Shown here: one piece after another, positions 1 through 64,000 of the stretch
Layout of the letters: each line of letters begins with the position of its first letter
Numbering within the stretch: the first letter of the stretch is position 1
Source: Vampirovibrio sp.
GTDB taxonomy: Bacteria > Cyanobacteriota > Vampirovibrionia > Vampirovibrionales > JAJTHC01
Length of the DNA stretch: 64,000 bases
Direction: 5' to 3'
NCBI GenBank assembly: GCA_024998755.1
Contig: JACEUU010000002.1
Coordinates: forward strand, 76,783 to 140,782
Notes under the pieces: generated by a model
What the model was told of the DNA's origin: nothing
What the model saw: only the letters and a program-made list of their open reading frames with translations
Database searches by the model: none
Program-made: the position numbers and the translations under genes

Positions 1-2271
1 AGAGGCTTAAAAGAGTTTGCTATTTTTGGAACAGAGGGATTATCAGCATCCTACGCCAAGGAGGTATACTTTTCCAAAAATAGCTGTGGCGACTCATCGT
101 ATACTCCTTGGTTGGCTCTGATCGTCCCTACTATTCGTGACAATGTAGAGATCAGCAGTTGGGCAGATTTTGATATTTGTACTCCTTTGTATAATAATAA
201 TGTTCATGGTGTTTATCCAAGTGTCAATAACGATAAATGGTGGAAATCAGACCCTAAAAATACTACCGTTACTGTTATAGAAGATGTACCTTTCAATATT
301 AAAAAAGTTGGTCTGTTTCCCTTAAAGAAGCTCACAATTAAAGGTAAGCTTGAGAGGCAAAGCTCAAACAAGTTCTATGTTAACAGTTTAACGGCACTTA
401 CGAATATCCCTGATGTTCAAGTTTCTTGGACTTATCCTTTACCCAATAATATACTTCCGAATTCTTGGGCTATTTGGTCAAGCAATCCCTATTATCTTGA
501 CAAAGCGAAACCGTTCAAGATTTTTGATAATGATTATGGAACCGTTCCTATAATTCAAGTTAATTCAAGGTACTTTCTAGAGTTAAATAATAGTACAGAA
601 CCAAATCCAGTAAACCCTAGTTCCTGGAACGCACAACCTTGTGAATTGATTGCGGATGATGGTTCTTTTGATTCTCCTAATGAAAGCGTTACCTGTAATT
701 TTATTTCCACTGGTCTTGAACCTTGGCGTTATTCCGATGATTATACTCAGTATAACATTGAATTTAAGGAACAGGGCTTAACTAAAAAGAAATTCCTTTC
801 TCAACGCAACACTTTCATACGATCTGACTGGGCAACTGTACCTGTTAAAAAGTATGTTAACCCCACACCTATTGCTGGGGCTGATACCATTAACGCTGAC
901 AGTTTTTCCAGACCTTATGTTATTAGAGATAATAGTGAAAACTATCTCTTCTACAACCTGATTAAAACCAACGGGCTTAATCGAACTAATCAACTTTACA
1001 GTTTTAATCCAACCAATCAACAAGTAGTCGCTGGTCCGGTGGTTAATTTGTATTGGGGCGATGTTGCAACACTTCGGTTAGCACAGGGTAAACGCGTCCT
1101 TTCTTATTCACCTCATAATAAGGTAGCGGTTACGGGTAATACCAGTACATATGGTAATGTTTATGCTTGGTATTATGATCGTGTAGATCAACCAGTGGCT
1201 ACGCTTAAAACAGGGGGTGTTGGTTTTAATTCTGCACAAGCTAACAATGCCAATGCAAACTACATTGCAGACCCTACAAGTACCTTAAATGCTTATCAAA
1301 CGAATCTAACTGCGGTTACTTCAGAAGGGTCTACGTTATACACGTTAAATTCAGTTACTGGTACATTAACACGGTATGTAACGCGCCTTGGTCAATATAA
1401 CCATGTACGCCAAAGTGAAACCAAACTAACTAGTGGCATTGTTAATGCAAGTAGTGCTATAGCGGTTTCACCTATGGACGATGGTCTTTATTTGCTAGAT
1501 GCGGCGAATAGAACCGTTCGGTATTACGCCGATAGACGGATGGGAGACGTAGCAACAACTACTTCTGTGGCAACCTTGGGGGCTAAGTTAGGGTCTACTG
1601 CGGGTGCTTATGCCAAAATTTTATCGAACAATATGAGAGACTTTGAAGCATTGTTAGATACTAGTTCGAATCCACCGCCCTTTGATGACGTTGCCTCTTT
1701 CGGTGAATTGCAGGCTTGTATCACTAGCTGTACAAATCCAAGTGTGAATGAAGCTGCACAATATTTTGTTAATAATAAGGCTACAGTGTTTACACCAATG
1801 GAATCGATTTCTGACCCAGTACCCAATGATATATTTCATGTGAACGACTTAAATGCTTATGTAACTCAGCAAAATACAGGGGGGCTATCCGCAACACAAA
1901 CAACGGTAACCATTCCAACACAAGGTGTTGCACGTTCATTTACAACACCACAAGCAACTACGCCTACAGGGTTAGCGGTTTCAAAAGCAACAGGGCTGGT
2001 TTATGTGTTAGATTCTACTCTCGGCACAGTTACCGTGGGTACAACGGTTACTAGAACCTTAAATATTCACGTTTACAATCCAAATGGAACTTTCATTGAA
2101 ACCTTGGCATTAAATGTTTCCGACGACCAATTTGTCAATGATGATGATCGATTAGTGCCACAAAGCGGACAAATTATGCGTTTGACTTTAGATGAGAAAA
2201 AATCTCAGTTTTATGTTCACGTTGAAAATAATGGTAGAACTTACCAGTTTGGTGTAGACAGACAAATTTAA
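1..2271 (+). CDS. Large hypothetical secreted or surface protein, 5'-truncated by the window. Repeated Thr/Val/Tyr-rich beta-strand motifs (LYTLNSVTGTL, GLYLLDAANRTVRYY, LVYVLDSTLGTVTV) suggest an NHL/beta-propeller-like fold.
   Basis: The frame is open from nt 1 with no in-frame stop, so the TTG at 112 is unlikely to be the true start. Stop at 2269-2271. No family confidently recognised. Confidence 0.5.
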   Translation, partial: RGLKEFAIFGTEGLSASYAKEVYFSKNSCGDSSYTPWLALIVPTIRDNVEISSWADFDICTPLYNNNVHGVYPSVNNDKWWKSDPKNTTVTVIEDVPFNIKKVGLFPLKKLTIKGKLERQSSNKFYVNSLTALTNIPDVQVSWTYPLPNNILPNSWAIWSSNPYYLDKAKPFKIFDNDYGTVPIIQVNSRYFLELNNSTEPNPVNPSSWNAQPCELIADDGSFDSPNESVTCNFISTGLEPWRYSDDYTQYNIEFKEQGLTKKKFLSQRNTFIRSDWATVPVKKYVNPTPIAGADTINADSFSRPYVIRDNSENYLFYNLIKTNGLNRTNQLYSFNPTNQQVVAGPVVNLYWGDVATLRLAQGKRVLSYSPHNKVAVTGNTSTYGNVYAWYYDRVDQPVATLKTGGVGFNSAQANNANANYIADPTSTLNAYQTNLTAVTSEGSTLYTLNSVTGTLTRYVTRLGQYNHVRQSETKLTSGIVNASSAIAVSPMDDGLYLLDAANRTVRYYADRRMGDVATTTSVATLGAKLGSTAGAYAKILSNNMRDFEALLDTSSNPPPFDDVASFGELQACITSCTNPSVNEAAQYFVNNKATVFTPMESISDPVPNDIFHVNDLNAYVTQQNTGGLSATQTTVTIPTQGVARSFTTPQATTPTGLAVSKATGLVYVLDSTLGTVTVGTTVTRTLNIHVYNPNGTFIETLALNVSDDQFVNDDDRLVPQSGQIMRLTLDEKKSQFYVHVENNGRTYQFGVDRQI

Positions 2272-2384
2272 AGTGCCACAAGGCTTTTAACCTTAAAAAA
2301 AACTTACAGGCAGATTCTCTCTTTCTTGGAAATGAGCGGTCTGCCTGTAAGTTTTGGTATCAAACAATACTAGTTCAAAGCTTA

Positions 2385-2528
2385 AATAGCGTAAAATCTT
2401 GGAGCGGGAGACCACGAGGGTCTCCCCTACAAATCCCCCTCTCCTCTTGGGAGAGGGTTGGGGTGAGGGTTTTTCCCTTTATGGGCGAACCCTTGTGGTC
2501 GCACGACGATGATGTAAATCTAAACACG
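2385..2528. repeat. GC-rich palindromic intergenic repeat (family 2). Contains ccctctcc-tctt-gggagaggg and ggggtgagggttttt modules and ends in aaacacgctattt.
   Basis: Near-identical modules recur at 16900-17217, 28697-28773 and 54476-54567. Confidence 0.5.
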
Positions 2529-2675
2529 CTATTTAAGCTTTTAGTTGGTAATTAATAGCCCATACCAATCTTCCCCTCTAAATAGACGATGTTGAAACCC
2601 ATCACTTTTGCCGATACTTTACATATCTACTGCGATAGCAATACAAGCATTAAGCAATAAGGCGGTTTTAAGTAT

Positions 2676-3398
2676 ATGAATATCATTAAAACATTCACTT
2701 GGTTTCTTAAAGCAACAGCCATTGGTAGCTTCACGTTAGCCTTATTACTTATTGTGGTGGCTTATCGTCCTGAACCGCTAGAAGCCAATGCTCAAGCATG
2801 GCTCAAGCAATCTTCTCTTGGGCTTATTTCTCAGGAAGAACACGCATCAAACAAAACGGCTTCAAAGCCCACAGAAGATAATTGGGTTTTCGCTTCCATT
2901 GAACGCCTAAAAGGCTGGATGGAAAGTTTGCCAACAGCCATTCCCTCTGAAACGGATAAATCCGCTGTTGTGTTAAGCGTTCCTACTGCAACTGGGGTTA
3001 CCCACGCCGTAGTACCGATGGATTTGCAACCTAAAGCTTTATTTGTTACGGCAAACATTAATAATCGGCAAGATGGTAACTTTATTTTAGATACTGGTGC
3101 TACCTATATGTCTATTTCTAAAGAAATGGCGGAAGAATTGGGGTTGGATTTAACCCGCACTGAAATGGTGCCAATCACCACGGCTAACGGAAAGATTGAA
3201 GTACCGAAGGTGGTTTTGAAATCCGTCAAAGTCAATGGGTTAGAAGCCAAAAATGTGGAAGCGACCGTCATGAATTTTAAAAAAGATGCGTCATTTGCTG
3301 GGTTGTTGGGGTTAAGTTTTATTAACCAGTTTAAATTGACCATTGACCCCAATAAAGGGCATTTAATGTTTGAACCGTTGAAAACGTCTCAACGATAA
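2676..3398 (+). CDS. Retropepsin-like (clan AA, TIGR02281-type) aspartic protease with an N-terminal transmembrane segment.
   Basis: N-terminal hydrophobic helix, then the D-T-G-A active-site motif (FILDTGATYMSIS). Size is ~240 aa. Confidence 0.55.
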   Translation: MNIIKTFTWFLKATAIGSFTLALLLIVVAYRPEPLEANAQAWLKQSSLGLISQEEHASNKTASKPTEDNWVFASIERLKGWMESLPTAIPSETDKSAVVLSVPTATGVTHAVVPMDLQPKALFVTANINNRQDGNFILDTGATYMSISKEMAEELGLDLTRTEMVPITTANGKIEVPKVVLKSVKVNGLEAKNVEATVMNFKKDASFAGLLGLSFINQFKLTIDPNKGHLMFEPLKTSQR

Positions 3399-3596
3399 TT
3401 GCATCAAATAAGGCCAATAAAAATTAGAATTTAACCCATCGGCTTAAACCTTTTTGCCAATGAAGTGTTAATCGTCATTCGTTAATATAACATATATACT
3501 ATACAATTTAAATTATTTTGACTATCTACAAACCCAGAACATCCATCGAAGAATAAAGAGAGTTACATTAAAATAAAAAAAAGAGGACTTTCTGCT

Positions 3597-4397
3597 TTGA
3601 CCAATAGAACCACCAGACAATCTAACATTTCAACACCCCAGCAGCCTCAATTTACCGGTGCATCAGAACCACTTCAAGCCATAATTTTAGCAGGAGGTAA
3701 GGGGTCTAGGCTACAACCGCTAACCCAACATTGCCCAAAACCATTAATGCCTATTGAAGGTAAACCCATTTTGGAATGGTTATTATTGCAGCTAAAAGAC
3801 CAAGGGTTTTTAACGGTTACCTTAGCGTTAGGGCATCAAGCCCAGCAAATTCAAGATTATTTTGGGTCTGGCGAACGCTTAGGCATGACTATTGCGTATT
3901 GTTTTGAAACTGAACCGTTGGGTACGGCAGGTCCTTTAAGATTAGTTGAAAAATTACCCGAAAACTTTTTGGTGCTGAATGCAGATATTTTAACCACGCT
4001 TAATTTTAAAGCCTTAATGGTAGAACATATGGTGAATGGTCAGGTTGCTACGGTGGCGGTGCACCGGCATTTGGTGAAAAGTGAATTTGGGGTGGTGCAT
4101 TTCTCAGAAAATGATAATGAAATCATTCAATTTGAAGAAAAGCCAACACATACTCAATTTGTAAACATGGGGGTTTATGCTTTTAATAAGCAGGTATTAT
4201 CTGCGTTACCTAACAGAAAATGTTGTGGTATTGATGATTTGTTGAAAGGGTTACAAGCCCAGGCTATTGCCATTCATGCTTTTCCTTTTGAAGGGTATTG
4301 GTTGGATATTGGTAGGCCCACCGCTTACCAGCAAGCACAAATAGATGCTCCGACTATTTTGCCTGTGCATCAGGAAATGGCGATTGCCGTTAGTTAA
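3597..4397 (+). CDS. Sugar-1-phosphate nucleotidyltransferase (MurU/HddC/GlmU-N-like NTP-transferase fold).
   Basis: IILAGGKGSRLQPLT...PKPLMPIEGKPIL is the signature G-loop of NTP_transferase. The start is uncertain (TTG at 3597); there is no C-terminal hexapeptide domain. Confidence 0.55.
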   Translation: MTNRTTRQSNISTPQQPQFTGASEPLQAIILAGGKGSRLQPLTQHCPKPLMPIEGKPILEWLLLQLKDQGFLTVTLALGHQAQQIQDYFGSGERLGMTIAYCFETEPLGTAGPLRLVEKLPENFLVLNADILTTLNFKALMVEHMVNGQVATVAVHRHLVKSEFGVVHFSENDNEIIQFEEKPTHTQFVNMGVYAFNKQVLSALPNRKCCGIDDLLKGLQAQAIAIHAFPFEGYWLDIGRPTAYQQAQIDAPTILPVHQEMAIAVS

Positions 4398-4494
4398 GAC
4401 CCATATTAGTATCTGACACAAAAATTAACGTTTAAGTTTGTTAGTTCTCTTGGTTATTTATAGCTTCGAACCATATGCAGTTGGAGATAGTCTC

Positions 4495-4690
4495 GTGCGA
4501 GCGTAGCGAAGCAGAGCATTTAGGAAGCCTCTAGCTTCCGCTCAAGCCTATTTTCAACGTGCTAGCCAACCAATCAACCAGTTGTTCCCCTGGGGATTAT
4601 TAAGGGGGCGGCGAGCAGCCCTTTAATTTTGCGGGGGGTTTGGGGGGTACTCAAATAGTACCCCCCATGAAGCCCTAGCCCGAAGCGGTA
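4495..4690. repeat. Composite intergenic repeat (family 4) with poly-G/C blocks. It is an inverted copy of 19700-19925.
   Basis: gcgagcgtagcgaagcagagcatttaggaagcctctagcttccgctcaagcctattttcaacgtgc matches the reverse complement of 19845-19915 at about 85% identity. Both copies carry gggattattaaggggg-like G-runs. Confidence 0.45.
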
Positions 4691-4728
4691 ACTTTAAGAA
4701 GAATGAGTCATAAACTTTTAAAAACTCT

Positions 4729-6702
4729 TTATGCGTGGGTTGAAAACGTGGTGCTAGCTGAATGCTGTTTGGCAACAGGATTAATAAATAACTTGCCATT
4801 TCTGGGGTATAACGGAATTTTTCCTAACCGCAATAATGAAGGTAATTGGTTAGGCACAGGCTCATTGGGTTGTTTTTCTTGCAATTTTTTCTTAATGGCT
4901 TCAGCCACAATTTCGTTTTTAATAGCTTCTTTATCTACATTGGGCTTTAAGCGTTCAGGTATTGCTTCTCCAGAAAAATGACTAGCAGCCCAGTGTTGTA
5001 ATTTAGGCGAAGCCACCCCTAAAATGGCATAACTAACCACTAATGAACCGACTAAAGCAAAGGCTTTAGCCCCCATGCCTTTGTTAATTATTTTCGTTAC
5101 TTGGGCTTGGTCTTCGTACTGTGCCAGTTGGTTTAGTTTATGGAAGACGCCTTCCACTGTTTTGAAATTATCTAAAATGCCTTGTTTTGGGTTATTAAAC
5201 CCAAAGAAGGTTTTCACATGGTTGCTAAAACCTTTGACCGGCTCGTTTTTAATATCTGCCGCTTGGTTGAGGGGCTTTGAAATATCTTGCCCTAAAATTC
5301 TTTTTTCGTGGAACGGATTCAGATGCTCTAGCTTAAAGTTTTCATGCCAAACGGGTAATGTGCCATTGGCTATCAGTGTATCTATAATGACGTTTTCGCC
5401 TTTTTTGTAGGGCGTTTTTGCCATGTAGGTTTGAATGGCTTCTGCCACTTGGTCTTTTTTATTTAGCAGTACTTTAGCGTAATAGTTTTCATTGGGTTCA
5501 ATGGTGAATTTAGCGTGTTCTAACACATCTTGAGTCATACCCTTTGCCCATGAGGGTATTGGGGTGTTAATAGCATTTTGTTGAACCCTTTTCTCCGCTT
5601 CAGCACTTTGCAAGTGGGCTAAATCACCTAACTTAAGAGCATTGAGGCTTTCAATGTATGATTTTCTGAAATTTTGATTGGGCATGCCATAGTTTTGCCG
5701 TAAACTGGCAACGGCATCAAAGGAAAGTTCGCTAATGGGGGTGGCTTTCCCAAAGGTTTGCGATTCAAAAATGGTCTTTTTTAGGGCGTCATTCAGTAGC
5801 TGAGACCCAAAGTACACCATAAACACCAATATGGCTTCGTTTACTGCCCAACTTAATCTATCATAATTGCCTTCACTTTTCGTTAGTCTTCCGCCTGTAA
5901 TAAAGCCATCTACACCTAAATTGGTGAATGCAGGGTGGGTGTTTAAGAAGTCTACCGCTGCAATGGCATTGGTGGCTAAATCGGCTCCTTTTCTAGGGGC
6001 TGGGTTAGCGGTTGTGTTCTTCTTCTCTTCTTTTGTTGCTTTGGTGGTGTAGGTATTCGGTTCTTCGCTGGCATCTAAGGCAAACAGGCTAGGTTGCCAC
6101 TGTTTGGCTATATGTTGATAGAGTGCTTCTCGCTTGGCGTCGGACTTATTATGCGTCCGATGGTGTGCAAATTCCTGTAGTTTAACGCCAACCAAGTAGG
6201 AAGGTAAAATAACGGAAAGACCAATACCCACGGCTTGGGCAATTTTTCTGGTACTGGGGGGTATTTTGTCAAAACTTTTGCCGAGTGCTTCAAACCGTTG
6301 ATTGAGTTGCTTTTGCAGAACGGGTATATCTGCAAATTTTGATTGGCTGGTTTGTTTGATTGTTTGAAGCAAGCTTTTTTGTTCGGGCGAACCATCGGCA
6401 TTAATAAAGGGAAGCACGTTGGTTTGGTGTAATGCCCCTTCATACAGGTGTTTTAGTAAGAAAGAACCACCGCCCCAAATAAAGGCAGTACCCCACATAA
6501 TCAAGCTCATTTCCTGACCAAATTCAGGCGATTTTTGCTTGGCTTCGCTAATCATCCCAAAGTTTTGAAGGCTATCACGCACAATAAGCCCTGCTGGGTG
6601 GTTGGGGTTATCTAACGCAGCGGCAGCAGAAATAGCAGGCTTTGAAAAAGCCCAGTTTGCTAGTTGTGTTCCGCTGTTTGCTAGTGTAGAAACCATGTTC
6701 AT
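4729..6702 (-). CDS. Large hypothetical protein (~657 aa), possibly membrane-associated or an effector-like protein.
   Basis: Long ORF. The probable start is the ATGAACATG at 6702; the ORF track extends to 6765. No recognisable catalytic motifs. Confidence 0.45.
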   Translation of the reverse strand: MNMVSTLANSGTQLANWAFSKPAISAAAALDNPNHPAGLIVRDSLQNFGMISEAKQKSPEFGQEMSLIMWGTAFIWGGGSFLLKHLYEGALHQTNVLPFINADGSPEQKSLLQTIKQTSQSKFADIPVLQKQLNQRFEALGKSFDKIPPSTRKIAQAVGIGLSVILPSYLVGVKLQEFAHHRTHNKSDAKREALYQHIAKQWQPSLFALDASEEPNTYTTKATKEEKKNTTANPAPRKGADLATNAIAAVDFLNTHPAFTNLGVDGFITGGRLTKSEGNYDRLSWAVNEAILVFMVYFGSQLLNDALKKTIFESQTFGKATPISELSFDAVASLRQNYGMPNQNFRKSYIESLNALKLGDLAHLQSAEAEKRVQQNAINTPIPSWAKGMTQDVLEHAKFTIEPNENYYAKVLLNKKDQVAEAIQTYMAKTPYKKGENVIIDTLIANGTLPVWHENFKLEHLNPFHEKRILGQDISKPLNQAADIKNEPVKGFSNHVKTFFGFNNPKQGILDNFKTVEGVFHKLNQLAQYEDQAQVTKIINKGMGAKAFALVGSLVVSYAILGVASPKLQHWAASHFSGEAIPERLKPNVDKEAIKNEIVAEAIKKKLQEKQPNEPVPNQLPSLLRLGKIPLYPRNGKLFINPVAKQHSASTTFSTHA

Positions 6703-7234
6703 TGTGGATAAAATAACCTTGTTACAGTTGAAAAAGCTTAGACGATGATAGAACAACCCCCCCATTTAATCCCCTTGCTTTATGCTGGTTCTTCAGTAAC
6801 TGAAAAGAACCGGCATCAAAAAGAAAGGGTTCGGGGAAACCGCTACCTAGCTTTGTAACTAAACACTTGGATATGAAGAAATTAAGAGATGAAAAATAGG
6901 TGGTAACAGCAATGGGTGATTGATTATACTGAGAAAATAGGTGGTTAGAAAAGCCGTAGATCAATGAAAAGTGGGTTATTGAATTGCTGTTAGCGTCGTT
7001 TTTTTACTGGTTAATTCCCTATACTCTAGCATTGTTTGAAGCTAGGTAGGGCATTGTTCGTCGTTTTGATTGGATATTATTCATTAAAAAGCAAAACATA
7101 ATAAGTGAAAAACCTTCATTTGTAAAATGGTGTCTAATCGACACTTTTTAATTGTTACTTAGTAACTTACCATGCGAATAAAACGATTTCAAGCTTTTTT
7201 TGTGCTAGGCTTTTAATTAAGATTTTACCCTTTC

Positions 7235-7380
7235 ATACCATTTTCAAATTGGAATAGCGTTAGATGGATACTAGGCACTGTCAAGTAAAAAACCGCAGGC
7301 GTACACAGACGACCATTGAGGATTTTTTGCTTGACGGTAACAACGTAGACGCTGACGATAGTTCTATTTAAAATTGGTAT
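7235..7380. repeat. MITE-like element (family 1, copy A), ~146 bp with ~17-bp terminal inverted repeats (ataccattttcaaat.. / ..atttaaaattggtat) and an internal 13-bp-stem hairpin.
   Basis: About 90% identical to 37585-37731. It sits immediately 5' of the pentapeptide-repeat gene. Confidence 0.6.
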
Positions 7381-7406
7381 CAGTTGCTTTGGAGTTTTTT
7401 CCTCTT

Positions 7407-8018
7407 ATGTCTACAAACCCCATGTCGAATGCTCAAGTATTTACCCCCGAAGCGTTGGCTAATTTACCGTTGAAAGACCAGTTGTTTCGGTTGATTTTAG
7501 AACAACCGGATGGGGTTACCCGCTTTAATGCGTGGCGACAATCTACTGGGTTTCATGTGTTAGATTTATCGGAGCTTGATTTTACGGGCTGTAATCTTTC
7601 GGGTATTAATTTTTCTAATTGCAATTTGCTCAATTGCCAGTTTGAAGAAACCTTGTTGCATGAAGCTAAATTGGTTTTTGCGGTGTTGACGGGGTCGTTT
7701 TGTTTTAATGCTCAATTTTTTCAGGCTTCTATGGAAGAGGCTGATTTTAAGAATTGTGATTTAACAGGGGCTATTTTAACGGGGGTAGATGCGACGGAAG
7801 CCAGTTTTGAAGGGGCTACCTTGGTTGATGTTCAGGCTCAAGATGCGGACTTTACCTTGGCAACGTTTAAAAATTCAACGGTTCGGGATGTTGATTTTAC
7901 GGGGGCTATTTTGAAGCAGGCAAATTTCAAGGAAGCTACCTGCGTTGAATATTTGCAACTAGAAACCGCCATCATGGATGATACTACCCAATGGCCCGCA
8001 GGGTTTATTGCTCGGTAA
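7407..8018 (+). CDS. Pentapeptide-repeat protein.
   Basis: Tandem A(D/N)LxG-type pentapeptides (CNLSGINFSNCNLLNCQFEET...ADFKNCDLTGAILTGVDATEASFEGATL...). GGAG lies 12 nt upstream of the ATG at 7407; the track's TTG at 7374 lies inside the MITE. Confidence 0.65.
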   Translation: MSTNPMSNAQVFTPEALANLPLKDQLFRLILEQPDGVTRFNAWRQSTGFHVLDLSELDFTGCNLSGINFSNCNLLNCQFEETLLHEAKLVFAVLTGSFCFNAQFFQASMEEADFKNCDLTGAILTGVDATEASFEGATLVDVQAQDADFTLATFKNSTVRDVDFTGAILKQANFKEATCVEYLQLETAIMDDTTQWPAGFIAR

Positions 8019-8252
8019 AAGTGGGTTATGAAACTAATCGGTGTAAATTCATGTGAACGATAGAATCAAATCCTAACTGTCTCATACCAATGCACACTTT
8101 CGGAATGCTCGTAAAGATTGACCGAAGGTTGTCTTGTTCATGCCATGCTTTTTTTGTACAACGTCCCACGCAATCGCACCTTGAGACTCTGCCAGTTTAT
8201 CGAACCCGGTAGTCATGTGGGGTTATCTCATCAACTTGAATAGCAAAGGGAA

Positions 8253-9842
8253 CTAGGTGATGCTTTTTTCATAGCTGTGTAGGCTATGAACGCCCCCTTC
8301 AATGTTGGCGGCAATGCTACGCCGCTCAAACCGAAGTTCCCCACTATGCAGGGTTTCATGCAGTTGAGGTATGGATTGTATACCCAAATCTTGCAAGCCA
8401 TGCTTCATTCCCTGAATAATATAAGGCAAATACTGACGTAACGACCCTTTATCCATTACCGAACCCGTTACCCCTTGAGCCACCAAAATTTTCGATTGTT
8501 CACCAAAATACCGAACGCTAGACCCTTTGGTCATGGCTTCTTGCGAACCCATTCCTCTGTACTTCTTCAACCGAATGCCATCTTTGTAGAAGTATTCACC
8601 TGGAGCTTCAGCCGTACCAGCTAACAATGAACCCACCATCACGCAAGAGGCCCCAACGGCTAACGCCTTGGTTATTTGCCCCATGTTGGCAATACCACCA
8701 TCTGCAATAACCGGAATGCCAAACTGGCTAGCATACTTGGCTACATTATAAACGGCTGTTGCTTGCGGACGCCCAACGGCGGTTACTTCCTGCGTGGTGC
8801 AGATTGAGCCAACGCCCATGCCAACCCGTAACCCATCTACCCCAGCTTGAATTAGGTGATGAGCTTGCAGTTTGGTAACAATGTTACCGCCAATAATTTG
8901 TAATTGTGGGTGTGCTACTTTTAAGCGTTTAACCATGTTAATTTGAAAGGTGCTATCGCCTTGAGAAGAATCTATCACCAATACATCAACGCCTGCTTTC
9001 ACTAAAGCGTTGGCTCGTTCCCAGTCAGATTCTCTGGTACCAACAGCCGCCCCAACCCGAAGTCGGTCTTGGTCGTCTTTGGTGGCTTGCGGATAGTTTT
9101 GACTTTTCAGCAAATCGTTTCTTGAAATCAGTGCAACCAATTCGCCGTTGGCATTAACAATAGGTAGCTTGCCTTTTTTGCTAGCCTGCAATAAATGAAA
9201 CGCCTCACTAAGTGAAGAGCTTTCGTTGGCGGTAATAAGGTCTGTGGTCATTACTGCGTGAAGTGGGGTTTGCCTATCGGTTACAAAGTCAATATCTCTG
9301 TTAGTAACCATGCCTAGCAGTTTACCGCCCATTTTGCCTGTATCGGTAATGGGTACACTACTAAAGCCGTTGTTTTGCTTCATAATATCCATATCTGCAA
9401 TGGTATGATGAGACGTTAACACTTCAGGGTCTGTAATAAAGCCATTTTTGAAGCGTTTCACTTTGCGTACTTCAGCCACTTGTTCTTCAATGGTATTGTT
9501 ATAATGAATGAAGCCTAAGCCCCCTAGCAGAGCCATGTGTATTGCCATGGTGCTTTCAGTAACCGTATCCATAGGCGAACTTACTATAGGTATTGCCAAG
9601 GTTAGGTTGCGGGTTAATTTACTATTGAGTTTTACATCATTCACCCCAAAATCAATATGCCTTGGGTGCAGAATTAAGTCGTTATAAGTAAGCCCTTCAC
9701 CTTGGTTGAAAATGGTTTCGGCTGTGAAGCCATCGTCAAACGAAAAGGCATCGCAATGAAGCTTTTCTACAGGAAGGGCGGTATTAAAAGGGGTGTTATT
9801 AGGCATTGTGAGGGTTGGGTTTTCAGTTGAAACAAGTGGCAT
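8253..9842 (-). CDS. guaB: Inosine-5'-monophosphate dehydrogenase, eukaryote-type sequence, with CBS domains.
   Basis: Resembles animal/fungal IMPDH along its whole length (GLTYND..ILP, KVKR/KFxxGFITDP, [12 protein letters not shown]-terminus), with the catalytic GSICxT loop. The N-terminus carries ~30 extra residues; an alternative start is at 9806. Confidence 0.85.
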
Positions 9843-10040
9843 AGGGACAAATAAAATCCTAAGATATGAAAAAAGAAAGCGAAAAGTGGTGGAGCCATCG
9901 TCAAGAAAAGTGGGTGGATAATGGTTTTAAATGACTAAGCCTATTAGCTAACAGAACAAGATACAATAATAACATATCATTAGCTTATTTCAAAGTATAT
10001 CATCTAAAAAAAATATGGCTATACCTTTACAGCTTAACTT

Positions 10041-10847
10041 TTAAATGCCATTATTTTGAATAAATTTAAGTAAGTCTGGCAACGAAGCAGAGGAATTACT
10101 GGTAACATTGTAACTATTGGCTAGCCCACCGCCCAAACCTAAGGCTTGAGCCTTTAATACATCATTTACCGAAACCCCTTGTTGCTGACGCGGCTGGTTT
10201 AGCGGTTGAACTTGTATTTGCCCTGTTTGAAACGGCATATTGGTGCCCAGCGGAGACCCTGCGGGAAATTGTGCTAAGGCGGTATTATTAGCTGTATCTG
10301 CAGCGGTATAAAAGGGTAAAATACTTTGTAGCCCCATAAAATTGAGTGCTTCTGGTGGGAAGTTTGAAAAATGAGGAATAACCGTTCCGCCTTGGATGGT
10401 GTTGACTAAATCAACAGGAATGGTGAGGTTTTTACCAAAATTTGGCGAAAGTACTTCGTTAAACAGGTTGGCTGAACGCCCTAAATAATCCAAGGCATTA
10501 TCTGTACCCGCATTATACAGCTTCGGGGCGATAAGTTGTTCGGTTAAGCCTGTGTGTTCAAAGGGTTTGGTGGCGTCTTGAAGATGGTTGCCCATTTTAG
10601 TGAGCCTTACAGGTGAAAAGAACGAACTAGAGCGAAGAAAACTGCTTTCAACATCATGGGTATAATTGTTGTTAAAGGCTATTTGTTGTTGCCATTGTGG
10701 AATATTGGTTGGAATTTTGCTGTTACCACGGCTAAACGTATCTTCTAGCCCTGTTAGCCACCCCATCCGTAAATTACCGAAGCCATTGGCTCCGTTAAGC
10801 CCTGCTCCGCCTGTGCCAAACCCTAAATTACCGCCTACAATGCCCAT
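10041..10847 (-). CDS. Hypothetical Gly/Asn/Gln-rich protein.
   Basis: ORF only; low-complexity N-terminus (GGNLGFGTGGAGLNGANGFGNL). Confidence 0.35.
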   Translation of the reverse strand: MGIVGGNLGFGTGGAGLNGANGFGNLRMGWLTGLEDTFSRGNSKIPTNIPQWQQQIAFNNNYTHDVESSFLRSSSFFSPVRLTKMGNHLQDATKPFEHTGLTEQLIAPKLYNAGTDNALDYLGRSANLFNEVLSPNFGKNLTIPVDLVNTIQGGTVIPHFSNFPPEALNFMGLQSILPFYTAADTANNTALAQFPAGSPLGTNMPFQTGQIQVQPLNQPRQQQGVSVNDVLKAQALGLGGGLANSYNVTSNSSASLPDLLKFIQNNGI

Positions 10848-10932
10848 GGTCTTTCCCTTTACTAGCTTTGCTACTGTAGGGGGTTTCGACTGATAGTGGG
10901 GTTGACCTTAGGTTTGTAACAGCTTTGTTGCA

Positions 10933-11646
10933 TTACCCTCGTTCTTGTAGCACCCCTTGAATAGCCAACACATCCTTGACGGTGGTAATGGCTTGCCCTT
11001 GTTGACGCAATTTTTCAACCAACGCAAACAAAATAGCGGCAGACATCCGCACATCTGCTTCAGCCCGGTGCGGATTGTTATTGTGGTAGCCGCATTGGGT
11101 GGCTACTACAATACCTTCATAGCTGGGTAAGCCGGGCATTACTTTTTGGGCTAACACCTTGGTGCAAAACGCTTTGCTGATATCAATGCGTTGTTCTAGC
11201 CCAACTAGCCCGCATTCTAGGCATTTTTCCCGTAAGAATTGAATATCAAATGAAACGTTATGCCCTACCAATAGCGGAGCAGGCCCCATAAAGCTGATTA
11301 AATCATTGAGCACCATCATCAGGGGCGGTGCGTTTTCGACCATTTCGTTGGAAATACCGGTTAGGCTTTCCACTTCATAAGGAATGGGTTCTTTGGGCTG
11401 CACGAGGGTTGAAAAAATATCGATGGCTTGACCGTTTACAAACTGGATGGCGGTTATTTCCGTAATGCTATTACGCTTGGCGTTAAGACCAGTTGTTTCT
11501 AAATCTATTACCGTGAATGTGGCGGTATCAAAGGCTTGTGCCATTAAGGTTTTTGAAGAAGGGGCAGCTTCAGATTCTTGGCTAAATAACGAGGAAAAAA
11601 GCGATGTTTGTAGGGTTTCAGATGCGTTAAGTAGGCTACTGTTCAT
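10933..11646 (-). CDS. DEDDh 3'-5' exonuclease (DnaQ/DNA polymerase III epsilon-like).
   Basis: Exo I motif VIDLETTGL, Exo II HNVSFDIQFL and Exo III HRAEADV. Confidence 0.65.
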   Translation of the reverse strand: MNSSLLNASETLQTSLFSSLFSQESEAAPSSKTLMAQAFDTATFTVIDLETTGLNAKRNSITEITAIQFVNGQAIDIFSTLVQPKEPIPYEVESLTGISNEMVENAPPLMMVLNDLISFMGPAPLLVGHNVSFDIQFLREKCLECGLVGLEQRIDISKAFCTKVLAQKVMPGLPSYEGIVVATQCGYHNNNPHRAEADVRMSAAILFALVEKLRQQGQAITTVKDVLAIQGVLQERG

Positions 11647-12431
11647 GAGGTGTTAATGCCTTTAATGGGGGGGGCTGTTATTTTACAGCGGGGAAGGATA
11701 TAAAAAAATAAAGGAGCAATCCGACTTGCCTGTGGAATAGTGTTTCCATTGGGCTTGGGGTGTTGCTCCTGTTTAGTTTCTAATGCAATGTTATCTCGTT
11801 TGTTTTCTTGTTTGTATTTTACAGTGTAAAAGCTTTTAGTCTATAAAACTAGGTAAGTTCACACGACCCTATTCAATTGTATCAATTAATGTTCTAGAAT
11901 AAGTGCCAGTATTCATAAAATACTCGGTTTTAACGCTACACAGTAGGCTTTTGTTTCAACTATTTCACATTCCTCCCTTCATCTGATGAACAACTAGCAG
12001 ATTAACATTGTAATCTGGCAACAGATTTTAAAGGTACTAACACACGAATAACAAAGGTCATAAAATTCCTAAAAATTAGTGTTCACTCAACACCAACAGC
12101 AGGAAGAATTACATCTTACCGAGACCATGCCCCCAATGCAAGTACGAGCTTTATTGTTCACACAAAAATTGTTCAATAATATGTGTATTATTTCGTTTCT
12201 TTGCTTGTAAAAAATTGGTATATAACGCTATTTTCACTTACTTTTAAAAAACAGGCAATTTCTTTGGGCAGATTGTTTTTATTAATACACAAGCTGGTTG
12301 CAACCAAGCAAACCCGCTTACCTCCCGCAAAAATAGCATTGTAACAATTTAGTCAACTGGTCTGTCTAAGCATTTAGACAAAAATGAAAAAACGAAAATC
12401 TTCGATTTGGTCGTCGAATTTTTTCACCATA

Positions 12432-12468
12432 CCGTCGAAGTTTGGTCGCTTCGACGGTTTTTTATTTT
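12432..12468 (+). terminator. Hairpin plus T-tract (ccgtcgaag-tttggtcg-cttcgacgg-tttttt), part of direct-repeat module B.
   Basis: Perfect 9-bp stem followed by a T-run. A near-identical copy lies at 14942-14978. Confidence 0.45.
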
Positions 12469-12554
12469 GAGATGGTTGGGTTTAATTCTCGGTACATTTA
12501 ACGTATACTAATAATTGCCGTATTTACTCTCTGTTGTTAGAAAAGATAATCCTT

Positions 12555-13775
12555 ATGACCACTTCTACCTTGCTTAAACCTAACACCGCTTATACCTTAA
12601 GCCAATTAGCTACCCTCATGCCAGATGCTACCGTTCGAGGCAATGCCTCGTTACAGGTTACGTCATTGGTGCACCCTCGGTTTGCTAAAACGCCGACTGA
12701 AATGATTTACATCGCCACAGAATCTGCCTTTGCTGCCTTGGAAAAAGGCGTGGCTAAAGTGGGCTTGCTTGAAGAAAGCTTACCCATTCCTGAAGCCTTG
12801 TTGCAGAATAACCAGTTGGGATTTTTGGTTGTAAAACGGGGCAAAGTAGGGCTGGCTCATGCCTTAAAAATATTTGAAAAACCGGCATTTATTACTTCAG
12901 GCATTCACCCAACGGCTCAAGTAGATGAGTCTGCAACAGTCGGTGAAAACGTTACCATCGGGGCTTTTTGCGTGGTGGGTGAAAATGCGGTTATTGGGGC
13001 GGGTAGCATTTTACATCCTCATGTGTTGGTGGGGGCTAAGGTTACCATGGGCGAAAATTGCTTGCTTCATAAGGGCGTTTTTATTGGTGATTGCTCCCAG
13101 CTGGGTAACAGGGTCATCATCCAACCCAACGCCGTTATTGGGGCAGATGGCTTTAGTTATGTAACCCCTGAGGTTGCCAAACATGAAAAATCGACCGATG
13201 AAGCTAAAACCGTTAGCGAAGTAACGGATTTGATTCGGATTAATTCCGTAGGTTGGGTCGTGCTGGAAGATGATGTCGAAGTGGGGGCTTGCACCACCAT
13301 TGACCGTGGCACCTTGGCGGAAACCCGTGTTAAAAAAGGCACTAAAATTGATAACTTGGTGATGATTGGTCATAACAATACGATTGGTAAACATTGTTTA
13401 ATTGTGTCCCAAGTGGGTTTGGCGGGTAGCTGCCATATTGGCGATGGCGTTGTTATAGCAGGGCAAGCAGGCTTGGCAGACCATTTAACTATTGGCGATA
13501 ACGCCATTATTATGGCACGCTCTGCGGTAATGAGGGATGTTGAACCTAGCCAAGTGGTGGTGGGTATGCCTGCTATGCCGACTCGTCAGTATATGGAACA
13601 AATTTTGTATATGGGTAAATTGAAAGAAATGGCGAAAGCCTTTAAATCCCTTCAAAAGGAAATGCTAGCCATGAAGGAAAAGGCCAGCCAGTTTGAAGCC
13701 TTTTTTGCCTCTGTTGCTTCGACAGATGGGGCTGACGCTGATGCAGATGACGCTGCACTGAAAAAGGGTGTTTAA
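12555..13775 (+). CDS. lpxD: UDP-3-O-acylglucosamine N-acyltransferase with an unusual ~60-aa acidic/helical C-terminal extension.
   Basis: Left-handed beta-helix hexapeptide repeats and an LpxD-like N-terminal domain. An alternative TTG start is at 12534. Confidence 0.75.
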
Positions 13776-14630
13776 ATGTCTCTGTCATCGGTTATTACTC
13801 TTTCGGGGGTTGGCTTAATTTCTGGTAAACCGGTTAGTGTTCGATTAGAACAAGGTTTGCAGGGGCAGGGTGTTCGGTTTGTGTTTGCTTCAACTGGGGC
13901 TATTTTGCCTGCTTCTGCTGATTTTATTGTGGATACTCAACGGGGCGTAACCCTCATGCACCCTGAAACCAAGCAATTGCTGTCTATTGTGGAACATTTT
14001 TTGGCTGCCGTTTCCTTCAGTGGTTTTCACGATGTTACCGCTACCATTGAAGGCGATGCCCCAGAATTGCCGTTGTTAGATGGGTCTGCGTTGCCTTGGT
14101 ATCAAGCGATTGTTTCCCAGTGGGGCAAGCCGGAACCGTCAGTTAATAAGCCACTGTATACGCTGAATAAGCCAGTTTTTATGCAGCGTTCTACCCTTAA
14201 AACGGCGATGTATGCGTTGCCATCGGATAAATTTTCTCTGACTTATACGTTGGATTATGCTCATGCGGGCTTTCAACGGGATTGGGCAACTTGGCAGGGC
14301 AGGGCGGATAGGGTGGTTTCTGTAGACCAATTGCTTTCGGCTCAAACGTTTGGGTTGGTGGCGGAATTGCCGGTTTTACAGGCGAAGGGGTTGGCTTTGG
14401 GTGTAACGTTGGAAAATACGTTGGGGTTATGTGAAGATGGGTTTGGCTATACTCGGGCGTTGAAGTTTCCGAAAGAACCATTTTTTCATAAGATGTTGGA
14501 TTTAGTGGGCGATTTTCATCTTTGTGGCTTGCCGGTGGAATGCCTTCAAATGGCGATAGTGGCGGTGAATGCGGGGCATACTAGCCATGTGGCGTTTGCC
14601 AAACAGTTGAAACAGCAGTTAGAACAATAA
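13776..14630 (+). CDS. lpxC: UDP-3-O-acyl-N-acetylglucosamine deacetylase.
   Basis: Matches E. coli LpxC motifs (TVEHxLAA, LLDGSA, HKMLDxVGD, HxSH). Its start is translationally coupled to the lpxD stop (TAAATG). Confidence 0.8.
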   Translation: MSLSSVITLSGVGLISGKPVSVRLEQGLQGQGVRFVFASTGAILPASADFIVDTQRGVTLMHPETKQLLSIVEHFLAAVSFSGFHDVTATIEGDAPELPLLDGSALPWYQAIVSQWGKPEPSVNKPLYTLNKPVFMQRSTLKTAMYALPSDKFSLTYTLDYAHAGFQRDWATWQGRADRVVSVDQLLSAQTFGLVAELPVLQAKGLALGVTLENTLGLCEDGFGYTRALKFPKEPFFHKMLDLVGDFHLCGLPVECLQMAIVAVNAGHTSHVAFAKQLKQQLEQ

Positions 14631-14941
14631 AACTTATCTAAAAATATAAAAACAAGCAATTTATTGGTATAGATTGTTTTTATTACTATGTGAGCGATAC
14701 ACACGCCGCCCACAAAAACCGCTTCCTTGCTACACAGTCTGTTTTGGGTTTACCCACCAGCCGTGGTTATCTGGTTTTTGATGAACTACTGGTCGGCACT
14801 TTTGAAGAAGCGTTTACTGGAAGACGAACGCTTTTTCATTCCTTTCTATTTCGCTACACGCCCCTGCCATTTGTTAAATTTACCTGAAAAAAGAGAGAGA
14901 GAAAAAAAGTGCCAATTTGGTCTTTGGTCTTTTTTTCCATA

Positions 14942-14978
14942 CCGTCGAAGTTGGTCGCTTCGGCGGTTTTATTTTTTG
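14942..14978 (+). terminator. Hairpin plus T-tract (repeat module B'), downstream of lpxC and abutting the purQ 3' end.
   Basis: ccgtcgaagttggtcgcttcggcggttttatttttt. Confidence 0.45.
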
Positions 14979-14982
14979 AATA

Positions 14983-15732
14983 TTATACAGCGACGGCTTG
15001 TTTTTTCGCCAAACACGCTTGGGCTAACGATTCAAACACCAATCGTCCCAGCCCTGTGCGTTGAACCGTCTCGTCTGCCCACCAGTTGCGTTCAGGGTGT
15101 GGCATTAAGCCTAGAACATTGCCGGCTTCATTACAAATACCCGCAATCCCATTAGCAGACCCATTAACTGTAGCCCCCGCCTCATACCGAAAAACCACTT
15201 GTCCGTTGCCTTCTAGTTGAGCTAGGGTTTCTTCATCGGCGGTGTAGCAGCCTTCCCCGTGTGCAATGGGGAAATCCACCAGTTGATTTTTTTGATACGC
15301 ACTGGTAAAGGGGGCTTTCACCTGCTCCACCCGAAGTTGCGTGTGTTGTTCACACAAAAATTGCTGATGATGATTTGCCACCAACGCACCGGGTAACAGA
15401 CCGCTTTCGGTTAAAACTTGAAACCCATTGCAAATGCCTAATACGGGAAAACCATTGTTGGCAAAGGCTTTAATTCTTCCCATCAGTGGCGAACGGTTTG
15501 CCATAGCACCGCACCGCAAATAATCGCCATAGCTAAACCCACCGGGAATAATTACGGCATCCACCAAGGTTTCTAACGGTTGCGGATTTTCCTCATCTTG
15601 CCAAAGAAAAACGGTAGTGGCGTTCATTACATTACGCACGGCTTCTGCACAATCTTCATCGCAATTGCTTCCTAAAAACCGAGCAATCCCGATGGTTAAA
15701 GCCTGTTTGTTGATAGTCATCATCATCATCAT
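14983..15732 (-). CDS. purQ: Phosphoribosylformylglycinamidine synthase subunit PurQ (glutaminase).
   Basis: GGFSYGDYLRCGAMA...ICNGFQ..HGEG class-I glutamine amidotransferase motifs. It starts with five consecutive ATG codons. Confidence 0.8.
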   Translation of the reverse strand: MMMMMTINKQALTIGIARFLGSNCDEDCAEAVRNVMNATTVFLWQDEENPQPLETLVDAVIIPGGFSYGDYLRCGAMANRSPLMGRIKAFANNGFPVLGICNGFQVLTESGLLPGALVANHHQQFLCEQHTQLRVEQVKAPFTSAYQKNQLVDFPIAHGEGCYTADEETLAQLEGNGQVVFRYEAGATVNGSANGIAGICNEAGNVLGLMPHPERNWWADETVQRTGLGRLVFESLAQACLAKKQAVAV

Positions 15733-15750
15733 TTTGGGTCGATTCCTATT

Positions 15751-16800
15751 CTAAGCTTGAAGCGATTCGAGTGATTCAAGGCAATAGGTTTCAATCACCA
15801 AGTTGGCTAGTAAACTATCACACATTTGTAGGCAATAGGCTTGGGCTTGCACTCGGTTGGTGGCTTGTAGCTGAATTTCAAAGCGTTTGCCTGCTTTTAC
15901 TCGTTGTACGGTGGGAAAACCGTGGGTTTGCAATGCTTCCGTAATGGCTCGGCTTTCAGGATGCAACACGTTTGGTTTGTATTGCACTTGCACGGTAGCA
16001 AAATACGTTACCAATGGCGATTCTACCGTTGCTTCTTGCGTTTTCAAATTAATAGGGCTAGCGGAAAGCACTTGGGTTAAGCGGTTTTCCACCGTGCTGT
16101 AGGCGGTGTTAATATCCCCTAAATCTAACCGAAAAACGTCTTTATCTAGCACTTGCCCTGTGGTAGCATCTCTTAAGCGGAAGTTGTCAGGGCTCATTTC
16201 ATCAGCTATTTTTAACTGACCGTTGGCGTTTAACCCCATTTCCAACTTGTAGTCTGCACAATCAATGTTGCAGGCGGAAAATAAGGCTAAAAACGAATCA
16301 TTCACGGCTAGGGCGATATGCTTAATTTGGTCGATGGTTACCCCTGTTGGCAACAAGCCGAGTGTGTTGATGGCGTCGTCTGGCAAGGCGGGGTCGTTTA
16401 ATTCGTCGCTTTTGTAGAAGAATTCGACGATGGGTTGTTTTAGTTTTTCACCTTCTTTAAACAGAGGGATTCTTTTGGGCAGGCTACCGAGGGCGATGTT
16501 GCGTACCACAATTTCGATGGGCAACATGGCGAGTGCTTCGTATACTAGCTGGTTGGGTTCAGCCCCTTTGCCAATGTAGCAGGTGGCTAGCCCTTGGGCT
16601 TCTAGGTAGGTGAAGAGTTGGGCGGTAATGTTGGCGTTCAATGCCCCTTTGCCAGCAATTTCTTCGCTTTTTTGGGCGTTGAAGGCGGTGGCTCTGTTTT
16701 TGAAGGTGGCTAATAGCTGGTTGGCTTGCCCTGCTATGGGCGATAAAATTTTGGTTTTGCCTTCACGGCTGGGGGCGGTTGTTATTGTGGCGGTGGTCAT
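15751..16800 (-). CDS. purC-purS: Fused SAICAR synthetase (PurC) and FGAM synthase PurS subunit.
   Basis: N-terminal ~250 aa align to PurC (EGKTK, MLPIEIVVRNIALGSLPKR, DYKLEMGL, SPDNFRLRD). The C-terminal ~85 aa align to PurS (VTYFATVQVQYKPNVLHPES...CDSLLANLVIETY). There is no stop between the two parts, and purQ follows directly. Confidence 0.7.
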   Translation of the reverse strand: MTTATITTAPSREGKTKILSPIAGQANQLLATFKNRATAFNAQKSEEIAGKGALNANITAQLFTYLEAQGLATCYIGKGAEPNQLVYEALAMLPIEIVVRNIALGSLPKRIPLFKEGEKLKQPIVEFFYKSDELNDPALPDDAINTLGLLPTGVTIDQIKHIALAVNDSFLALFSACNIDCADYKLEMGLNANGQLKIADEMSPDNFRLRDATTGQVLDKDVFRLDLGDINTAYSTVENRLTQVLSASPINLKTQEATVESPLVTYFATVQVQYKPNVLHPESRAITEALQTHGFPTVQRVKAGKRFEIQLQATNRVQAQAYCLQMCDSLLANLVIETYCLESLESLQA

Positions 16801-16899
16801 TGTGTGGGGTCTTTCTGTGGCGTGGCGGTTGGTTTTATCCATTGAATGCCGTTATTATACCGCTAATGTATTTTGGTTTCAATCGATGGGTTTTGGGCG

Positions 16900-17217
16900 T
16901 TGCGGTTTTCAACCGCCGTTGCCCCCTGCTTCGCACTCAACCCCGCCTTTCCCTCACCCTAGCCCTCTCCCAGAGGGAGAGGGGACGGTAAACCTAGGTA
17001 AACGGCGGGTTTTCGCCCTATGGGTGGGGCAACTAACGCTTTATTGCCCCCTCTCCCGCTGGGAGAGGGCTGGGGTGAGGGTTTTTAGAAACGGGAGGGT
17101 TTGAAACCCTTCCCTACACAATAGCCTAAATCTCGTCATGTTGAGCGTAGTCGAAACATCCCCCCAGACGCTAAGGAGATTCCTCGGCTACGCTCGGAAT
17201 GACAAAACACGCTATTT
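16900..17217. repeat. Cluster of family-2 GC-rich palindromic repeats, including the gtcatgttgagcg...gaatgacaaaacacgctattt module.
   Basis: ccctctccc-aga-gggagaggg and ccctctcccgctgggagagggctggggtgagggttttt match 2437-2478. The terminal module matches 28697-28773 and 54476-54567. Confidence 0.5.
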
Positions 17218-17314
17218 CTACTTGAATCCGCCTATAAAAATACCGATTAATCGGTTGTTATCTTTGTAATCCTAGTTAAAAGTTCTTGTAATTCTGCTTG
17301 ACGGTTCGACATTA

Positions 17315-18476
17315 TGAAGTTACGGAAAAAGGGCAAGGTAAAATAGAAGGGACATTATTCCACCTCTCATAGGATACCCCACCCCCATGACTACCTTTGC
17401 CGACATCCAAATTCAACAAGCCACCCCCACTCACAAATTCCTAGAGGAAATGAACCAAACCCTACCATGGCAACTATTTGAAACCATCCTCAAAACACAC
17501 ATCCACCACAAACCCAACGGCAGACCACCCTACAAACGCCTACTACTGCTCAAAATGAACCTCCTCAAAATATGGTTCAATCTCTCCTATGAACAAACCG
17601 AATTTCAATGCCACGACAGACTCTCCTTCCGAAAGTTTCTCGGCTTCTCCTTAGAATCCCCCATCCCTGAAGCCACGACACTCGAAAACTTCCAACACGA
17701 ACTGCAAAACACCCCAGCCCAAGAAGCCCTTTTCTTAGCCTTAGACACCTTCTTCCAAGAGAACAACCTCATTCTTAAAGAAGGCAACTTGGTAGATGCC
17801 ACCTTTATTAAAGCCAATAGCAAACAGAGAAAAAAGCCTGAAGACCAGAGCGACCCTGATGCCACTTATGGCTACAAAGGCTTTGGTTACAGTGCCACGG
17901 TTAATGTGGATGCTAAAAGCAAGTTGATTCGCAAGGTGGTTGTTACTGGTGCCAATGTGCATGACAGTCAGAGTTTACTGCCTGTACTGGTGGGCGATGA
18001 GCAGACTGTTGGTGCGGATAGTGGGTATGTGGGTAAGGAGAAGGATTTGAAGGCGTTGGGGATACAGCCGAGGATTATTAAGCGTCGTGTTCGGGGTAAG
18101 CAGCATGAACCAACGCCTGAGTTGACGGCTTCGCAGAAGCGGTTTAATGGGTTGGTTTCTAAGGTTCGGGCAAGAGTGGAGCATGTGTTTGCGGGTTGGA
18201 AGACGGTGTTTAAGAAGGTTCGTGTGTCTTGTCGTGGGTTAGTGCGTGTTTCTGCGGAGATTTTGGGCTTGGCATTTGGGTATAATTGTCGTCGGTATGG
18301 TTTTTTGGTGAGGAGGGGGGTAGGTTTTAGTGGATTCTTGTATGGTTTTTAGGTAATTATGATCCGAAAAGAGTGGAAACAAGGGGTATTGTTCTGTTTT
18401 TTGAGCATTTTTGGTTGAATTTTATTAAAAAACACTCACTACTCCCACCTGCACACCCTTATTCCGTAACTTCATT
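17315..18476 (+). mobile_element. IS5-family insertion sequence, copy 1 (~1.16 kb) with TIR tgaagttacgg...ccgtaacttca.
   Basis: The whole transposase is duplicated at 19961-21122 (inverted) and again at 63446 onward. The flanks tta|IS|tta suggest a 3-bp target-site duplication. Confidence 0.8.
17387..18352 (+). CDS. IS5-family DDE transposase (321 aa).
   Basis: DDE_Tnp_1-like organisation. Identical protein copies are at 20085-21050 (-) and 63518 onward (+). Confidence 0.8.
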   Translation: MTTFADIQIQQATPTHKFLEEMNQTLPWQLFETILKTHIHHKPNGRPPYKRLLLLKMNLLKIWFNLSYEQTEFQCHDRLSFRKFLGFSLESPIPEATTLENFQHELQNTPAQEALFLALDTFFQENNLILKEGNLVDATFIKANSKQRKKPEDQSDPDATYGYKGFGYSATVNVDAKSKLIRKVVVTGANVHDSQSLLPVLVGDEQTVGADSGYVGKEKDLKALGIQPRIIKRRVRGKQHEPTPELTASQKRFNGLVSKVRARVEHVFAGWKTVFKKVRVSCRGLVRVSAEILGLAFGYNCRRYGFLVRRGVGFSGFLYGF

Positions 18477-18499
18477 AATAAAAAGGGCAAGGTTTTTCA

Positions 18500-19270
18500 A
18501 TGGAAAAATATCCAGTAAAAGGCGAAGTGGATAGAATTAGTTTTTTAGATCAATTAACCACTGAAGAACTCAGTCTATTTCATCAAAATGGCACCCTGTT
18601 AACCATGAAAAAAAACGAACCGCTTGATTTGGATGACCCCAGCCACAAAAACAGTGCTTTTTTAGTAACTGAAGGCTTTGTTAAATTAACCACACTAAAC
18701 CTTGAAGGTAAAAAATTTTCGCTCAGCTTATTGCAAACAGGAGATTTGTCTGATTGGTTCTACAACCAAACTGGTGAAGAAAAGCCCTTCTTACAAACTG
18801 GGCATTGTAAGTTTTTAGAATCTATTACTGGCGTTTCGCAAGTCTTACGAATGAATGAAACGGTCTTTCAAGACCTGTTAGATAAAAAGCCCTCCCTCTA
18901 TGTAACCTTATGACGCGTAATGCAATGTAGAGTTTACACCGTGCAACGCCAATTAAGCGATGTTGTTTTTAAAGATGTACACGCCAGAATAGCCCAAACC
19001 TTGTTAGATATGGTGTTCCATTATGCGGAACTTTGCCCTTATGCCTTTGGCGTTGTAAGAGATGTTTGCCTAACCCACCAAGAAATTTCTGAATTGATTG
19101 GGGCTTCAAGACCTGTAACCTCATTAGCGTTGAACGATTTTAGTAGGGCTGATTTAGTTCATAAACACGACCGTTTTTTATGTCTGCAAAATATACCTGG
19201 TTTAGAAATAGTTGCTCAAGAAGGGTATCAAGCCCTTAAAAAAATAAGTAGTGCCTTGGTTGTTAGCTAG
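18500..19270 (+). pseudogene. Crp/Fnr-family transcriptional regulator interrupted by an in-frame TGA at 18914-18916 (cNMP-binding half 18500-18913, HTH half 18920-19270).
   Basis: The two ORFs are in the same frame, 6 nt apart. The first has the beta-roll cNMP-binding fold; the second has the Crp-type HTH (HQEISELIGASRPVTS). TGA is a genuine stop elsewhere in this window (48863-48865). Confidence 0.6.
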
Positions 19271-19388
19271 CTAACAGATATGTGTGAAACAATCTGTTAC
19301 GATAAGTTTAACGAGTTCGGAAAAAAGTATTTTTTCAGTTCGTTTGTTTGTTATCCCTCTTAGTTTCTACTTTTGGAGTATTGAATTC

Positions 19389-19508
19389 ATGAATCTTTCT
19401 ATCGCTAAATTGGCATTAGTTGCCGCTGTTATGTTACAAGGTGCAAGTTTCGCTAACCCTGCTAACACAGATATGTTCCAAATGACCGAAGCCACCAATA
19501 TGTCTTAA
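19389..19508 (+). CDS. Small secreted peptide: a Sec signal peptide plus 18 aa. It continues in frame past a TAA stop into a Cys/Lys-rich segment ending at 19631.
   Basis: GGAG lies 11 nt upstream of the ATG. MNLSIAKLALVAAVMLQGASFA is a classic signal peptide. The in-frame continuation is SNTLIANKKCGSGSCGGKETTKKCAAKKCAAKKCGASEKK*, followed by a terminator hairpin. Confidence 0.45.
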   Translation: MNLSIAKLALVAAVMLQGASFANPANTDMFQMTEATNMS

Positions 19509-19649
19509 TCAAACACACTCATTGCTAACAAAAAATGTGGTTCTGGCTCTTGTGGTGGTAAAGAAACAACCAAGAAATGTGCGGCTAAAAAGTGTGCAGC
19601 TAAAAAATGTGGTGCTTCTGAAAAGAAATAATCGAACCCCTTTCGTTAC

Positions 19650-19690
19650 AGGCGGCTCTGCAAAAGAGCCGTCTGTTTTAAAGATTATTG
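19650..19690 (+). terminator. Rho-independent terminator candidate after the Cys-rich frame.
   Basis: aggcggctct-gcaaa-agagccgtct hairpin followed by gtttta. Confidence 0.45.
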
Positions 19691-19699
19691 CTTCGGACT

Positions 19700-19925
19700 A
19701 TGATGGATGCGTTAGGGGGACTGGCGTCAGCCCCCCCTAACAACCCCCCACCGCTTAAGGGGAAAGGTGGCATTAGCATGCGTCCTCCCCCCTTAAGAAT
19801 CCCCCCTCCCTACCGCTAAGGGCTGACTTGTTTACACGCACGTTGAAAACAGGCTTGACCGGAAGCTAGAAGCTCCCTAATTGGTCTGCTTCACTACGTT
19901 CGCACCAGCCTATTTCCAACTGGGT
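19700..19925. repeat. Family-4 composite repeat; inverted copy of 4495-4690.
   Basis: See the 4495-4690 entry. It is rich in G6-7 and C6-7 tracts. Confidence 0.45.
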
Positions 19926-19960
19926 ATGATTTAAAACTAAAAATCATAAGAAACAGTTCA

Positions 19961-21122
19961 AATGAAGTTACGGAATAAGGGTGTGCAGGTGGGAGTAGTG
20001 AGTGTTTTTTAATAAAATTCAACCAAAAATGCTCAAAAAACAGAACAATACCCCTTGTTTCCACTCTTTTCGGATCATAATTACCTAAAAACCATACAAG
20101 AATCCACTAAAACCTACCCCCCTCCTCACCAAAAAACCATACCGACGACAATTATACCCAAATGCCAAGCCCAAAATCTCCGCAGAAACACGCACTAACC
20201 CACGACAAGACACACGAACCTTCTTAAACACCGTCTTCCAACCCGCAAACACATGCTCCACTCTTGCCCGAACCTTAGAAACCAACCCATTAAACCGCTT
20301 CTGCGAAGCCGTCAACTCAGGCGTTGGTTCATGCTGCTTACCCCGAACACGACGCTTAATAATCCTCGGCTGTATCCCCAACGCCTTCAAATCCTTCTCC
20401 TTACCCACATACCCACTATCCGCACCAACAGTCTGCTCATCGCCCACCAGTACAGGCAGTAAACTCTGACTGTCATGCACATTGGCACCAGTAACAACCA
20501 CCTTGCGAATCAACTTGCTTTTAGCATCCACATTAACCGTGGCACTGTAACCAAAGCCTTTGTAGCCATAAGTGGCATCAGGGTCGCTCTGGTCTTCAGG
20601 CTTTTTTCTCTGTTTGCTATTGGCTTTAATAAAGGTGGCATCTACCAAGTTGCCTTCTTTAAGAATGAGGTTGTTCTCTTGGAAGAAGGTGTCTAAGGCT
20701 AAGAAAAGGGCTTCTTGGGCTGGGGTGTTTTGCAGTTCGTGTTGGAAGTTTTCGAGTGTCGTGGCTTCAGGGATGGGGGATTCTAAGGAGAAGCCGAGAA
20801 ACTTTCGGAAGGAGAGTCTGTCGTGGCATTGAAATTCGGTTTGTTCATAGGAGAGATTGAACCATATTTTGAGGAGGTTCATTTTGAGCAGTAGTAGGCG
20901 TTTGTAGGGTGGTCTGCCGTTGGGTTTGTGGTGGATGTGTGTTTTGAGGATGGTTTCAAATAGTTGCCATGGTAGGGTTTGGTTCATTTCCTCTAGGAAT
21001 TTGTGAGTGGGGGTGGCTTGTTGAATTTGGATGTCGGCAAAGGTAGTCATGGGGGTGGGGTATCCTATGAGAGGTGGAATAATGTCCCTTCTATTTTACC
21101 TTGCCCTTTTTCCGTAACTTCA
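19961..21122 (-). mobile_element. IS5-family insertion sequence, copy 2, inverted relative to copy 1.
   Basis: Reverse complement of copy 1 end to end. Its flanking triplets do not match each other (ata vs ttt). Confidence 0.8.
20085..21050 (-). CDS. IS5-family DDE transposase (copy 2).
   Basis: Identical 321-aa product. Confidence 0.8.
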   Translation of the reverse strand: MTTFADIQIQQATPTHKFLEEMNQTLPWQLFETILKTHIHHKPNGRPPYKRLLLLKMNLLKIWFNLSYEQTEFQCHDRLSFRKFLGFSLESPIPEATTLENFQHELQNTPAQEALFLALDTFFQENNLILKEGNLVDATFIKANSKQRKKPEDQSDPDATYGYKGFGYSATVNVDAKSKLIRKVVVTGANVHDSQSLLPVLVGDEQTVGADSGYVGKEKDLKALGIQPRIIKRRVRGKQHEPTPELTASQKRFNGLVSKVRARVEHVFAGWKTVFKKVRVSCRGLVRVSAEILGLAFGYNCRRYGFLVRRGVGFSGFLYGF

Positions 21123-21138
21123 TATAAGGAACTCAATG

Positions 21139-21524
21139 AGATGCAATCATTATTGCGTGTTACTTTTGCTGGTTTTCAGCCAGCAGTTTTGGGTACCAAG
21201 CATCAGGCTACTGGCGTTCAGCAACCCAGTGCTGTTGGGCAGTTAGCTCAAACACAAACCACAGATGTTTTAGGTGCTATGCCACACTACCGTCCATTAC
21301 CTATAGGGGTACGTTCTGGTAATAATGTAGACAAACTAGTTAGGCAGGAACTAGCTGAACTTGGAAAAGATATTGAAGCTGGTGAACGAAAAATCGCGCA
21401 ACTTGAAGAAGCTGTACAGAAAGATCATCTATCAGAGGAGCTTATTACTCGGGTAGAAGAGGTGATAGCAGACTTACAAGAAGAATTGGGAACAAAGAAG
21501 GTACAAAAGGACAGACTAAGTTAA
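21139..21524 (+). CDS. Hypothetical protein, paralog 1 of a pair that shares a near-identical 60-aa N-terminal module. Its C-terminus is coiled-coil-like.
   Basis: Nt 21139-21320 are ~97% identical to 21858-22040. The track ORF start at 21003 lies inside IS copy 2, so the real start is taken as the ATG at 21139. Confidence 0.5.
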
Positions 21525-21857
21525 CTGGTTCCTAACCAAATTGTGGAACGTTCATTACTGCTAGCTTTTACCGAAAATATTAGCTTTAAATCATATACAG
21601 TTGAAGATAGACTGGTACAAGAGTAGCGAATCAGACCAAAATGAATTCATAGGGGCAGATGCAATCCACCCCCTACAGTTGGTTAAATTTTTAAGCTACT
21701 AGACCTCATGAACACTGCTTACTTGAATTCGCTTTGAGGATTTTTATTTACAAAAAATTATTTTACTGCTAAAATAAATTTTTAATATGACTTTACTTAA
21801 CTAATGATTCGCTTTTAACTTAATCTTTCTATAAAAAATGATGTAAGGGACTAAGTA

Positions 21858-22460
21858 ATGCAATCATTATCGCATGTTACTTTTGCTGGTTTTCAGCCAG
21901 CAGTTTTGGGTACCAAGCATCAGGCTACTGGCGTTCAGCAACCCAGTGCTGTTGGGCAGTTAGCTCAAACACAAACCACAGATGTTTTAGGTGCCATGCC
22001 CCACTACCGTCCATTACCGATAGGGGTACGTTCTGGTACTGGAGACATTGAAAAACTACTGGCACATCTTCATCAAGAAATAAACGAGAAAACTATTGAA
22101 GGCCTGCTGGCAGATCTTGAAAAAGCAGAACGATTAAAAGATGTTACTGCATCAATGAAAAAAATAGACACTGTTGTGGAGAATTTGTTGGATCGTGCAT
22201 TAGCATCTACACCCGATGTTTTTATGCTTAATAGATTAGAGGCAATAGCAAAATTAGTTGATGAACTGAAACAGAACCAAGCAAATCGGGAAGCTACCAC
22301 TGCATCAATCCAAAAGCTCAACACAGTTGTAACCGTTTTTTTAAGCCATATAGAAGCATGTAATGAACGTTACTATGCCAGTTACGATACTTTAACTGTT
22401 AATGCACTAACTATGTTAAAAGAATTAGCAGCAGAATTAGCTGGCATTTTAAAAAAATAA
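21858..22460 (+). CDS. Hypothetical protein, paralog 2: the same N-terminal 60 aa with a different all-helical C-terminal domain.
   Basis: MQSLSHVTFAGFQPAVLGTKHQATGVQQPSAVGQLAQTQTTDVLGAMPHYRPLPIGVRSG is shared with 21139-21524. Confidence 0.5.
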   Translation: MQSLSHVTFAGFQPAVLGTKHQATGVQQPSAVGQLAQTQTTDVLGAMPHYRPLPIGVRSGTGDIEKLLAHLHQEINEKTIEGLLADLEKAERLKDVTASMKKIDTVVENLLDRALASTPDVFMLNRLEAIAKLVDELKQNQANREATTASIQKLNTVVTVFLSHIEACNERYYASYDTLTVNALTMLKELAAELAGILKK

Positions 22461-22502
22461 AAGAAGGTAATTAGGGCCTGTTTTAAAATAAAACCTCTGG
22501 CT

Positions 22503-24278
22503 CTAGACCTCTTCCAAGGTAGAAGTATCGCCTTCAGGCAAGCCCAACGCCCGAGCCTTCAATACCCGACGCATAATTTTCCCAGACCGAGTTTTCGGTA
22601 AACTCTCAATGACCTCAATTTCCCGAGGCATTGCATGAGCCGCTAGCTTAGACCGAACAAACAACGCAATTTCTTTCAGTAATTCAGGGGTTTCCACAAA
22701 ACCCGTTTTCAACGAAATATACGCCTTAATCACTTCCATCCGTTCTGGGCATGGCAAGCCAATCACGCCCGCTTCGGCTACGGCAGGATGATGCACCAAC
22801 GCAGATTCCACTTCAAAAGGCCCTACCAAATGCCCCGCCGTGTTGATAACATCATCTTCACGCCCGACAAACCAAAAATAGCCATCCGTATCCACACTGG
22901 CACGGTCGCCTGTTAAGTACCAGCCGTTTTTAAATCGGCTTTCGTACTTGCTTTGATTATTCCAATAAGTTTTAAACATGGAAGGTGCGGCAGATTTCAA
23001 TGCCAACGCCCCTTCGCTACCCAAAGGTAACGGCGTAAACGTATCATCCAGCACGCAAGCTTCCACCCCAGGGAAAGGCTTACCCATAGAACCCAACCGA
23101 ACAGGCAACCCGATGCGGTTGGTAATGTGAATAGACCCTGTTTCGGTTTGCCACCAAGTATCGTAAATTTCTTGGTCGAATACATCCCGCCCCCAAACAA
23201 TGGCTTCAGGGTTGAGGGGTTCGCCCACACTACAAATATGCCGAAGAGCTTTAAATTGATAACTTTTTGGCAGGTCTGACCCATGCTTCATCAGCATTCT
23301 TAACGCAGTAGGGGCGGTATACCAAACCGAAACATTAAAGCGTTCCAATATGCTATACCATGTTTCAGGCTTAAAAGCCCCTTCAAACACCAATTGCGTA
23401 ACCCCCAACGCCCACGGGCCAAATATCCCGTAGGAAGTACCTGTTACCCAACCGGGGTCTGCAGTGCACCAGTAAACGTCGTTGACAGATAAATCTAACA
23501 CCCATTGGGCGGTAGCTGCTTGAGCGATACACGCCCCATGCTGATGCAATGCTCCTTTGGGTTTACCTGTTGTACCCGAAGTGTAGTGCATAATTGAAGG
23601 CGTTTCCGCAGGGGTATGGGCAACCGTGAATTGACGAGATTGCGGGGCTATCCACTGGTAATAATCCAGTTCTTGAACGCTAGCAGATGGGTTGGGTTGC
23701 CATTGGTGGGCTCTATCCACCACCACGATAGTTTTTAAGCTGGGCACTTGGCTTGCAATCGCATCAATTCTTGGTTTTAGGGCGGGGCTAGTAAATACAA
23801 TGCTAGCTTCAGCGTCTTGCAACCTATCTAAAAGGGCTTCAGGCCCGAATGCGGGGAAGATAGGGCAAAGAATGGCGTGGCATTTTAGCCCGCCAAAAAA
23901 CGACACATACAATTCCGGAATACGTTCTAAAAATAGAAAAATGCGGTCTTGTGGGTTTGTGCCTAAGGCGGTTAGGGCATTGGCAACTTGATTAGAAGCT
24001 AAGCTTAACTCTAAAAACGAATGATGTTCAACTTCGTGCGTAGCGGAAACCCAAAGCAGGGCGGTTTTATTGAGGATAGCATCGGGGTGTCCGTCTAGGC
24101 ATACGGTAGATTGGTTGTAGCCAGTGGCTTTGGGTAAGTTTAGTTGGGTGTGCATGGCATCCCAACTGGGGGGATTTTTTTCGCAATCCCACGGATTCAT
24201 GGGGGACGTGAGGTGAGCGGTTTCAACCACGCCAATAGCAGGAACAACGGATTGTTTTTGGGTGAAATCAATAGACAT
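22503..24278 (-). CDS. AMP-forming acyl-CoA synthetase (acetyl/propionyl-CoA synthetase-like).
   Basis: AMP-binding motif YTSGTTGKPKG, a Gly-rich core and the C-terminal PKTRSGKIMRR motif typical of Acs-family enzymes. Confidence 0.7.
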   Translation of the reverse strand: MSIDFTQKQSVVPAIGVVETAHLTSPMNPWDCEKNPPSWDAMHTQLNLPKATGYNQSTVCLDGHPDAILNKTALLWVSATHEVEHHSFLELSLASNQVANALTALGTNPQDRIFLFLERIPELYVSFFGGLKCHAILCPIFPAFGPEALLDRLQDAEASIVFTSPALKPRIDAIASQVPSLKTIVVVDRAHQWQPNPSASVQELDYYQWIAPQSRQFTVAHTPAETPSIMHYTSGTTGKPKGALHQHGACIAQAATAQWVLDLSVNDVYWCTADPGWVTGTSYGIFGPWALGVTQLVFEGAFKPETWYSILERFNVSVWYTAPTALRMLMKHGSDLPKSYQFKALRHICSVGEPLNPEAIVWGRDVFDQEIYDTWWQTETGSIHITNRIGLPVRLGSMGKPFPGVEACVLDDTFTPLPLGSEGALALKSAAPSMFKTYWNNQSKYESRFKNGWYLTGDRASVDTDGYFWFVGREDDVINTAGHLVGPFEVESALVHHPAVAEAGVIGLPCPERMEVIKAYISLKTGFVETPELLKEIALFVRSKLAAHAMPREIEVIESLPKTRSGKIMRRVLKARALGLPEGDTSTLEEV

Positions 24279-24361
24279 TGGCAGAAAAAGCTTTCAAATT
24301 GAGGATTCGCAATGAGACAAGCTTTTATTCTAGCAATGAACGTTATTTTTTGGCAAGTAGC

Positions 24362-25537
24362 TTATTTGCCAAATAGCGAAATCGAAGTGGCTTCACCGCC
24401 GTTCAGCTTAACAAGAAATTCGTGAAGTTCATTCATTAATTGAGCCGTTTCTGGCTCAATTGAAAAATGATTGTCTCTACAATCTACAAAACTTTCAATT
24501 CGCCCTTCTATTGACGGGTTTTTTTTAATGAACTGCTTTTCTTCCTCTGTGAATAATGAGGTTCGAGTTTCATATTGATGAATGGCTTCCTTGTATATTT
24601 TTAGTTCACGCACAGCAAAAGTTATTTGATTTGGTTCTACCGATTTGAGGTTAGGTAAGTTGCTTACTTCTTCTAAAACTTCACAAGTTTCTCTTAACAA
24701 CACTTGCAAAATAAGTGGATTTACTTTTTCCTTTTCTGATAAGGATTGAATCAACAACAACAGGGGTTCGCAAGGCTTGGTAGGTGCGTCTGGATAGAGA
24801 TTTCTTGTTAGGGTTTCTCTCTGTTCATGTTTTGCTTTGATTTCAGCTAAAGTTTTTTCAATTTTAGGTACTATTTCTTTATTTTTAGACATATAAGCTT
24901 CAATAAAACCTTCTTTTCCTCCTCGTATAAAGTTAATGCTAATTTGGTGTTCTGCTTCTTTTCTAGCATTAAATTGAATACGATTCATAGCATTACCAAT
25001 ATAATTTGCAAACACCATGAGTTTATCCATTTTTTCATCTAACTGATTTATTTGATGGGACTGTAAACTAGATTGCTTATATAAAAAAAAGAGATCGCTT
25101 TTCGCCTCCAGTAACAATCGTCGCATCTCGGAAAGTCCAGACTCCAAATCTTCGCCATTCGTTCTGTTTTTGAGTTGCTTTTCTAATCTATCCAACTTTT
25201 TTTCCATCTGGGCTAGTGCCGTCTGCACTTCGTGCAACGCTCCCTTGTTTGCATGGTTCATTTTTGAATAAAGTAAACCCACCCCAAAAACAGCACACAA
25301 ACTAGCAATAAAGCCCATGGTAGCCAAAACAACAGACGTTTTATCTGCTACCGGCACTTCCCTAATAACAACCTTCGGTGGCACGGATGGCTTTTCAGAA
25401 GATTTTTTCTCAAAGCTATCGACTACTTCAATCGGGTTGTCTTTTCCCGCATCTCGTGGGCTTGCCAGTTTCTTCCCCTGCCCAAGCGGAGGATAAGAAT
25501 TGCTGAAGGTTAAAGCGGTAGGCACTATTGTCATCAT
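24362..25537 (-). CDS. Hypothetical membrane-anchored coiled-coil protein.
   Basis: One transmembrane helix (VVLATMGFIASLCAVFGVGLLY) followed by long heptad-rich helical sequence. Confidence 0.4.
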   Translation of the reverse strand: MMTIVPTALTFSNSYPPLGQGKKLASPRDAGKDNPIEVVDSFEKKSSEKPSVPPKVVIREVPVADKTSVVLATMGFIASLCAVFGVGLLYSKMNHANKGALHEVQTALAQMEKKLDRLEKQLKNRTNGEDLESGLSEMRRLLLEAKSDLFFLYKQSSLQSHQINQLDEKMDKLMVFANYIGNAMNRIQFNARKEAEHQISINFIRGGKEGFIEAYMSKNKEIVPKIEKTLAEIKAKHEQRETLTRNLYPDAPTKPCEPLLLLIQSLSEKEKVNPLILQVLLRETCEVLEEVSNLPNLKSVEPNQITFAVRELKIYKEAIHQYETRTSLFTEEEKQFIKKNPSIEGRIESFVDCRDNHFSIEPETAQLMNELHEFLVKLNGGEATSISLFGK

Positions 25538-25692
25538 TTTTCAGGATCGTTCCATTCACTTTCAGAAGCAAGCCAAAGCCTCTAAGATCATTATCTAACA
25601 AACACATTAACGTGCGAACAACCGCTTTTGTGCTAAAATAGCACCAACGAATTTAACCGCTACTGGATTTTAGAAAAGACACCGAATTTGCG

Positions 25693-27537
25693 ATGATGAT
25701 GAAAATTTCCACCCTGTTTGCCTCTACCTTACGAGACGTTCCTGCTGACGCCGAAGTGGTCAGCCACCAACTGCTATTGCGGGCGGGCTACATTCGCCGT
25801 ATTACCAGTGGCGTCTACAGTTACCTACCCCTCATGTGGCGAACCCTACAAAAAATTAGCACCATCGTACGGGAAGAAATGAATCGTGCCAATGCTCAAG
25901 AATTGCTGATGCCCATTCTACAACCTCGGGAATTATGGGAATCTTCAGGACGGTGGAGCGTTTATGGCGACGAACTAATGCGGCTAAAAGACCGCCACCA
26001 AAGAGATTTCTGTCTTGCCCCAACAGGTGAAGAGGTCATCACCCAACTAGCTCAAATTGAAGTAAAATCTTACCGGCAATTGCCACTCAACCTCTATCAA
26101 GTTTCTAATAAATATCGCGATGAGCGTCGCCCTCGGTTTGGGCTATTGCGTGGGCGTGAATTTATTATGAAGGATGCTTATAGCTTTCACGCCAACCAAG
26201 CCTGCTTAGACCGTGAATACGAAGTAATGGCAGAAGCCTACACCGCTATTTTTAACCGATGCGGTGTAAAAACCAAGATGGTTGCCAGTGATTCTGGGGC
26301 AATTGGCGGAGCAGTAAGCCACGAATTTATGATGTTGACAGGCTATCAAGCCGAAGCCCAACAATCAGGCGAAAACGATGTGGTTCATTGTGAAACTTCG
26401 GGGTATGCGGCTAATAGCGAAAAAGCGGTGTCCATTCCGCAACCGCAAGCCGTAGATGGTGCTGATACATTCAGCCAATATAACGCCACAACCAACGTAG
26501 AAACCCCTTACACTGATACGATTGAAAAATTGTGTAAAAAGCTAAAATGTTCTGCAGAAGTGATTTGCAAAACACTGTTATATGTAAAAGATGAAACGGA
26601 TTTTATCGCCGTGTTGATGCGGGGCGATTATGATGTGGAAGAAACCAAGCTGAAGAACGCCTTGGGTGCATTAACCCTTCGTATGGCGACAGAAGAAGAA
26701 TTGACAAGGCTTTACGAAACCAAAAAAGGCTTCGTTGGTTATTATGAGGCTTTATGTTCAGGTGAAACTGTTGATTTAACTAGCGTTAAAGGCAAAGATG
26801 GCACACCCGTTAGCCTGTTGGTGGATAAAACGGTAGTATCAATGAAAAACTTTGTCATAGCCAATATGGAAGCCCACGTTCATTGGGTTAACGCCAATTG
26901 GGCAGGCAATTGTTGCCAAGCTGAAGGCATCACTGTGGCGGATGTTCGCACCGTGAAAGCAGGCGATCTATGCGTTGAAAGCAATCAACCGTTGAGTATT
27001 ACTCGAGGGATTGAAGTCGGCAATATTTTCCAATTGGGCACGAAGTATTCCGAAAGTATGCAAGCCACTTACACCGCTGAAGATGGCACAGAACAACCGT
27101 TTGTGATGGGTTGCTACGGTATTGGCGTTAGCCGTGTAGCTGCTTCCGCCGTGGAACGCTACCACGATGCGAACGGTATTATCTGGCCTACAGCGATTGC
27201 CCCGTATCAAGTGATTATTGTACCTGCCAACGTAAAAGATGAAACCCAGTGGGCATTGGCAAATCAGCTTTACGCCGAACTTAAAACCGTTTTGGGCGAT
27301 GAGGTGTTGCTAGATGACCGTGATGAGCGGGCAGGCGTGAAGTTTAAAGATGCGGATTTAATGGGCTTCCCGTTAAGAATTACGGTTGGTAAATTAGCGG
27401 GTGAAGGCAAGGTAGAAGCCAAACTTCGGGCATCAAAAGACCTCATTATTTTAGATGCCAGTGATGTTGCCACCCAAGCAAAAACCCTATTAGCCCAGTG
27501 GGACGCCCTTTCGTGGGAACCGCCTGTAACCCCATAA
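25693..27537 (+). CDS. proS: Prolyl-tRNA synthetase, bacterial type with an INS editing domain.
   Basis: Class II aaRS motifs plus the inserted editing domain, ~600 aa. It starts ATGATGATG. Confidence 0.8.
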   Translation: MMMKISTLFASTLRDVPADAEVVSHQLLLRAGYIRRITSGVYSYLPLMWRTLQKISTIVREEMNRANAQELLMPILQPRELWESSGRWSVYGDELMRLKDRHQRDFCLAPTGEEVITQLAQIEVKSYRQLPLNLYQVSNKYRDERRPRFGLLRGREFIMKDAYSFHANQACLDREYEVMAEAYTAIFNRCGVKTKMVASDSGAIGGAVSHEFMMLTGYQAEAQQSGENDVVHCETSGYAANSEKAVSIPQPQAVDGADTFSQYNATTNVETPYTDTIEKLCKKLKCSAEVICKTLLYVKDETDFIAVLMRGDYDVEETKLKNALGALTLRMATEEELTRLYETKKGFVGYYEALCSGETVDLTSVKGKDGTPVSLLVDKTVVSMKNFVIANMEAHVHWVNANWAGNCCQAEGITVADVRTVKAGDLCVESNQPLSITRGIEVGNIFQLGTKYSESMQATYTAEDGTEQPFVMGCYGIGVSRVAASAVERYHDANGIIWPTAIAPYQVIIVPANVKDETQWALANQLYAELKTVLGDEVLLDDRDERAGVKFKDADLMGFPLRITVGKLAGEGKVEAKLRASKDLIILDASDVATQAKTLLAQWDALSWEPPVTP

Positions 27538-27624
27538 AGACCTAGGACGTGATGCAACGCATAGACCGCTAGGGCTAATAAATCACGCCCCTACAAATAC
27601 CCCTATATAGAAAAGGATTTTTTC

Positions 27625-28689
27625 ATGATGATGAGTATTTCCCTATTTGAAACCATTGCCCAACACGGGCACGAAAGCGTCCTAACTTGCTACGATTTTA
27701 AATCTGGCTTAAAAGGCTTTATTGGGTTGCACAATACCACATTAGGTCCTGGTTTGGGCGGGTGTCGTGTGATGCGATACCCTTCCGAAGCGGCTGCCTT
27801 CCAAGATATGCTTGCTCTTTCCGAAGCAATGACTTATAAAAACAGCTTGGCTGGCTTACCTTATGGTGGCGGTAAAGCCGTTATTTGGTTGCAAGAAGGG
27901 CAAGAAAAAACACCGGAACTGATTGACGCCATGGGGCGGTGCATTAAATCGCTCAACGGTAGTTATTTCACCGCAACAGATATTGGTTCTACCAGTGCAG
28001 ATATGAAACGCATGAGAGCTATTTCCCCTTACGTTTCAGCTCTTTCGCCTGAAGACGGAGGACTGGGCGATTCTGCTATTTTAACAGGCTTGGGCGTTTA
28101 CCAAGGCATTCGGGCAGCGGTGAAACATCGGTTAGGTAAAACCTCATTAGATGGCGTAAAAATTGCCATTCAAGGAGCTGGAAAAGTAGCCTACCATATG
28201 TTAAGCCACCTAACCCAAGAAGATGTAACCGTTTACCTAACAGATACGAATGAAGAAGCCATTGCAAAATGCCAAGCAGCTTATCCAACCATCAAGGTTG
28301 TTGCCCCTTCGGAAATTTGGCATCAGCCCGTAGATATTCTTTCCCCTAACGCCATTGGCGGAACAATTACTGATGAAGTCATTGCCAATTCAACGGCAAC
28401 CATTATTGCTGGCGGTGCTAATAACCCCTTGCGTGATAGAGGCGTTGCCACAACCGCAGCAACAGCAGAAGTTTTGTTCGCTCCGGATTTTGCGATTAAT
28501 TCAGGGGGCGTCATTGTGCTAAGCACGGAACTAGCCAAAGGCACAATTGAAGAAGCAAAAACTAAAACATTGGGTATTTATGATACGGCGTTGCGGGTGT
28601 TTGAAGTAGCTAAAGCTAGAAAAATCAACACATTAGAAGCAGCTATTGCCCTAGCCAAAGAAAATATCACTAATAACGCTAAAGGCTAA
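27625..28689 (+). CDS. Glu/Leu/Phe/Val dehydrogenase-family amino-acid dehydrogenase (Leu/Phe-DH-like).
   Basis: GLPYGGGKAV catalytic-lysine motif and an NAD Rossmann GxGxVA. Size is ~354 aa. Confidence 0.65.
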   Translation: MMMSISLFETIAQHGHESVLTCYDFKSGLKGFIGLHNTTLGPGLGGCRVMRYPSEAAAFQDMLALSEAMTYKNSLAGLPYGGGKAVIWLQEGQEKTPELIDAMGRCIKSLNGSYFTATDIGSTSADMKRMRAISPYVSALSPEDGGLGDSAILTGLGVYQGIRAAVKHRLGKTSLDGVKIAIQGAGKVAYHMLSHLTQEDVTVYLTDTNEEAIAKCQAAYPTIKVVAPSEIWHQPVDILSPNAIGGTITDEVIANSTATIIAGGANNPLRDRGVATTAATAEVLFAPDFAINSGGVIVLSTELAKGTIEEAKTKTLGIYDTALRVFEVAKARKINTLEAAIALAKENITNNAKG

Positions 28690-28696
28690 AACTAAT

Positions 28697-28773
28697 CACG
28701 TCATGTTGAGCGTAGTCGAAACATCCCCTTAGACAGCTCGGGAGATTCCTCGAATTCGCTCAACATGACATGA
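28697..28773. repeat. Family-2 palindromic element (gtcatgttgagcg ... cgctcaacatgac).
   Basis: A 13-bp perfect terminal inverted repeat. Relatives are at 17133-17217 and 54476-54567. Confidence 0.5.
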
Positions 28774-28780
28774 ATTAGTA

Positions 28781-29761
28781 TTAAATCGAAAAATTTTCGT
28801 CTGCTTGATTTAAATGCGTTAGCGTTACAAACACATCTTCTAACGAAGGTTCTATTTCACGAACCCCTCTCGCATCAATTTCCGCTTGGCGTAAATCCAA
28901 CAATAATTGTTCCTTTGGTATCGTATCTGGCATGGTAACGTGCAAAGCCTGCCCAAAAATCGTTACATCCTGCACATACGGGAACGCCTTCACCTTATTA
29001 AATGAAGCAACCAAGGGTCTGCAGACCAATTCATACCGAGAAACGCCTTCGCCAACCACGGCTCTTAAATGTTTTAATTCATCTGGCCCGCCGGAAACAA
29101 TGAGTTTAGAATTATAAATATAGCCTACGCTACTGCAGCGTTCCGCTTCATCCATGTAATGAGTGGTTACAAACAACGTAACGCCACTGCTGGCAAGGGT
29201 AAACAACAAATCCCACAAATGCCGACGGGCAACTGGGTCCATTGCAGCAGTGGGCTCATCTAAAAAAATGATATCGGGGGAATGCACCAAAGCACAACAC
29301 AACGCCAACCGTTGCTTCCAGCCACCAGAAAGTTGCTTGGCCAAATAATTAGCGTAAGGTTCAATACCGACCAATTCCTTTACTGCCCGCTTACTGGCTT
29401 CACCTGTTTTACCCGTAACGCCATAAAGCCCTGCATAGAAATCTAAATTTTCAGAAACCGTTAAATCTTCATACAAGCTGAATTTCTGAGGCATATAGCC
29501 TATATAACGTCGAATTAATTCTGGTTCTTGCTCAACATCAATACCACAAACTAACGCTTTACCTGAGGTTGGTGGCATTAATCCACAAAGCATCTTAATG
29601 GTGGTAGATTTCCCTGAACCATTGGGGCCTAGAAAGCCATAAATTTCGCCCTTACCCACCCGTAAATCCAATGAATCAACCGCAATTCGGTCGCCAAATT
29701 TACGCACTAATTTTTCGGTTACAATCACATTGTCATTGGGTGCTGAAGCGTCAAAAATCAT
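28781..29761 (-). CDS. ABC transporter ATP-binding protein (ABC-2 / DrrA-like).
   Basis: Walker A GPNGSGKST, the LSGG signature and Walker B DEPT. It is translationally coupled to the upstream HlyD gene. Confidence 0.75.
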   Translation of the reverse strand: MIFDASAPNDNVIVTEKLVRKFGDRIAVDSLDLRVGKGEIYGFLGPNGSGKSTTIKMLCGLMPPTSGKALVCGIDVEQEPELIRRYIGYMPQKFSLYEDLTVSENLDFYAGLYGVTGKTGEASKRAVKELVGIEPYANYLAKQLSGGWKQRLALCCALVHSPDIIFLDEPTAAMDPVARRHLWDLLFTLASSGVTLFVTTHYMDEAERCSSVGYIYNSKLIVSGGPDELKHLRAVVGEGVSRYELVCRPLVASFNKVKAFPYVQDVTIFGQALHVTMPDTIPKEQLLLDLRQAEIDARGVREIEPSLEDVFVTLTHLNQADENFSI

Positions 29762-29763
29762 TG

Positions 29764-30957
29764 CTAAGTAGCGTCCTGATTCACAACTATTTGTACAGAC
29801 ATTCCTGGAAACAACCGAATTACATTGATATCCGCTGCTGGGGAAACTTCAATTCTGATTCTAAAAGTAGCTTCTGTACCAGTGGAAGCATCTGCTGTAG
29901 CACCAGAACCAGAAGGAACAAACTCACTTTTAGGACTAATAAACGCTACTTCTCCGGAAAATTTAGCATTAGGATAAGCCTTACTTTTAATGTTTACTTT
30001 TTGCAGACGATGTAGAAATTGGAGCTTGGATTCTGGCACGAATAAATCCACCCATAAATGGTTACTATCTAAAATATTGACGGCTGGCACATCTGGTGGC
30101 ACAACCTGCCCTAACGAAACAGTCAACAAATTAACCGTACCTTTAATGGGGGAAAGTACAGTAGACTCTTCCATTTTAACTTTTAACCCTTGCACAATAC
30201 TGGCAGCACGTTGGATTTCAGCATCGGCAATTTTTAATTCAGCAGGATTAACTTTTTCCTTCAGCTTGCTTAGCTGGGCTGTTGCCCCTGACCGTTCCGC
30301 CTTGGCGATACCAATTTCTTCCATTCTAGCCCCTTTTCGCACGAGTGAAACTCTCGCTTTGGCTGCTAATAACGCACTTTGGGCCGATTCTAAATTGTTT
30401 TGAATTTCGTCTACTTTTTGTTGGGAAATAATACCACTAGCCAGTACTTGTTTCGCTTGTTCTAATTGATTTTTACAGACCCTTACTTTGGCTTCTACTT
30501 CACGCACCTTGGCTTGAGCTTCCGCTAATTCTTCAGGGCGTCCGCCATTGACTAACAAGGCAATACGTTCGTTCGATTGCTGTACTTTGGCTTGTGCCTG
30601 TTGAATGTCATTGGGGGAAATGGCGGTCAGCAACAATTCTTTTTTAGCTTTTACTTGGGCTAAACTCGCTTCGGCTTCCATCAGCTTAGCTAAAATTTCC
30701 TTATTTTCAAACCGAAGTAATGGTGTACCGGCCTGCACTTCCATGCCCTCTTTTACAAGAACGGCGGAAACACGCCCCCCTAATCGAGAACCATTTTTAA
30801 CTTCTTCCGCTTGTAAAACACCATTAAATAATAGTGGGCTATTAAACCACCCAGACCACCATGGTTTCGCCAATAAAACAGCCCCTAATAATAAGGCTAA
30901 TAACAATAATAGCTTTAACTGGTTGGTTGTAACCCATTTAATGAATTTAATCGTCAT
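29764..30957 (-). CDS. HlyD-family membrane-fusion (secretion/efflux) protein.
   Basis: N-terminal transmembrane anchor, a long coiled-coil and a beta-barrel C-terminus typical of HlyD/EmrA. Confidence 0.7.
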   Translation of the reverse strand: MTIKFIKWVTTNQLKLLLLLALLLGAVLLAKPWWSGWFNSPLLFNGVLQAEEVKNGSRLGGRVSAVLVKEGMEVQAGTPLLRFENKEILAKLMEAEASLAQVKAKKELLLTAISPNDIQQAQAKVQQSNERIALLVNGGRPEELAEAQAKVREVEAKVRVCKNQLEQAKQVLASGIISQQKVDEIQNNLESAQSALLAAKARVSLVRKGARMEEIGIAKAERSGATAQLSKLKEKVNPAELKIADAEIQRAASIVQGLKVKMEESTVLSPIKGTVNLLTVSLGQVVPPDVPAVNILDSNHLWVDLFVPESKLQFLHRLQKVNIKSKAYPNAKFSGEVAFISPKSEFVPSGSGATADASTGTEATFRIRIEVSPAADINVIRLFPGMSVQIVVNQDAT

Positions 30958-30991
30958 AAAATAACAGTGTTTCTAGCAAAAGTAGCAATGG

Positions 30992-33355
30992 TTAAGAACC
31001 TTGATATAACTTAGAATAAACCCAAATGCCTTCAAAAACGTGTTCAACATAATGGCGTGTTTGGTCATAAGGAATGGTTTCAACAAACAAATCCGGTGAT
31101 TGTGCGAACACTTCCTGCCGAACATTAACCCATTCCGCAACGGCACCTGGGCCAGCATTATACGCCGCCACAACCAATAACGGATGCTGTTGAAGCTGAT
31201 TATTTAAATACTGCAAATAAGCCGAACCCAAGGTAATATTCGTCTTCGGATCCATTAATTGAAGCGATGAAACGGGTGGTTGCTTTAAACTTCTAGCCAT
31301 ATCATTAGCAGTAGAGGGCAATAACTGCATCAAACCAACCGCCTTGGCAGGGCTCACTACCATGGGGTTAAAGGAACTTTCCTGACGCATAAGTGCCATG
31401 GTCAAATAGGGGCTAATTTTTTCACGTTCAGCTTGGACTTGAACAATCGCAGGGTAATGTAGCGGAAATAACAATTGATACAACGTTTTAGGGGCATGAT
31501 ACCGAGATTCAACCGTATGCGGTACATCTAAGCTCGACAAATAATCCCGAATAACCCGTAAGCTGGCATCATACTGGTCTTGTTCCACCTTAGACCAAGC
31601 GGAAAGCACCACTTGTTCCACCGAATTTTCAGGGAGGGTTTGGCTAATTAACAAATCTACATCATCAAAGGCTTGTATCTCATTCAGCTCGCGAACTTGA
31701 GAAGATAACTGCTTGGGTACTCGGGAAGATTTCGCTAAATAATCTTCCAGCCAAGCATCTGGATTCGACGGATTTTTTTCCAGTAGTGGTAATCCTCCCG
31801 CCATGTTGCCTAAACCAAAGCCACTGGCTTCTTTAATGTTATTAAGGTAGGCATTTGCCCTAAACGCATAATAGGTGTAAGGGTATTTTGATTGAATGAC
31901 TTCAAACGCATCAGTAGCATCTAGGTTTTGCCCCATTAATTGATGAGAAACGGCCTTCCAAAACAGCACGGCAGGGGCTTCAATACTAGCGGGATACTGT
32001 GCCAAAAACGCATCTGCTTGGCTAATAACTTTACCAAACGATTTGGTAATAAATTGGTGGCGAATGACTTCAGAACTAGCAAACGGTGCAACTCTATCTT
32101 TAGGAAACTGGGTGGCAATTTTTTCATAAGCAGGAAGAGCCAATTTGTCATCTGCTTGGCTTATAAACCATGCCAAACCCAATTTGTTTTGTTGACTGGT
32201 ATTGCCTAATGCCACTAATTGAGGAATTGCTTTTGCTTTCCCTATTTTGGCTACATATTGTTCTAGTACGGGTTGTAAAGCTTTCACAGGAAAGTCTACC
32301 GTATTCAACCAACTGGTTAAATTCACCTTAAACGAATCCATTTTACCTTGATGTAGCAACAATTCCAAGTAAACTAGCCCTGCAGAATTAGCACGGAAGC
32401 CTTTTTTCAAAATAGTATCAACCATTGCCCAATCATTAGCTTTAGCAAAAACATTGGCAACTAAAGCCCGTTGCTCAAAATTCAGGATATCATTTACTTT
32501 AGCTAATTGCTTGGCAATTTCTAAGCTGTAAGTACCGTCAGGCGATTGCTTTAAGTAAGTAATCCAAGCTTGTTGGGTTTCTTTTCCCAAACTATTGCCT
32601 TGCGAAGAAAGCGACAGTTGCTGATAAATTTGACCTAAAAAGTAGTTCGCCCCAATAGCGTAATTAGATTGTGGGAACGTTTTCTGCAATTGCAATAGCG
32701 TTTCTAACGATTTTTCCCACTGTTTTGCCCGTACTTGGGATAATCCTAATTCATACATGGCAACAGCAGCCAACGCATTACCTTCAGTGCCTCTATCAAT
32801 GACTTTTTTTAGGCGGATTTGCGTTAAATCTTCCCGAGGCACTTGGCTATAAAGATCTGCTAAATGAAGTGAAATGCTAGATTCTAAACCAGGGTAATAA
32901 GGCTCTACTTTTAAAAACAAGTCAATAGCCCGTTTGGTTTGCCCCGCTTTTTTGGCAACTAAGGCTTGTTTAAACAAGCTTTGCACTTGCGAACGAGAAT
33001 ACCCATCTGCCCCAGCATTAGGCTGAAAAATAGTAACCGCTCCTCTACCAAACAGCCCAGCCAAAGGTCCATTACCGGAAACACCCACATTCCAAAGCCA
33101 ATAAACACCCGCTAAAATAATAGCTCCAGCTACAACAAATGGGAATAATGAAAAACTAGGTGGACGCTGACCACCTCTTCTTCCCATGTGCTGACGATTT
33201 GAATTCACAAATGGAGATTTAGGGGATTGCTTAAAAGGGTTTGACATAAATAAGCCTTGTAAAAAACCAAAAGTAGAAGCGGTTCTAGCTGATGTAACCA
33301 ATGAGCGACGCCCTGTATTATGGGGTGGTGATTGCAATCTGGTCATCATCATCAT
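30992..33355 (-). CDS. slt: Soluble lytic murein transglycosylase (Slt-like).
   Basis: C-terminal SLT domain (LMRQESSFNPMVVSPAKAVGLMQLLPSTA) preceded by a long superhelical region. It starts ATGATGATGATG. Confidence 0.7.
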   Translation of the reverse strand: MMMMTRLQSPPHNTGRRSLVTSARTASTFGFLQGLFMSNPFKQSPKSPFVNSNRQHMGRRGGQRPPSFSLFPFVVAGAIILAGVYWLWNVGVSGNGPLAGLFGRGAVTIFQPNAGADGYSRSQVQSLFKQALVAKKAGQTKRAIDLFLKVEPYYPGLESSISLHLADLYSQVPREDLTQIRLKKVIDRGTEGNALAAVAMYELGLSQVRAKQWEKSLETLLQLQKTFPQSNYAIGANYFLGQIYQQLSLSSQGNSLGKETQQAWITYLKQSPDGTYSLEIAKQLAKVNDILNFEQRALVANVFAKANDWAMVDTILKKGFRANSAGLVYLELLLHQGKMDSFKVNLTSWLNTVDFPVKALQPVLEQYVAKIGKAKAIPQLVALGNTSQQNKLGLAWFISQADDKLALPAYEKIATQFPKDRVAPFASSEVIRHQFITKSFGKVISQADAFLAQYPASIEAPAVLFWKAVSHQLMGQNLDATDAFEVIQSKYPYTYYAFRANAYLNNIKEASGFGLGNMAGGLPLLEKNPSNPDAWLEDYLAKSSRVPKQLSSQVRELNEIQAFDDVDLLISQTLPENSVEQVVLSAWSKVEQDQYDASLRVIRDYLSSLDVPHTVESRYHAPKTLYQLLFPLHYPAIVQVQAEREKISPYLTMALMRQESSFNPMVVSPAKAVGLMQLLPSTANDMARSLKQPPVSSLQLMDPKTNITLGSAYLQYLNNQLQQHPLLVVAAYNAGPGAVAEWVNVRQEVFAQSPDLFVETIPYDQTRHYVEHVFEGIWVYSKLYQGS

Positions 33356-33445
33356 CTAGATAAATCCTTCTGGGTAACGGTAATAAATGGGTACAAGCTA
33401 ATAAACTAAATTATCACGAACAAGGTAAAACCACAGTCAGTATAA

Positions 33446-34651
33446 TTAATGCCCTAGCAACGATTCTTTTAATTTAGCGAAAAAACCACTTGGGTGCGGT
33501 GCTTCTTCGCCCGCTTTGGTAGGTTCAGCCTTTGGTTTTTTTGCCATACGTTCTTGTTCTAATTGACGTAATTGTTGCAACAAGTCTCGTTCAGCAGAAG
33601 ATAATTTTTGAGGAATTTGAACTTCCAACTGTAAGCGAAATTCACCCCGACGTTGGGGCTGATTAATTTGGGGAATACCTTCGCCTTTCAGCGTAATAAC
33701 TGTGCCATTAGCTGAACCTGCTGGAATTTTAACGGATTGCACGCCTTTCAGTAAGGGAATTTCAACCGTATCACCCAACGCTAACTGGCTAAAGCTAACC
33801 GGAATTTTCGATAATACATCGTACCCATCTCTCACAAAATGAGCATCTGCGGCAACATTAAGCACCACATACAAATCGCCATTAGGGCCGCTCTTCCAGC
33901 CCGCATCGCCTTCATTTGAAACGCGCAACCGTGTGCCAGAATCTACTCCAGCAGGAATGGTTAATTCCAATGGTTTGGTTTGTTCTTTGCGTCCTTCGCC
34001 TTGGCAATCAGGGCAAGGGTGGGGCATTACCTGCCCAGACCCATTACAATGAGGGCAAGTAACTACTTGGGTAAATTGCCCAAACATGGTTTGTGCCGTT
34101 TGTCGAATTTGTCCGTGCCCGTTACAGTGGGTACAGGTTTCAGGACTCGTGCCTGGGGCTGCACCGCTACCATGGCAAGTGGTACAGGTATCTAACCGAC
34201 GCACTTCAATCGTTTTTTCACACCCAAAGGCAGCTTCCATAAAGGTTAGCTTCAAGGAAACACGCAAATCGCTACCACGGGCAGGGCTATTAGCAGACCC
34301 CCGACCACCACCGCCGGAAAACCCGCCATTGAAGAAGGCTGAAAAAATATCTGACAAATCAGTAAAATCATCCATAAAGCCCCATGAAGATGCCCCACCA
34401 CCCATACCAGATGAGCCTTTTAAACCTTCATGCCCGTAGGCATCGTAAGTACGGCGTTTTGTCTCATCGCTTAAAACGGCGTAAGCTTCGCCTAATTCTT
34501 TAAATTGAGATTCCGCTGTGGGGCTTTTATTGGTATCTGGGTGCAATTCTTTCGCCTTTTGACGAAAAGCTTTTTTAATAGCAGCAGCGTCGGCGGATTT
34601 TGCCACGCCTAATACGTCATAATAATCTCTTTGTTGTTGTTGCTGGCTCAT
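33446..34651 (-). CDS. dnaJ: Chaperone DnaJ.
   Basis: J-domain with HPD, a G/F region and four CxxCxGxG zinc-finger repeats. Confidence 0.85.
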   Translation of the reverse strand: MSQQQQQRDYYDVLGVAKSADAAAIKKAFRQKAKELHPDTNKSPTAESQFKELGEAYAVLSDETKRRTYDAYGHEGLKGSSGMGGGASSWGFMDDFTDLSDIFSAFFNGGFSGGGGRGSANSPARGSDLRVSLKLTFMEAAFGCEKTIEVRRLDTCTTCHGSGAAPGTSPETCTHCNGHGQIRQTAQTMFGQFTQVVTCPHCNGSGQVMPHPCPDCQGEGRKEQTKPLELTIPAGVDSGTRLRVSNEGDAGWKSGPNGDLYVVLNVAADAHFVRDGYDVLSKIPVSFSQLALGDTVEIPLLKGVQSVKIPAGSANGTVITLKGEGIPQINQPQRRGEFRLQLEVQIPQKLSSAERDLLQQLRQLEQERMAKKPKAEPTKAGEEAPHPSGFFAKLKESLLGH

Positions 34652-34713
34652 AATCTAAAAAAAAGTTCCCTAATGCTTAAAAAATAAAGAATTTAAATGA
34701 ATTGAAATAGCGA

Positions 34714-35271
34714 TTACTCTGGGTTTGTAGCTACAATAACTTGTGCTGCACGAATTACTTTATCATGCAGTTGGTAACCCGCCAGTTGTTCTGCAATCAC
34801 AGAATTTTCAGGGGCAGCAGGCATGGCTAGTTGGCTAACCGCTTCATGAATAGCAGGGTCAAACTGTTGACCGACTGTTTCCATCCGCTTTACACCTAAT
34901 GCTTCAAGTGCTTGTTTCAATTGCTGGTGCATCATTAACAACCCTTGGTACAACACTTTAGATTCTGATGTTTCAGTTAAAGATTGTTTAGCACGGTCTA
35001 AATTATCCAATACCGGTAATAAGTTTGAAGCAAACGGTTCTGCCCCGTACTTGCGATGTTGTTCTAATTCCGCCAACCGACGCTTACGAAAATTGTCAAA
35101 ATCTGCTGCTAACCGCAAGTGCTGATTTTGCAATTCCTGATAAGCTTCTACCTGCACCGCCAATGCTTCTTCAGGAGTTAAGGCTTTTTCTTCTTCCGCT
35201 TCAACAGCAGGGGTTGGTTCAATCAATTGTTCTTCAAGTTGTTCAGATGAGGAGGGGTTTGTGGTGGTCAT
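34714..35271 (-). CDS. grpE: Nucleotide exchange factor GrpE.
   Basis: GrpE signature and size. It lies directly upstream of dnaJ with no dnaK between them. Confidence 0.8.
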   Translation of the reverse strand: MTTTNPSSSEQLEEQLIEPTPAVEAEEEKALTPEEALAVQVEAYQELQNQHLRLAADFDNFRKRRLAELEQHRKYGAEPFASNLLPVLDNLDRAKQSLTETSESKVLYQGLLMMHQQLKQALEALGVKRMETVGQQFDPAIHEAVSQLAMPAAPENSVIAEQLAGYQLHDKVIRAAQVIVATNPE

Positions 35272-35440
35272 GGTAATTTATTGATACTTTCTAATTCATT
35301 CAAAGGGGTAAGGCTTTGCAAAAATACCCATACAAAGTTTAAAACGTTATTATAATACCCAAAAAGCACCCTGTACACAACCATTAGGCAAATAAAAAGG
35401 GGGCTAGTTTATATAACTTTAATAAAAGTACCTGTAACGC

Positions 35441-35989
35441 CTATTCAGCCCTTTTGTCAACCACTTTAGCCGGTACGCCTTGAGCAAAACAATGCGGTGG
35501 AATACTTTTCGTAACAATACTGCCTGATTCTATTACACACCCCTCACCCAAAGTAACACCCCCTAAAATCAACACATTAGAGCCAATATAAACGGCATCT
35601 TCCACCAAAATGGGCGGCATTGAAATATTCGGACGCAGAATTTTAAAATCAGATTGCAACTCATGCGAACTGTTAACAAATTTAGTACCATTACCAATTG
35701 TAACACAGTTACCAATGGTTACTAAATTTGGGGCATCAAAATAAATATTACGCCCTATGGTTACATTATTGCCAATTTTAATAGGGGTTTTGGTGGAATG
35801 AATATAAACCCCAGTACCAACAGAACAACCCGAACCTAAATCAAACCCAGCCCACGCTAGTAGTTTTGCCCTAAGCCTATTCGCACCTACACCAAACCCT
35901 AAACAATCAATCCATCTGAAAACCCAAAAGGCATAAACATCCCTCAATTCTGAGAATAGTTTTTCTTTCAGTTTGTTTAATACAGACAT
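35441..35989 (-). CDS. Hexapeptide-repeat acyl/acetyltransferase (WcaF/LbH family).
   Basis: Left-handed beta-helix hexapeptide repeats. It is paralogous to 36074-36664. Confidence 0.6.
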   Translation of the reverse strand: MSVLNKLKEKLFSELRDVYAFWVFRWIDCLGFGVGANRLRAKLLAWAGFDLGSGCSVGTGVYIHSTKTPIKIGNNVTIGRNIYFDAPNLVTIGNCVTIGNGTKFVNSSHELQSDFKILRPNISMPPILVEDAVYIGSNVLILGGVTLGEGCVIESGSIVTKSIPPHCFAQGVPAKVVDKRAE

Positions 35990-36073
35990 GGCTTAGGCTC
36001 CATTCTCAAAGTAAATAGCTTTTTCAATGATAATAACAAAGAAACAACGATTATGGCGAAAAACTTCCATACG

Positions 36074-36664
36074 CTAATTTGAAGGTGGGGTTAATTGCCT
36101 AACCACCTTGGCAGGGTTACCCACCGCAAAACAATGAGGCGGAATATCCGCATCTACCAAGCTACCCGCCCCAATAACAGACCCTTCGCCAATGGTAACC
36201 CCACTTAAAATAGTTACATCACAAGCAATCCACACAAAAGGTTCTACAACAGTGGGTTTACTGGTAACAACGTCTGTTTCAGCATTTGTATTTCGGGGGC
36301 GTTTCATAAATTTAACACCATGCCCAATGCCAATATAGTCGCCTACAATAACGGGGTTATCTTCATCAAAGCAGACATCAATATTAATAAAAACGTGTTT
36401 ACCAATTTTAACAGGGGCATGCACCGAATAAATATAAGAATACGGACGAATGACTGTTCCCCAACCTATATCAAACCCAGCCAATTTTAACAACATGGCA
36501 CGTAGCCTGCTACCAATGGCACTATAGCCTAGTAAATCTAGCAGTTTAAACACCCAAAAAGCGTAAAATCCACCCCATTCAGCGGTTAGTTTTGAAAAAA
36601 CGGTAATTTTATTCATACCATTCAACCATATAATATCCCGATAAAATAACGACTGCATTATCAT
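36074..36664 (-). CDS. Hexapeptide-repeat acyl/acetyltransferase, a tandem paralog.
   Basis: Same architecture and a conserved YAFWVF motif. Alignment with its paralog suggests the ATG at 36616 as an alternative start. Confidence 0.6.
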   Translation of the reverse strand: MIMQSLFYRDIIWLNGMNKITVFSKLTAEWGGFYAFWVFKLLDLLGYSAIGSRLRAMLLKLAGFDIGWGTVIRPYSYIYSVHAPVKIGKHVFINIDVCFDEDNPVIVGDYIGIGHGVKFMKRPRNTNAETDVVTSKPTVVEPFVWIACDVTILSGVTIGEGSVIGAGSLVDADIPPHCFAVGNPAKVVRQLTPPSN

Positions 36665-36751
36665 AACACAAATGAAGCTTGTTCAAGGTTTTATAAAGAC
36701 AAGTACAATTTAGAAGCTTCCTAGCATTGGAAGAAAAGGTGTGTTCACTTC

Positions 36752-37519
36752 ATGCTAAGTATAGCCAACAACCGCATTAACCCATCGTTGCTACTAGGCG
36801 TTAAGCCTAGAGAAAGTTCGCTTTCTTTTGAAGAGCAAGTGTTGGCTGACGTTGAAACCCCTGTTTTAAAACCCTCTTCACCCGATACCTTTGAACAACT
36901 AACCGATGATGATGAAGATAAACCACCTGTTCCAGACCCTACAACTGATGACGACTATTACTTGTCTGAAGCCGCTGAATACCCTAAGCATAACCTTCCC
37001 CAAAAATCAGACGCTGAAATGAAAGTCCAATTTTTAAAAGATGCTACTGAACTGCATGAAGTAAAAGTTTCAACCGCTTTAATGACTGCCATACCTGTTT
37101 TAGGCCCAATTATTGCCAGTATTAGTACCTTTCTTTCAAACCCAGAAACGCTCGCTGAAAAACGCTTAGACGTAAAGACGGGTGAACGATCAGTGGAAGA
37201 AGGTATCGACCAAGAAGCCAAGGTAAAAAAAGCGAAAACAAAAGCACTGTTAGTAACGTCCGTTCCACAAGTAGCCAGCCTGGGCGTTATCATAGCCCAT
37301 CAACTGGTGGTGGAAAACTTACTAAAAGAAGCAAAAATAAAGCTTTCTGATGCGAAGGCAGTTACAGACTTTTTGGCTAAAGCCATCGATCCAAGGGTAC
37401 AAAGAAGCCATGCCCTGCTAGGGTTGGGTATTGTATTAGGGGCTAGTTCGTTTCTAGCCCCTATAGGGTATTTGTTTTTAGAAAAGCCTGAAGACGCCAA
37501 TTTTAATAAATTGGCTTAA
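36752..37519 (+). CDS. Hypothetical protein with an acidic disordered N-terminus and a conserved C-terminal domain containing two hydrophobic segments (paralog A).
   Basis: Its C-terminal ~140 aa align with those of 37761-38441 (KKAKTKALLVTSVPQV / KTAKIKAALVTAVPQV; LGIVLGASSFLAPIGYLFLEKPEDANFNK / GTIIGTTCGLTTLGYWLGEKPASKDFNK). Confidence 0.5.
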   Translation: MLSIANNRINPSLLLGVKPRESSLSFEEQVLADVETPVLKPSSPDTFEQLTDDDEDKPPVPDPTTDDDYYLSEAAEYPKHNLPQKSDAEMKVQFLKDATELHEVKVSTALMTAIPVLGPIIASISTFLSNPETLAEKRLDVKTGERSVEEGIDQEAKVKKAKTKALLVTSVPQVASLGVIIAHQLVVENLLKEAKIKLSDAKAVTDFLAKAIDPRVQRSHALLGLGIVLGASSFLAPIGYLFLEKPEDANFNKLA

Positions 37520-37584
37520 TCTTTAACACAAAAAAACGAATTGAGGTTTTTATGCTTTCAAGTAATAGTATTATAACCGTGTGT

Positions 37585-37731
37585 AATACCATTTTCAAAT
37601 AGGAATAGCGTTAGATGGATACTAGGCACTGGCAAGTAAAAAACCGCAGGCGTACACAGACGTACGTTGAGGATTTTTTGCTTGACTGTAACAACGTAGA
37701 CGCTGACGATATTTCTATTTGAAAATGGTAT
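37585..37731. repeat. MITE-like element (family 1, copy B) with perfect 17-bp TIRs (ataccattttcaaatag).
   Basis: About 90% identical to 7235-7380. It sits immediately 5' of paralog B. Confidence 0.6.
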
Positions 37732-37760
37732 AAACCGTAATTTAAAAGGATTTAATAAAA

Positions 37761-38441
37761 ATGCCCATCAATCCGTTCATAAATAATTTATCTTCAGCTT
37801 TTTCAGCACACCCACCCACACCAAGGAAAAGTAGTCCTCGGGAAGAACTAGACGACGACTTTGCTACTGCCAATGATGATAACAATGGTGATACGGTAGA
37901 GTTTTCAAATAAATCTGCCAGTAAAATTTCAAAAAAAATAGACAAGCTTCAAGAAGCCCAAGATAACGCTGATGAATTGCAAGAACTAAAAGAACAACAG
38001 CAATTGCTTCAGCAGTTGGATAAAGAAGAAATTCACGCCGCTAAAGTGAAAGCGTCATTTTGGGGGTCTATTCCTTATATCGGTCCGTTTATTGGTATTT
38101 TTAGCAACGTCTTTGTTTCGCCTGAAAGCAATGTGGCTAACAGAACGGATGTTCGGTTAAATGGCAGAGACGAAGACGACGCCTTGAAACAAGAAAAGCG
38201 AATTAAAACGGCTAAAATTAAAGCAGCCTTAGTAACTGCCGTTCCGCAAGTAATTGGGTTTACCTTAACCACTATTGGTGGGTTTATGACTAAACACGCT
38301 GAAGAAAACAAGAAAAGTACCTCGTTAGCAAAGGCTCTGATGTTAGCTGGAACGATTATAGGTACCACCTGTGGTTTAACAACCTTAGGCTATTGGTTAG
38401 GCGAAAAACCAGCGTCTAAAGACTTCAACAAAACTTTGTAG
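37761..38441 (+). CDS. Hypothetical protein, paralog B of 36752-37519.
   Basis: See paralog A; it has the MITE upstream. Confidence 0.5.
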   Translation: MPINPFINNLSSAFSAHPPTPRKSSPREELDDDFATANDDNNGDTVEFSNKSASKISKKIDKLQEAQDNADELQELKEQQQLLQQLDKEEIHAAKVKASFWGSIPYIGPFIGIFSNVFVSPESNVANRTDVRLNGRDEDDALKQEKRIKTAKIKAALVTAVPQVIGFTLTTIGGFMTKHAEENKKSTSLAKALMLAGTIIGTTCGLTTLGYWLGEKPASKDFNKTL

Positions 38442-38454
38442 AAGCGACGACCTT

Positions 38455-41400
38455 TTAAGCCTCTTCTTCTGTTGCGGTGGCTTGGGTAGCGGGGCAAATA
38501 GCGGAAAAACTGCAAGTATCACAATAGCCACCAGCAGGATTCGGTAAAAAGTCTGCGTCGTTTTTTAATCTATCTACAACCGAAACTTTAAGGCTTTCAA
38601 GCACGGTTTGCCTCGCATCCAAAACCGAATCCGCATCTAAAAACAACCCGATAGACCCCGTCTCAAATTTCGTTTGTTCCCGTTGCGGACGAACCAACTG
38701 TAGCCCTACCTTCGCCAACCGCTGATGAGCATCTTTCAAGCTAACATCCTGCAAGCCATAAGCATACAACGCCAATTGGTAATGCCTATGCTCCATCACT
38801 GCCTTGGCAAACCCTGTTTCACCGGCTTCTAATGGTGGCAAGGGTTCTAGCACACTTTGTAAATGTTCTAACGATTTTCCCTTTGATGAGCTATACCGAC
38901 CAGCCCCATAGGCTTTATAATCCACCAGTGTCAGCGATTCATCAGGGTGATGCAACACGGCATCCAACATCATTTTAAACCGAACACCCGGTAAGCCTTT
39001 CAGCTCAACATCAGGCAACTCCAATTCGGGTTGAACGTGGGTAATGGGTTTTGAAAAATACCCTTGTACCCGCAAATTTTCAAAACCAGCTAAACACTCT
39101 TGCTGTAGCTGAAACCGCAATAGCCGAGGCAATTTAACGTATGCCTGATAATGTTCGTTTTCTAAAATACTGGCTATTGGCGGGTTATGCCGATGGGTTT
39201 CCACACTGAGCAACTGGTTCGCTATGGCTAACAAGTATTCAGGCGTATGGGTTTCAGGCGTGGCTTGTAGGTTAAACTGCTCCATAATTAGGTGAATTAA
39301 ATTCCCCTTCAGCAACGCATCGGAAGGGTCTGAAGGCAAGCGTAACACCCTGCTATAGTAAAAGCGTTTCGGGCACTTCAGGTATTCTTCCAGCCCACTA
39401 ACCGAAAGATAAAGCGGTTTTTCCGATGGTGTTAACAACGGTAAGTTGGATGATTCTAACGGCAGTACCGGTGAAAAATGAACACTTTTAGAGGCATCAT
39501 CCGTCATATCATCTGGTATTACAGGGGGCAAAACAGGATAAATGCCCAAAGCGGTTTCTAAAACAGGTACGACCAATTGTTGGGTTAAAAACACCGCTTT
39601 TGCAGACTCTTCCGTTACACTGCCCAGCTCGTGGGCATCCGTAACAGGAACATATTCCAGCAACCACAAGCATGTTTCCGCCGTAGCCCAAGCCCCCAAC
39701 ACGTCATTCAAAACCGTTTTGGGTAGCCATTGTTCTAAAGATGATGTTGGCGAAACGGCATCAAACGCCCCTGCATCATAGGCGGAACGCACGTCAGGCA
39801 AATTCCGCCAATGCGGGCAAAACACCCCATCAAACCGATGCCCAATGGCTTCTTGATACGTCAAAACTATCGGTAAACCAACTTGTTCAGTCGCTGTGGA
39901 GCGTTTTGCGGGCAACGTCCACGGCAATAAAAAGGATTCTACCCACGCAGGCAAATGGTGGCTTGAACTTGCTAACGTTTCAACCCCAAGCCGTTGTTCT
40001 AGGCTTTGCAGTTCTTTTAACAGGGGTAAGTAAAGGCGTTGCCACGCAAACGATGCTTGTTGTTTTAACAACAACGGAAATAACGCCTTAACCCAAGCCG
40101 TTAACCAATGGCTAACCAGCGGTTCTGTTTGCCAAGTAGGTAGCAACACATCTTGCCAAAAAGCGTGCCATTCTGGCTGGGTGCAAAAGGGTTGAATGGC
40201 TTCCGTTACATCTACTTCCCACTGTTGCAAAGCATCTGCCCATTCGGGGTGTTCTACCCACAGCCAACTAGAAAGCAGGGGTTGATTTTGCGAAGTTTGT
40301 TGCCACGGAAACGATAAAGTCGGCTCTAATTGTTTGCCTTGCACTGCAAGATGCCACCCCGCCAAGCAAAGCGTCAATAACCGCATCCAAGTGGCTTCTA
40401 GGGGATCATAAATTGAAAGTAGATGGGCTTGCCACTGGGCTTTCAATTTGTTGGAAGGGACTAACACACCGACGGATTGCCCTTGTTCCACGGCTTGCAT
40501 AGCGGCAGATTTTAACCAATCAGTTAGGGCGGTTTCCGCATCAAACGGAAGCCTCACAATCGTATTTGTTTTGGGTGGGTCAACTATTATGGGTTGTTCG
40601 GTTAACAAAGAAGCCAATGCGGTTTGAACAGGTGCTATGATTCGTTTTTTTGCACTGCTTCGTTGCCAGCCATCCATCAACGTGTAGTGCCAGTCCCATT
40701 GTTGAAGTGTGGTTAGCACGGCGGGTGTTGTTTGCGTATAGAAGGAAGTATCCGCTGCTTCAGCGTTGGCTTCTAGGCTAAAGGGGTCTAGTTTGACGCC
40801 CAGCCAAACAGGCGTCGTTTGAACCCCCACCGCCATCAACAACGAATTCAGTTCCGCCGAGGGCATTTGCTGAACATCATCAATCACCAGCAATTTGACC
40901 TGTTGAGCAATACCCGAAAAAGCGATATTGGTTGAAGAAAGCTGAACCAGTAAACAATCATAAAGCAAAGCAATCCACGGTTTGGGTAGCCACCCCTTAG
41001 CGACGGTTTGTTCAAATAGCCACAGTCTAACCTGTTGTAATAGGTCAACTGAAACGATGGAAGCTAACTTGTCTGGTAATGCGGTGTTCGCCATAGTCGC
41101 TTCTAAAATCGTTGCCCAATCTGATAAGGTGAAGTTATCGGTTAACCCCTCACCCAGCAAAGGGCAGGTTTTCAACAACCACACTAACGAAGCCTGCCCC
41201 ACGGTTTCCCATCGGCTTTGAAGGACTTCCCACTGGGTTGATTCTTCAGCAGGAATCCACGCGATAACTAATTTTTTGGCCAATAAGGAAGCCATCGGGG
41301 TGGCTAACATAAAATATTGATTCAACCAGTGCAATTGCCATTCAAACTGGGTTAATACCCGCACCCCAAAGCTAGAAGATATACCGTGTTGCTGAGCAAC

Positions 41401-41601
41401 CCGTTGCCATTGTTGCTTCCAAGGGGCTACCAACGCTTGCTGGGGCAATAACACCCAAGCAGATTCTGCCAGTAGCCCCCCTTCTGTAATGGCTTTGGCA
41501 AGAGTTTCCATTAGTGCCATGCTAACACCAGCCCCCGCTTCGCCTGCCCAAACGGCATGAAAAGGGGTTGTTAAGAAGGAGGATGATTGGCAAGCAGTCA
41601 T
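38455..41601 (-). CDS. AddB-like PD-(D/E)XK nuclease-family protein (~1048 aa) with a C-terminal Fe-S Cys cluster.
   Basis: C-terminal RecB-type nuclease motifs (GNLIHLIMEQF, LTLVDYK) and terminal CDTCSFSAIC cysteines. No adjacent AddA/UvrD-like partner. Confidence 0.55.
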   Translation of the reverse strand: MTACQSSSFLTTPFHAVWAGEAGAGVSMALMETLAKAITEGGLLAESAWVLLPQQALVAPWKQQWQRVAQQHGISSSFGVRVLTQFEWQLHWLNQYFMLATPMASLLAKKLVIAWIPAEESTQWEVLQSRWETVGQASLVWLLKTCPLLGEGLTDNFTLSDWATILEATMANTALPDKLASIVSVDLLQQVRLWLFEQTVAKGWLPKPWIALLYDCLLVQLSSTNIAFSGIAQQVKLLVIDDVQQMPSAELNSLLMAVGVQTTPVWLGVKLDPFSLEANAEAADTSFYTQTTPAVLTTLQQWDWHYTLMDGWQRSSAKKRIIAPVQTALASLLTEQPIIVDPPKTNTIVRLPFDAETALTDWLKSAAMQAVEQGQSVGVLVPSNKLKAQWQAHLLSIYDPLEATWMRLLTLCLAGWHLAVQGKQLEPTLSFPWQQTSQNQPLLSSWLWVEHPEWADALQQWEVDVTEAIQPFCTQPEWHAFWQDVLLPTWQTEPLVSHWLTAWVKALFPLLLKQQASFAWQRLYLPLLKELQSLEQRLGVETLASSSHHLPAWVESFLLPWTLPAKRSTATEQVGLPIVLTYQEAIGHRFDGVFCPHWRNLPDVRSAYDAGAFDAVSPTSSLEQWLPKTVLNDVLGAWATAETCLWLLEYVPVTDAHELGSVTEESAKAVFLTQQLVVPVLETALGIYPVLPPVIPDDMTDDASKSVHFSPVLPLESSNLPLLTPSEKPLYLSVSGLEEYLKCPKRFYYSRVLRLPSDPSDALLKGNLIHLIMEQFNLQATPETHTPEYLLAIANQLLSVETHRHNPPIASILENEHYQAYVKLPRLLRFQLQQECLAGFENLRVQGYFSKPITHVQPELELPDVELKGLPGVRFKMMLDAVLHHPDESLTLVDYKAYGAGRYSSSKGKSLEHLQSVLEPLPPLEAGETGFAKAVMEHRHYQLALYAYGLQDVSLKDAHQRLAKVGLQLVRPQREQTKFETGSIGLFLDADSVLDARQTVLESLKVSVVDRLKNDADFLPNPAGGYCDTCSFSAICPATQATATEEEA

Positions 41602-41610
41602 GATGTTTTA

Positions 41611-42606
41611 CTACAACACGACTTTAGGCAAAACTATCAGCAAAATAGTACCGGTAATCCAACAGTAAAGAGAAAAAACGGTCAATGAAACTTTGCTAAT
41701 TAGCTTAATGAACCAAGCGATGCACAAATATCCCACAATAGCCGAACTGGCAACACCGGCAATCATCACCAACCAAGGTAAGCCTTCAAAGCTAACACCA
41801 GATTTGGCTAATTTTAAAAATTCATAAACCGCTGCTGAAACAAATATGGGCACGCTCAACAAAAAGGAATAACGGGCAGCCTGTTGCCTAGTTAACCCCA
41901 CCAACAAAGAAGAAGCCATGGTTGACCCAGACCGTGAAATACCCCTAAAAATAGCCGAGCACGCTTGAAAAAATCCAATTGTAACCGCTTGTTTTAGGGT
42001 TAATGCCATAGGCGTATCAGGGTCTAGTTCTTCTTCTCCGTTGAAAAAGGCTTCTTCTTGTTTTTTACGTGCTACATCGCTCCGCCATTCTGAAAACCAT
42101 AGTAAACAGCCTGTAATTAACAGGTTAACGGCAACCCATTCAGGATGTAGCCTATAAAAAGCACTAATATCGCCCATTAACGGGGTTGCCCAACCCATGG
42201 CTGAAAATAAAATTTCAGACCCCTTAATGCCACCAACAGAAACCACCGCCGTTACCAAAAATGAGAGTGCTAACCCACGCACCAACGAAGCAGACAACCA
42301 CTTAGACCCATCTTGCATGGTAACAACGGCTTGAGGAGCATCCGGTTCGGGGGTTTTCAATAACAAGGGTAAGGCTTTAATAATAGCCATTACTTCGGTT
42401 CTAAAATAAACGACCACCGCTGTTAGTGTGCCCAAATGCAACAAAATATCGAAAAACTCTTCCACCACGGGCGATTGCCGATGTTCCACCAAGCCAAAAA
42501 AATGGCAAAACACATCAAACAACACCAAGTGAGCGGAACTAGAAACGGGCAAAAATTCTGTTAAACCTTGTAAAGCACCTTTAAGTAGGGCGTACCAAAA
42601 ATCCAT
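41611..42606 (-). CDS. uppP: Undecaprenyl-diphosphate phosphatase (BacA/UppP) with an internal insertion.
   Basis: N-terminal GLTEFLPVSSSAHL motif, the C-terminal conserved SRSGxT region and a polytopic membrane profile. Confidence 0.65.
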   Translation of the reverse strand: MDFWYALLKGALQGLTEFLPVSSSAHLVLFDVFCHFFGLVEHRQSPVVEEFFDILLHLGTLTAVVVYFRTEVMAIIKALPLLLKTPEPDAPQAVVTMQDGSKWLSASLVRGLALSFLVTAVVSVGGIKGSEILFSAMGWATPLMGDISAFYRLHPEWVAVNLLITGCLLWFSEWRSDVARKKQEEAFFNGEEELDPDTPMALTLKQAVTIGFFQACSAIFRGISRSGSTMASSLLVGLTRQQAARYSFLLSVPIFVSAAVYEFLKLAKSGVSFEGLPWLVMIAGVASSAIVGYLCIAWFIKLISKVSLTVFSLYCWITGTILLIVLPKVVL

Positions 42607-42634
42607 CTTGGGTAGGGTCTTTCTTTGTTATGGT

Positions 42635-43507
42635 TTAAGGTTGAATGAGGGGTTGATAAGTTTCAGGACGACGGTCTCTGTAAAATTGCCATAAATTTCG
42701 GGCTTCTCGCACTTGTTGCATGTCAACATCGGCAACCAGCATAAAATCTCCTTCCCTAGGGGCTTTAGCGATGACATCACCATACGGATTAACAATGTAA
42801 GACGTACCGTAAAATTGCCCAATATTCCAAGGGGCTTCCGTACCAACCCTATTAATAGCGGCAACAAAATACCCATTGGCTATAGCGTGCCCCACTTGTT
42901 CCTTTTGCCAAAGAGATTCAGACAAGCCCGCCACGGTAGCTGATGGATTGAAAACGATTTCCGCACCCGCCAAACCTAAGGCTCTTGCTCCTTCGGGGAA
43001 GTGGCGGTCGTAGCAAATGTACACGCCAATCGTACCAAATTTGGTCTTAAAAACAGGGTATCCCAAATTCCCAGGGCGAAAGAAGAATTTTTCCCAAAAC
43101 CCAGCCACTTGGGGCAGATGGTTTTTTCGATATTTCCCCAAATAAGTCCCGTCAGCATCTATAACGGCTACAGTGTTATAGTAAAGCCCCGCCATTTCTT
43201 CTTCGTACAGAGGCAGTAGCATCACCATGCCGTATTGTTTAGCTAAGGCTTGAAATTGTTGAACCGTTTCACCTTCGGGAATGCGTTCGGCTAAATCATA
43301 CCATTTCGGATCTTGCGAAGGGGGGAAGTAAGGACCCGTGAAAATTTCCTGAAAACAAAGAATATTGACACCTTGCTGAGTCGCTTGTTCCACATAGGGC
43401 AAATGGGCTTCTATCATCGTTTGACGATGTTGGGAACAAGGAGCATCTGCTGGCGTTTTGCTGGCTAGTTGAACCAGTCCTATTTTAACTGAATGGGTTG
43501 AAGGCAT
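42635..43507 (-). CDS. Carbon-nitrogen hydrolase (nitrilase superfamily; N-carbamoylputrescine amidase / beta-ureidopropionase-like).
   Basis: Glu-Lys-Cys catalytic-triad context (ICYDRHFPE) and a size of ~290 aa. Confidence 0.65.
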   Translation of the reverse strand: MPSTHSVKIGLVQLASKTPADAPCSQHRQTMIEAHLPYVEQATQQGVNILCFQEIFTGPYFPPSQDPKWYDLAERIPEGETVQQFQALAKQYGMVMLLPLYEEEMAGLYYNTVAVIDADGTYLGKYRKNHLPQVAGFWEKFFFRPGNLGYPVFKTKFGTIGVYICYDRHFPEGARALGLAGAEIVFNPSATVAGLSESLWQKEQVGHAIANGYFVAAINRVGTEAPWNIGQFYGTSYIVNPYGDVIAKAPREGDFMLVADVDMQQVREARNLWQFYRDRRPETYQPLIQP

Positions 43508-43654
43508 GAAACGAGAGGATTTCTAAAAATTAAGGCAGTCTTATATTACTGCAAAATTTAACCACGAAAATGACTAAGCTTCAAGAGGCTTTTACTAGCT
43601 CAAAAGCTAAAAACAAGGGTTTTATACCCTATTAAAGAATAGGGGAATTGCCTA

Positions 43655-43861
43655 ATGATGGGTAGTAATGTGAATGGAAGTAATGGTGCAATATTAACAG
43701 GCACATTAATTGGGGCAGGTTTTGGGTTAAAAGGGATGTCAGACCAACAAGCCAACAAGGTTATCTCCAGCACAACAATAGGTTTAACAGCAAGCAAAAC
43801 ACCCCTAGTTAACCAACCAGTTAAACAGGGGTGTTTTGATATAGTAAAAACGCTAAACTAA
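43655..43861 (+). CDS. Small hypothetical Gly-rich protein (68 aa) with a Gly-zipper-like hydrophobic segment.
   Basis: AGGGGA lies ~9 nt upstream of an ATGATG start. GAILTGTLIGAGFGLKG. Confidence 0.3.
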   Translation: MMGSNVNGSNGAILTGTLIGAGFGLKGMSDQQANKVISSTTIGLTASKTPLVNQPVKQGCFDIVKTLN

Positions 43862-44142
43862 CTAACGGCTATAGAAGAAGCAAACGCTCCTCTAGTCAAC
43901 GTGCTGCTTGTTCTAACCAAAGAAACCGTGGTTCTCTTTTGAAACTGAAAGACCACTGCTTTTTCAGGAAAAAAGCTAGAAGCTAGCCTATTTTCCGCAA
44001 CAATTAACGTAGAACCGGCTGGTTGCTTGGTTGAACGAGCTAATGAAACAGAATCCAGAATAGAAGTAACAGGGGGAAAGCTAGCCAAACCCAACAAATT
44101 GGACTGCATGGCATTAGCTGGGGAAAGTAACATCATCATCAT
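43858..44142 (-). CDS. Hypothetical protein downstream of the flagellin gene (possibly FlaG-like).
   Basis: Its position 3' of the flagellin gene and its size (~94 aa). It starts ATGATGATGATG. No strong motif. Confidence 0.3.
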   Translation of the reverse strand: MMMMLLSPANAMQSNLLGLASFPPVTSILDSVSLARSTKQPAGSTLIVAENRLASSFFPEKAVVFQFQKRTTVSLVRTSSTLTRGAFASSIAVS

Positions 44143-44473
44143 AGTTTATCCAATCTTAACAATCAGTAAGCGTAATTAAAGGTTTGACAATATTTTTTAC
44201 AGAAAAAAGTTCGTCAAAGAATATAAAACACCCATAGTATTCCCTACGTTTGTGAGAAACGTTCTCTCAAGCCGTGTTAAGTAATTGCGAGAGAGAGGAG
44301 AAAGTAAAGCTGGTTTTGCTGTTTGTTTAAATAAGACGTTGTTCAATAAATAACCTATACCATTCTCTGCAACTAAAACACATCAAGTTTTAGCAGAAAA
44401 ACAAGAAAATAAAGGCCTGAAAGAACGCATCACACAAACGCAAGGGGGGGTATATACTGTTTTGACTAACTTG

Positions 44474-45346
44474 TTATTGTTGTAATAATTGTAACGCTAA
44501 CTGAGGAATTTGATTGGCTTGCGAAAGAATTTGAGCAGATGCCTGTTGCAATACTTGGTTACGGGTTAATTCTGCACTTTCTTTGGCTACATCGGTATTA
44601 CGAATACGAGATTCCGACGCTGATTGACTTTCAATGTTTAAGCTCAGGTTGTTAAACGTACCATCTAACCGGTTAATCATAGCACCTAAGGAAGCCCTGC
44701 GGTTGTTCACCTTCTGCAATGCAGAATCCAACCGTTCTAACACCTTCAAAGAAGAGCCACTATTCATAACGTTTAAGGTTGTTGTTGTGCCAGTTAACCC
44801 TACTAAATCACGGATATTAACTGAATCAAAAGGGTTAACCCCACCAATATTAGCCAAATCAATACGGTCTACAGCACTGTTATAATTGGCACCAACTTGC
44901 ATATAGTAGTTGGAAATACTACCATCTAACAATGACCGACCATTAAATTGTGTACCCGCAGCAATACGGTTAATATCTACAGCTAACTGAGAAATTTCAG
45001 AAGTAATAGCACTACGTTGGCCTGTAGAGTATGTATCGTTAGCAGCCTGAACGGTTAATTCCCGCATCCGTTGAAGGTTGTCGGTCAAGGCTTGCATCGT
45101 ACCATCCATAATGTTTAGTACGTTAATACCGTCTTGTACGTTGTTACCAGCCTGTTGAGACCCTCTAATTTGCGTTCTTAACGATTCTGAAATTTGCAAA
45201 CCAGCAGCATCATCGCTAGCTTTGTTGATTTTAAATCCAGACGCCAATTTCTCGTAGGATTTTGACTGCATTCTGGTATTTTTAGACAATAAACGCTGAG
45301 CGTTTAATGACTGAATGTTGGTGTTAATAATGATACCCATCATCAT
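44474..45346 (-). CDS. fliC: Flagellin (short, ~290 aa).
   Basis: Conserved flagellin N-terminus (IINTNIQSLNAQRLL..., INKASDDAAGLQIS) and C-terminus (QANQIPQLALQLLQQ). GGAG lies upstream of the ATGATGATG start. Confidence 0.8.
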   Translation of the reverse strand: MMMGIIINTNIQSLNAQRLLSKNTRMQSKSYEKLASGFKINKASDDAAGLQISESLRTQIRGSQQAGNNVQDGINVLNIMDGTMQALTDNLQRMRELTVQAANDTYSTGQRSAITSEISQLAVDINRIAAGTQFNGRSLLDGSISNYYMQVGANYNSAVDRIDLANIGGVNPFDSVNIRDLVGLTGTTTTLNVMNSGSSLKVLERLDSALQKVNNRRASLGAMINRLDGTFNNLSLNIESQSASESRIRNTDVAKESAELTRNQVLQQASAQILSQANQIPQLALQLLQQ

Positions 45347-46136
45347 AATAAAGGTTCTCCGTGATGTTCCGTCATCAGCTTGAGAGTCAAAATAAGAGAA
45401 TTAATCAGCATCTTAAAGTCAACAAGCCCTAATATCTTAATTTTTTGAATACTGTTTTTTTTCATTCGAGATAGACGCACTTTTTGTCGATGAATCAACA
45501 AAAAATAGCAAACTGGTTTCGGATGAATGGACACCAATCAAAAAAACAAGAAATTGTCGTTCCTAACGCTTAGCATCCATGCTAGTTTAGGGAAGCAGCA
45601 AGGCGGTTAGCCTTTGCTTTTTTGAACGATTTGACTATCGCTTCAAGAAGCTTTCTCTTGCTTGCTCGGTATTGTGTACTACTTAACTACTACTACTCAA
45701 TTACTTCACTGCTTTTACTTAACACATATGAAAGAAAAGTTAGATTTATTCATTGCCGTTAAAGGCTTCTCGCTTATTCTCCTTTCTCTATCATTCCCAA
45801 TTCCAGGAAGTTAATCTCTGTTGCACTCTCTGTTTGTGCGGATATTAAAGGTTTCGACAAGTAGCTAACACACCTTAGCAAGCCCCTCTATTTAGAGGAG
45901 GAAGTCATGGGATGGATATAACAAATAGAATATTTTCGTTTTGTCTTGACCTGTACATCGTGTTTTTGGTACGCTAATATAAAACAAATTTGTTGTTGTG
46001 CTGGGCTAGCTCTCGACGCTTTACCACTCCTCTCGTTTTTAACCGTTACCCGACTCATTCACTGCTGTCAAATTTTAATTTCAACCCAAATAGCAGTCTG
46101 TTCGAGCTTTATTTTTGAGAACAATAAGATAACAAT

Positions 46137-47447
46137 ATGATGATGATGACTCACTTAATTGTAGTTGGTGCCCAATGGGGCGATGAAGGCAAAGCCAAAG
46201 TGGTAGACCAACTAGCAGAATTTGCAGATATGGTTATACGCTCGCAAGGTGGTAGTAATGCAGGGCATACCGTCAAATTTAAAGGCGAAACCTTTAAATT
46301 TCATCACCTCCCTTCTGGTTTGCTTTATGAAGATAAAACTTGTATAATTGGTACAGGGGTCGTGTTAGCACCAGATTTTTTGCAGGAAGAATTAGATAGC
46401 ATTCACGCCAAAGGCTATTCTACCCAAAATCTTAAAATTAGCGACCGTTGCCATCTTACTTTCCCCTACCACATTGCTCAAGACAAGCAACAGGAAACAC
46501 TACGTTCTACCTGTACTAACGGTACAAAAATAGGCACTACGGGTAAAGGCATCGGGCCTACCTACATGGACAAAGTAGGCAGAATGGGCATTCGGGTAGC
46601 CGATTTATTTGAACCTGAAACCGTCTTAAAAGAACAATTAGCCTCTATACTCACGCAAAAAGAACTTCAGCAGCTATTTACCCTTGAAGAACTATACACA
46701 TTAGCTATGCGGTATAAAACCATTTTAGCCCCGTATGCGTGCGATACATTAGCCATACTACAAAATGCCTTAAAAGCCGGCAAGCAATTGCTATTTGAGG
46801 GGGCTCAAGGTACGTTGCTTGATATCGATTTTGGTACTTATCCTTATGTGACCAGTTCTAACGCTACAGCGGGTGGTGCTTGTACTGGCACCGGCGTAGG
46901 CCCCAGTAAAATTGACGCTACATTAGGCGTAATGAAAGCCTATTTAACCAGAGTAGGCGAAGGTCCTTTCCCGACAGAACTTTCAGACACCGTGATTGGT
47001 GAACGCATTTGTGAAATTGGGGTAGAATACGGTACTACCACAGGGCGTAAACGTAGGGTAGGCTGGTTTGATGCTGTTATAGCTAGGTTTGGTGTTGAAG
47101 TAAATGGGTTAGATGGCATTGCCTTAACAAAGCTAGATGTCTTAGATTCTTTTGAAACCATTGATGTTTGTACGGGCTATGTACATATAGAAACAGGTCA
47201 ACATTATGATCGGTTACCTACCAGCTTAACGCTTTTAAGCCAATTAAAACCGATTTATGAAACCCATGCCGGCTGGCTTACGGATACAACCGATTGTAAA
47301 ACGTTTCAAGCATTACCTGCTAATTGCCAAGCCTATGTAAAACGTTTAGAACAACTGATGGATTGTCCCGTTTGGATGGTTTCCGTTGGGCCAGACCGTG
47401 AACAAACGTTTATGCGTCGGCACCCATTTTCGTTGGAAACGGTTTAA
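46137..47447 (+). CDS. purA: Adenylosuccinate synthetase.
   Basis: VVGAQWGDEGKAK P-loop and GxGPTY, ~435 aa. It starts ATGATGATGATG. Confidence 0.85.
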   Translation: MMMMTHLIVVGAQWGDEGKAKVVDQLAEFADMVIRSQGGSNAGHTVKFKGETFKFHHLPSGLLYEDKTCIIGTGVVLAPDFLQEELDSIHAKGYSTQNLKISDRCHLTFPYHIAQDKQQETLRSTCTNGTKIGTTGKGIGPTYMDKVGRMGIRVADLFEPETVLKEQLASILTQKELQQLFTLEELYTLAMRYKTILAPYACDTLAILQNALKAGKQLLFEGAQGTLLDIDFGTYPYVTSSNATAGGACTGTGVGPSKIDATLGVMKAYLTRVGEGPFPTELSDTVIGERICEIGVEYGTTTGRKRRVGWFDAVIARFGVEVNGLDGIALTKLDVLDSFETIDVCTGYVHIETGQHYDRLPTSLTLLSQLKPIYETHAGWLTDTTDCKTFQALPANCQAYVKRLEQLMDCPVWMVSVGPDREQTFMRRHPFSLETV

Positions 47448-47480
47448 TTTTTAATTTAACAGTCCCTGATTTGAAATCAG

Positions 47481-47668
47481 AGGTCTGTCATGAAACAGAC
47501 CTCTTGCATGACTTGATAGGTGGGTGCAGATTTAAGGAATACGGAACGGACTGAGGACGTTTACATAAGGTAAATAACTATTGATTGCTCTGCAATCACT
47601 CCGCTTCTAGCGGGGAGTGCCGTAAATGAAAAAAAGATGCCCCAGATATCGAATCATGAAAGAGGTCT
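47481..47668. repeat. MITE-like element (family 3) with TIR agacctcttgcatgac... / ...aagaggtct. It includes a perfect 9-bp hairpin at the purA 3' end.
   Basis: An inverted copy is at 61170-61313. This copy ends 3 nt before the start of 47672. Confidence 0.5.
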
Positions 47669-47671
47669 AAT

Positions 47672-48865
47672 ATGATTTATTTGGATTTTGCGGCTACCAG
47701 CCCTGTTCACCCCGAAGTTTGGGAGACAATGACCCCCTACGCCTTGGCAAATTTCGGCAACCCAGCTAGCCAACATGAACTGGGACAGTCTGCGAAAATA
47801 GCCTTGGAACAAGCTAGAACGACGCTTCTTCATTTACTAGAGTCTATGCAAGAAACGCATCAACTACTGTTTACTTCTGGGGGAACGGAAGCCAATAACT
47901 TAGCTCTTCAAGGGGTGGTTCGCAACTGGTGGAAGGAACATCCTGAAGCTAAAAAACCGCCGCACCTTGTTATTTCAGCGATAGAACACGCTGCTGTGTT
48001 TGAAGTAGCCCAATGGCTTGCAGCACAACACTGTATTGATTTAACGGTACTTTACCCCCACCCTGAAAACGAAGGATTAATAACCCCTGAACAAGTAGTG
48101 GAAGCCTTAACCCCTGAAACGATTCTTTGTTCCATTATGCACGCCAACAATGAAACAGGGGTACTTCAACCAATTGAAGCGATGGTAAAAGCAGTGAAAG
48201 CCCATCTGCCTAGCTGCTTATTTCATTGTGATATGGTGCAAACCATTGGGAAAATGCCCATTAATTTAACCCAATTACCCGTTGATTTTGCCACCGCTTC
48301 AGGGCATAAATTTCAAGCCCCTAAAGGGTGTGGCTTTTTGGTGTGTAGCCCTGCAGGGTTTGAAGCCCTAGCCCCCATCACCTACGGCGGTGGGCAAGAA
48401 TTTGGGCTTCGTCCCGGAACAGTATCGGTTGCGAATGCTGTAGGGTTGGCGTCGGCTTTAACCCTTAAGCATAAAACGCTGTCAGAAAACCCTCTCCACT
48501 TAAGTAGGCTAACGACTTGGTTAATTGAGCAATTACAAACCACGTTTGGTGCTATGGGCGAAATTAACACACCGTTAAACCCTGAACACAGGTTAGCTGG
48601 TATTGTGAATGTTTCATTCGCATCCCATTTAGGTGAAAAACTGGTGCTAAAGTTAGATTTACGAGGCATCTGCGTTTCTTCGGGGTCTGCTTGCCATGCA
48701 GGGCTAGCAGTAGAACCTTCAAAGGTTTTATTGGCAATGGGAAAACAGAAATCTATCGCTGAAAGTAGCATACGGGTTTCAATGGGAGCCTCCACGACCC
48801 AAGCAGAACTACACACTTTAATGGAAGCCCTCCAGGCCATCATCCAAGTGAAAGATAAGTCGTGA
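47672..48865 (+). CDS. Class-V aminotransferase-fold cysteine desulfurase (NifS/IscS-like).
   Basis: PLP-lysine motif SGHKF and the active-site loop SSGSACHAG. Confidence 0.7.
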   Translation: MIYLDFAATSPVHPEVWETMTPYALANFGNPASQHELGQSAKIALEQARTTLLHLLESMQETHQLLFTSGGTEANNLALQGVVRNWWKEHPEAKKPPHLVISAIEHAAVFEVAQWLAAQHCIDLTVLYPHPENEGLITPEQVVEALTPETILCSIMHANNETGVLQPIEAMVKAVKAHLPSCLFHCDMVQTIGKMPINLTQLPVDFATASGHKFQAPKGCGFLVCSPAGFEALAPITYGGGQEFGLRPGTVSVANAVGLASALTLKHKTLSENPLHLSRLTTWLIEQLQTTFGAMGEINTPLNPEHRLAGIVNVSFASHLGEKLVLKLDLRGICVSSGSACHAGLAVEPSKVLLAMGKQKSIAESSIRVSMGASTTQAELHTLMEALQAIIQVKDKS

Positions 48866-50142
48866 AATTTAACGCAAACTCACCCGACCGCTACAACGAC
48901 TTCAAAAAAGCTGTGGTTACAGATTTAGACGATACGTTATTACCCAAACGCGAAGGTGAAACTGGCAAACTAACACCCTACTTACCTAAAACAACGCAAG
49001 ATTATTTATCAATTGAAAACAATTCTTTTCCTGCCAATGTAGCATTGATTGGCTCTACAGGTAGAACGGCAGAGTCTGCTGGTAAATTAGCCAAACAAAT
49101 TGGGAAAGAAACGCTTAATAGTGTTCGCCCATTGGATGGGTTAATGGTGCTAAACGGGGCGTCTCTCTACTTGAATGCAGACAAAGACCATAATGGAGCC
49201 CCCTACCCCAATGCAGATTTTTTCCAGAAAGTAGGCAAGCATCAACTACCCGCTTTCATACCTTACAATACCTATTTAAAAGAAAAAAACACTTCCGAAA
49301 ATGCTGAAGTTTGGGCTTCCACTGAATTAGTAAACAAGGTATGCCAGTGGCTGGTAAAGTCTGCAGATAAGAAAAACCTTACTTTTGAAGAAATTGAGAA
49401 AGAAACGCCTGTATTTTCTGAAATTGCTGAGAACATCAAACAAAACAGAAGCGACGCCCCAGAAATTATTCGGTTATTGATAGCAACGGTTGTTCGTCCA
49501 GCTGACAGTAAAGAGGATGTATCCCATCAATTTACGATAATTTTCTTTAGCGATGGGGATGAAGACATTGACCCCAAACCAATGATTATAGCCCTACCAG
49601 CCAATAATGAGGAAAACACCCTTTATAAAACTAACGATTTTGAACGAATAGAAGCATCCGTATTATCCGCTTTTAAGAAGTTTACGGTGGGCTATGATGA
49701 AACCGAAGGTGCTTACCCTCAAGCCGAAGTGGGATTAAACCAAAAACGAACGCCCCTTAAAAATAATAAGCACTATGGAATGGCAAACCTCACCAACCGT
49801 TCTTACATTGAAGCCACACCTTACAATAAAAGCCAAGCCGTTGCAGCTTTATTGGCAACTTTATTACCCAATGTAGTGCGGGTTGTAACAGCGGGCGATG
49901 CAGACAACGACTTGAAAGCTTTATTGTCATCAAACTACTCCATCAATGAAGGCCGAATCGTTCCCAATAGCGGGGTAGCCATCAAGTTACTAAAGGGTAA
50001 AAATTTATCATTTTTAGAAAAACTAGGGTTGACTGAAGATTCAGATATAGATGGTTATAGCGATGACCGACCCCATATCCAGCTACAAGTTCCTGAAACG
50101 TGGGCTGAAGGCATTCAAAAAGCGTTAGAAATAGAAGCCTAA
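48862..50142 (+). CDS. HAD-superfamily (subfamily IIB / Cof-like) hydrolase with a large cap insertion.
   Basis: Motif I VVTDLDDTLL and motif IV TAGDADNDLKAL. Its GTG start overlaps the upstream TGA stop (GTGA). Confidence 0.55.
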   Translation: MKFNANSPDRYNDFKKAVVTDLDDTLLPKREGETGKLTPYLPKTTQDYLSIENNSFPANVALIGSTGRTAESAGKLAKQIGKETLNSVRPLDGLMVLNGASLYLNADKDHNGAPYPNADFFQKVGKHQLPAFIPYNTYLKEKNTSENAEVWASTELVNKVCQWLVKSADKKNLTFEEIEKETPVFSEIAENIKQNRSDAPEIIRLLIATVVRPADSKEDVSHQFTIIFFSDGDEDIDPKPMIIALPANNEENTLYKTNDFERIEASVLSAFKKFTVGYDETEGAYPQAEVGLNQKRTPLKNNKHYGMANLTNRSYIEATPYNKSQAVAALLATLLPNVVRVVTAGDADNDLKALLSSNYSINEGRIVPNSGVAIKLLKGKNLSFLEKLGLTEDSDIDGYSDDRPHIQLQVPETWAEGIQKALEIEA

Positions 50143-50181
50143 CCCATGATTTTATCAATCGCTTGGGGTAAATTGCATTCG

Positions 50182-51012
50182 CTATTTTCGATAAATTGAA
50201 ATCAATGGTAAGCTAGGGGCTTTTTCTTTGATGAGCTGTTCAATATGATCCGCTTCCGTTTCGGAAATGGTTCGTAATTGTTGACTTTTCACTAGCGGTT
50301 CACTGTGGTTACCGCGTGAATCTACCACCCATTCCATCGGGTACGGACGCTTAGGCGTGTTCAGCTGAACTTCATCAGGAGCAATTCTAGCAATTAAACT
50401 GGTTAAGGCATCCACATCTTCCGTATTGGTGGGCATAAACATACATTGCAACGAAAGTTTGCCTTTGTACACCTGCCGAAATGCTTCAATACCGCTAATA
50501 ATCCCCTCAAGAGAAATACCCTCAACAGGTCTATTCATCCGCTGAAGGACGCTATCGGTTGCAGCATCTAGCTTGCACGCTACTTGGTCTGCTAGCCTTA
50601 AATCTTGTTGAACGGCAGGATCGTTTAACAAGGTGGCGTTGGTTAACACCATTACGGGCTTGCCAGTATAGTCTTTTATAAACCGAATCACTTCCCCTAA
50701 GTTCAACGCTAAAGTGGGTTCGCCATTACCGCTTAGGGTAATAATATCGGCTTTTTCCCAATCGCTTAAGCGTAAGTCTCGTTCCAATTTATCGGTAGAA
50801 ACATATATAGCCCGAGTGGCGGTTTTTAGCTGAATATCGCCTAATTGGCAGTAAACGCAATTAAATGAGCAAGTAGAAGTATTCAACAATAAATCTATCC
50901 CAAGAGACCACCCTAACCGCCATGAATGGACTGGTCCGTAAACGGAAGACTCAAACCCTCCGTTGGATGCGGGTTTTTCAGCATTTTGAATGCTATCTGC
51001 AATGGTCATCAT
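50182..51012 (-). CDS. Radical SAM protein.
   Basis: CSFNCVYC (CxxxCxxC) and a GNGEPTL glycine-rich SAM motif. The real start ATGATG is at 51012; the track ORF extends artefactually across the tRNA. Confidence 0.6.
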   Translation of the reverse strand: MMTIADSIQNAEKPASNGGFESSVYGPVHSWRLGWSLGIDLLLNTSTCSFNCVYCQLGDIQLKTATRAIYVSTDKLERDLRLSDWEKADIITLSGNGEPTLALNLGEVIRFIKDYTGKPVMVLTNATLLNDPAVQQDLRLADQVACKLDAATDSVLQRMNRPVEGISLEGIISGIEAFRQVYKGKLSLQCMFMPTNTEDVDALTSLIARIAPDEVQLNTPKRPYPMEWVVDSRGNHSEPLVKSQQLRTISETEADHIEQLIKEKAPSLPLISIYRK

Positions 51013-51071
51013 GAAAGAAAACGTGCTTTCGTTTAGGTAGACAGAAACGGCACAAAATAAAAAGGGCGTTA

Positions 51072-51148
51072 CTACCAATGATGGGGCGGCTGATGGGAAT
51101 TGAACCCACGAATGCCGGTACCACAAACCGGAGCCTTAACCACTTGGC
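51072..51148 (-). tRNA. tRNA-His (anticodon GTG) with an encoded G-1 and the CCA end.
   Basis: Cloverleaf folded by eye: G-1 plus a 7-bp acceptor stem, anticodon arm ccggt-TTGTGGT-accgg, T-arm gtggg-TTCAATT-cccat, discriminator C and CCA. The 3' half resembles E. coli tRNA-His. Confidence 0.8.
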
Positions 51149-51397
51149 TACAACCGCCACATCGTTGATAGTAACGCTCAACACCTTTATTTATAACCAA
51201 AACATGGTAGGCGTGCAAGTGTTTTTTGAAATTATCCCAAAGTTTCCTGAATTTTATGATGTTGTTGTCTCTATGGCAGTCTTCTGCTTGAAGCTTAAGC
51301 ATTTCTAGGGTAAAGTTTTATAAGCGTTATTTTATTTTCCCATACTTATTTCCCGTATTAACGTGTTTCTTATTCTAACTGGCACGTTAACAGCATA

Positions 51398-52669
51398 ATG
51401 GCGACCTTTTTTCCTATGATGATGCCCAGCACAACAACTTCTATCCCTTCTGCTACAACTACATTTAAAGGCTTGCCAGAACCAGCCAAACAAACTGGTC
51501 AACTACCCCTTTATGTATTTGCCCAACTGAGCGTTCTAAAACAAGCCGTAAAAGAGTCTGGCATTTCTTTGGTAGATTTAGGTATGGGCAACCCAGACCA
51601 ACCCACACCAAGCTTAATTGTTGATGCGATGGCAGAAGCGGTTCGTTTACCAGCGAACCATTTTTACCCAGATTTTGATGGGAAGGCCTCATTTCGGCAA
51701 GCTATTGCCAGCTTTATGCACCGCAGGCATAAAATTGAAGGCTTAAACCCTGATACGCAAGTGCAACCCCTTATTGGGTCAAAAGAGGGGATAGCTAACC
51801 TAATTTTGGGATATTTAGATGCCGATAGCGTTTGCCTTGTGCCTTCCCTGTATTATCCTGTTTATATGCGGGCTACTACCATTGTGAATGGTACGCCTTA
51901 TTATATGCCGTTGCTTGAAGAAAACGACTTTTTGCCAGATTTAGACGCCATTCCCGCCGATGTGTTGGCAAAATCCAAAATGTTATTACTAAACTATCCG
52001 AATAATCCTACTGGGCGGGAAGCTCCTCGGTGGTTTTATGAAAAAGCAGTCGCTTTTGCTAGGCAACATGGGTTGGTTTTAGTGAGCGATTTAGCTTACG
52101 GCGAAATTGCTTACGATGGCTTCAAACCACTATCAATCTTTGAAATTGAAGGAGCAATGGATGTTGCCATTGAATTCCATTCGTTTTCAAAAACCTTTAA
52201 CATGGCGGGTTTTAGACTAGGTTTTGCTATTGGTAATGCTGCTATCATTAAGGTGTTATACAAAGCAAAAACAACTATTGATTACGGCGTTTGCAATGCC
52301 ATTCAAGATGGCGGTACGGTAGCACTCAACAATGCGGAAAGCCTCGTACCCCCTATTGTAACTGAATATCAAAAACGCAGAGATTATTTAGTGCCTCAAC
52401 TCAAAGCATTGGGCTGGGATTGCACATTACCTAAAGGTGGTTTTTATCTTTGGTTGAAAGTACCGCCGTGTTTTGACGGGTCTTCTTATGCGTGGGTAGA
52501 ATTTTTAATGAAACGCACGGGCGTTGTAGTAACTCCTGGTTTGGCGTTTGGTAAAGATGGCGACAATTACTTCCGTGTTTCCTTGGTTTCGCCAGTTGAA
52601 ACCTTGAAAGAAGCAATTAAAAGACTTTGCGAAGTGGATATTCATTACGATATGCCCTTACCCGTCTAA
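51398..52669 (+). CDS. PLP-dependent class I/II aminotransferase (LL-DAP, alanine or aspartate aminotransferase family).
   Basis: NYPNNPTG and SFSKTFNMAGFRLG (lysine and arginine motifs). An alternative ATGATGATG start is at 51416. Confidence 0.65.
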   Translation: MATFFPMMMPSTTTSIPSATTTFKGLPEPAKQTGQLPLYVFAQLSVLKQAVKESGISLVDLGMGNPDQPTPSLIVDAMAEAVRLPANHFYPDFDGKASFRQAIASFMHRRHKIEGLNPDTQVQPLIGSKEGIANLILGYLDADSVCLVPSLYYPVYMRATTIVNGTPYYMPLLEENDFLPDLDAIPADVLAKSKMLLLNYPNNPTGREAPRWFYEKAVAFARQHGLVLVSDLAYGEIAYDGFKPLSIFEIEGAMDVAIEFHSFSKTFNMAGFRLGFAIGNAAIIKVLYKAKTTIDYGVCNAIQDGGTVALNNAESLVPPIVTEYQKRRDYLVPQLKALGWDCTLPKGGFYLWLKVPPCFDGSSYAWVEFLMKRTGVVVTPGLAFGKDGDNYFRVSLVSPVETLKEAIKRLCEVDIHYDMPLPV

Positions 52670-52690
52670 AAAAAAGAAACCTGCTTCAAA

Positions 52691-53212
52691 ATGCTGATTC
52701 ACCCCCCCCATACCCAGCACCCCCTATCTATTTGGTTAGCAGCTAAAAACATTCAATTGCTAGCGACTGATGTTGATGGCGTTTTAACGCCTAGCACCAT
52801 TATTTGGGATGCGAATCGAACTGAACAAAAAGTGTTTAATGTGAAAGATGGCTTGGGCTTGCGTCGCATACGGAAAATTGGCGTGAAAACAGCGATTATT
52901 ACCGGCAGACAAAGCGATATTGTTGATTTGCGAGGTGCGGAATTGGATTTCGATTTTATTTACCAAGCAGTCCCTGATAAATCGGTGGTGTTGGATGAGT
53001 TATTGGCGAAAACAGGTTTAACCCTTGCAAAAGTGGCTTATATGGGTGATGATTTGCCTGATTTACCCGTGCTTAAGCGTGTGGGTTTAGCGGTTTGCCC
53101 TGCAGATGCTCCGTTGGAAGTACAACGCCATTGCCATTGGGTGGCACCCTTAGCAGGGGGTGAAGGGTGTATGCGGGCGTTGGTGGATTTGATTCAATCC
53201 GCCCAAGGTTAG
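52691..53212 (+). CDS. kdsC: 3-deoxy-D-manno-octulosonate 8-phosphate phosphatase (HAD-IIIA).
   Basis: DVDGVLT motif I, GDDLPDL motif III and a size of ~173 aa. Confidence 0.7.
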   Translation: MLIHPPHTQHPLSIWLAAKNIQLLATDVDGVLTPSTIIWDANRTEQKVFNVKDGLGLRRIRKIGVKTAIITGRQSDIVDLRGAELDFDFIYQAVPDKSVVLDELLAKTGLTLAKVAYMGDDLPDLPVLKRVGLAVCPADAPLEVQRHCHWVAPLAGGEGCMRALVDLIQSAQG

Positions 53213-53270
53213 TAAGTTCAATAACGGTTGTGATATGATGATATCATCCAGTTTAGCTTTTTAATAAAGG

Positions 53271-54458
53271 ATGCAGATCACGTTGGGAAATACCACCTTA
53301 TTAAACCGTGTTTTACCTTGGGAAACGCTTTCAGCCATTGTTCAAGGCGAATCTGTTGTTGATTTATCGACCATGCCCATACGGTCTGCCCAAGAAGCGT
53401 ATCGCTTTGTACAGGGCTATGGGTATGATTTACATAACCCTGCGGATGCACAAGATGTTAAGCACTTGCTTCATCAAGTCTTTCATTTTATGGAAACTTC
53501 GTTACTGCGTCCTCGTGTAGGGGAAACAGAATTTTCTGAACTACGACTAGCTATTCCTGAAGGGCTCAAAAAACGGTGCGATGTCATTGAATTGCTTTTA
53601 TTAGCTTCCCAGCCCACTAAAAGCACTGCTAGCTTGTGGTCTTGTGCGTTTTTGAAGGTATTACATACGTTGGTTCATATTGAAAATGCCCCTAAAATTC
53701 AGTATGCCCATTTGGCTCAAGACCAAATTTGCAAGCAGTTTAAGGCATATTTGTATACAGAAAAATATACAGGTAGTTTGATGTTAGGCAACCCCAATGG
53801 GGGTTCTCAAAAACAGCTCAAGCTGGTAGCAGTTGATTTCAAAACAATGAAAAGCAGAGATAGCTTGCTGATTAAATTGCTTTCTAAAAAAACCAATATG
53901 ATGGATGAAATTGATGATTTAATTGGCTTTAGAATTGTAACGGAAACCCCTGCTGATGTGCTTTTAGCACTCGATATTTTGCAGGAAAACCAACAAATGG
54001 TGTTTACCAACATTAACGCCAACAGGTCGAGAAATTCGCTTATTCAGTTGGAAGATTTTAAGCAAATTTGGGAACTTTTTGCTCATCCTACGGATATTCA
54101 AGATTTATTGCCTACCCATATTCAAAGTTGGGATGAATTGGTAACCAATTTGAAGCAGTTAAGCCAATCGGAACAACCGTCTATTCCTAACCTCACGTTT
54201 CAGGCACATAACCCGATGAGTGCGTCTGATTATCGTTCGTTACACATTACTTGCCGGCATTTGTTGCGGTTGCGTAGGGTGGGCAGCACGAAGGATGAGC
54301 GGGTGTTTTTTCCGTTTGAATTGCAGTTTTTGGACAAGGAAACGTATCTAAAAAACCAAGAGGGTGATACGGCTCATACGCAGTATAAACACAGACAATT
54401 GGTGCGTAGCCGAAGGCGGGTATTGGGGGCCTTGTTGCCAAGGCATTTCCATAATTAA
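53271..54458 (+). CDS. RelA/SpoT-homolog (RSH) synthetase-fold nucleotidyltransferase of unknown function. It carries ~180-aa N-terminal and Arg-rich C-terminal extensions.
   Basis: G-loop-like KTMKSRDSLLIKLLSKK, then DLIGFRIVTETPADVLLALDIL (compare RelA DLxAxRII..DCY) and a downstream E-L-Q motif (compare EIQIRT). Confidence 0.5.
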   Translation: MQITLGNTTLLNRVLPWETLSAIVQGESVVDLSTMPIRSAQEAYRFVQGYGYDLHNPADAQDVKHLLHQVFHFMETSLLRPRVGETEFSELRLAIPEGLKKRCDVIELLLLASQPTKSTASLWSCAFLKVLHTLVHIENAPKIQYAHLAQDQICKQFKAYLYTEKYTGSLMLGNPNGGSQKQLKLVAVDFKTMKSRDSLLIKLLSKKTNMMDEIDDLIGFRIVTETPADVLLALDILQENQQMVFTNINANRSRNSLIQLEDFKQIWELFAHPTDIQDLLPTHIQSWDELVTNLKQLSQSEQPSIPNLTFQAHNPMSASDYRSLHITCRHLLRLRRVGSTKDERVFFPFELQFLDKETYLKNQEGDTAHTQYKHRQLVRSRRRVLGALLPRHFHN

Positions 54459-54475
54459 TATCAATTAAACGATTA

Positions 54476-54567
54476 AATAGCGTCATGTTGAGCGAAAGCA
54501 AAACATCTCCTGTACTTGTCTTTGGGGATTCTTCACATTCGTTCAGGATGACAAAACACCCTATTTA
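54476..54567. repeat. Family-2 palindromic element (cgtcatgttgagcg ... ggatgacaaaacaccctattt).
   Basis: Shares the termini and internal gattc core with 17133-17217 and 28697-28773. Confidence 0.5.
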
Positions 54568-54571
54568 AATT

Positions 54572-55870
54572 TTAATTGATAGGTGGCTTTAAATATTTCT
54601 TGCCCAACAACGCTTCGGGCATAAAGGTTTGAGGCACGTCAGGGGCATCATGCGAATAAACGTACCCAGCCCCATGCCCTAAGGTTTTCGCCCCCGAACA
54701 ATGCCCAGACCGCAAATGGAGCGGCACAGGGAACGCCTTGCCACCCGTGGTAACATCCGCCAACGCTGCATCCAACGCCTTATAAGTCGCATTGCTTTTA
54801 GGGGCTTTCGCCACATACGCCGTAACCATCGCCAACGGAATACGGGCTTCAGGCATACCCAGTTGTTCGACGGCTTGTAAGGCGTGCGAAGCCAACACAA
54901 AGGCTTGAGGGTCTGCCAACCCAACATCTTCCGCCGAACAAACCAACAACCGCCTAGCAATAAACCGAGGGTCTTCACCGCCAGCTATCATTTTCGCAAG
55001 CCAGTAGAGTGCCGCATCAGCATCAGACCCCCGAAGGCTTTTTTGAAACGCCGAAGCGTGGTCAAAATGGTCGTCTGCCCCTTTGTCATACGAAAGTCGT
55101 GTTTGGTGCTGGGCTAAGGTTTGAAAGACTTCCAACGTTAGTAATATTTCCGTCCCTTTTTCTGATTTTTCAACCCGAGGAGCCACCCAAAAGCCTGCCT
55201 CTAATAACGTCAACAACGCCCTTGCATCGCCATTAGCGTACTGCACCAAAAATTCTAGGGCATCTTTTTGCAGCAGACAAGTGCCTTGGTTGGCAGCATT
55301 TAAGGTGTGGAGCGATTTCTTCACCAGCTGACGCAAATTTTCGGTGGATAAAGCTTCCAGCTTAAATAACAATACCCGAGAAAGGAGGGCTTTGTTGACC
55401 GAAAAATAAGGGTTTTCCGTGGTGGCACCCAATAGTACGAACGTCCCTACTTCCACATGGGGGAGTAACGCATCCTGCTGAGATTTGGAAAATCGGTGGA
55501 TTTCATCGAGGAATAAAACCGTGCGTTGTTGCTGGTATGCCAAGCGTTGGGTGGCATCTTCCACGCAAGCCCGAATCTCCTTGACGCCGGCGGTAACGGC
55601 ACTGAGCGAAACCCAAAAATAACCTGATTTTTGCGATAAAAGCCGAGCCAGCGTGGTTTTTCCCACCCCTGGTGGCCCCCATAGAATGAGGGAGCGTAAT
55701 TGCCCTGAATTAGCCAGTTGCCGTAGCGGAGCGGTTTCTCCGTGTAGGAGGGATTCTTGCCCCAACACATCTGCTAGGGTTTTGGGGCGTAGCAAATCTG
55801 CCAGCGGTCGAGCAGTGAGGGAACAATCATCCGTGGCGGCTTGGGTTTGCTGGTAGCTAAATAAATCCAT
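54572..55870 (-). CDS. rarA: Recombination factor RarA/MgsA (AAA+ ATPase).
   Basis: Walker A GPPGVGKTT, sensor motifs and the MgsA C-terminal domain, ~430 aa. Confidence 0.8.
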   Translation of the reverse strand: MDLFSYQQTQAATDDCSLTARPLADLLRPKTLADVLGQESLLHGETAPLRQLANSGQLRSLILWGPPGVGKTTLARLLSQKSGYFWVSLSAVTAGVKEIRACVEDATQRLAYQQQRTVLFLDEIHRFSKSQQDALLPHVEVGTFVLLGATTENPYFSVNKALLSRVLLFKLEALSTENLRQLVKKSLHTLNAANQGTCLLQKDALEFLVQYANGDARALLTLLEAGFWVAPRVEKSEKGTEILLTLEVFQTLAQHQTRLSYDKGADDHFDHASAFQKSLRGSDADAALYWLAKMIAGGEDPRFIARRLLVCSAEDVGLADPQAFVLASHALQAVEQLGMPEARIPLAMVTAYVAKAPKSNATYKALDAALADVTTGGKAFPVPLHLRSGHCSGAKTLGHGAGYVYSHDAPDVPQTFMPEALLGKKYLKPPIN

Positions 55871-55948
55871 GGGGTGGTGTAAGCTTTATCGTTTTTTTTG
55901 AGAAGCATTTAACCTTTAGTCTACTACAAACAGGTCAAGTCATTTTAA

Positions 55949-56497
55949 TTAGGACAGATGCTTCTTTTTCTTTTTTGACGATTTGTTTTTTTTAGGGTCA
56001 TAGAACCATAAAAGGAGACTAAAAAAGCCCACCACAACGCTAGCCCCAACTACTAAACAGAAATCAAACAGAGCATCTTTCTCGCCTCCCTCTGTATAAG
56101 GATCTAAAAATGCGTGCAGGTTATCATCGCTAACGTAAACCGTAAAAGAAGCGTTGCTAGCAAACCTTGTTTTCAACATCGTTTCAGCTTCATCTTTTTC
56201 AATACGATGCCTAATAACTACTTTTGTTTTTTTGCAGGCTTGTATGGCATTAGACGTACCGTCAATTTTTAACACTACGCAAGGGTTATAATAAGTACGA
56301 GAATGTTTGCTACCAACCGTAATTTTGGATATAGACTCTCCTACTTTAGTGAATGAGGTAATTTGCTTAAAATACTTTGAGTCTTTTTCTAGGATATACT
56401 TTTGAAACAGTGTGTAGCTAAAGTAAATCAAAATAACCGCAAATAATGCAGACCATAAGAAGAATCCTTTAAAAACCATTTTCTCTGTTATTTTCAT
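55949..56497 (-). CDS. Small membrane protein (DUF3592-like: TM, beta domain, TM) with a poly-Lys tail.
   Basis: Hydrophobic segments at both ends and a KKKKKH C-terminus. Confidence 0.4.
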   Translation of the reverse strand: MKITEKMVFKGFFLWSALFAVILIYFSYTLFQKYILEKDSKYFKQITSFTKVGESISKITVGSKHSRTYYNPCVVLKIDGTSNAIQACKKTKVVIRHRIEKDEAETMLKTRFASNASFTVYVSDDNLHAFLDPYTEGGEKDALFDFCLVVGASVVVGFFSLLLWFYDPKKNKSSKKKKKHLS

Positions 56498-56513
56498 ACC
56501 TTCAAATCCTTCT

Positions 56514-57464
56514 TTAATACGCAGGGATTGCCCTTCGCACGAATGCCCGAAACTGCCAGTGGCGTTGGGTGATTTCCAACGTCAACCATTCATCATTCTT
56601 GGCAAAACTATGAAACGTGGGGCGGGCATAGGTTTCATTCTTCCTAGCACGGAAATTTTCCACAACCGTCAACTTCCCCCACTGCTGGTTATAAGTTGAA
56701 TACTGTTGCGTCGGCACTGGCACGGTCTCAAACCGCTTTTCCCCAGCAATAAAGGTTTTTTCATCAATAGGAATCACCGCCATCACCTTGCCCATGTTAA
56801 TGAGGATTAAGACATCAATCGGTTTCTGCATCGCCTTTTGCTGAGCCAAATTTTTCGGCTGATGGTTCTTCGCCTCACTCAACCCTTTGGGTTTATAAAT
56901 GGGCGATTCCACTTGCCGTGCCCCTGCCCCTTGCTTCATCGCTTGGGTTTGTTGGGCATTGCTTTTAGCTACATCCGCTTTCAGCTGATTCAAATTCGTG
57001 TTGAGTGAGCCATCTTGCCACTGCCCCAACTTCACTTGGTAAAACCCCTTAGGTACAATCGTCTTGCCTAGTTTAACATCCGTAACCAACATCCCTAACG
57101 CATAAGGCGTGTAATTATGACGAAGGTATTCGGCGGAAGCTTCTAAATCCAGATCTTCAAAATGGCGTTTGTCCGGCAACCAGTATTCTTGAATACGATC
57201 ACCTTCTTTAATACCCGACTTCATTTCGCTACTTTTTTCGTCTTTCCAGTCATACTTATACCCCAAGGTTCCCCTGTTATAGGGTTCATCTTCCCAAAAA
57301 TCGGGCTTTTGAAAAATCGGGTCGACTGCTTCATTATCTGTCGAAAAACAAACCCCTTGCCCCCAAACAATCATGCTAAAAAGCAGAAAAAATCCAGCCC
57401 CTAGCAACCGCCAGCTTGTGGCAGTTCGGCAGGTTTTCCGGTTAGTTGTTGCCGATTTTGCCAT
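56514..57464 (-). CDS. Hypothetical secreted protein.
   Basis: Signal-peptide-like N-terminus. The start is uncertain because the ORF overlaps the rpe 3' end by 64 nt. Confidence 0.4.
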   Translation of the reverse strand: MAKSATTNRKTCRTATSWRLLGAGFFLLFSMIVWGQGVCFSTDNEAVDPIFQKPDFWEDEPYNRGTLGYKYDWKDEKSSEMKSGIKEGDRIQEYWLPDKRHFEDLDLEASAEYLRHNYTPYALGMLVTDVKLGKTIVPKGFYQVKLGQWQDGSLNTNLNQLKADVAKSNAQQTQAMKQGAGARQVESPIYKPKGLSEAKNHQPKNLAQQKAMQKPIDVLILINMGKVMAVIPIDEKTFIAGEKRFETVPVPTQQYSTYNQQWGKLTVVENFRARKNETYARPTFHSFAKNDEWLTLEITQRHWQFRAFVRRAIPAY

Positions 57465-58204
57465 GCTATAGGCAATTCCTTGGTTAAAAACGGAATGGTG
57501 GGTTTGCTACCCTTCTTACTGCCTAGGGGTGAACGCAACTGGGCGATGGTTTCTGCAGGATTAGGGCTATTAAACACGGCAGAACCAGCCACCAACGTAT
57601 TAGCCCCCGCTTTTATAATATCGGTGCAATTTTGCACACCTACACCGCCATCCACTTGAATGTGGAGAGGGGCTAAGGCTGGGTTACGATGCGTTTGAAT
57701 CAACGCCGTCAGTTTTATAAGTTTTTCCAGCGTTTGTGGAATAAACGATTGTCCGCCAAAGCCTGGATTGACGCTCATTAGCAGAATTAAATCAACCTCG
57801 TTAATCACATCTTCCAACACGGAAACAGGAGTAGCAGGGTTGAGCGAAACACCCGCTAAACAACCCAACGCTTTAATGGCTTGAAGCGTGCGGTGCAAAT
57901 GGGGGCAAGCTTCCCAATGGACGGTTAATGTATCAGCACCCGCTTTGGCGAAGGCTTCAAGGTAGCGATCAGCGTTTTCAATCATTAAATGGACGTCAAA
58001 GGGCAAAGTGGTTTCCTTGCGAAGATGGGCAACAATAGGGGCTCCAAGCGTCATGTTGGGAACAAAATGTCCGTCCATTACATCCACATGAATCCAATCA
58101 GCTCCGTTGGCTTCAAGCTGTTTGAGTGCATCACCCAAATAGGCAAAATCTGCCGATAAAATGGAGGGAGCTATATAGATTGGCGTTGCAGAGGTGGCAA
58201 ACAT
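57401..58204 (-). CDS. rpe: Ribulose-phosphate 3-epimerase with a ~45-aa C-terminal extension.
   Basis: SILSADF, HVDVMDGHFVPN and the metal-binding His/Asp pattern. Confidence 0.75.
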   Translation of the reverse strand: MFATSATPIYIAPSILSADFAYLGDALKQLEANGADWIHVDVMDGHFVPNMTLGAPIVAHLRKETTLPFDVHLMIENADRYLEAFAKAGADTLTVHWEACPHLHRTLQAIKALGCLAGVSLNPATPVSVLEDVINEVDLILLMSVNPGFGGQSFIPQTLEKLIKLTALIQTHRNPALAPLHIQVDGGVGVQNCTDIIKAGANTLVAGSAVFNSPNPAETIAQLRSPLGSKKGSKPTIPFLTKELPIAWQNRQQLTGKPAELPQAGGC

Positions 58205-58294
58205 AGTGGAAACTTCCTGAAAGGTTTTGAAAAAAAGCTGAATATCATCTATAATACTACAAATTGCTACCAGTAGAAAGAATTAACAATTTAT

Positions 58295-59008
58295 ATGGCA
58301 ACACTTTGGCAAAAAACAAAAGGGGTTACGTTAGACACCTTGGGCAATACGCTCATTCCTGCTTTTTTGAATTGGGTTAAAGGTATCTGGGAAAATCATC
58401 CGGTTGAAATTCACCCTGAAACGCAGGCGTTGATTGATGCAGGGAAACCGTTGGTTTTTATGGTTTGGCATGATGAAATGTACACGTTGTTACACAAATT
58501 TTGGCAAACTGCGTTACCTAGCATTCCGCATATTTTGATTTCTCAAAGCCGAGATGGTGATTTTATGACGGCAGCGGCTAGCAAAATTGGGTTTCCACAT
58601 ACCATTCGGGGTGCACACGGGCGGGGTGGGGCAAAAGCCGCCATGGCGATTTTGACGCATTTACGCACGCCTAATCAATCGTTACTTTGTTTGGTAGATG
58701 GGCCTCGGGGGCCGAGGCATGAGGTGAAGGAAGGTATTGTTCAGCTGGCACAAAAAACGAACGCTCCGCTGATTCCTGTAACCGGTTGGGTTTCGATATT
58801 GGCTTTTTGTCTGAATCGGTCTTGGGATAAATTCCAAATTCCATGGGTTTTTTGCCGATTTAAGTTGTGCTTAGGACAACCCATCTACGCCACAAAAACC
58901 GAGGAACAATCTGTAGAACAATCAACGCAATTGGTTACTTCAGCGTTTGTTAGCTTTTGTGAGGGTGTGCAAACTACTAACCCGAAAACGCGTCGAATTA
59001 TTCGCTAG
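58295..59008 (+). CDS. DUF374-type lysophospholipid acyltransferase-like protein.
   Basis: The HDE/MVWHDEMY-like region is typical of DUF374 proteins found near Kdo-transferase loci. Confidence 0.45.
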   Translation: MATLWQKTKGVTLDTLGNTLIPAFLNWVKGIWENHPVEIHPETQALIDAGKPLVFMVWHDEMYTLLHKFWQTALPSIPHILISQSRDGDFMTAAASKIGFPHTIRGAHGRGGAKAAMAILTHLRTPNQSLLCLVDGPRGPRHEVKEGIVQLAQKTNAPLIPVTGWVSILAFCLNRSWDKFQIPWVFCRFKLCLGQPIYATKTEEQSVEQSTQLVTSAFVSFCEGVQTTNPKTRRIIR

Positions 59009-59766
59009 ACAGCTTTTTCAGGTCTTAACATTAAAAACGACCCTTGGCGTTGCCAATCGCCCGCCCGAAATGACCAAAACCACTCCGGATTCGTATCCGT
59101 AGCAAACGGTAGTATTTCAACATTTTCAACGCCAATAGCACCCAGTTGTAAAGCGTTAACCATTGGCACACTCGCGTGCCATTTATTGGTTTCTTCATTA
59201 ATTCTTGCCCAAAATAATTGATCCGTTTTTTCAGGTAACGTAGACATTAACTGTTCTATTACTTCTTCACCTACTTCAAATCCATCAAAGCTTAAGGCAG
59301 GCCCTATAACGGCAATCAGTTCCGTTACATCTGCCCCTTGAGCAACCAGATGCTTCGCCCCTTTTGCAGCTAAACTTTGTGCCGTGCTTTTCCACCCACA
59401 ATGCAACACCATACCTTGATGAATATCCGGAGCGTAAAGCATAACGGGCGTACAATCTGCACTGAAAACAACCGCTGGTAGTTGAGGTTGGTCTAACCAA
59501 ATACCATCTGCTTCAGCGTGAACCGTTTTTGATGCTTGGAACCATTGGTCTCCGTGTACTTGGGTAGGGTAACGCAAGGTAGAAATATCGGCTGGAATGC
59601 CTAAATTCCCTAACCAATAAGCTCTGTTTTCGATGAGTTCATCTGCACTTAATTCAATACCTGCAACGGGGGTAGGTTTAACTGAAAAGCCATAAGCCAG
59701 TTTGTCGGCATAAGCATCAAACAATTTTGATCTGAGTAGTTCTGCATAATTGTATTCCATTAACAA
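59005..59766 (-). CDS. pgeF: Peptidoglycan editing factor / purine nucleoside phosphorylase YfiH (PgeF; laccase-domain, DUF152).
   Basis: ADCTPV ... HCGWKS motifs corresponding to the YfiH Cys/His triad. Confidence 0.6.
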   Translation of the reverse strand: MLMEYNYAELLRSKLFDAYADKLAYGFSVKPTPVAGIELSADELIENRAYWLGNLGIPADISTLRYPTQVHGDQWFQASKTVHAEADGIWLDQPQLPAVVFSADCTPVMLYAPDIHQGMVLHCGWKSTAQSLAAKGAKHLVAQGADVTELIAVIGPALSFDGFEVGEEVIEQLMSTLPEKTDQLFWARINEETNKWHASVPMVNALQLGAIGVENVEILPFATDTNPEWFWSFRAGDWQRQGSFLMLRPEKAV

Positions 59767-60449
59767 ACATCCTTAATCATGGTTTTTTTGATGGTAATAT
59801 TGGGGCTTTGCAAATATAAAGGGGCTAACTGTTGCCATGTAATAGGGGCATTTTCAGCCAAGCTGATAGCCTCTAACGCTAGTGGTGATAATGCTTCAAC
59901 GGTAGCATAAGAAAATCCCAGTTTGTCGACATGGGTACTCAACGTATCATTCAAGATAAATTGTTCTTTTTTCTGAATATTAACCCAGTCATCCATCAGT
60001 ATAAACTGAGGTTTTTCCCACCCAGCTTGGGGCAACCAAGTGGCGGTGTAAAGCCTGCCCTGTTTAGCATCCAACACTACTGTAAGGCTTGTTTTTTCTT
60101 CAAGGCAACCCGCTAGTTTAGCTTGAAGCCGAAGTCGTTCAAAAACGGTGATAGGGGTAATTACCAGCGAAGGTATCCATTGCCCGAGTGTTTTAACCGT
60201 CGCCAACCCAGCCCGAAGCCCCGTAAAACTGCCAGGCCCTACACAGACGGTTAATTGGGTTACTTCCGTTAGGGCAACTTTAGCCACGGTGCAGGCTTCT
60301 TGAAACAAAGGCACTAGCAACGAAGAATGAGACCGTTGGCTACTAAGCGGGGTTTCATACCGAAAAAGCCACTGGTTGGTTGTCTTGTTTTTTAGCCCAA
60401 ACAATAATTCGAAGCCGGTGGTATCAATCACCCATTGATAGGCATTCAT
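59760..60449 (-). CDS. tsaB: tRNA t6A37 biosynthesis protein TsaB (YeaZ).
   Basis: GPGSFTGLRAG motif and inactive Kae1-like fold. Confidence 0.7.
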   Translation of the reverse strand: MNAYQWVIDTTGFELLFGLKNKTTNQWLFRYETPLSSQRSHSSLLVPLFQEACTVAKVALTEVTQLTVCVGPGSFTGLRAGLATVKTLGQWIPSLVITPITVFERLRLQAKLAGCLEEKTSLTVVLDAKQGRLYTATWLPQAGWEKPQFILMDDWVNIQKKEQFILNDTLSTHVDKLGFSYATVEALSPLALEAISLAENAPITWQQLAPLYLQSPNITIKKTMIKDVC

Positions 60450-60952
60450 AATGCCAACCTCTGATGGCTGAACCAGTCATATTCCCGACTTTCTTCAGTC
60501 GATTCCTTTATTTGCAGATGATGCGAAATTAAAGGCTGAAAGGCTTCTGCAACCACACTTGCCCATTCGGCTAAAATGAGTGTGGGCACTTGGGCTTGTA
60601 ATTCTAGCAATTCTTCTACTAGCCAATTATTACCACCACTGGTTGTTTCTTTTTCACTGAGCCGATAAAAATCGACGTGTAAAACCTGCGTAATACCTGT
60701 TGGGTTAGCTGGTAGCGTATATTGGTTGAAATACACGTAAGTAGGGCTGGTCATTCGGGTTTGAATGCCTAGAGCTTGCCCAATAGTACGAATGAGCGTG
60801 GTTTTCCCTGCCCCTAGCCCACCTTCAATACTGATGATGCTGTTGGGTTGTGCTACTTGAACTAACGCCTCGGCTAAAGAAGGTAGCTGGCTTTCTGTTA
60901 GTGTGAAAGTTTGTTGGCTGGGTAGCTTGGATTCAAGAAAGGGGCTTAACAT
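60446..60952 (-). CDS. tsaE: tRNA t6A37 biosynthesis ATPase TsaE (YjeE).
   Basis: P-loop GGLGAGKTT and a size of ~168 aa. Confidence 0.7.
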   Translation of the reverse strand: MLSPFLESKLPSQQTFTLTESQLPSLAEALVQVAQPNSIISIEGGLGAGKTTLIRTIGQALGIQTRMTSPTYVYFNQYTLPANPTGITQVLHVDFYRLSEKETTSGGNNWLVEELLELQAQVPTLILAEWASVVAEAFQPLISHHLQIKESTEESREYDWFSHQRLAL

Positions 60953-61169
60953 GGCAGATTGTTTCTAGTGGGGCTTCATACCTACCCAGTTTACCCTAAA
61001 CCAATAGGATGTTCAATGTTGAACCGTAGTACTTAAGTGTTTAGAAATATGTGCCAATTGTAGTTCTACAAGTGGTGTAAAAGCACCTATAACTTTTGGG
61101 TAAGTAGAGTCATTGTAGTTTTGCATTGCAACTCTTAACCCTGTAGCTTTAGAGCCTAATTTTTCTATT

Positions 61170-61313
61170 AGACCTCTTGCATGACTCGATATCTGGGGCA
61201 TCTTCGTTGTCATTTACGGTACTCGAATTCTTATGTACTTCCGTGTACACCTCAAATTCTGCGTTCCTCATTCCTAGAATCTGCACCCACCTATTGAGTC
61301 ATGCAAGAGGTCT
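61170..61313. repeat. MITE-like element (family 3), an inverted copy of 47481-47668.
   Basis: TIR agacctcttgcatgact / agtcatgcaagaggtct. Its interior matches the reverse complement of 47600-47660. Confidence 0.5.
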
Positions 61314-61651
61314 ATTGTTAAACAAAACGGAGAAATATTAACACCAGAAATAGCCAATGCTTCTTCAGGGCCTTTCAACAGTTTGTTCAAACAGTCTGGG
61401 CTTGAAAGACTCAACTTTTTTGCTGCGTTATTTAATACTTCAATATCAGTAGAATTAACGAGCCATGCCACCATTTCTTAGGTTATGAAAGGTTTGAGGA
61501 AAGGGGTCTTCTTTTTTATTGTTGACTTAAACGAGGGTGGAACACTAACAGAAGGGCGAATAGAACATAATATAACCCTAATATAAAAGTGAATTTTTAA
61601 CGTTTGTTGTTTGAATTTAGCTTAAACATCCCCACATAACCATGGTATTTA

Positions 61652-62521
61652 TTAAACTGCAACAGACCCCACCACAATGCCAAGCGGATGCAACTGCACA
61701 CATAAAAACGATTGAAACCCTGCTTCAATAGCTGGTGTTAGTGCCATGCCATAAGCTGAACACGCTTCTTCCAACAAGACACGATAAGACTTTTTTTCAC
61801 CATGCGACTGTAACGCCAAACTTAAAAATTGCTGCACCACCCCTGAAACTTTGAAAAATCGGCAAGAAAAATCTGAATCTCTGTAAACCCATAGAATTAA
61901 AGGGTCTGCAGCGGCTGCCCATTGTGTTGGCAAATCCGTTTCAGCTTCTTTACACTGCTTTAGTTGCTCCACTATTAAATCAACCGCATAAAAACTAGAA
62001 AAGCTAGAAGAAGCTGGGTTTAAAACAGGACTTGCCGTCTCTAAATCATCTGTTAAACAAGGATTCTTTAAAATTTGAGCTTCGGCTTTCGAAATGGAGG
62101 TGGTGTCTTTTAGCAGCTGGGCTTCCAATTGTTCATAGGTTGCTAAATCTTCCAAAAAAGGAAAGGCTTCAGTCAAAGCTTCCTGTTCCGATAAAAAAGA
62201 AGGGAACGCCTTTACCACATCAAACAACTGATAAGATTGCGGCGGATGTGCCTGCAAATAAGCTGAAACCAACCCATCCCATCGGTCAGAAACGAATTGA
62301 TAAGTGTAGGGGTAAATGGCTTCTAGGGCTTCTTGATGGTTGGCGAAAACCATCCACTGGTATTGTTTTAATCGGTCTTCTTCTAGTTGAAAAAAGGCTT
62401 CAACTAACGGCGTTTTAGGCTGGTTCTTTAGGGCTTCAAACGAAGAAATTTCATGCGAAAAAGGCTGAAAGGTAATTTCTACAAATAGGGCTTGAAAGTC
62501 TTTTAGTGAAGGTGTATTCAT
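61652..62521 (-). CDS. DUF2063-family protein (MbnC / BufC / TglI-like partner of DUF692 enzymes).
   Basis: N-terminal region YQWMVFANHQEALEAIYPYTYQFVSDRWDGLVSAYLQAHPPQSYQL matches the DUF2063 signature (xVYRNNxxxSLxxALxxxYPxTxxLxGxxxFxxLAxAYxxAHP). Confidence 0.65.
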   Translation of the reverse strand: MNTPSLKDFQALFVEITFQPFSHEISSFEALKNQPKTPLVEAFFQLEEDRLKQYQWMVFANHQEALEAIYPYTYQFVSDRWDGLVSAYLQAHPPQSYQLFDVVKAFPSFLSEQEALTEAFPFLEDLATYEQLEAQLLKDTTSISKAEAQILKNPCLTDDLETASPVLNPASSSFSSFYAVDLIVEQLKQCKEAETDLPTQWAAAADPLILWVYRDSDFSCRFFKVSGVVQQFLSLALQSHGEKKSYRVLLEEACSAYGMALTPAIEAGFQSFLCVQLHPLGIVVGSVAV

Positions 62522-63405
62522 GACTTACCTCCAACTTTGCTTTTAACTGAAGCTAAAGCCACTGTTTTAACCTGTTGTAACTCCGTCATTAATGTTTTAA
62601 ACGGGGGAATGTTTGTATCTCGTTCTAATAAAACGCCTTTTAAATTAGGGCACTGCGGATAAATAGCCCCTAGTAAGGCAAAAACCTCATCGCAAATGGG
62701 TTCGCCGTGGGTGTCAATTAAAAACGATTCGGTGGCTAAATGCCCTGCAATATGAATTTCCACGACACGTTCTAGGGGTAAGCCAGCAACAAAATCTTCG
62801 ACATTTTCCTGATGATTTTGGCAGTTCACGAAAATATTATTCACATCAAGCAGAATGCCACAATCGGCGGTTTCAACAATGGTTCGCATAAAATCCGCTT
62901 CGGTATACTGGTTGATACTGGGAAAACGGGCGTAGGTTGAGGCATTTTCAATTAAAAACGGACGCTGAAATTTATCTTGTAAAACTTTGATTTTATCTGC
63001 ACAAACTTGAACGGCTTCACGGGTGAAGGGTAGGGGGATTAAATCATTTAAATACCGCCCATTAACCGAGCTAAAACTGAGGTGGTCGCTAAACCACAGT
63101 GGATTGATTGTTTCAAATAATGCGGTTAATTCAGCTAAATAAGTAGGGTTAATAGGGTCTACACTACCAAGAGAAAGACCGACACCATGCGAAGTAATGG
63201 GGTAGCCTTTGGCAATAAGGGCTTCTAGGTTTTTGGCGGTTTGCCCGCCTTTACCCATAAAATTTTCTGGGATGAGTTCAATCCATTCCAGCAAGGTAGG
63301 TGGTTGGGCGGGGGGTAGAATATCGTCATAATACTCATTTTGCATGCCAATACCAAACCCGATATTGGGGATATTTTTAATAGATTTAAAGAAGGGTGTA
63401 GACAT
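62518..63405 (-). CDS. DUF692-family TIM-barrel di-iron enzyme (MbnB / BufB / TglH-like RiPP maturase).
   Basis: WIELIPENFMGKGG...HGVGLSLGS.DP...WFSDHLSF......IPLPFTREAV...LIENASTY are all hallmark DUF692 blocks. It overlaps the DUF2063 gene by 4 nt (ATGA). Confidence 0.7.
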   Translation of the reverse strand: MSTPFFKSIKNIPNIGFGIGMQNEYYDDILPPAQPPTLLEWIELIPENFMGKGGQTAKNLEALIAKGYPITSHGVGLSLGSVDPINPTYLAELTALFETINPLWFSDHLSFSSVNGRYLNDLIPLPFTREAVQVCADKIKVLQDKFQRPFLIENASTYARFPSINQYTEADFMRTIVETADCGILLDVNNIFVNCQNHQENVEDFVAGLPLERVVEIHIAGHLATESFLIDTHGEPICDEVFALLGAIYPQCPNLKGVLLERDTNIPPFKTLMTELQQVKTVALASVKSKVGGKS

Positions 63406-63445
63406 AAGTTTTTAGTGGCTTCAACTATTTAGGGAGTTTTATATT

Positions 63446-64000
63446 TGAAGTTACGGAAAAAGGGCAAGGTAAAATAGAAGGGACATTATTCCACCTCTCA
63501 TAGGATACCCCACCCCCATGACTACCTTTGCCGACATCCAAATTCAACAAGCCACCCCCACTCACAAATTCCTAGAGGAAATGAACCAAACCCTACCATG
63601 GCAACTATTTGAAACCATCCTCAAAACACACATCCACCACAAACCCAACGGCAGACCACCCTACAAACGCCTACTACTGCTCAAAATGAACCTCCTCAAA
63701 ATATGGTTCAATCTCTCCTATGAACAAACCGAATTTCAATGCCACGACAGACTCTCCTTCCGAAAGTTTCTCGGCTTCTCCTTAGAATCCCCCATCCCTG
63801 AAGCCACGACACTCGAAAACTTCCAACACGAACTGCAAAACACCCCAGCCCAAGAAGCCCTTTTCTTAGCCTTAGACACCTTCTTCCAAGAGAACAACCT
63901 CATTCTTAAAGAAGGCAACTTGGTAGATGCCACCTTTATTAAAGCCAATAGCAAACAGAGAAAAAAGCCTGAAGACCAGAGCGACCCTGATGCCACTTAT
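63446..64000 (+). mobile_element. IS5-family insertion sequence, copy 3, truncated by the window end. Its left end lies 41 bp upstream of the DUF692 gene start.
   Basis: Nt 63446-64000 are identical to 17315-17869. Confidence 0.8.
63518..64000 (+). CDS. IS5-family DDE transposase (copy 3, 3'-partial).
   Basis: Identical N-terminal 161 aa. Confidence 0.75.
   Translation, partial: MTTFADIQIQQATPTHKFLEEMNQTLPWQLFETILKTHIHHKPNGRPPYKRLLLLKMNLLKIWFNLSYEQTEFQCHDRLSFRKFLGFSLESPIPEATTLENFQHELQNTPAQEALFLALDTFFQENNLILKEGNLVDATFIKANSKQRKKPEDQSDPDATY

Follow-up and report, generated by a model that had tools for sequence, protein, structure and literature searches.

Simple-sequence repeats are found in genes of Haemophilus, Neisseria and Campylobacter, where they form phase-variable contingency loci. 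Alternative in-frame starts are known from bacterial IF2 (alpha and beta forms) and CheA (long and short forms), and tandem AUGs are used in eukaryotes through leaky scanning. In the 1960s, RNA of repeating AUG was reportedly found in the Khorana laboratory to bind ribosomes with fMet-tRNA and to direct fMet-initiated polymethionine synthesis in the absence of a Shine-Dalgarno (SD) sequence. In Bacteroidia, SD-independent initiation is tuned by a 'Kozak-like' sequence context (Baez et al. 2019, PMC6847099), and the AUG trinucleotide is reported to be scarcer than expected both before and after the start codon in these SD-less organisms (PMC6847099). Here we analyzed a 64-kb stretch of Vampirovibrionia DNA (hereafter the window) in which many genes begin with several consecutive ATG codons. 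The literature that we searched contained neither an earlier description of tandem ATG runs at gene starts nor a report of natural genome-wide use of (AUG)n initiation, and the habit is apparently new to the literature.

Tandem ATG runs at gene starts in the window

We identified 15 matches to ATGATGATG at 10 loci of the window, while 0.31 were expected from dinucleotide-preserving shuffles and none of 100 shuffles gave 15. At eight loci the run coincided with the first ATG of a long open reading frame (ORF); the matches at 2138 and 36906 were GAT-GAT-GAT codons (poly-Asp) within genes and not starts. In addition to the eight genes with three to five ATGs, three further ORFs began with ATGATG (25537, 51012 and 43655). 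The runs are as follows:

15718-15732, minus strand: (ATG)5, start of purQ (gene 14983-15732, GATase_5)
25693-25701, plus strand: (ATG)3, start of proS (gene 25693-27537, named by Pfam)
27625-27633, plus strand: (ATG)3, start of a Glu/Leu/Phe/Val dehydrogenase gene (Leu/Phe-DH; gene 27625-28689, named by Pfam)
33344-33355, minus strand: (ATG)4, start of slt, an SLT-domain lytic transglycosylase gene (gene 30992-33355, named by Pfam)
44131-44142, minus strand: (ATG)4, start of a 94-aa ORF downstream of the flagellin gene (ORF 43858-44142, without Pfam match)
45338-45346, minus strand: (ATG)3, start of the flagellin gene (gene 44474-45346, named by Pfam)
46137-46148, plus strand: (ATG)4, start of purA (gene 46137-47447, named by Pfam)
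51416-51424, plus strand: (ATG)3, probable start of a class I/II aminotransferase gene (gene 51416-52669, named by Pfam)
25532-25537, minus strand: (ATG)2, start of a 391-aa ORF divergent from proS (ORF 24362-25537, without Pfam match)
51007-51012, minus strand: (ATG)2, probable start of a radical SAM gene just downstream of tRNA-His (gene 50182-51012)
43655-43660, plus strand: (ATG)2, start of a doubtful 68-codon ORF, a weak member at best (ORF 43655-43861)

The initial annotation had named at least ten genes with three to five ATGs. The runs themselves are real, but the number is eight since those at 51012 and 43655 carry two ATGs only, and the ATGATG start at 25537 had been left out; the gene names that it gave agreed with Pfam. 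The in-frame stop codon directly 5' of the slt run means that translation must begin inside the run. Upstream of the purQ run lie six open codons, none of which is a start codon, and the aminotransferase ORF has another in-frame ATG six codons upstream of its run, at 51398. A longer, TTG-initiated version of the radical SAM ORF would overlap tRNA-His (51082-51157). The 68-codon ORF at 43655 was not matched in L095, where the 67-aa gene near the corresponding position had a different sequence.

Three Met codons opened 8 of the 48 window genes (about one in six) whereas Met at its internal frequency of 1.72% would lead to 0.014 such genes (binomial P = 2e-20), and Met occupied codon 2 in 10 of the 48 compared with 0.83 expected. 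Internal Met runs were not enriched in the same 48 genes (five MM as compared to 4.7 expected, and no MMM), and trinucleotide repeats overall were not raised (37 per 64 kb in the window, 53 in controls). Four of the six repeats of at least four units in the window were ATG starts. As the initial annotation had proposed, the start-codon ATG runs are not due to chance.

Distribution and persistence of the runs among relatives

One uniform ORF rule was applied to the window, other contigs of the close clade, more distant Vampirovibrionia and 80 unrelated genomes. Starts with at least three ATGs accounted for 6 of 52 ORFs in the window, 6 of 21 in the other close-clade contigs (a small sample of ~35 kb), 1 of 42 in the more distant Vampirovibrionia, where mostly ATGATG was seen, and 0 of 1,254 ORFs across the 80 unrelated genomes. 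Tandem ATG starts are therefore lineage-specific, as first suggested, and belong to one clade of non-photosynthetic Cyanobacteriota (Vampirovibrionia). Met runs in PurA, ProS and PurQ occurred only in the closest relatives and in one independent case (P0213/L092), a lineage in which the ProS run has five copies. The same 90% protein clusters contained proteins of metagenome-assembled genomes that are named 'Vampirovibrio sp.' or 'Candidatus Melainabacteria bacterium' at NCBI. Further (ATG)3 runs were found in L081, at a 1,095-aa ORF and a 317-aa ORF, and in L093 at the start of Ffh/SRP54.

Comparison with canonical N-termini indicated where the additional codons lie. At index 14, the last ATG of proS aligned with M[RK]xS..P, the usual beginning of ProS, and the canonical PurA start (M-xx-VVVGAQWGDEGK) was the last ATG of purA. 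Residue 7 of the flagellin aligned to position 1 of the Flagellin_N profile, so that the last Met yields the usual M-xxx-INTN length. Since the last ATG is the normal N-terminus in these three proteins, the extra ATGs are insertions. The same appears to hold for the Ffh of L093, judging by its sequence against what we take to be the usual Ffh N-terminus.

The purA run had four copies in L095/L096, five in L093/L094, at least four in L086, two in L081, three in L082 and one in L083, and the protein sequence of a relative showed an N-terminal run of at least six Met. The proS run had three copies in L087/L088 and in L089 and one in L090/L091; the dehydrogenase run had three in L087 and two in L089. 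PurQ orthologues in the clade had N-terminal runs of one to four Met. The slt run of strain L087 also had four copies, the flagellin run had three in L095/L096, and the four-copy run of the 94-aa ORF was kept in L095/L096 despite different flanking bases. Copy number was equal in all six comparable runs between same-species strains (0.6-6% divergence), namely L087, which is 99.4% identical, and L095/L096, which are 92-94% identical with a four-fold-site p of 0.059. Copy number drifts between species and not between strains.

Divergence of purA from the window at four-fold sites was 0.55-0.64 (JC 1.0-1.4) in L093, L086, L081 and L082, and the DNA upstream of purA could not be aligned between the window and any of the four. 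Perfect purA runs of five, at least four, two and three ATGs, respectively, were kept despite this saturation of synonymous sites, while the probability that nine neutral bases stay identical is ~0.45^9 = 8e-4 per pair. The runs thus persist as perfect ATG repeats where neutral sites have been randomized. We infer that selection lies behind this persistence, though repeated slippage alone could keep the arrays pure without it.

Initiation context and possible roles of the runs

The initial annotation stated that most of the run-bearing genes lack an obvious SD. This is correct, yet it applies to the whole gene set: scored against the canonical anti-SD sequence, which was assumed and may not be the clade's own 16S 3' end, the mean predicted pairing energy was -3.37 kcal/mol in genes with poly-ATG starts and -3.46 kcal/mol in those with a single ATG. 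Because the two groups have equally weak scores, the implied argument that these genes have poly-ATG on account of a missing SD is unsupported. Starts scoring -6 kcal/mol or lower made up 0.19 in the window relative to a background of 0.17, 0.10 relative to 0.10 in the other clade contigs, and 0.56 relative to 0.12 in Firmicutes controls scored alike; SD was not enriched over background in either the window or the other clade contigs. Upstream, only a weak patch of GGA/purine sequence stood out, between -17 and -12, and no evident A(-3)-type Kozak-like signal was seen in 72 clade starts. In run-bearing genes the GGA was as far from the first ATG (median 10, IQR 9-11) as it was from the start codon in single-ATG genes (median 10, IQR 9-12; P = 0.58), while the distance to the last ATG (median 15) differed from that of single-ATG genes (P = 2e-6). 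At the dehydrogenase gene, a GGA precedes the first ATG by 7 nt. The spacing suits the first ATG, which is therefore probably used, at least where a GGA patch exists, and many run-bearing proteins probably carry poly-Met N-termini.

That the runs are a feature of the initiation context is plausible, and they may aid ribosomes in locating starts where SD is nearly absent. The explanation that we put forward, tentatively and as somewhat short of probable, is that they are in-frame tandem start-codon arrays, born by slippage and selectively kept, which give redundant start sites. The simplest origin would be slippage or duplication of the triplet, which would have placed one to four extra ATGs directly at the start codon; the arrays are spread over many unrelated genes within a single Vampirovibrionia clade. 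Since SD is almost absent, the 30S subunit with fMet-tRNA would locate the start on an unanchored mRNA mainly by codon-anticodon pairing, and adjacent in-frame AUGs would raise the number of productive registers. In its two remaining frames (AUG)n reads as UGA and GAU codons, so that no out-of-frame start codon is added, and initiation at whichever AUG would give a functional protein, with 0-4 extra N-terminal Met as the sole difference. The benefit to initiation is one that we infer. Three results count against it: run-bearing genes are no poorer in SD than their neighbours, the runs do not open the initiation region more than a single ATG, and SD-less Bacteroidia are reported to show the opposite trend. 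A stronger version is conceivable, and we hold it with less confidence: (AUG)n would capture ribosomes, be kept by selection for doing so and stand in for part of the role of SD, with its slippage-evolved multiplicity setting the probability of initiation. If so, it would be an unrecognized kind of bacterial initiation signal that covers a sizeable part of the proteome in one Vampirovibrionia clade, with at least one further, independent origin in L092.

It is rather unlikely, although worth serious weighing, that the runs are a functionless by-product in which extra Met residues do no harm, so that triplet slippage at the start codon is tolerated and the arrays build up by drift under weak selection or in a small population. 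The species-by-species variation of PurA (two, three, four or five copies in DNA, at least six in protein) and the functionally unrelated carriers would suit such drift, as would the (CAA)4 in DnaJ, which is another N-terminal repeat. The codon after the run begins with A in 7 of the 10 window runs, creating an ATGA micro-homology, and ATGATAATG at 36656-36664 and MMMIM in L081 are possible decayed runs. However, neutral duplication should not strike codon 1 more often than codons 2-10, and codons 1-10 of the window genes contained eight ATG runs and one other repeat, the (CAA)4. The level of trinucleotide repeats overall, the perfect runs across saturated synonymous divergence and the unchanged copy number between strains at six loci also speak against it. 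Moreover, runs of at least three copies are commoner in the clade than two-copy runs, while simple birth and decay predicts the reverse.

Selection might instead act on the poly-Met N-terminus, for example because Met2 blocks methionine aminopeptidase, which would preserve the N-terminal Met and alter stability or processing, or because the Met residues are sacrificially oxidized; we consider this unlikely. As ATG is the sole Met codon, selection on the mRNA is inseparable from selection on the peptide. The normal position of the first ATG relative to the GGA patch, which makes translation of the run probable, and the maintenance of runs across species agree with such a role. A small residue after the initiator normally permits Met removal, which Met-Met would prevent, and a small residue (T, S, G or P) follows the run in 8 of the 10 window runs. 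On the other hand, the carriers differ in site and function, from cytoplasmic enzymes to the lytic transglycosylase, presumably an envelope enzyme, and the flagellin, which is exported via the flagellar type III secretion system. Length is not conserved either (2 to 6 in one orthologue), and the rest of these proteins shows no enrichment of Met, internal MM being as frequent as expected.

The early ATGs could also stay untranslated and dock the ribosome for the last ATG, either through UGAU:AUCA pairing just 5' of the anti-SD core, on leaderless messages or via a small upstream ORF that ends at the UGA of the run. The canonical N-termini of PurA, ProS and flagellin, and the placement of starts at the last ATG by some gene callers and the NCBI annotation, accord with docking, which is nevertheless improbable because the GGA spacing suits the first ATG and not the last. 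A run was no more open than a single ATG (opening energy 6.49 versus 6.04 kcal/mol, P = 0.64). As for leaderless messages, a -10-like box (TANNNT ending 4-9 nt upstream) was present at one of the 17 poly-ATG sites and at none of the 35 single-ATG sites, and the promoter scan gave fewer matches than in shuffles. Translational coupling at UGAUG would require an upstream ORF ending at the TGA of the run, and 7 of the 17 sites had no start codon upstream in that frame; the one gap measured, between purQ and its upstream gene, was 18 nt. The UGAU:AUCA pairing comprises 4 bp only, and the AUCA position may not be that of the clade's own 16S 3' end.

Very improbable is a regulatory tag, in which a trans-acting factor, either a (CAU)n antisense RNA or an RNA-binding protein, binds (AUG)n and copy number tunes a co-regulated set. 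An identical sequence at unrelated genes with copy numbers that differ between species could be read in this way, but no theme unites the genes that carry it. Every ATGATGATG/CATCATCAT site in the window is a gene start or poly-Asp codons, which leaves no candidate antisense RNA in the 64 kb, and the Rfam match in the window was one tRNA only. Finally, an assembly, sequencing or gene-calling artefact can practically be dismissed: gene callers do differ over which ATG to use, but the runs were read from the DNA itself, and independent assemblies (ENA, JGI, Logan and NCBI) of relatives show them at the same genes.

Comparison with known start-site systems

The ATG runs resemble contingency loci in being short tandem repeats at the 5' end of genes with copy numbers that differ between related genomes, and slipped-strand mispairing is their probable origin too. 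Unlike those loci, the arrays are short (2-6 units) and lie in housekeeping genes rather than in surface or host-interaction genes. The unit of 3 nt is in frame, so that the gain or loss of copies leaves the frame unchanged and cannot serve as an on-off switch, and the ORF is intact at every ATG copy number. Nor are the runs hypervariable, given the same copy number in six of six between same-species strains. With alternative-start genes they have in common that the ORF offers several in-frame AUGs at its 5' end. While the starts of IF2 and CheA are many codons apart and give distinct isoforms of single genes, the AUGs of the clade are adjacent and many genes are affected. The products would differ by Met residues only, 1-4 of them before the canonical N-terminus.

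As in Bacteroidia, the clade is almost without SD at gene starts and the feature is lineage-wide and not gene-specific; starts must then be selected through the start codon itself and the sequence around it. The agreement of ORF starts with homologue N-termini, with SD at background, points to accurate SD-independent start selection. In contrast to Bacteroidia, where AUG is depleted, in-frame AUG is hugely over-represented right after the start (codons 2-5), and a weak purine patch is seen but no evident A(-3) Kozak-like signal. A further parallel is with the poly(AUG) messengers, which would show that (AUG)n is able to serve as an initiation site by itself; those messengers were artificial in vitro templates, whereas the runs of this clade are natural.

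Runs of start codons in the window

We placed all (ATG)n tracts with n of at least 2 on the reading frames and on a hand-curated set of 48 window genes. The 9-mer ATGATGATG had 15 matches, distributed over 10 loci and both strands, while dinucleotide-preserving shuffles gave a mean of 0.31 and 0 of 100 shuffles attained 15. Eight runs of 3 to 5 adjacent in-frame ATG codons coincided exactly with the first ATG of a long ORF. The other two sites of the 9-mer, 2138 and 36906, read GAT-GAT-GAT and encode intragenic poly-Asp.

ATG runs at gene starts in the window (position, strand where noted, copies, product)
15732, minus, five ATGs, PurQ (purQ), Pfam match
25693, plus, three ATGs, ProS (proS), Pfam match
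27625, plus, three ATGs, Glu/Leu/Phe/Val dehydrogenase, Pfam match
33355, minus, four ATGs, SLT lytic transglycosylase, Pfam match
44142, minus, four ATGs, 94-aa ORF, without Pfam match
45346, minus, three ATGs, flagellin, Pfam match
46137, plus, four ATGs, PurA (purA), Pfam match
51416, plus, three ATGs, class I/II aminotransferase, Pfam match
51012, ATGATG only, radical SAM
43655, ATGATG only, 68-codon ORF, a doubtful gene
25537, ATGATG start absent from the initial annotation

The initial annotation had counted at least ten genes with 3 to 5 ATGs; eight were borne out, and 51012 and 43655 were found to carry ATGATG only. Its gene names were right, with Pfam identifying seven of the eight run genes. 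The reading frames of the runs at 33355, 44142, 46137 and 15732 are closed by a stop 0-6 codons upstream, without any other start codon in the interval, so initiation must occur inside the run. The start of the gene at 36074-36664 (minus strand) reads ATGATAATG at 36656-36664, encoding M-I-M, and a gene start near 11402 of L081, a contig of a related species, reads MMMIM; both may be runs broken by point mutation.

The internal Met frequency of 1.72% predicted 0.014 MMM starts among the 48 genes, against 8 observed (binomial P = 2e-20), and Met at codon 2 was present in 10 genes against 0.83 expected. Internal MM in the window proteins was near expectation (5 versus 4.7) and internal MMM was absent, indicating that the excess of Met runs is restricted to starts. 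The earlier assertion that the runs are not due to chance thus agrees with both the 9-mer and the MMM counts. General microsatellite instability was rejected, since trinucleotide repeats of at least 3 units were not more frequent in the window (37 per 64 kb) than in 1.4 Mb of unrelated genomes (53 per 64 kb). Four of the six window repeats of at least 4 units are ATG starts, and the first ten codons of the window genes contained eight ATG runs versus one other repeat, (CAA)4 in DnaJ.

The DnaJ repeat (34631-34642; gene at 33446-34651, minus strand) is the sole non-ATG trinucleotide repeat near an N-terminus in the window and encodes a Q-run at codons 4-7, directly before the J-domain motif MSQQQQQRDYYDVLGV. 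The PurQ orthologues P0296 and P0297 of clade relatives have poly-Thr after the Met run (MMMMTTTTTQ and MMMITTTTQ), so N-terminal low-complexity expansion in the clade goes beyond Met.

Several unrelated features were recorded in the window. Two perfect inverted 1,164-nt IS copies (17313-18476 and 19961-21124) encoding a 321-aa DDE_Tnp_1/DUF772 transposase enclose 1,484 nt with two small ORFs (18500-18913 and 18920-19270), an arrangement resembling a composite transposon. A further, incomplete copy (63470-64000) is cut off by the window end, and the same transposase was found on short contigs, all under 2 kb, of the ENA GROS21-1 metagenomes. ARAGORN called a 101-nt tRNA-Ser(GCT) at 17019-17119, in a region overlapping a 42-nt GC-rich palindrome (16951-16992 / 17040-17081); Rfam at the gathering threshold gave only tRNA-His (51085-51157), and the tRNA-Ser call is probably false. 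The 790-nt intergenic region that separates flagellin from the divergently oriented purA (45347-46136) contains a terminator-like hairpin (45597-45618) and (ACT)4 (45686-45697), and it matched no Rfam family.

Lineage distribution and evolution of the runs

Every set of sequences was scored by a single uniform rule, under which each ORF of 100 or more codons that overlapped no other was taken to start at its first ATG. The unrelated controls were loci from a PurA contig search, with PurA ~50% identical among the matches listed.

Starts with at least 3 ATGs under the uniform rule
Window: 6/52
Other close-clade contigs: 6/21
Same-species strains: 5/20
Wider Vampirovibrionia: 1/42 (at least 2 ATGs, 6/42)
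80 unrelated genomes: 0/1,254 (at least 2 ATGs, 13/1,254)

These frequencies uphold the view that the runs are lineage-specific. Of the 120 homologues examined for each of the three proteins PurA, ProS and PurQ, only the nearest relatives had Met runs of at least 3, with one independent exception, the ProS of P0213/L092 (GC 51%), where five ATGs were confirmed in the DNA. Most of the named homologues came from Vampirovibrionia/Melainabacteria; photosynthetic cyanobacteria also appeared, as did a few other phyla in the case of PurQ. NCBI gives the names 'Vampirovibrio sp.' and 'Candidatus Melainabacteria bacterium' to proteins falling in the same 90% clusters. One ProS homologue, P0176, 56% identical to that of the window, is annotated 'Microcystis phage MaAM05' and lies on a 274-kb contig. 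Metagenome contigs scanned with a 391-aa hypothetical protein, and then with a HAD-hydrolase alignment, gave no relative.

On contigs of relatives, all from independent assemblies, runs opened various genes: in L081, three ATGs at each of two ORFs (1,095 aa and 317 aa) and two at PurA; in L093, five at PurA and three at Ffh/SRP54; and in L089, three at ProS and two at the dehydrogenase. More distant Vampirovibrionia (L082, L083 and L090) had mostly ATGATG, at RbfA, sigma-70, GroEL and MurJ, and a single run of three, at PurA. Met runs of up to six were seen in PurA by protein calls.

PurA copy number confirmed in the DNA
Window and L095/L096: four
L093/L094: five
L086: at least four (contig begins inside the run)
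L081: two
L082: three
L083: one

The four-fold-site divergence of PurA from the window was 0.55 (JC ~1.0) for L093, L086 and L081 and 0.64 for L082, and the non-coding DNA upstream of PurA was unalignable between the window and the diverged relatives. Despite this saturation, every PurA run in the diverged relatives was a perfect ATG repeat; the chance of nine neutral bases staying unchanged is ~8e-4 per comparison. Between same-species strains (L087, 99.4% identical; L095/L096, 92-94% identical, four-fold-site p = 0.059), copy number was the same in 6 of 6 comparable runs, and hypervariable contingency repeats were therefore rejected. Perfect repeats, change at the species level and constancy at the strain level together indicate that the arrays are slow in-frame microsatellites with kept ATG identity. 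Both ProS (81% identical to the window's) and the dehydrogenase start with a single ATG in L090; runs can be gained or lost over evolution. They would exemplify a coding microsatellite that remains perfect in a gene whose synonymous sites are saturated.

The strain comparison also revealed a mosaic proS. L087 matched the window at 99.4% over 26941-37538 and at 93% over 25031-26540, with no blastn match over 26540-26941, and the ProS proteins were 84% identical, which suggests recombination inside proS between strains.

Position of the runs and initiation context

The usual PurA start is M-xx-VVVGAQWGDEGK, and the window protein reads MMMM-TH-LIVVGAQWGDEGK. In ProS, the P of PAEAE is usually at index 14 and here at index 16, while in flagellin, position 1 of the Flagellin_N profile falls on residue 7 and counting from the last Met gives the usual M-xxx-INTN. 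In all three proteins, the last ATG is the ancestral start and the remaining ATGs are added codons. The Ffh of L093 begins MMM-FDVLS; as the usual Ffh N-terminus starts MF, its last ATG would be the canonical start too. PurQ was unlike the others in that a clade extension of ~8 residues is also present after the run.

We measured the spacing from GGA to ATG in clade genes with GGA 3-19 nt upstream. It had a median of 10 (IQR 9-12) in single-ATG genes. In genes with runs, the median was 10 (IQR 9-11) when the first ATG was taken (P = 0.58 versus single-ATG genes), but 15 when the last was taken (P = 2e-6). Judged from the upstream signals, the conserved end of the run is thus the first ATG, opposite to the protein-based end, and the run takes up the stretch from the usual start position on the mRNA to the usual codon 2. 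Should ribosomes be positioned by the weak purine patch at all, initiation would fall on the first ATG and the run would be translated.

Anti-SD pairing was predicted for the 22 nt upstream of starts against ACCUCCUUA, an assumed canonical anti-SD that may not be the clade's own. Mean pairing was -3.44 kcal/mol for window genes versus -2.41 at random positions, and did not differ between poly-ATG (-3.37) and single-ATG (-3.46) window genes; compensation for, or a deficit of, SD peculiar to poly-ATG genes was therefore rejected. With the uniform ORF rule and the same assumed anti-SD, the fraction of starts pairing at -6 kcal/mol or lower was 0.19 in the window (background 0.17), 0.10 in other clade contigs (0.10) and 0.24 in wider Vampirovibrionia (0.13); under the uniform rule it was 0.56 in Ruminococcus/Oscillospiraceae controls (0.12). 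In a position matrix built from 72 starts of the clade, the sole signal was a weak patch rich in A/G at -17 to -12, with a T-rich, G-poor stretch after it. The initial annotation was correct that an obvious SD is missing, but this is a lineage-wide property and poly-ATG genes are no poorer in SD than single-ATG genes. Poly-ATG starts were most frequent where SD signal was lowest, an anecdotal match over three groups.

Other mechanisms were also rejected. The opening energy over -15 to +15 was lower for natural runs (6.49 kcal/mol) than for random codon inserts (7.91, P = 0.008), but there was no gain over a collapsed single ATG (6.04, P = 0.64), which argues against the run opening local structure. 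Leaderless transcripts were rejected because a -10 box lay at leaderless distance at 1 of 17 poly-ATG sites and sigma-70 promoter scans gave fewer matches than shuffle expectation. An upstream ORF terminating at the run's internal TGA was inconsistent from site to site.

Taken together, the results show runs that are real and specific both to gene starts and to the clade, that were inserted at the start codon and that endure as perfect ATG repeats. The feature is statistically overwhelming, and a function in initiation is proposed for it. Triplet slippage or duplication at the start codon may create the runs. Adjacent in-frame AUGs could then raise the odds that an unanchored 30S-fMet-tRNA complex locks in a productive register, and runs would be retained for the higher chance of initiation. 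Read in either of its remaining frames, (AUG)n gives UGA or GAU, so no out-of-frame start codon is added, and the protein would work whichever AUG is chosen.

Alternative explanations, annotation and known systems

That the runs are functionless and N-terminal Met is merely tolerated appears rather unlikely to us, given that ATG outnumbers other N-terminal repeats 8:1, that the runs are pure and that those of at least 3 copies exceed those of two. A role of poly-Met in the protein, for instance in blocking Met excision, would fit the small residue that follows the run in 8 of 10 cases, and we rate it as improbable; ATG being the sole Met codon, selection on the mRNA and on the protein are inseparable by sequence analysis. 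Recognition of the runs by a trans-acting regulator, for which the window contained no candidate, is very improbable.

Whatever the function, start-site annotation in clade genomes is affected now, as gene callers and NCBI annotation pick different ATGs of a run. The L095 PurA has four ATGs in the DNA (9992-10003), and the ENA gene call starts at 10001, the last of them. The ENA-called PurA and those of NCBI MAGs (MCS6266294.1 and MCX5920415.1) begin MTHL; the disagreement concerns proteins P0246 and P0259. N-termini of PurA cluster members range from M1 to M6, resembling strain polymorphism; in view of the L095 call, these are lower bounds only. Protein databases consequently understate the runs, and N-termini, protein clustering and start-site training sets are inconsistent for the clade.

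If the runs work as proposed, they would provide a natural experiment on how bacteria without SD choose a start codon, in which start-codon number varies from 1 to 6 across orthologous genes, and the contribution of codon-anticodon capture would become directly testable.

Classical poly(AUG) messengers show that (AUG)n is able to initiate in vitro without SD. In the literature searched, bacteria using poly-ATG starts across the genome are not described, an absence that is not proof of novelty. We rank the feature as an SD-independent initiation context or, equally, as a coding microsatellite. It resembles contingency loci in being a slippage-prone 5' repeat, but the runs neither switch a frame or promoter nor are hypervariable between strains, the two traits that define such loci. 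The closest system is the SD-independent, context-tuned initiation of Bacteroidia, as the clade is likewise almost without SD signal; the difference is that AUG is under-represented around start codons in Bacteroidia (PMC6847099), whereas tandem AUG is enriched here.

Follow-up and report, generated by a model that had tools for sequence, protein, structure and literature searches.

How a bacterium comes to carry an IMP dehydrogenase (IMPDH) resembling those of animals and fungi is the question raised by one gene in the window, by which we mean the whole 64-kb stretch of Vampirovibrio sp. DNA analyzed here. The gene is already annotated as IMP dehydrogenase in databases, and its function is ordinary; the enzyme is of a type best known from animals, fungi, and protists. 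Taken as a whole, it is very probable that the gene encodes a working, eukaryote-type IMPDH that was inherited within the Vampirovibrionales, stems from an ancient exchange, and is predicted to respond to GTP/GDP and mycophenolate.

The gene and its product

8253..9842, minus strand: IMP dehydrogenase gene, eukaryote-type subfamily (ORF list, translation, TIGR01302, PF00478)
9966..9993, minus strand: candidate sigma-70-type promoter (TTGAAA, 16 nt, TG-TATTAT; 10/12 matches)

The initial annotation gave the extent of this ORF exactly but no strand; the gene lies on the minus strand, and every sequence block quoted there, along with the C-terminus, is found in the 529-aa product read from the ATG at 9842. 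The plus-strand frame of the same interval has stops throughout and was set aside. A second possible start, Met13 (9804-9806), would yield a 517-aa form, and a near-identical protein from a Vampirovibrio MAG (MCS6266262.1, 517 aa) is annotated from the position of this methionine. An AGGA lies ~17 nt before the ATG at 9842. The candidate promoter, ~125 nt upstream of that ATG, is weak evidence and not significant on its own, six such sites having been found where 4.7 are expected by chance.

The product matches the TIGR01302 IMP dehydrogenase model at 629.3 bits (cut-off 481.5) over model positions 1-450 of 450, PF00478 at 458 bits over positions 1-345 of 345, and Pfam CBS at 57.9 bits over residues 196-247. 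Models for the GMP reductase, GuaB1, and GuaB3 paralogues all scored below cut-off (NF052358, 256.6 vs 675; TIGR01303, 238 vs 562.75; TIGR01304, 96.3 vs 342.1; TIGR01305, 135.2 vs 492.15). Residues 35-527 align to human IMPDH1 at 59% identity; the N-terminal 34 residues are unrelated to human IMPDH and vary among close relatives. No second IMPDH-family gene, bacterial-type guaB included, was found within the 64-kb window.

Affinity with eukaryotic IMPDH

The similarity to animal and fungal enzymes holds up against solved structures. Human IMPDH1/2 score 629-635 bits (IMPDH1 635) and fungal enzymes 571-596, followed by 8c53, 8c51, and 6rfu at about 506, whereas the best typical bacterial structure (4fxs) reaches 372. 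Identity is 59% with human, 63% with Dictyostelium and Phytophthora, and 42% with E. coli GuaB. With 100% neighbor-joining (NJ) bootstrap in two data sets, typical bacterial sequences separate from the eukaryotes plus Vampirovibrionales, so that the protein does not cluster among typical bacterial GuaBs, the placement that the initial annotation had named as contrary to its reading. In maximum likelihood (ML) analysis the stem between the typical and eukaryote-type groups is about 0.75 substitutions per site; 11 conserved columns unite eukaryotes and Vampirovibrionales against the typical type, with 0 conflicting. The marks of typical GuaB (the Glu of the RIEK motif, Lys and Glu at the mycophenolate positions, and the typical C-terminus) are not present in the window enzyme. 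By these sequence comparisons, the window protein is assigned to the eukaryote-type IMPDH subfamily.

The residues behind this assignment are distributed over the catalytic and regulatory domains:

8790..8810, minus strand: active-site loop GSICTTQ with catalytic Cys348 (8799-8801; human Cys331), from the human alignment
8508..8513, minus strand: Arg444-Tyr445 (human Arg429-Tyr430), mobile-flap catalytic dyad, from alignment
8826..8828, minus strand: Arg339 (human Arg322), mycophenolic-acid selectivity position, from alignment
8475..8477, minus strand: Gln456 (human Gln441), second mycophenolic-acid selectivity position, from alignment
8265..8300, minus strand: C-terminal segment, residues 515-526, with Glu-Gly-Gly, from alignment and residue census
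9093..9446, minus strand: Bateman (CBS-pair) regulatory domain, residues about 133-250, from Pfam CBS and human IMPDH1 alignment
9168..9179, minus strand: KKGK motif, residues 222-225, from sequence
9198..9200, minus strand: Phe215 (human Asn198, Ashbya Asn200), from pairwise and multiple alignment

The positions of Cys348, of Arg444/Tyr445, and of the IMP-ribose-binding Asp381, which aligns with human Asp364, are invariant across all groups compared; in established IMPDH enzymology the Arg-Tyr dyad activates the water that hydrolyzes the E-XMP* intermediate. Arg339 occupies one of two positions governing mycophenolic-acid selectivity: Arg is found there in all Vampirovibrionales and other eukaryote-type bacteria and in 11/12 eukaryotes, and Lys in 16/19 typical bacterial sequences. 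At the second such position, Gln456, every eukaryote-type sequence has Gln, and 17 of the 19 typical bacterial sequences have Glu. The Glu-Gly-Gly of the C-terminal segment, corresponding to human Glu500-Gly501-Gly502, would contribute one half of the site at which the neighboring subunit binds a monovalent cation. A remark in the literature that half of the cation site is held in the C-terminal 30 residues of IMPDH fits this role. The segment is shared with eukaryotes and unlike typical bacterial C-termini, the Gly501 position being Gly in all eukaryote-type sequences and Ser in 17/19 typical bacterial ones.

The Bateman domain sits inserted in the catalytic barrel, and the whole 133-250 segment aligns with its human counterpart. 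KKGK has been described as the signature that defines GTP/GDP-inhibited eukaryotic IMPDHs (Buey et al. 2015, PMC4660370). Its Gly is present in 10/12 eukaryotes, in 32/33 Vampirovibrionales, and in all 21 members of the other eukaryote-type bacterial clade described below; in 11/19 typical bacterial sequences, which read R-I-E-K there, the position is Glu. Asn198/Asn200 specifies guanine at the non-canonical GTP/GDP site 3 (PMC4660370), and here the picture is more mixed. Asn is retained in 11 of 12 eukaryotes, 26 of 33 Vampirovibrionales, and 21 of 21 sequences of the other bacterial clade, with Phe or Tyr found only in the window's own subclade; on this alignment, Phe215 breaks with the eukaryotic pattern in this lineage only. 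Other site-3 residues are kept (Leu244, human Leu227; Lys255, human Lys238), and human Arg231 is replaced by Gln248.

Genomic context and the host

14983-15732, minus strand: purQ (Pfam GATase_5)
15751-16842, minus strand: purC-purS fusion (Pfam SAICAR_synt + PurS)

The genes around the IMPDH locus are bacterial. They encode LpxC, an LpxD-like hexapeptide transferase, PurC-PurS, PurQ, an RNase T-family exonuclease, a pentapeptide-repeat protein, a prolyl-tRNA synthetase (ProRS) with an editing domain, DnaJ, GrpE, an SLT transglycosylase, and UppP, and the best matches of the ProRS are from Vampirovibrio/Melainabacteria. The de novo purine genes (14983..16842) lie about 5 kb from the IMPDH gene, and their arrangement is repeated in two syntenic metagenome contigs (L015 and L016).

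That a eukaryotic gene was joined to bacterial DNA by contamination or a chimeric assembly has nothing to recommend it beyond the eukaryotic similarity itself, and its probability is practically negligible. Three independent metagenome assemblies (JGI, ENA, Logan), reached through protein P0124, follow the gene order of the window on both sides of the gene, with about 98% nucleotide identity over about 12 kb, and a Vampirovibrio MAG encodes a 98%-identical IMPDH on a contig of 696 kb. Since the collinear contigs come from three independent metagenomes, the region is no chimera or contaminant, in agreement with the earlier description of ordinary bacterial neighbors. The host is a Vampirovibrionales bacterium, a member of the non-photosynthetic sister lineage of Cyanobacteria, and the bacterial chromosomal context of the gene is unambiguous.

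Recent or ancient acquisition

If this one genome had recently gained a eukaryotic gene horizontally, the high similarity to eukaryotic IMPDH would be accounted for, and insertion sequence (IS) copies do occur 7.5 kb away. Such a gain is nevertheless very improbable. Relative to the 51 ORFs of the window, the gene has native GC (0.452 vs a mean of 0.436; z = 0.46), GC3 (0.426 vs 0.396; z = 0.50), and codon choice (log-likelihood z = 0.05); the comparison of codon usage and GC3 with neighboring genes suggested in the initial annotation thus gives native values and no sign of recent transfer. No intron remnants were found in the gene, and the intergenic region is intact and bacterial in style. 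The IS elements, of which the nearest is at 7.5 kb, do not bracket the gene, syntenic contigs without them still carry it, and a search beside it for a tRNA or repeat boundary found no adjacent tRNA. The closest eukaryotic sequence is only 63% identical, and across the Vampirovibrionales all related loci that were recovered carry the gene, at 59-98% identity. Within its lineage the gene is old and has a native look; it was not recently acquired.

Eight Vampirovibrionales/Melainabacteria genome loci carry orthologues at 59-90% identity in purely bacterial contexts, and the window enzyme falls within a clade of Vampirovibrio-like sequences with 97% bootstrap. Identity among relatives declines for IMPDH (98, 90, 88, 87, 71, ... 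63%) much as it does for the housekeeping enzyme ProRS (92, 84, 82, 75, 65, ... 56%). No gene order is shared between the window and loci L001-L010, even with L001, whose IMPDH is 90% identical, so that it is the gene tree, composition, and the ProRS parallel, and not order-wide synteny, that speak for vertical inheritance. Among the loci themselves, a fumarase/aspartase-family gene neighbors IMPDH in five, a subset share Obg with PEP carboxylase beside IMPDH, and Obg adjoins IMPDH in two; in the window's population Obg lies about 10 kb away. We conclude that the gene has passed down vertically within the Vampirovibrionales from roughly the base of that order. Monophyly of the Vampirovibrionales in the IMPDH tree is unsupported, with 0-10% NJ bootstrap and a cost of 6 lnL units when imposed in ML, which leaves room for more than one transfer.

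Eukaryote-type IMPDH in other bacterial phyla

Among the cyanobacterial-lineage matches seen, the eukaryote type occurs only in Vampirovibrionales. It is also found in Leptospira and other Spirochaetota, in Planctomycetota, and in Hydrogenedentota (for example P0380 from Leptospira sp. GIMC2001, P0313, and P0316), where the enzymes are 58-61% identical to the window protein, are encoded on large bacterial contigs (one of 4.03 Mb), and form their own clan with 91-95% bootstrap. The named Planctomycetota sequences depart from KKGK (L008 reads KIGK, and P0313 lacks the motif) and keep the other signatures. Because the subfamily resides on bacterial chromosomes, in Leptospira and others as well, it is not eukaryote-specific. 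Literature searches found no description of a eukaryote-type IMPDH in Vampirovibrio, Melainabacteria, or Leptospira, and no biochemical characterization of any bacterial eukaryote-type IMPDH. A separate set of cluster representatives is intermediate, at 47-50% identity; one of these, P0151, lies on a giant-virus-like contig, and the contig of another, P0149, is uninformative.

The spread of the gene across the order, together with the presence of the same type in other phyla, calls for an ancient inter-domain exchange, not a recent one. Of the initial proposal of inter-domain transfer, then, the eukaryote-type character and the need for an exchange stand; the implied transfer into this bacterium is not supported.

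Direction of the exchange

The gene traces back to a single ancient exchange linking eukaryotes and bacteria, and we lean slightly toward transfer from eukaryote to bacterium over the reverse. The evidence comes from NJ trees and from an ML analysis with a home-made program, which used a BLOSUM62-derived matrix and NNI only on 35 taxa with no Asgard archaea and no Chlamydiota; topology constraints were evaluated by extended searches from several starting trees. The branching order in the best ML tree is (typical, (Spirochaetota/Planctomycetota clade, (eukaryotes + Vampirovibrionales))), no alternative topology is rejected at 5%, and the NJ backbone relating eukaryotes, Vampirovibrionales, and the other bacterial clade has bootstraps mostly below 50. 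The alignment contains no fixed differences that would polarize eukaryotes against Vampirovibrionales.

Under transfer from eukaryote to bacterium, to which we give slightly less than an even chance, an ancestor of the Vampirovibrionales swapped its typical guaB for the IMPDH of its prey or host, and the Spirochaetota/Planctomycetota/Hydrogenedentota clade would go back to another event of this kind, after which the type spread from bacterium to bacterium. All sampled eukaryotes have the eukaryote type, its occurrence in bacteria is patchy, and the typical type dominates sampled prokaryotic diversity. In unconstrained NJ and ML trees the eukaryotes are paraphyletic with Vampirovibrionales lineages interleaved, and Vampirovibrionales forced to be monophyletic nest within eukaryotes, beside an amoebozoan-type group, at that cost of only 6 lnL units. 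The long stem, of about 0.75 substitutions per site, is what would be expected for change on the eukaryotic stem. A predatory lifestyle would have provided opportunity, and the Vampirovibrionales today include an obligate predator of the alga Chlorella (PMC4451040). However, trees with the subfamily root inside eukaryotes are worse by 15-16 lnL units (KH p 0.12-0.14), the Vampirovibrionales share no derived states with any one eukaryotic group, and, as noted, no fixed differences were found. Divergence within the Vampirovibrionales (59-69% identity) is as deep as that between eukaryotic supergroups (57-65%), which would make the event about as old as the eukaryotic radiation.

The opposite direction carries an appreciable, though lesser, probability. 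Here the type arose in bacteria, and the eukaryotic stem gained its IMPDH before LECA from a Vampirovibrionales-like or related donor; the window gene would then be simply native, and its eukaryotic look an artefact of naming. The two successive bacterial outgroups of the best ML tree favor this direction, as does the nesting of eukaryotes within a paraphyletic Vampirovibrionales grade when they are forced to be monophyletic, at a cost of only 3 lnL. Candidate trees that place the other bacterial clade outside eukaryotes plus Vampirovibrionales hold about 87% of the RELL weight, and an independent 2026 preprint recovers a bacterial sister (Chlamydiota) to the eukaryotic IMPDH clade. Against it, no competing topology is rejected at 5%, the ML program was home-made and its 35 taxa included neither Asgard archaea nor Chlamydiota, the root may be a long-branch artefact (NJ roots on the long plant branch), and the type is limited to Vampirovibrionales among the cyanobacterial-lineage matches seen.

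A more specific and bolder version, which we regard as rather unlikely, holds that the GTP/GDP-inhibited, mycophenolate-sensitive IMPDH and its three-site Bateman switch are bacterial in origin, and that the eukaryotic stem took up this enzyme from a donor that was Vampirovibrionales-like (melainabacterial) or closely related. If true, the Vampirovibrionales would be, among living bacteria, the closest source of a core enzyme of eukaryotic nucleotide metabolism, and regulatory features called eukaryote-exclusive would be bacterial inventions, approachable in Leptospira and Vampirovibrio.

Predicted function and regulation

By homology, the enzyme would oxidize IMP to XMP with NAD+, the committed step to GMP. 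Cys348 is expected to attack C2 of IMP, with hydride passing to NAD+; the flap would then close, and water activated by Arg444/Tyr445 would free XMP. A monovalent cation would sit, as in homologous enzymes, where the Cys loop meets the C-terminal EGG of the neighboring subunit. We infer that this is the organism's housekeeping and sole IMPDH. V. chlorellavorus has been reported to make its own nucleotides (PMC4451040).

The window IMPDH has a eukaryote-type NAD adenosine subsite and a long C-terminus, and from these, the KKGK motif, and the Arg/Gln pair, inhibition by GTP/GDP and sensitivity to mycophenolic acid are predicted. GTP/GDP binding at the Bateman domain would inhibit the enzyme through octamer compaction, and the prediction for mycophenolic acid draws on Arg339/Gln456. 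The typical bacterial regulation through the RIEK-motif glutamate is predicted to be missing. Since the site-3 Asn is replaced by Phe215, the third, non-canonical guanine site is probably altered in the window's own subclade, and because Phe215 and Gln248 both lie off the eukaryotic regulatory pattern, GTP/GDP regulation may differ from the eukaryotic model.

These features bear on how the family is divided. The literature treats GTP/GDP inhibition of the KKGK/site-3 kind as separating eukaryotic from bacterial IMPDHs (PMC4660370, PMC9462843), a rule that fails at the sequence level in the Vampirovibrionales, in Leptospira and other Spirochaetota, and in Hydrogenedentota. These bacteria may offer simple systems for studying the GTP/GDP switch, and in the window's subclade Asn is naturally exchanged for Phe or Tyr at the residue of site 3 that, when mutated in humans, leads to retinopathy. 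Inhibitors aimed at the cofactor site of bacterial IMPDH would probably miss these organisms, including the pathogen genus Leptospira; mycophenolic acid may act on their enzymes instead. In the trees the Vampirovibrionales come out as the closest sampled bacterial relatives of eukaryotic IMPDH and could provide a lead on bacterial input to eukaryotic metabolism or, on the opposite reading, record an old gene capture by a lineage preying on eukaryotes.

Comparison with known systems

The human and hamster enzymes (human IMPDH1/IMPDH2, hamster IMPDH2; 7RER, 1JCN, 1B3O, 1JR1) are 59% identical to the window protein over nearly the full length, with three short indels. They share the Cys loop, the Arg-Tyr dyad, the ribose Asp, the EGG cation site, the Arg322/Gln441 pair, KKGK, and site-3 Leu227 and Lys238. 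The window enzyme differs in its bacterial host, in lacking the small metazoan insertions, in an unrelated N-terminal 34 residues, and in the replacement of human Asn198 by Phe215 and Arg231 by Gln248.

Ashbya gossypii IMPDH is the model for GTP/GDP allosteric inhibition via three Bateman sites (Buey et al. 2015, PMC4660370). Site 3 and KKGK, whose definitions are also drawn from PMC9462843, were described as exclusive to eukaryotes, and the Ashbya N200K mutant loses GTP/GDP inhibition (PMC4660370). The Ashbya enzyme (4Z87/5MCP) scores 596 bits against the window protein, which has KKGK and most of the residues that define this inhibition. Here, however, site 3 and KKGK are found in bacteria, and Ashbya Asn200 corresponds to Phe or Tyr in the window's own subclade.

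The enzymes of Leptospira/Spirochaetota, Planctomycetota, and Hydrogenedentota, at 58-61% identity, have signature residues and the C-terminus in common with the window protein. Unlike it, they keep the site-3 Asn (21/21), and in the best trees their clan lies outside eukaryotes plus Vampirovibrionales. Typical GuaB (E. coli b2508; Vibrio cholerae 4FXS; Pseudomonas aeruginosa 4DQW) shares fold, chemistry, domain order, and catalytic residues at 42% identity, but has RIEK rather than KKGK, Lys/Glu rather than Arg/Gln, Ser rather than Gly501, a first CBS motif with a shorter loop, a flap longer by a two-residue insertion, and a different C-terminus.

Replacement across domains has a precedent in the eukaryotes Cryptosporidium parvum and Tritrichomonas foetus, which carry a bacterial-type IMPDH. 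Horizontal gene transfer in Cryptosporidium has been reviewed (PMC4777385). In these parasites the transfer ran from bacterium to parasite and is well supported; the Vampirovibrionales event is far older.

Identity of the gene

The IMP dehydrogenase (IMPDH) gene is the single ORF in its interval (8253–9842, minus strand); the plus-strand frame is interrupted by many stops. Its 529-aa product contains every sequence block quoted in the initial annotation, scores 629 bits against TIGR01302 (cut-off 481.5), and covers the Pfam IMPDH model end to end with an added CBS match. Judged from these profiles, the ORF is an intact IMP dehydrogenase, and near-identical proteins already carry that annotation. 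GMP-reductase, GuaB1 and GuaB3 paralogue identities were rejected, as the protein scores far under the cut-offs of those models.

In a search of all solved structures, human IMPDH1/2 matched at 629–635 bits and fungal enzymes at 571–596, followed by the unnamed chains 8c53, 8c51 and 6rfu (~506); the best typical bacterial structure reached only 372. Pairwise identity is 63% to Dictyostelium and Phytophthora, 59% to human and fungus, 49% to plant, and 42% to E. coli GuaB. The proposed closeness to eukaryotic over typical bacterial enzymes is therefore borne out by bit scores (629–635 vs. 372) and identities (59–63% vs. 42%) alike, and phylogeny likewise sets the protein apart from typical bacterial IMPDHs with 100% bootstrap. 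On these comparisons, the gene belongs to the IMP dehydrogenase family and its eukaryote-type subfamily. Our literature search found no paper on this enzyme type in Vampirovibrionales, Leptospira, or any of the other phyla concerned.

Genomic context

Gene content is bacterial throughout the window: LpxC, an LpxD-like acyltransferase, a purC–purS fusion, purQ, an RNase T-family exonuclease, a pentapeptide-repeat protein, DnaJ, GrpE, an SLT transglycosylase, an HlyD/ABC exporter, UppP, an AddB-like nuclease, and a bacterial-type prolyl-tRNA synthetase (ProRS) with editing domain, whose named best matches are Melainabacteria, Vampirovibrionales and Vampirovibrio chlorellavorus (the last at 58%). 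Independent metagenome assemblies supplied three contigs that align collinearly with 4723–17122 at 97–98% nucleotide identity, spanning both IMPDH flanks, which excludes contamination or chimerism. The earlier reading of uncontaminated, bacterial flanks thus holds on gene content, collinearity and ProRS matches.

Features near the IMPDH gene
8253–9842, minus: IMPDH, 529 aa
14983–16842: purC–purS fusion (one 363-aa gene, SAICAR_synt + PurS) and downstream purQ
17313–18476 and 19961–21124: two inverted insertion sequence (IS) copies, 1164 nt each, 100% identical
17387–18352, plus, and 20085–21050, minus: IS transposases, 321 aa, DDE_Tnp_1/DUF772

The IMPDH gene has no bracketing mobile element, tRNA or repeat in the window. 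The nearest IS copy lies 7.5 kb away and is absent from the syntenic contigs, where the IMPDH gene is present. The alignments of two of these contigs (L015 and L016) end exactly at 17313, and the IS insertion is therefore specific to the window's strain. Between them the IS copies enclose 1484 nt that encode a 116-aa Crp-like HTH protein and a 137-aa ORF with no Pfam match, which gives the unit the look of a composite transposon. ARAGORN called a 101-nt tRNA-Ser(gct) at 17019–17119, where there is no Rfam match and where a 42-nt G+C-rich palindrome (88% complementary, 16951–16992/17040–17081) coincides; 16951–17119 probably represents a repeat hairpin rather than a tRNA.

Large conserved ORFs without a Pfam family lie at 112–2271 (719 aa; part of a 1177-aa gene in L015), 4729–6765 (678 aa), 10041–10847 (268 aa; same strand as the IMPDH gene and immediately upstream of it), and 24362–25537 (391 aa). 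The protein encoded at 2676–3398 (240 aa) carries a retropepsin-like aspartyl protease domain (gag-asp_proteas/Asp_protease_2) and is kept in the syntenic contigs. Among the Vampirovibrionales matches of the window ProRS (25693–27537) is a 56% identical proline–tRNA ligase (P0481) deposited as Microcystis phage MaAM05 (274-kb record); the label recalls a published dispute over Vampirovibrio-like sequences and jumbo cyanophages with translation genes.

Residence in the Vampirovibrionales

The IMPDH gene was not recently acquired. Its GC (0.452), GC3 (0.426) and synonymous-codon choice lie within 0.5 SD of the other 50 window ORFs, a native composition that speaks against recent transfer into this genome. 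A scan of one genome per prokaryotic species yielded 10 related loci at 59–90% identity, 8 of them labelled Vampirovibrionales, Vampirovibrio or Melainabacteria; the nearest relatives overall, at 98%, include a protein from a Vampirovibrio sp. MAG (696-kb contig). The window protein falls inside a Vampirovibrio-like clade supported at 97% bootstrap. Identity to relatives declines similarly for IMPDH (98, 90, 88, 87, 71, 70 … 63%) and ProRS (92, 84, 82, 81, 75, 65 … 56%), as vertical descent predicts. Together with the orthologues, these results argue against an acquisition specific to the window genome.

Window gene order is not conserved in the related genome loci, and their flanks are all bacterial (Obg, PEP carboxylase, a fumarase/aspartase-family gene, amino-acid permease, a GidA-family protein). 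In five loci the fumarase/aspartase-family gene is found upstream of IMPDH in divergent orientation; Obg adjoins IMPDH in two and is ~10 kb off in the window's population. One eukaryote-type locus (L010, DATNPJ010000030.1) is labelled Coleofasciculaceae cyanobacterium; its fumarase/aspartase-family neighbor clusters with those of the Vampirovibrionales loci L004–L006 and L009, and its permease neighbor with that of L005. It was probably mis-binned into an oxygenic cyanobacterial MAG.

Other bacterial phyla

Eukaryote-type IMPDH is common to several other bacterial phyla. Searching with the one related locus labelled Planctomycetia recovered a large set of bacterial proteins at 63–67% identity, from cultured Leptospira sp. 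GIMC2001 (4.03-Mb contig), Leptospiraceae, many Spirochaetota MAGs, Planctomycetota and Hydrogenedentota; across the whole analysis, many taxon labels are those given by MAG submitters. The type is therefore not limited to eukaryotes and one odd bacterium. These proteins form their own clan (91–95% bootstrap), 58–61% identical to the window protein and 55–63% to eukaryotes.

Intermediate sequences (47–50% identity) are mostly unnamed, at least one being on a giant-virus-like contig. On a 63.5-kb metagenome contig (L012), one IMPDH (P0151, 6001–7440) shares 48% identity with the window protein and neighbors GMP synthase, a family-X DNA polymerase, and RING-finger, YqaJ-like and P8_CR/DUF5901 proteins; L012 looks like a giant-virus genome with its own guanine-nucleotide pathway.

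Age and direction of exchange

Typical bacterial and all eukaryote-type IMPDHs split with 100% bootstrap in two data sets. Eukaryotes and Vampirovibrionales share eleven conserved columns that set them off from the typical type. In no column is the typical state retained by just one of the two groups, and fixed differences between them are essentially absent. Identities within Vampirovibrionales (59–69%) equal those between eukaryotic supergroups (57–65%) and those between the two groups (59–67%), a star-like pattern, and neighbor-joining support for monophyly is 0–2% for eukaryotes and 0–10% for Vampirovibrionales.

Maximum likelihood (ML) analysis (35 taxa, 487 columns) was run in a home-made program that combined a BLOSUM62-derived exchange matrix and empirical frequencies with four gamma categories (alpha 0.8) and searched by NNI only. 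The best tree (lnL −20618.9) was (typical, (Spirochaetota/Planctomycetota clade, (eukaryotes and Vampirovibrionales interleaved))).

Constrained topologies: lnL cost; KH p
Eukaryotes monophyletic (nesting within a Vampirovibrionales grade): 3.0; 0.44
Vampirovibrionales monophyletic (nesting within eukaryotes): 6.0; 0.36
Eukaryotes, Vampirovibrionales, other bacterial clade each monophyletic: 20.3; 0.145
Eukaryotes monophyletic, all eukaryote-type bacteria together: 31.7; 0.087
Eukaryotes with other bacterial clade: 19.5; 0.16
Root inside eukaryotes: 15–16; 0.12–0.14

None of these was rejected at 5% (KH test, home-made ML). Candidate trees placing the other bacterial clade outside eukaryotes plus Vampirovibrionales carry ~87% of RELL weight. 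It is reasonably supported that, among the bacteria sampled, Vampirovibrionales are the nearest relatives of eukaryotic IMPDH, within a thin eukaryotic sampling (12 sequences; no kinetoplastid, Asgard or chlamydial sequences), and likewise that the exchange dates back about as far as the eukaryotic radiation.

The initial proposal of inter-domain transfer survives in part: the enzyme is of eukaryote type, and its history requires an exchange at some point, but one that is ancient and not specific to this genome. An ancient eukaryote-to-bacterium transfer, to which the predatory lifestyle and the type's universality in eukaryotes and patchiness in bacteria point, is a serious candidate that stops just short of probable. 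IMPDH transfer across domains in the opposite direction is well known (Cryptosporidium, Tritrichomonas). For the present enzyme, a bacterium-to-eukaryote origin, consistent with the rooted topology of the ML tree and with an independent report in which the sister group is bacterial (Chlamydiota), can be entertained tentatively.

Signature residues and predicted regulation

Signature residues were counted in 12 eukaryotic, 33 Vampirovibrionales, 21 other eukaryote-type bacterial, and 19 typical sequences.

Residue states (human numbering)
Gly of KKGK motif: eukaryotes 10/12, Vampirovibrionales 32/33, other bacterial clade 21/21; typical, Glu 11/19
Arg224: eukaryotes 11/12, every eukaryote-type bacterial sequence; typical, variable
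Arg322: eukaryotes 11/12, every eukaryote-type bacterial sequence; typical, Lys 16/19
Gln441: all eukaryote-type sequences; typical, Glu 17/19
Gly501: all eukaryote-type sequences; typical, Ser 17/19

The catalytic Cys, Arg–Tyr dyad and ribose-binding Asp are present in the window protein and kept almost everywhere. By homology, the enzyme would be a K+-activated tetramer or octamer, in which Cys348 would make the covalent E-XMP* intermediate as NAD+ is reduced and the flap dyad Arg444/Tyr445 would next activate water, steps that are well established in the family and inferred for the window enzyme. Control by adenine and guanine nucleotides competing on the Bateman domain, with GTP/GDP-induced octamer compaction as in eukaryotes, is predicted, as is mycophenolic acid sensitivity, given the eukaryotic state of both selectivity positions. 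Genes for de novo purine synthesis are found 5 kb away, purC–purS followed by purQ also occurs in the syntenic contigs, and no second IMPDH copy was found within the 64-kb window. The nearby purine genes and the reported ability of V. chlorellavorus to synthesize its own nucleotides (PMC4451040) fit a housekeeping role.

In Ashbya, the third-site Asn200 is essential for inhibition, as indicated by N200K, and the equivalent human Asn198 is among retinopathy-associated positions (Buey et al., PMC4660370). Most Vampirovibrionales (26 of 33) and the whole of the other bacterial clade (21/21) keep this Asn. The window protein and its 90% relative have Phe instead (Phe215 in the window protein), the next relatives have Tyr, and the window protein also carries Gln248 where the human enzyme has Arg231. 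The third guanine site is thus predicted to be altered in the window's subclade. Buey et al. (PMC4660370) described the KKGK motif and this third, non-canonical site as defining GTP/GDP-inhibited eukaryotic IMPDHs, and the third site as exclusive to eukaryotic enzymes; at the sequence level, however, both the motif and the third-site residues also occur in these bacteria.

Follow-up and report, generated by a model that had tools for sequence, protein, structure and literature searches.

A single uninterrupted open reading frame (ORF), located on the minus strand of the 64-kb stretch of DNA analysed here (the window), encodes SAICAR synthetase (PurC) and PurS as two halves of one polypeptide. 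The gene is followed by purQ, and lpxC and lpxD approach from the opposite strand. The features of the locus are the following:

15751..16842, minus strand: purC-purS fused ORF, 363 aa, with no interruption in the ORF list or in the sequence
15751-15753, minus strand: stop codon TAG of the purC-purS ORF
16081..16767, minus strand: PurC (SAICAR synthetase) domain, aa 26-254, Pfam PF01259
16006..16080, minus strand: inter-domain linker LTQVLSASPINLKTQEATVESPLVT, aa 255-279 (25 aa), not conserved
15772..16005, minus strand: PurS domain, aa 280-357, Pfam PF02700 and NCBIfam TIGR00302
14983..15732, minus strand: purQ, FGAM synthetase glutaminase subunit, NCBIfam PurQ NF002957 at 285.5 bits (cutoff 212)
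13776..14630, plus strand: lpxC, convergent with purQ
12534..13775, plus strand: lpxD, on the same strand as lpxC and convergent with purQ
16854..16882, minus strand: sigma-70-like promoter match TTGAAA-17-TATAAT (11/12), from a consensus scan and a pattern match only
14941..14977, plus strand: terminator-like GC hairpin with T-run in the gap between lpxC and purQ, likewise only a pattern match from a consensus scan

The first-pass annotation had read this region as one open ORF coding for a full SAICAR synthetase and then a full PurS, and the Pfam matches, lying in one frame with no stop between them, bear this out. It had placed the ORF at 15751-16800. The span is right in that 16800 is an in-frame ATG; the gene runs on the minus strand, however, and may begin 42 nt further upstream. 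Two in-frame ATG codons are present, the first at 16842 (363 aa) and the second, 42 nt inward, at 16800 (349 aa), which is the start adopted by NCBI. The candidate promoter would leave a leader of ~5 nt for the former and ~47 nt for the latter. Neither the 363-aa nor the 349-aa sequence has an exact entry in the contig index. The spacer between the fused ORF and purQ measures 18 nt and contains an AGGA Shine-Dalgarno-like motif; the purQ translation possesses GICNGFQ and HPE motifs. The neighbourhood originally described was also recovered: purQ comes next, as identified by its NCBIfam model, lpxC and lpxD lie beyond it on the plus strand (14630..12534 region), and purL is not adjacent. Indeed, tblastn with six ORFs encoding small PurL in other pur operons found no purL match in the entire window, whose large ORFs belong to Pfam families other than PurL or to none. 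No riboswitch or RNA leader was detected 5' of the fused gene, the Rfam gathering threshold giving only tRNA-His in the window.

PurC (EC 6.3.2.6) catalyzes formation of SAICAR from CAIR, aspartate and ATP, and the bacterial enzyme is typically a homodimer in solved structures. Profile PF01259 (SAICAR_synt) matches aa 26-254 with 196.5 bits (cutoff 20, E 7.5e-58) over positions 3-232 of 233. The PurC equivalog TIGR00081 of NCBIfam reaches 164.5 bits, below its cutoff of 189.9, which is probably the reason why several fused homologues carry only the name 'PurS' from PGAP. Over its whole length, the PurC half can be aligned with solved PurCs (PDB IDs: 2ywv, 2yzl, 3u54 and 4fe2), whose chains terminate in the alignment a few residues past window residue ~255. 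In an alignment of 61 fused homologues, the motifs EGKTK (the EGK-K loop), VVRN, SPDNFRLRD and LDKDVFR show no variation, and they line up with the same motifs of these four structures; EGK-K, VVRN, SPD-FR and DKD-FR are what we take to be the nucleotide/substrate-binding motifs of PurC. In a Foldseek search, the PurC half of the structural model described below superimposed on 4o7n with TM 0.93 and rmsd 1.4 A, and on 2ywv with TM 0.92. On these matches the PurC half reads as a divergent but complete PurC.

PurS is described in PMC3261824 and PMC10912719 as a non-catalytic protein needed together with small PurL and PurQ for FGAM synthesis. These papers also give the PurS:PurL:PurQ ratio as 2:1:1 (PMC10912719, citing Hoskins 2004; PMC3261824), and which form of PurS is relevant physiologically is a matter of continuing debate (PMC3261824). 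In the window PurS is not a free-standing protein of ~80-100 aa; it forms the C-terminal domain of a 349/363-aa chain. Pfam PF02700 matches aa 282-356 with 75.5 bits (cutoff 22.2, E 3.8e-21) over profile positions 2-76 of 77, and NCBIfam TIGR00302 reaches 65.3 bits (cutoff 39), the PurS models together spanning aa 280-357. A further NCBIfam model, NF004630, gives 73.2 bits, just under its cutoff of 75. The PurS half of the model resembles 2yx5 and 2cuw (Foldseek TM 0.86-0.90, rmsd 1.4-1.7 A) and also matches 3d54_B, which is PurS in the PurLQS complex of T. maritima. Residues P295, E296, A333, L345, N347 and E351 are invariant in the 61 fused homologues. The loop after strand 1 has the sequence HPES in place of canonical DPQG/DPEG: the xPES form occurs in ~100/124 PurS domains of the fused clade, and DPQG or DPEG in ~103/140 free PurS. 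With this loop in one half and the TIGR00081 score in the other, both halves are somewhat divergent.

The two domains are joined by a linker that varies from 13 to 35 aa (median 17) among the 61 fused homologues, is rich in A/T/Q/S/P and is always in frame. Methionine occurs in it in 6/61 homologues only, so that nothing is left of the purS start codon. No conserved cleavage motif is apparent in the linkers of the 61-homologue alignment. An AlphaFold2 model computed on this alignment has pLDDT 92.5 and pTM 0.88; the linker is modelled at pLDDT ~94 as a packed segment, not an exposed loop, which suggests that the domains would be held in defined packing and not loosely tethered. Foldseek found no solved chain covering PurC and PurS together. 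Pfam assigns SAICAR_synt and PurS alone to the ORF, with no AIRS/PurL, glutaminase or PurE/AIRC domain.

A search for fused PurC-PurS orthologues in sequence databases, which the first-pass annotation had suggested as a check, was carried out over 5.8 billion proteins and returned 351 matches; domain architecture was counted in the best 120 clusters. PF01259 and PF02700 occur together in 118 of these 120 best clusters, in proteins of 313-401 aa with 44-94% identity to the window protein. NCBI entry MCS6266268.1 (349 aa), from a 696-kb contig of a Vampirovibrio sp. metagenome-assembled genome (MAG), matches aa 15-363 without a single difference (100% identity), and identity to further members of the 90% cluster of the window protein is 93-99.7%. 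The window thus derives from this organism or from one nearly identical to it. The closest locus among GTDB genomes (L001, a Melainabacteria MAG from Lac Pavin) carries one fused ORF with ~81% identity. Fused homologues with names come from Melainabacteria, Vampirovibrionales, Vampirovibrio sp., 'Cyanobacteria bacterium' and one MAG labelled Oculatellaceae. The lineage to which the window belongs, Vampirovibrionales / 'Candidatus Melainabacteria', is the non-photosynthetic sister group of cyanobacteria. Wherever the context of a fused locus was examined (L081, L084, L085 and L088), purQ directly follows the fused gene; purL is not adjacent in L081, L084 and L085, as in the window.

Such a gene could in principle be an artefact of two separate genes, purC and purS, run together by a sequencing or assembly error that erased a stop codon or caused a frameshift between them. 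The window probably comes from a MAG, and in many bacteria very little sequence separates the two genes, which at times also share a frame; one error might then be enough to simulate a fusion. However, the in-frame junction recurs in independent assemblies at 100, 99.7, 96, 94, 80, 69 and 44-53% identity, the PurS boundary has no start-codon remnant, and every homologue stays in frame in spite of varying linker length. An open junction kept over such wide divergence excludes sequencing error, and the artefact explanation retains a negligible probability. Outside the immediate relatives of the window protein, the 61 fused homologues are only 43-53% identical to it, and invariant residues in both halves at this distance indicate purifying selection on both. 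Judged from these comparisons, the PurC-PurS fusion is an inherited, conserved trait of the Vampirovibrio-type lineage and not an error.

The earlier remark that a fusion of C and S is unusual holds across bacteria and archaea and fails within the clade of the window itself. Among 80 genome loci, one (L001) is fused, 38 have purC and purS adjacent and separate, and 41 have purC without adjacent purS; separation at the 38 adjacent loci is brought about by a stop and/or a change of frame. Across bacteria, 38/39 other adjacent loci thus keep the two genes apart, whereas 118 of the 120 best clusters of the protein search are fused. The order purC-purS-purQ, called standard in the annotation, is indeed found at 38 other genome loci. 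Apparent fusions in other phyla, where tblastn matches span both domains, were rejected, frame and stop analysis of these loci leaving only L001 as fused.

A search with the PurS domain only, against 1.84 billion cluster representatives, retrieved mostly free PurS of 78-120 aa, plus a few proteins of ~346-369 aa. One of them, P0142 (347 aa), contains both domains and scores much more canonically for each (259 and 102 bits); its cluster numbers seven sequences recovered from several samples, the longest contig reaching 322 kb. The P0142 PurC does not group with the Vampirovibrionia-type clade, and the proteins nearest to it are ~50% identical and belong to diverse phyla. The gene comes from a high-GC lineage (loci L088/L089) and in L088 is part of a full operon, purB-purCS-purQ-purL-purF-purM-purN, where purL is of the small type (776 aa); fused architecture therefore works alongside small PurL. 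P0142 resembles the window protein in domain order, size and the presence of purQ immediately after the gene, and differs from it in separate origin, DPQG loop, unrelated linker of ~35 aa and adjacent small purL. By this comparison, PurC-PurS fusion arose at least twice. Two very long proteins, P0141 (3417 aa) and P0146 (2771 aa), were considered as possible PurS arrays and rejected; they are PAS-repeat and fn3-repeat proteins, so their PurS matches are summed spurious ones.

Unfused relatives exist as well. At locus L083, an unfused purC (product P0092, 55% identity to the window PurC) is followed by purS and purQ. This purC and purS share one frame and are separated by TAA-CCC-ATG only (...QKDS*PMSKATLTTYKVAV...); the window linker matches the L083 PurC tail, TAA, CCC, ATG and the PurS N-terminus in position and length. 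With TAA-CCC-ATG in frame, one base change in the stop codon converts either state into the other; the in-frame split state is known from one contig, that of L083. When P0092, which is PurC alone, was used as a query, nine unfused PurCs (235-238 aa, labelled Vampirovibrio or Vampirovibrionales) ranked first, and more than 100 fused proteins came next, ahead of every other lineage. The unfused purC genes of L086 (CP050876.1, a 2.04-Mb genome) and L087 are solitary, with neither purS nor purQ nearby. The free PurS of L083 finds PurS domains of fused proteins in 38 of its top 40 matches and carries the HPES loop typical of the fused clade.

The relationship between fused and unfused forms was assessed in a neighbour-joining (NJ) tree of PurC domains (83 sequences, 231 columns, 100 bootstraps), with outgroups that were drawn from a biased pattern search and include neither photosynthetic cyanobacteria (Cyanobacteriia) nor Sericytochromatia. 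Fused and unfused PurCs of Vampirovibrionia type are monophyletic against all these outgroups in 100/100 bootstraps. In 91/100 the unfused group is itself monophyletic; in 99/100 it lies within the fused radiation, and no replicate (0/100) yields a clade of fused proteins only. Single old fusion followed by later fission is the most parsimonious and the likely history. The purC stop codon would have been lost once, early in the Vampirovibrionia/Melainabacteria-type lineage, in an operon with purC, purS and purQ in this order and the first two genes in frame, and the fusion would have been retained thereafter under purifying selection. One sub-lineage would have split it again, with L083 as an intermediate and the genes dispersed later.

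The polarity might be reversed, the unfused state of L083, L086 and L087 being ancestral and fusion having occurred several times within the clade. P0142, as an independent fusion elsewhere, tells us that the event is easily repeated, and the tree was built by NJ alone from a limited set of outgroups. Against this, nesting of the unfused group (99/100) and absence of a fused-only clade (0/100) mean that reversed polarity would require many parallel fusions, and the free PurS of L083 has the derived xPES loop and is nearest to PurS domains of fused proteins. We regard this reversed order of events as improbable.

We propose that the window gene is a functional, bifunctional PurC-PurS gene, formed by one early fusion, maintained by purifying selection, split once later and acting to tether PurC to FGAM synthetase; we assign this reading a probability of roughly 0.82. 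The N-terminal domain would act as SAICAR synthetase and the PurS domain as a subunit of FGAM synthetase, working with PurQ, encoded directly downstream, and with small PurL, assumed to be encoded elsewhere in the genome. The FGAM-synthetase complex would then bear two tethered PurC domains. A dimer formed through PurC would supply exactly the two PurS domains required per PurL-PurQ pair, and both proteins would be produced at a fixed 1:1 ratio and held together. As the PurC and FGAM-synthetase steps are non-consecutive, no direct substrate channelling is expected. The continuity of the ORF, the identity and completeness of its two domains, their folds, their conservation, the phyletic pattern and the gene context are what the analysis shows; both activities, formation of the complex, its stoichiometry and any kinetic benefit of the fusion are what we infer for the protein.

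The fusion might instead be a matter of packaging only, with PurS produced separately, either from its own internal promoter and start in the linker or by post-translational cleavage. Within the linker there is indeed a promoter-like match, TTGAAA-16-TAGAAT (10/12, 16047..16020), which is closely followed by a TTG codon (277); the linker is also variable and A/T/Q/S/P-rich. Both hexamers are, however, gone in L001, at ~81% identity (TTAAAA / CTAGCA), and shuffled sequence would be expected to give 3.7 +/- 1.9 promoter matches in the region, close to the six observed. The scarcity of methionine in the linker (6/61 homologues), its packed state in the model (pLDDT ~94) and the lack of a conserved cleavage motif speak against separate PurS too, which makes it highly improbable.

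A different doubt concerns the PurS half, which could be non-functional or re-purposed, for example as a module for PurC dimerisation or regulation, the true PurS coming from another gene or being unneeded. Replacement of canonical DPQG by xPES across the clade would fit such a change, as would the score of 75 bits, compared with ~100-113 bits for free PurS on family models, and the absence of purL nearby. Invariant residues have nevertheless been kept across a deep radiation, the fold appears intact in the model, and directly downstream there is always purQ, whose product depends on PurS and small PurL. Moreover, the free PurS of L083 retains HPES within a purC-purS-purQ cluster, which argues that the HPES variant is a working PurS. 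Loss or change of PurS function is, on balance, very unlikely, and the bifunctional PurC-PurS gene remains our preferred reading.

Comparison with known systems places this gene among familiar components in a different arrangement. The three-subunit FGAM synthetase of Bacillus, Thermotoga and archaea, (PurS)2-smPurL-PurQ, is encoded in the order purC-purS-purQ-purL. The window locus shares with it the fold and family of PurS, the order purC-purS-purQ and purQ immediately downstream; unlike its free ~80-aa PurS, the window PurS is the C-terminal domain of PurC, carries HPES and has no adjacent purL. A PurS-like module has also been taken up into a larger polypeptide by gene fusion in the large single-chain PurL (lgPurL) found in eukaryotes and Gram-negative bacteria, and in the mdPurL of some methanogens (PMC3261824). 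There the PurS-like domain is fused to PurL, its partner in the complex, whereas the window PurS has been joined to PurC, which acts at another, non-consecutive step of the pathway. As a bifunctional fusion within the purine pathway, the protein can also be compared to PAICS (the animal PurC-PurE), GART, PurH, PurN-PurH1 of Halobacteria and CofG-PurC of M. hungatei. PAICS structures match it over the PurC half only, both in alignment and in Foldseek; unlike in PAICS, the partner of PurC is PurS, a non-catalytic scaffold subunit located C-terminally, and the AIR carboxylase domain is lacking.

The link between PurC and PurS, having arisen at least twice, may further mirror a physical and functional coupling of SAICAR synthetase with the FGAM-synthetase complex. 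The assembly, (PurC-PurS)2-PurL-PurQ, would amount to a minimal bacterial 'purinosome' whose PurS dimer is templated by the dimer of PurC. This extension is speculative and, in our estimate, unlikely to be correct. If it were, the PurC dimer would control assembly of the complex or flux through it, and a non-covalent contact between PurC and PurS might exist where the genes are merely adjacent.

A full-text literature search found no published description of PurC-PurS fusion. The list of purine-pathway fusions given for archaea comprises PurN-PurH1, PurE-PurE', CofG-PurC, mdPurL and the eukaryotic PurC-PurE, with PurC-PurS absent from it (PMC3261824). The window gene is a clade-typical fusion of two known purine-pathway proteins, undescribed, with sequences already public. 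It is not a new kind of system and overturns no current understanding. For evolutionary studies, it offers a small but clear example of how stop-codon loss can fuse two genes, together with an in-frame split (TAA-CCC-ATG) and an independent second origin, and it is a useful clade marker. For biochemistry, it is a natural construct with which association of PurC with FGAM synthetase and dimerisation of PurS can be addressed. The consequences for annotation are more immediate. Pipelines label these ~340-aa fusions as PurC or PurS, never both, and metabolic reconstructions of Melainabacteria/Vampirovibrionia can wrongly report purS or purC as missing and the purine pathway as incomplete. Fused proteins present in GenBank, IMG and UniRef are accordingly named one-sidedly, some PurC and some PurS, which fits the NCBIfam result, where the PurS equivalog passes its cutoff and the PurC equivalog does not.

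In a close relative (metagenome locus L083), purC and purS share one frame and only TAA-CCC-ATG (3779-3787) is present between them. This junction apparently represents fission of a fused purC-purS gene, caught in the act; because the arrangement rests on one 7-kb metagenome contig, it may instead be a sequencing error. A second PurC-PurS fusion, P0142 (6001-7044 in loci L088 and L089), contains PurS with the canonical DPQG motif and is located within a complete operon, purB-purCS-purQ-purL-purF-purM-purN, whose genes overlap by 4 nt. It arose independently of the fusion in the window.

Fused homologues (~340 aa) are labelled inconsistently by NCBI, as either "PurS subunit" or "PurC". In NCBIfam, the window protein scores below the cutoff of the PurC equivalog (164.5 versus 189.9) and above that of the PurS equivalog. 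Because of such one-sided naming, pathway reconstructions may report genes as missing that are in fact present. Among the cluster representatives, other unusual PurS architectures were recorded for P0151, P0243, P0274, P0213 and P0232: one 189-aa protein has two tandem PurS domains, and others carry ~60-140 additional N- or C-terminal residues without Pfam match.

The purQ gene opens with five consecutive ATG codons (MMMMM; 15718-15732, minus strand), and its true start position is uncertain. Apart from the purCS-purQ pair itself, guaB is the sole purine-related gene seen in the vicinity; several large ORFs of the window match no Pfam family at E <= 1e-5:

8253-9842, minus strand, guaB (IMP dehydrogenase)
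112-2271, plus strand, ORF of 719 aa
4729-6765, minus strand, ORF of 678 aa
10041-10847, minus strand, ORF of 268 aa
24362-25537, minus strand, ORF of 391 aa

The purC-purS ORF is separated by about 470 nt from a composite-transposon-like structure (17313-21124) that lies upstream of it and in which two inverted, 100% identical IS copies enclose a segment of 1484 nt:

17313-18476, IS copy 1, 1164 nt, 321-aa DDE_Tnp_1/DUF772 transposase
18500-19270, plus strand, apparently split Crp-family regulator, between the two IS copies
19961-21124, IS copy 2, 1164 nt, 321-aa DDE_Tnp_1/DUF772 transposase

The perfect identity of both copies could reflect very recent transposition or result from assembly collapse. 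The regulator is apparently divided by an in-frame TGA (18911-18913) into a 137-aa ORF, for which no Pfam match was found, and a 116-aa ORF matching HTH_Crp_2 (E 3e-10), and could be a pseudogene or a candidate for read-through. Its interruption is the reverse of the situation at the purC-purS junction, which is open.

A tRNA-Ser(gct) of 101 nt was called by ARAGORN at 17019-17119. Since Rfam does not report it at the gathering threshold, the call is probably false, made on a palindromic intergenic repeat element: it overlaps a 42-nt inverted repeat (16951-16992 and 17040-17081, 88% complementary) of the type CCCTCTCCC..GGGAGAGGG.

Follow-up and report, generated by a model that had tools for sequence, protein, structure and literature searches.

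Independent IS5-family insertions and an inversion probably account for an apparent composite transposon in Vampirovibrio

In the genome of Vampirovibrio, two inverted copies of one insertion sequence (IS) enclose a short chromosomal segment and together have the appearance of a composite transposon. The analysis of the window, the whole stretch of 64,000 nucleotides of DNA studied here, indicates that this arrangement very probably arose by accident, through three IS events affecting the resident chromosome, and that no cargo-carrying transposon is involved. The main value of the analysis is therefore a correction, in which the apparent composite transposon is resolved into two independent IS insertions and an inversion. 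Because the other half of the interrupted operon is located at a third copy of the IS, this correction can be demonstrated from the sequence alone. The features on which the argument is based are listed in Table 1.

Table 1. Coordinates of the features in the window, ordered by position.
Feature	Position	Strand	Remarks
Copy 1 duplication TTA	17312-17314 and 18475-18477		Read from sequence
IS copy 1	17315-18474	+	1160 bp, IS5 family; right end 25 nt upstream of crp start codon
Transposase ORF of copy 1	17387-18352	+	321 aa, intact IS5-family DDE transposase
Crp/Fnr-like regulator pseudogene	18500-19270	+	In-frame TGA 18911-18913; orthologue in L008 has Leu (CTA)
RiPP precursor pseudogene, HvfA/bufferin-like	19389-19632	+	TAA 19506-19508; Ser (TCA) in L007 and L008
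Terminator-like hairpin	19648-19676	+	12 bp followed by UUUU, 3' of the precursor gene; -23.8 kcal/mol, z = -5.0
Small dispersed repeat	19838-19944		G/C tracts before the repeat, about 19700-19830
Split-duplication half AAA	19960-19962		Partner AAT is the reverse complement of 63443-63445
IS copy 2	19963-21122	-	Identical to copy 1; right inverted repeat (IRR) faces the precursor gene, left (IRL) at 21122
Inverted segment	21123-63445		42,323 bp, flipped relative to the ancestral order; from L007 collinearity and skew
DUF2063/HvfC-type MNIO partner	61652-62521	-	Intact, 289 aa; PF09836, PF22106
MNIO (MbnB/HvfB/BufB) RiPP maturase	62518-63405	-	Intact, 295 aa; PF05114, 302 bits, 3e-90
IS copy 3	63446-64000	+	Cut by the window end; right flank outside the window

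As originally predicted, copies 1 and 2 are inverted and carry a terminal inverted repeat (TIR) at both ends, and a base-by-base comparison of the two 1160-bp elements gives 100% identity. Copy 3 equals copy 1 throughout the 555 nt available before the window ends. The pair constitutes an inverted repeat with arms of 1164 nt (17313-18476 and 19961-21124) that are 100% complementary and separated by 1484 nt. The TIR, TGAAGTTACGG, is perfect over 11 bp and is found at all five IS ends in the window (about one match is expected by chance). Beyond these 11 bp, the repeat continues imperfectly at either end of the 1160-bp copies, with 18 of 19 nt matching in all, and relatives with transposases of 48-56% identity retain the terminal GAAnnTACGGAAAAAGG. 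In the transposase, D137, D211 and E265 fall within the motifs LVDATF, GADSGY and RARVEHVFAGWK (residues 135-140, 209-214 and 261-272, respectively). The protein matches PF01609 (DDE_Tnp_1) with 76 bits, PF05598 (DUF772) with 64 bits, and the NCBIfam model NF033581 (IS5_4) with 233.6 bits over model positions 1-284 of 285 (cutoff 140). A transposase that combines DUF772 with DDE_Tnp_1, in a TIR-bounded element of about 1-1.5 kb, places the IS in the IS5 family. The element is apparently active and is present in many copies in the Vampirovibrio genome; a transposase scan of genome contigs and of metagenome contigs, neither collection including the source genome, gave one locus each (L003 and L004). 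Exact-protein look-ups with the transposase variants P0121 and P0242, the MNIO, the DUF2063 protein and PurC returned no record. A tRNA-Ser called at 17019-17119 was considered as an insertion target and dismissed as a probably spurious prediction (101 nt, no Rfam support).

The DNA between the IS termini spans 1488 bp, from 18475 to 19962. The original prediction had placed its limits at 18477 and 19960, which are corrected here, whereas the content that it described (a crp gene with an in-frame TGA, a Cys-rich gene, a hairpin and a G/C-tract repeat) was recovered. It had missed the in-frame TAA of the precursor gene. The regulator and the precursor thus contain one nonsense codon each, both missing from the orthologues. 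Recoding of the TGA and TAA, by readthrough or an altered code, was rejected because the orthologues carry ordinary sense codons at both positions and the rest of the window displays long ORFs over most of its length under table 11, the standard bacterial code. The precursor has a Cys-rich core with KKC repeats, scores 29.5 bits against the HvfA model (far below the cutoff of 95), and begins with a stretch, MNLSIAKLALVAAVMLQGASFA, that looks like a Sec-type signal peptide. The 3' part of the hairpin, TCTGTTTTAAAG, which lies inside the alignment of the window with the IS-free relative L007, also occurs in that contig. The dispersed repeat likewise occupies the orthologous position in L007, implying that it predates the IS insertion. 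The stretch comprising right end, 1488 bp and right end recurs with 100% identity in two metagenome contigs, L005 and L006, which establishes both inner junctions as real in a natural population.

A comparison with IS-free relatives reveals where the remainder of this locus resides. In L008, the genes for DoxX, a crp-like regulator, an 86-aa precursor, an MNIO and a 262-aa protein are contiguous and free of any IS, and the last of these genes is about 78% identical at the DNA level to the DUF2063 gene of the window. In each of L007, L008 and L009, a precursor orthologue (86-100 aa) immediately precedes the MNIO gene. Positions 97-849 of L007 align to 19267-19961 of the window on the plus strand, and positions 845-2328 align to 63449-61965 on the minus strand, with about 90% identity in both cases. 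L007 is thus collinear across the breakpoint, where position 19961 of the window continues into 63445 read backwards. It follows from this collinearity that copy 2 on its right and copy 3 on its left border the two halves of a single insertion site. The ancestral order is Crp/Fnr-like regulator, precursor, hairpin, small repeat, MNIO and DUF2063 partner. The suggestion that copy 2 took part in a later rearrangement is consequently borne out by the comparison with L007 and L008, the other half-site being the left flank of copy 3. The alternative orientation of the 21-63 kb segment, which the original prediction had proposed to look for, leads to the same explanation.

The genes beside copy 3 are those expected of a partner for the enclosed precursor. 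A gap of 40 nt separates the MNIO start codon from the left end of copy 3. The protein matches P0001 with 93% identity and 100% length coverage; among the NCBIfam equivalog cutoffs, it falls just short of that for BufB (288 versus 310) and below that for HvfB (257 versus 360). The DUF2063 protein matches PF09836 with 47 bits (cutoff 27.2) and NF050145 (HvfC) with 74 bits (cutoff 142), and its orthologue has the same length of 289 aa. Both genes are 43 kb from the precursor, on the opposite strand. A consensus scan for a promoter that would read out of the IS into the MNIO gene gave none; the same scanner missed the four-T hairpin of the precursor. Bufferin/oxazolin-type clusters consist of a precursor, an MNIO and a DUF2063 protein, with or without DoxX (PMC12452194). 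The precursor of the window, with its predicted signal peptide, Cys repeats and weak HvfA match, is the type of substrate expected for MNIO and DUF2063 proteins, which supports a single ancestral cluster. With an MNIO and its DUF2063 partner in the window, the ancestral locus was probably a copper-peptide cluster of the bufferin/oxazolin type.

The flanks of the IS copies were examined for target duplications. Copy 1 is bordered by the clean 3-bp TTA duplication originally described, for which a chance of about 2% is estimated from base composition. The flanks of copy 2, read in IS orientation, are indeed unmatched (ATA and TTT), and the left flank of copy 3 is ATT. Under a 3-bp model, the site reunited from the copy 3 left and copy 2 right flanks reads ATT versus TTT, an imperfect duplication. 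If the terminal T and A of the element are counted as target, the same site becomes ATTT/ATTT, but copy 1 then reads TTAT versus ATTA; the fit at one site costs the match at the other, so that no single boundary model fits both. The joined flanks of the window exceed L007 by exactly 3 nt at this position (AAA/IS/AAT versus AAT), a difference that could also be an unrelated indel given the divergence of about 10% and the A-rich run at the junction. For copy 1, an alignment of the reconstructed empty site to L008 hit a too diverged upstream region. Copies 2 and 3 seemed to share a 12-nt flank at their left ends (to 21134 and 63434), which was discarded as a chance extension with 8 of 12 matches. 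The evidence in the window favours a target duplication of 3-4 bp. The original prediction had tied the significance of the TTA match to the flanks of copies elsewhere. These are unpaired in L001-L004 (94-99% identical), as it had envisaged for a coincidental match, but this is not decisive, since the copies lie on short metagenome contigs, in which chimeric joins at the repeat may occur, and unpaired flanks were therefore not counted against duplication. More distant relatives (L010-L016, mostly on short-read contigs) are mixed, with TAAA in L015, TAT in L014 and unpaired flanks in L010 and L011.

These flanks also bear on the original reading of the locus as a composite-transposon-like structure. 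In a true composite transposon, the inverted pair would mobilise the 1.5-kb crp/precursor unit through its outward-facing left ends, so that the unit could have arrived, or could leave, by transposition. The architecture is the one required, with two intact, identical, inverted copies whose ends point outward around a short segment; the transposase looks functional from its sequence, and any such pair would in principle be mobilisable. However, the outer flanks of the pair form no duplication, either as TTA (17312-17314) versus TAT (21123-21125) or as TTAT versus ATAT. The TTA duplication spans copy 1 alone, which implies that copy 1 inserted on its own. The enclosed genes are syntenic chromosomal DNA that retains the order and context of the IS-free relatives, with the missing operon half at copy 3, and both the enclosed regulator and the enclosed precursor are pseudogenes. 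The unit is moreover seen in a single context, as L005, L006 and two similar contigs share the same junctions with 100% identity, and a limited search that did not include the source genome found no second location of an IS/1488 bp/IS unit. In the absence of an outer duplication and with copy 1 possessing its own, nothing suggests that the unit ever moved, and a transposon with cargo is extremely improbable.

The inversion is further reflected in strand composition. The GC skew of the top strand is +0.052 for positions 1-17314 and -0.027 for 21123-63445. Its cumulative curve peaks at 19724. At third codon positions, the skew to the left of the IS is positive for genes of both strands (+0.21 and +0.19), and in the segment it is negative on both (-0.02 and -0.14). 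The medians per gene are +0.18 to the left of the IS versus -0.12 in the segment (Mann-Whitney p = 1.9e-4), single genes being noisy (crp -0.23, MNIO +0.31). The change in skew could mark a replication terminus instead of an inversion. A discontinuity of this kind would also arise from a wrong join in the assembly, in which flanks were exchanged across the 1.16-kb repeats while precursor, one IS and MNIO are in truth contiguous. Such mis-joins are readily made where three repeats are identical; the sequence comes from a metagenome-assembled genome, and short-read contigs end at the IS. Against this, the 1.49-Mb length of the source contig suggests that it was built from long reads, which would easily span 1.2 kb, and an artefact is accordingly considered highly unlikely.

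The following history is proposed for the locus. An IS would first have entered an A/T-rich spacer, at a point 40 nt before the start codon of the MNIO gene, and generated a duplication of 3-4 bp (ATT or ATTT). This copy and a copy of opposite orientation about 42 kb away would then have swapped halves and so inverted 21123-63445; RecA-type homologous recombination is the most likely route. This would have left the precursor against the right end of copy 2, with the MNIO gene 43 kb off on the other strand, bordering copy 3 on its left. In an independent third step, copy 1 would have entered a TTA site that lies 25 nt before the crp start codon. The division of one insertion site between copies 2 and 3, the ancestral order, the two pseudogenes and the identity of the copies are shown by the analysis, whereas the order of these events, homologous recombination as the mechanism of inversion, and the loss of function of the cluster are inferred.

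Alternatively, the inversion could have occurred in one step, by intramolecular replicative transposition of a single IS copy into a target in its own chromosome, which duplicates the IS in inverted orientation and flips the 42 kb. This mechanism requires one event versus three, predicts the observed division of the duplication, with one part at the right end of copy 2 and the other at the left end of copy 3, and yields the 100% copy identity expected of a replication product. The sequence cannot tell it apart from recombination between pre-existing copies. Yet the many near-identical copies in the genome provide ample substrate for homologous recombination, and IS5-family elements presumably move mainly by cut-and-paste; the one-step event is therefore regarded as unlikely. 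Adaptive readings, in which copies 2 and 3 form a reversible 42-kb switch or the IS burst and nonsense mutations represent a selected loss of the copper peptide in a predatory lineage rather than neutral decay, are given very little probability. Even with the segment turned back, an IS would lie between the precursor and the enzyme gene, and the precursor is already a pseudogene. The preferred history of independent insertions and recombination corresponds to ordinary IS-driven genome scrambling and leaves the current view of IS biology unchanged.

The IS of the window resembles the IS5 group in its single ORF, short TIRs, length of about 1.2 kb and apparently short A/T-rich target duplication. 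The target duplication of IS5 itself is a 4-bp YTAR; by contrast, that of the window IS appears to be the 3-bp TTA, or else of an ambiguous length of 3-4 bp, its termini are TGAAGTTACGG, and its host is a Vampirovibrio (Melainabacteria) metagenome-assembled genome rather than an enterobacterium, as for IS5 and ISKpn26. The transposases of IS5 and ISKpn26 are about 33% identical to that of the window over 96-97% of the length, a distance from named transposases that, in a comparison leaving out ISfinder, sets it apart as a putative undescribed member of the family.

Tn10 and Tn5 likewise consist of two inverted copies of one IS around a short unique segment. Unlike these transposons, the pair in the window has no unit-wide duplication and no second location, and the enclosed DNA is native and non-functional. 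A closer correspondence is found with IS-mediated inversions, in which identical inverted copies bound the segment, duplications are exchanged and the breakpoint divides an operon. Nothing essential differs from the usual cases, except that the direction is read here from IS-free relatives and skew instead of a sister strain. The split operon itself is comparable with the BufABC and HvfABC clusters in its MNIO, its DUF2063 protein and its candidate precursor with a predicted signal peptide and Cys repeats, and DoxX is encoded next door in L008. It appears to document a bufferin/oxazolin-like MNIO cluster in Melainabacteria with a Lys/Cys-repeat variant of the precursor, probably inactivated in this lineage. 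In contrast to BufABC and HvfABC, the precursor displays KKC(A/G)A repeats in place of EGKCG, the cluster is split, and both precursor and regulator are pseudogenes.

Two arms of 1164 nt (17313-18476 and 19961-21124) make up an inverted repeat in the window; they are 100% complementary and separated by a 1484-nt spacer. Removal of two chance-matching flank bases per side delimits two elements of 1160 bp, copies 1 and 2, with no base difference between them; a third copy runs out of the window. The sequence TGAAGTTACGG is found at all five IS ends visible in the window, against about one match expected by chance; when extended, the terminal inverted repeat matches, as read from the sequence, at 18 of 19 nt. 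The one ORF of each full copy encodes a transposase of 321 amino acids with DUF772 and DDE_Tnp_1 domains and the usual D, D and E-containing motifs. The protein matches the NCBIfam IS5-family model NF033581 over its full length (233.6 bits; cutoff 140) and is approximately 33% identical to annotated IS5 and ISKpn26 transposases. The 1160-bp identity, the model match and the DDE motifs bear out the original prediction of inverted, identical IS5-family copies. At least about 12 full-length transposase proteins, near-identical copies, are annotated over three contigs of the Vampirovibrio sp. MAG, and MCS6266254.1 and MCS6266256.1 of this MAG are the same protein as the window transposase. The element is an undescribed member of the IS5 family in a Vampirovibrio genome.

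Coordinates of the features in the window and, where a locus is named, in homologous loci
Feature	Position	Strand	Remarks
IS copy 1	17315-18474	+	1160 bp
IS copy 2	19963-21122	-	1160 bp
IS copy 3	from 63446	as copy 1	555 nt inside the window, all identical
Crp/Fnr-like gene	18500-19270		HTH_Crp_2; CRP, PtrA and NtcA matches weak
Precursor gene	19389-19632		encodes MNLSIAKLALVAAVMLQGASFA…KKCGSGSCGGKETTKKCAAKKCAAKKCGASEKK
Strong hairpin, then UUUU	19648-19676		-23.8 kcal/mol, z = -5.0
DUF2063/HvfC-type protein	61652-62521	-	next gene after MNIO
MNIO enzyme	62518-63405	-	40 nt from left end of copy 3
Repeat family	4456-4562, 19838-19944, 21580-21639
Repeat family	47494-47672, 61166-61323
Repeat family	17129-17186, 28694-28752
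Repeat family	7235-7380, 37586-37731
11-nt insertion in IS, L001	~603-613
11-nt insertion in IS, L002	~120-130
11-nt insertion in IS, L003	~2445-2455
11-nt insertion in IS, L004	~93-103

IS copies 94-99% identical to those of the window were found in four metagenome or MAG loci (L001-L004). In the untranslated part on the left, all four have an insertion of 11 nt, ATTTTGGGTTA, that follows GGCAAGGTA and is absent from three of three window copies; the IS therefore comprises two sublineages. The copy in L003 (JAPLIO010000102.1), a 'Candidatus Melainabacteria' MAG from Lac Pavin, is 97-98% identical, and the element is therefore common to freshwater Melainabacteria of different lakes. In the metagenome contig L002, a second IS left end with the variant sequence TGAAGTTAGGG follows within 417 nt of the first IS in direct orientation (1263-1712), and a 167-aa ORF between the two (called 1148-1651) begins within the first copy, in its right end.

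Copies 1 and 2 had been proposed to form a composite transposon around a 1.5-kb cargo. This reading is wrong: the outer flanks of the pair differ (TTA at 17312-17314 vs TAT at 21123-21125), copy 1 has its own TTA/TTA flanks, and the enclosed DNA is native, judged by two IS-free relatives of the locus (L007 and L008). Other occurrences were recovered from four GROS21 contigs only (two of them read as L005 and L006), which are 100% identical to the arrangement right end/1488 bp/right end. The GROS21 contigs confirm that both inner junctions occur in nature, and no other context for the 1488-bp unit was seen among those recovered. The IS pair could in principle mobilise the 1.5-kb segment, which bears no sign of past mobilisation.

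Between the two copies, the Crp/Fnr-like gene is interrupted by a TGA (18911-18913) where L008 has a leucine codon (CTA). A second in-frame stop, not mentioned in the original prediction, interrupts the precursor gene, which encodes a Cys-rich peptide with a putative signal peptide: one C-to-A substitution has put TAA at 19506-19508 in place of the TCA (Ser) found in L007 and L008. The sole family match of the precursor is a sub-threshold one to the HvfA oxazolone/thioamide RiPP metallophore model (29.5 bits; cutoff 95). On the 3' side of the hairpin lie G/C tracts and a small repeat that recurs at 4456-4562 and 21580-21639. Copy 1, located 25 nt upstream of the crp start codon, is likely to separate crp from its promoter.

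The 14-nt string AAAAAGGGCAAGGT has four matches in the window (0.18 expected). Three lie just inside IS left ends (17326-17339, 21098-21111 and 63457-63470), and the fourth is chromosomal (18480-18493), 5 nt to the right of copy 1 and immediately upstream of the crp start codon. L008 has GAAAAAGGGTTGG at that place without an IS, and the string is therefore native there; related IS elements retain ACGGAAAAAGG in their ends. Its position beside copy 1 may reflect a preference for targets resembling the IS's own end, or chance.

HvfA-/bufferin-type precursors normally have an MNIO (DUF692) maturase and a DUF2063 partner directly downstream (PMC12452194). In the window, the precursor gene is followed instead by the right end of copy 2, and the gene abutting copy 3 was therefore examined. 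It encodes an MNIO enzyme (PF05114, 302 bits; BufB, 288 bits; HvfB, 257 bits) that is full length, being 93% identical to the homologous protein P0001 over 100% of its length. The adjoining DUF2063 gene is also full length, with an orthologue likewise of 289 aa. The missing operon half is thus found 43 kb away, on the other strand, joined to a further copy of this IS.

Metagenome contigs supplied the closest MNIO homologues. L008, with approximately 78% nucleotide identity, belongs to the same GROS21 sample series as the contigs identical to the window. Its genes, contiguous and without an IS, are DoxX (-), a Crp-like gene (254 aa, intact), the precursor (86 aa), MNIO and a gene of 262 aa with approximately 78% nucleotide identity to the window DUF2063 gene. 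The repeat at 61166-61323 also adjoins this orthologous cluster (L008, 347-546). L007 is approximately 90% identical to the window and collinear right across the breakpoint, with 97-849 corresponding to window 19267-19961 (+) and 845-2328 to window 63449-61965 (-). The right-end flank of copy 2 and the left-end flank of copy 3 are therefore the two sides of one insertion site, and the suspected involvement of copy 2 in an inversion is borne out. The 42,323 bp between them, from 21123 to 63445, are inverted relative to the ancestral order. Positions 1-96 of L007 are unrelated to the window, homology beginning precisely with the stop codon of crp (window 19268), so the crp-like gene is missing here from the L007 lineage and present in L008.

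The joined window flanks are exactly 3 nt longer than L007 (…GTTCAAA-IS-AATATAAAA… vs …GTTCAATAAAA…), as expected for a 3-bp target-site duplication with one mismatch (ATT vs TTT, in IS orientation). Moving the terminal T and A from the IS to the target turns both flanks into ATTT, which repeats perfectly over 4 bp; this assignment is not far-fetched, because L001 and L004 carry A, not T, there. With 4-bp boundaries the flanks of copy 1 are mismatched (TTAT vs ATTA), and no single boundary model was found that fits both the copy 1 site and the split copy 2/3 site; the duplication is reported as 3-4 bp. The predicted TTA/TTA match at copy 1 is present, with a chance of approximately 2% estimated from base composition, and is what a lone insertion of copy 1 where it now lies would leave. 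Unpaired flanks at all copies elsewhere would, according to the original prediction, have made this match coincidental. Those of L001-L004 are indeed unpaired, but the survey consists mostly of short-read contigs barely longer than the IS, which may be chimeric, and coincidence is not shown. Among distant relatives, also mostly on possibly chimeric short-read contigs, L015 has TAAA, L014 has TAT, and L010 and L011 have none.

Strand composition changes at the same place. Over 1-17314 the top strand has a GC skew of +0.052, vs -0.027 over 21123-63445, and cumulative G-C has its maximum at 19724. At third codon positions, top-strand skew on the left is +0.21 (plus-strand genes) and +0.19 (minus-strand genes), vs -0.02 and -0.14 inside the segment; since both strands agree in sign on each side, the change is not an effect of gene orientation. 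Taken gene by gene, the medians are +0.18 (n = 12) and -0.12 (n = 35; Mann-Whitney p = 1.9e-4), with wide scatter of single genes. The break is independent support for the inversion, being consistent with a segment that acquired its composition in the opposite orientation and was flipped recently; a replication terminus at this point would look similar. Misassembly across the identical IS repeats would mimic both the inversion and the skew break, and is considered very improbable.

Recombination between two pre-existing inverted IS copies would account for the 42-kb inversion, and is favoured because the source genome has many near-identical copies. One-step intramolecular replicative transposition would leave identical junctions, and is considered an unlikely origin of the inversion.

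Next to copy 2, two adjacent paralogous genes (21147-21524 and 21858-22460), the first beginning 24 nt from its left end, share a 181-nt 5' part that is 97% identical (21141-21321 vs 21858-22038) and diverge thereafter; no Pfam or NCBIfam model matches either gene. Small dispersed intergenic repeats of several families (50-150 nt, 80-94% identical) occur across the window and are possibly MITE- or REP-like. A tRNA-Ser(GCT) called by ARAGORN (17019-17119, 101 nt) in G/C-tract repeats just upstream of copy 1 lacks Rfam support and is probably spurious; tRNA-His (51085-51157) is supported by Rfam.

Through insertion and the 42-kb inversion, the IS split and probably helped to inactivate a bufferin/oxazolin-like peptide cluster. 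An IS insertion combined with an inversion is a known kind of event.
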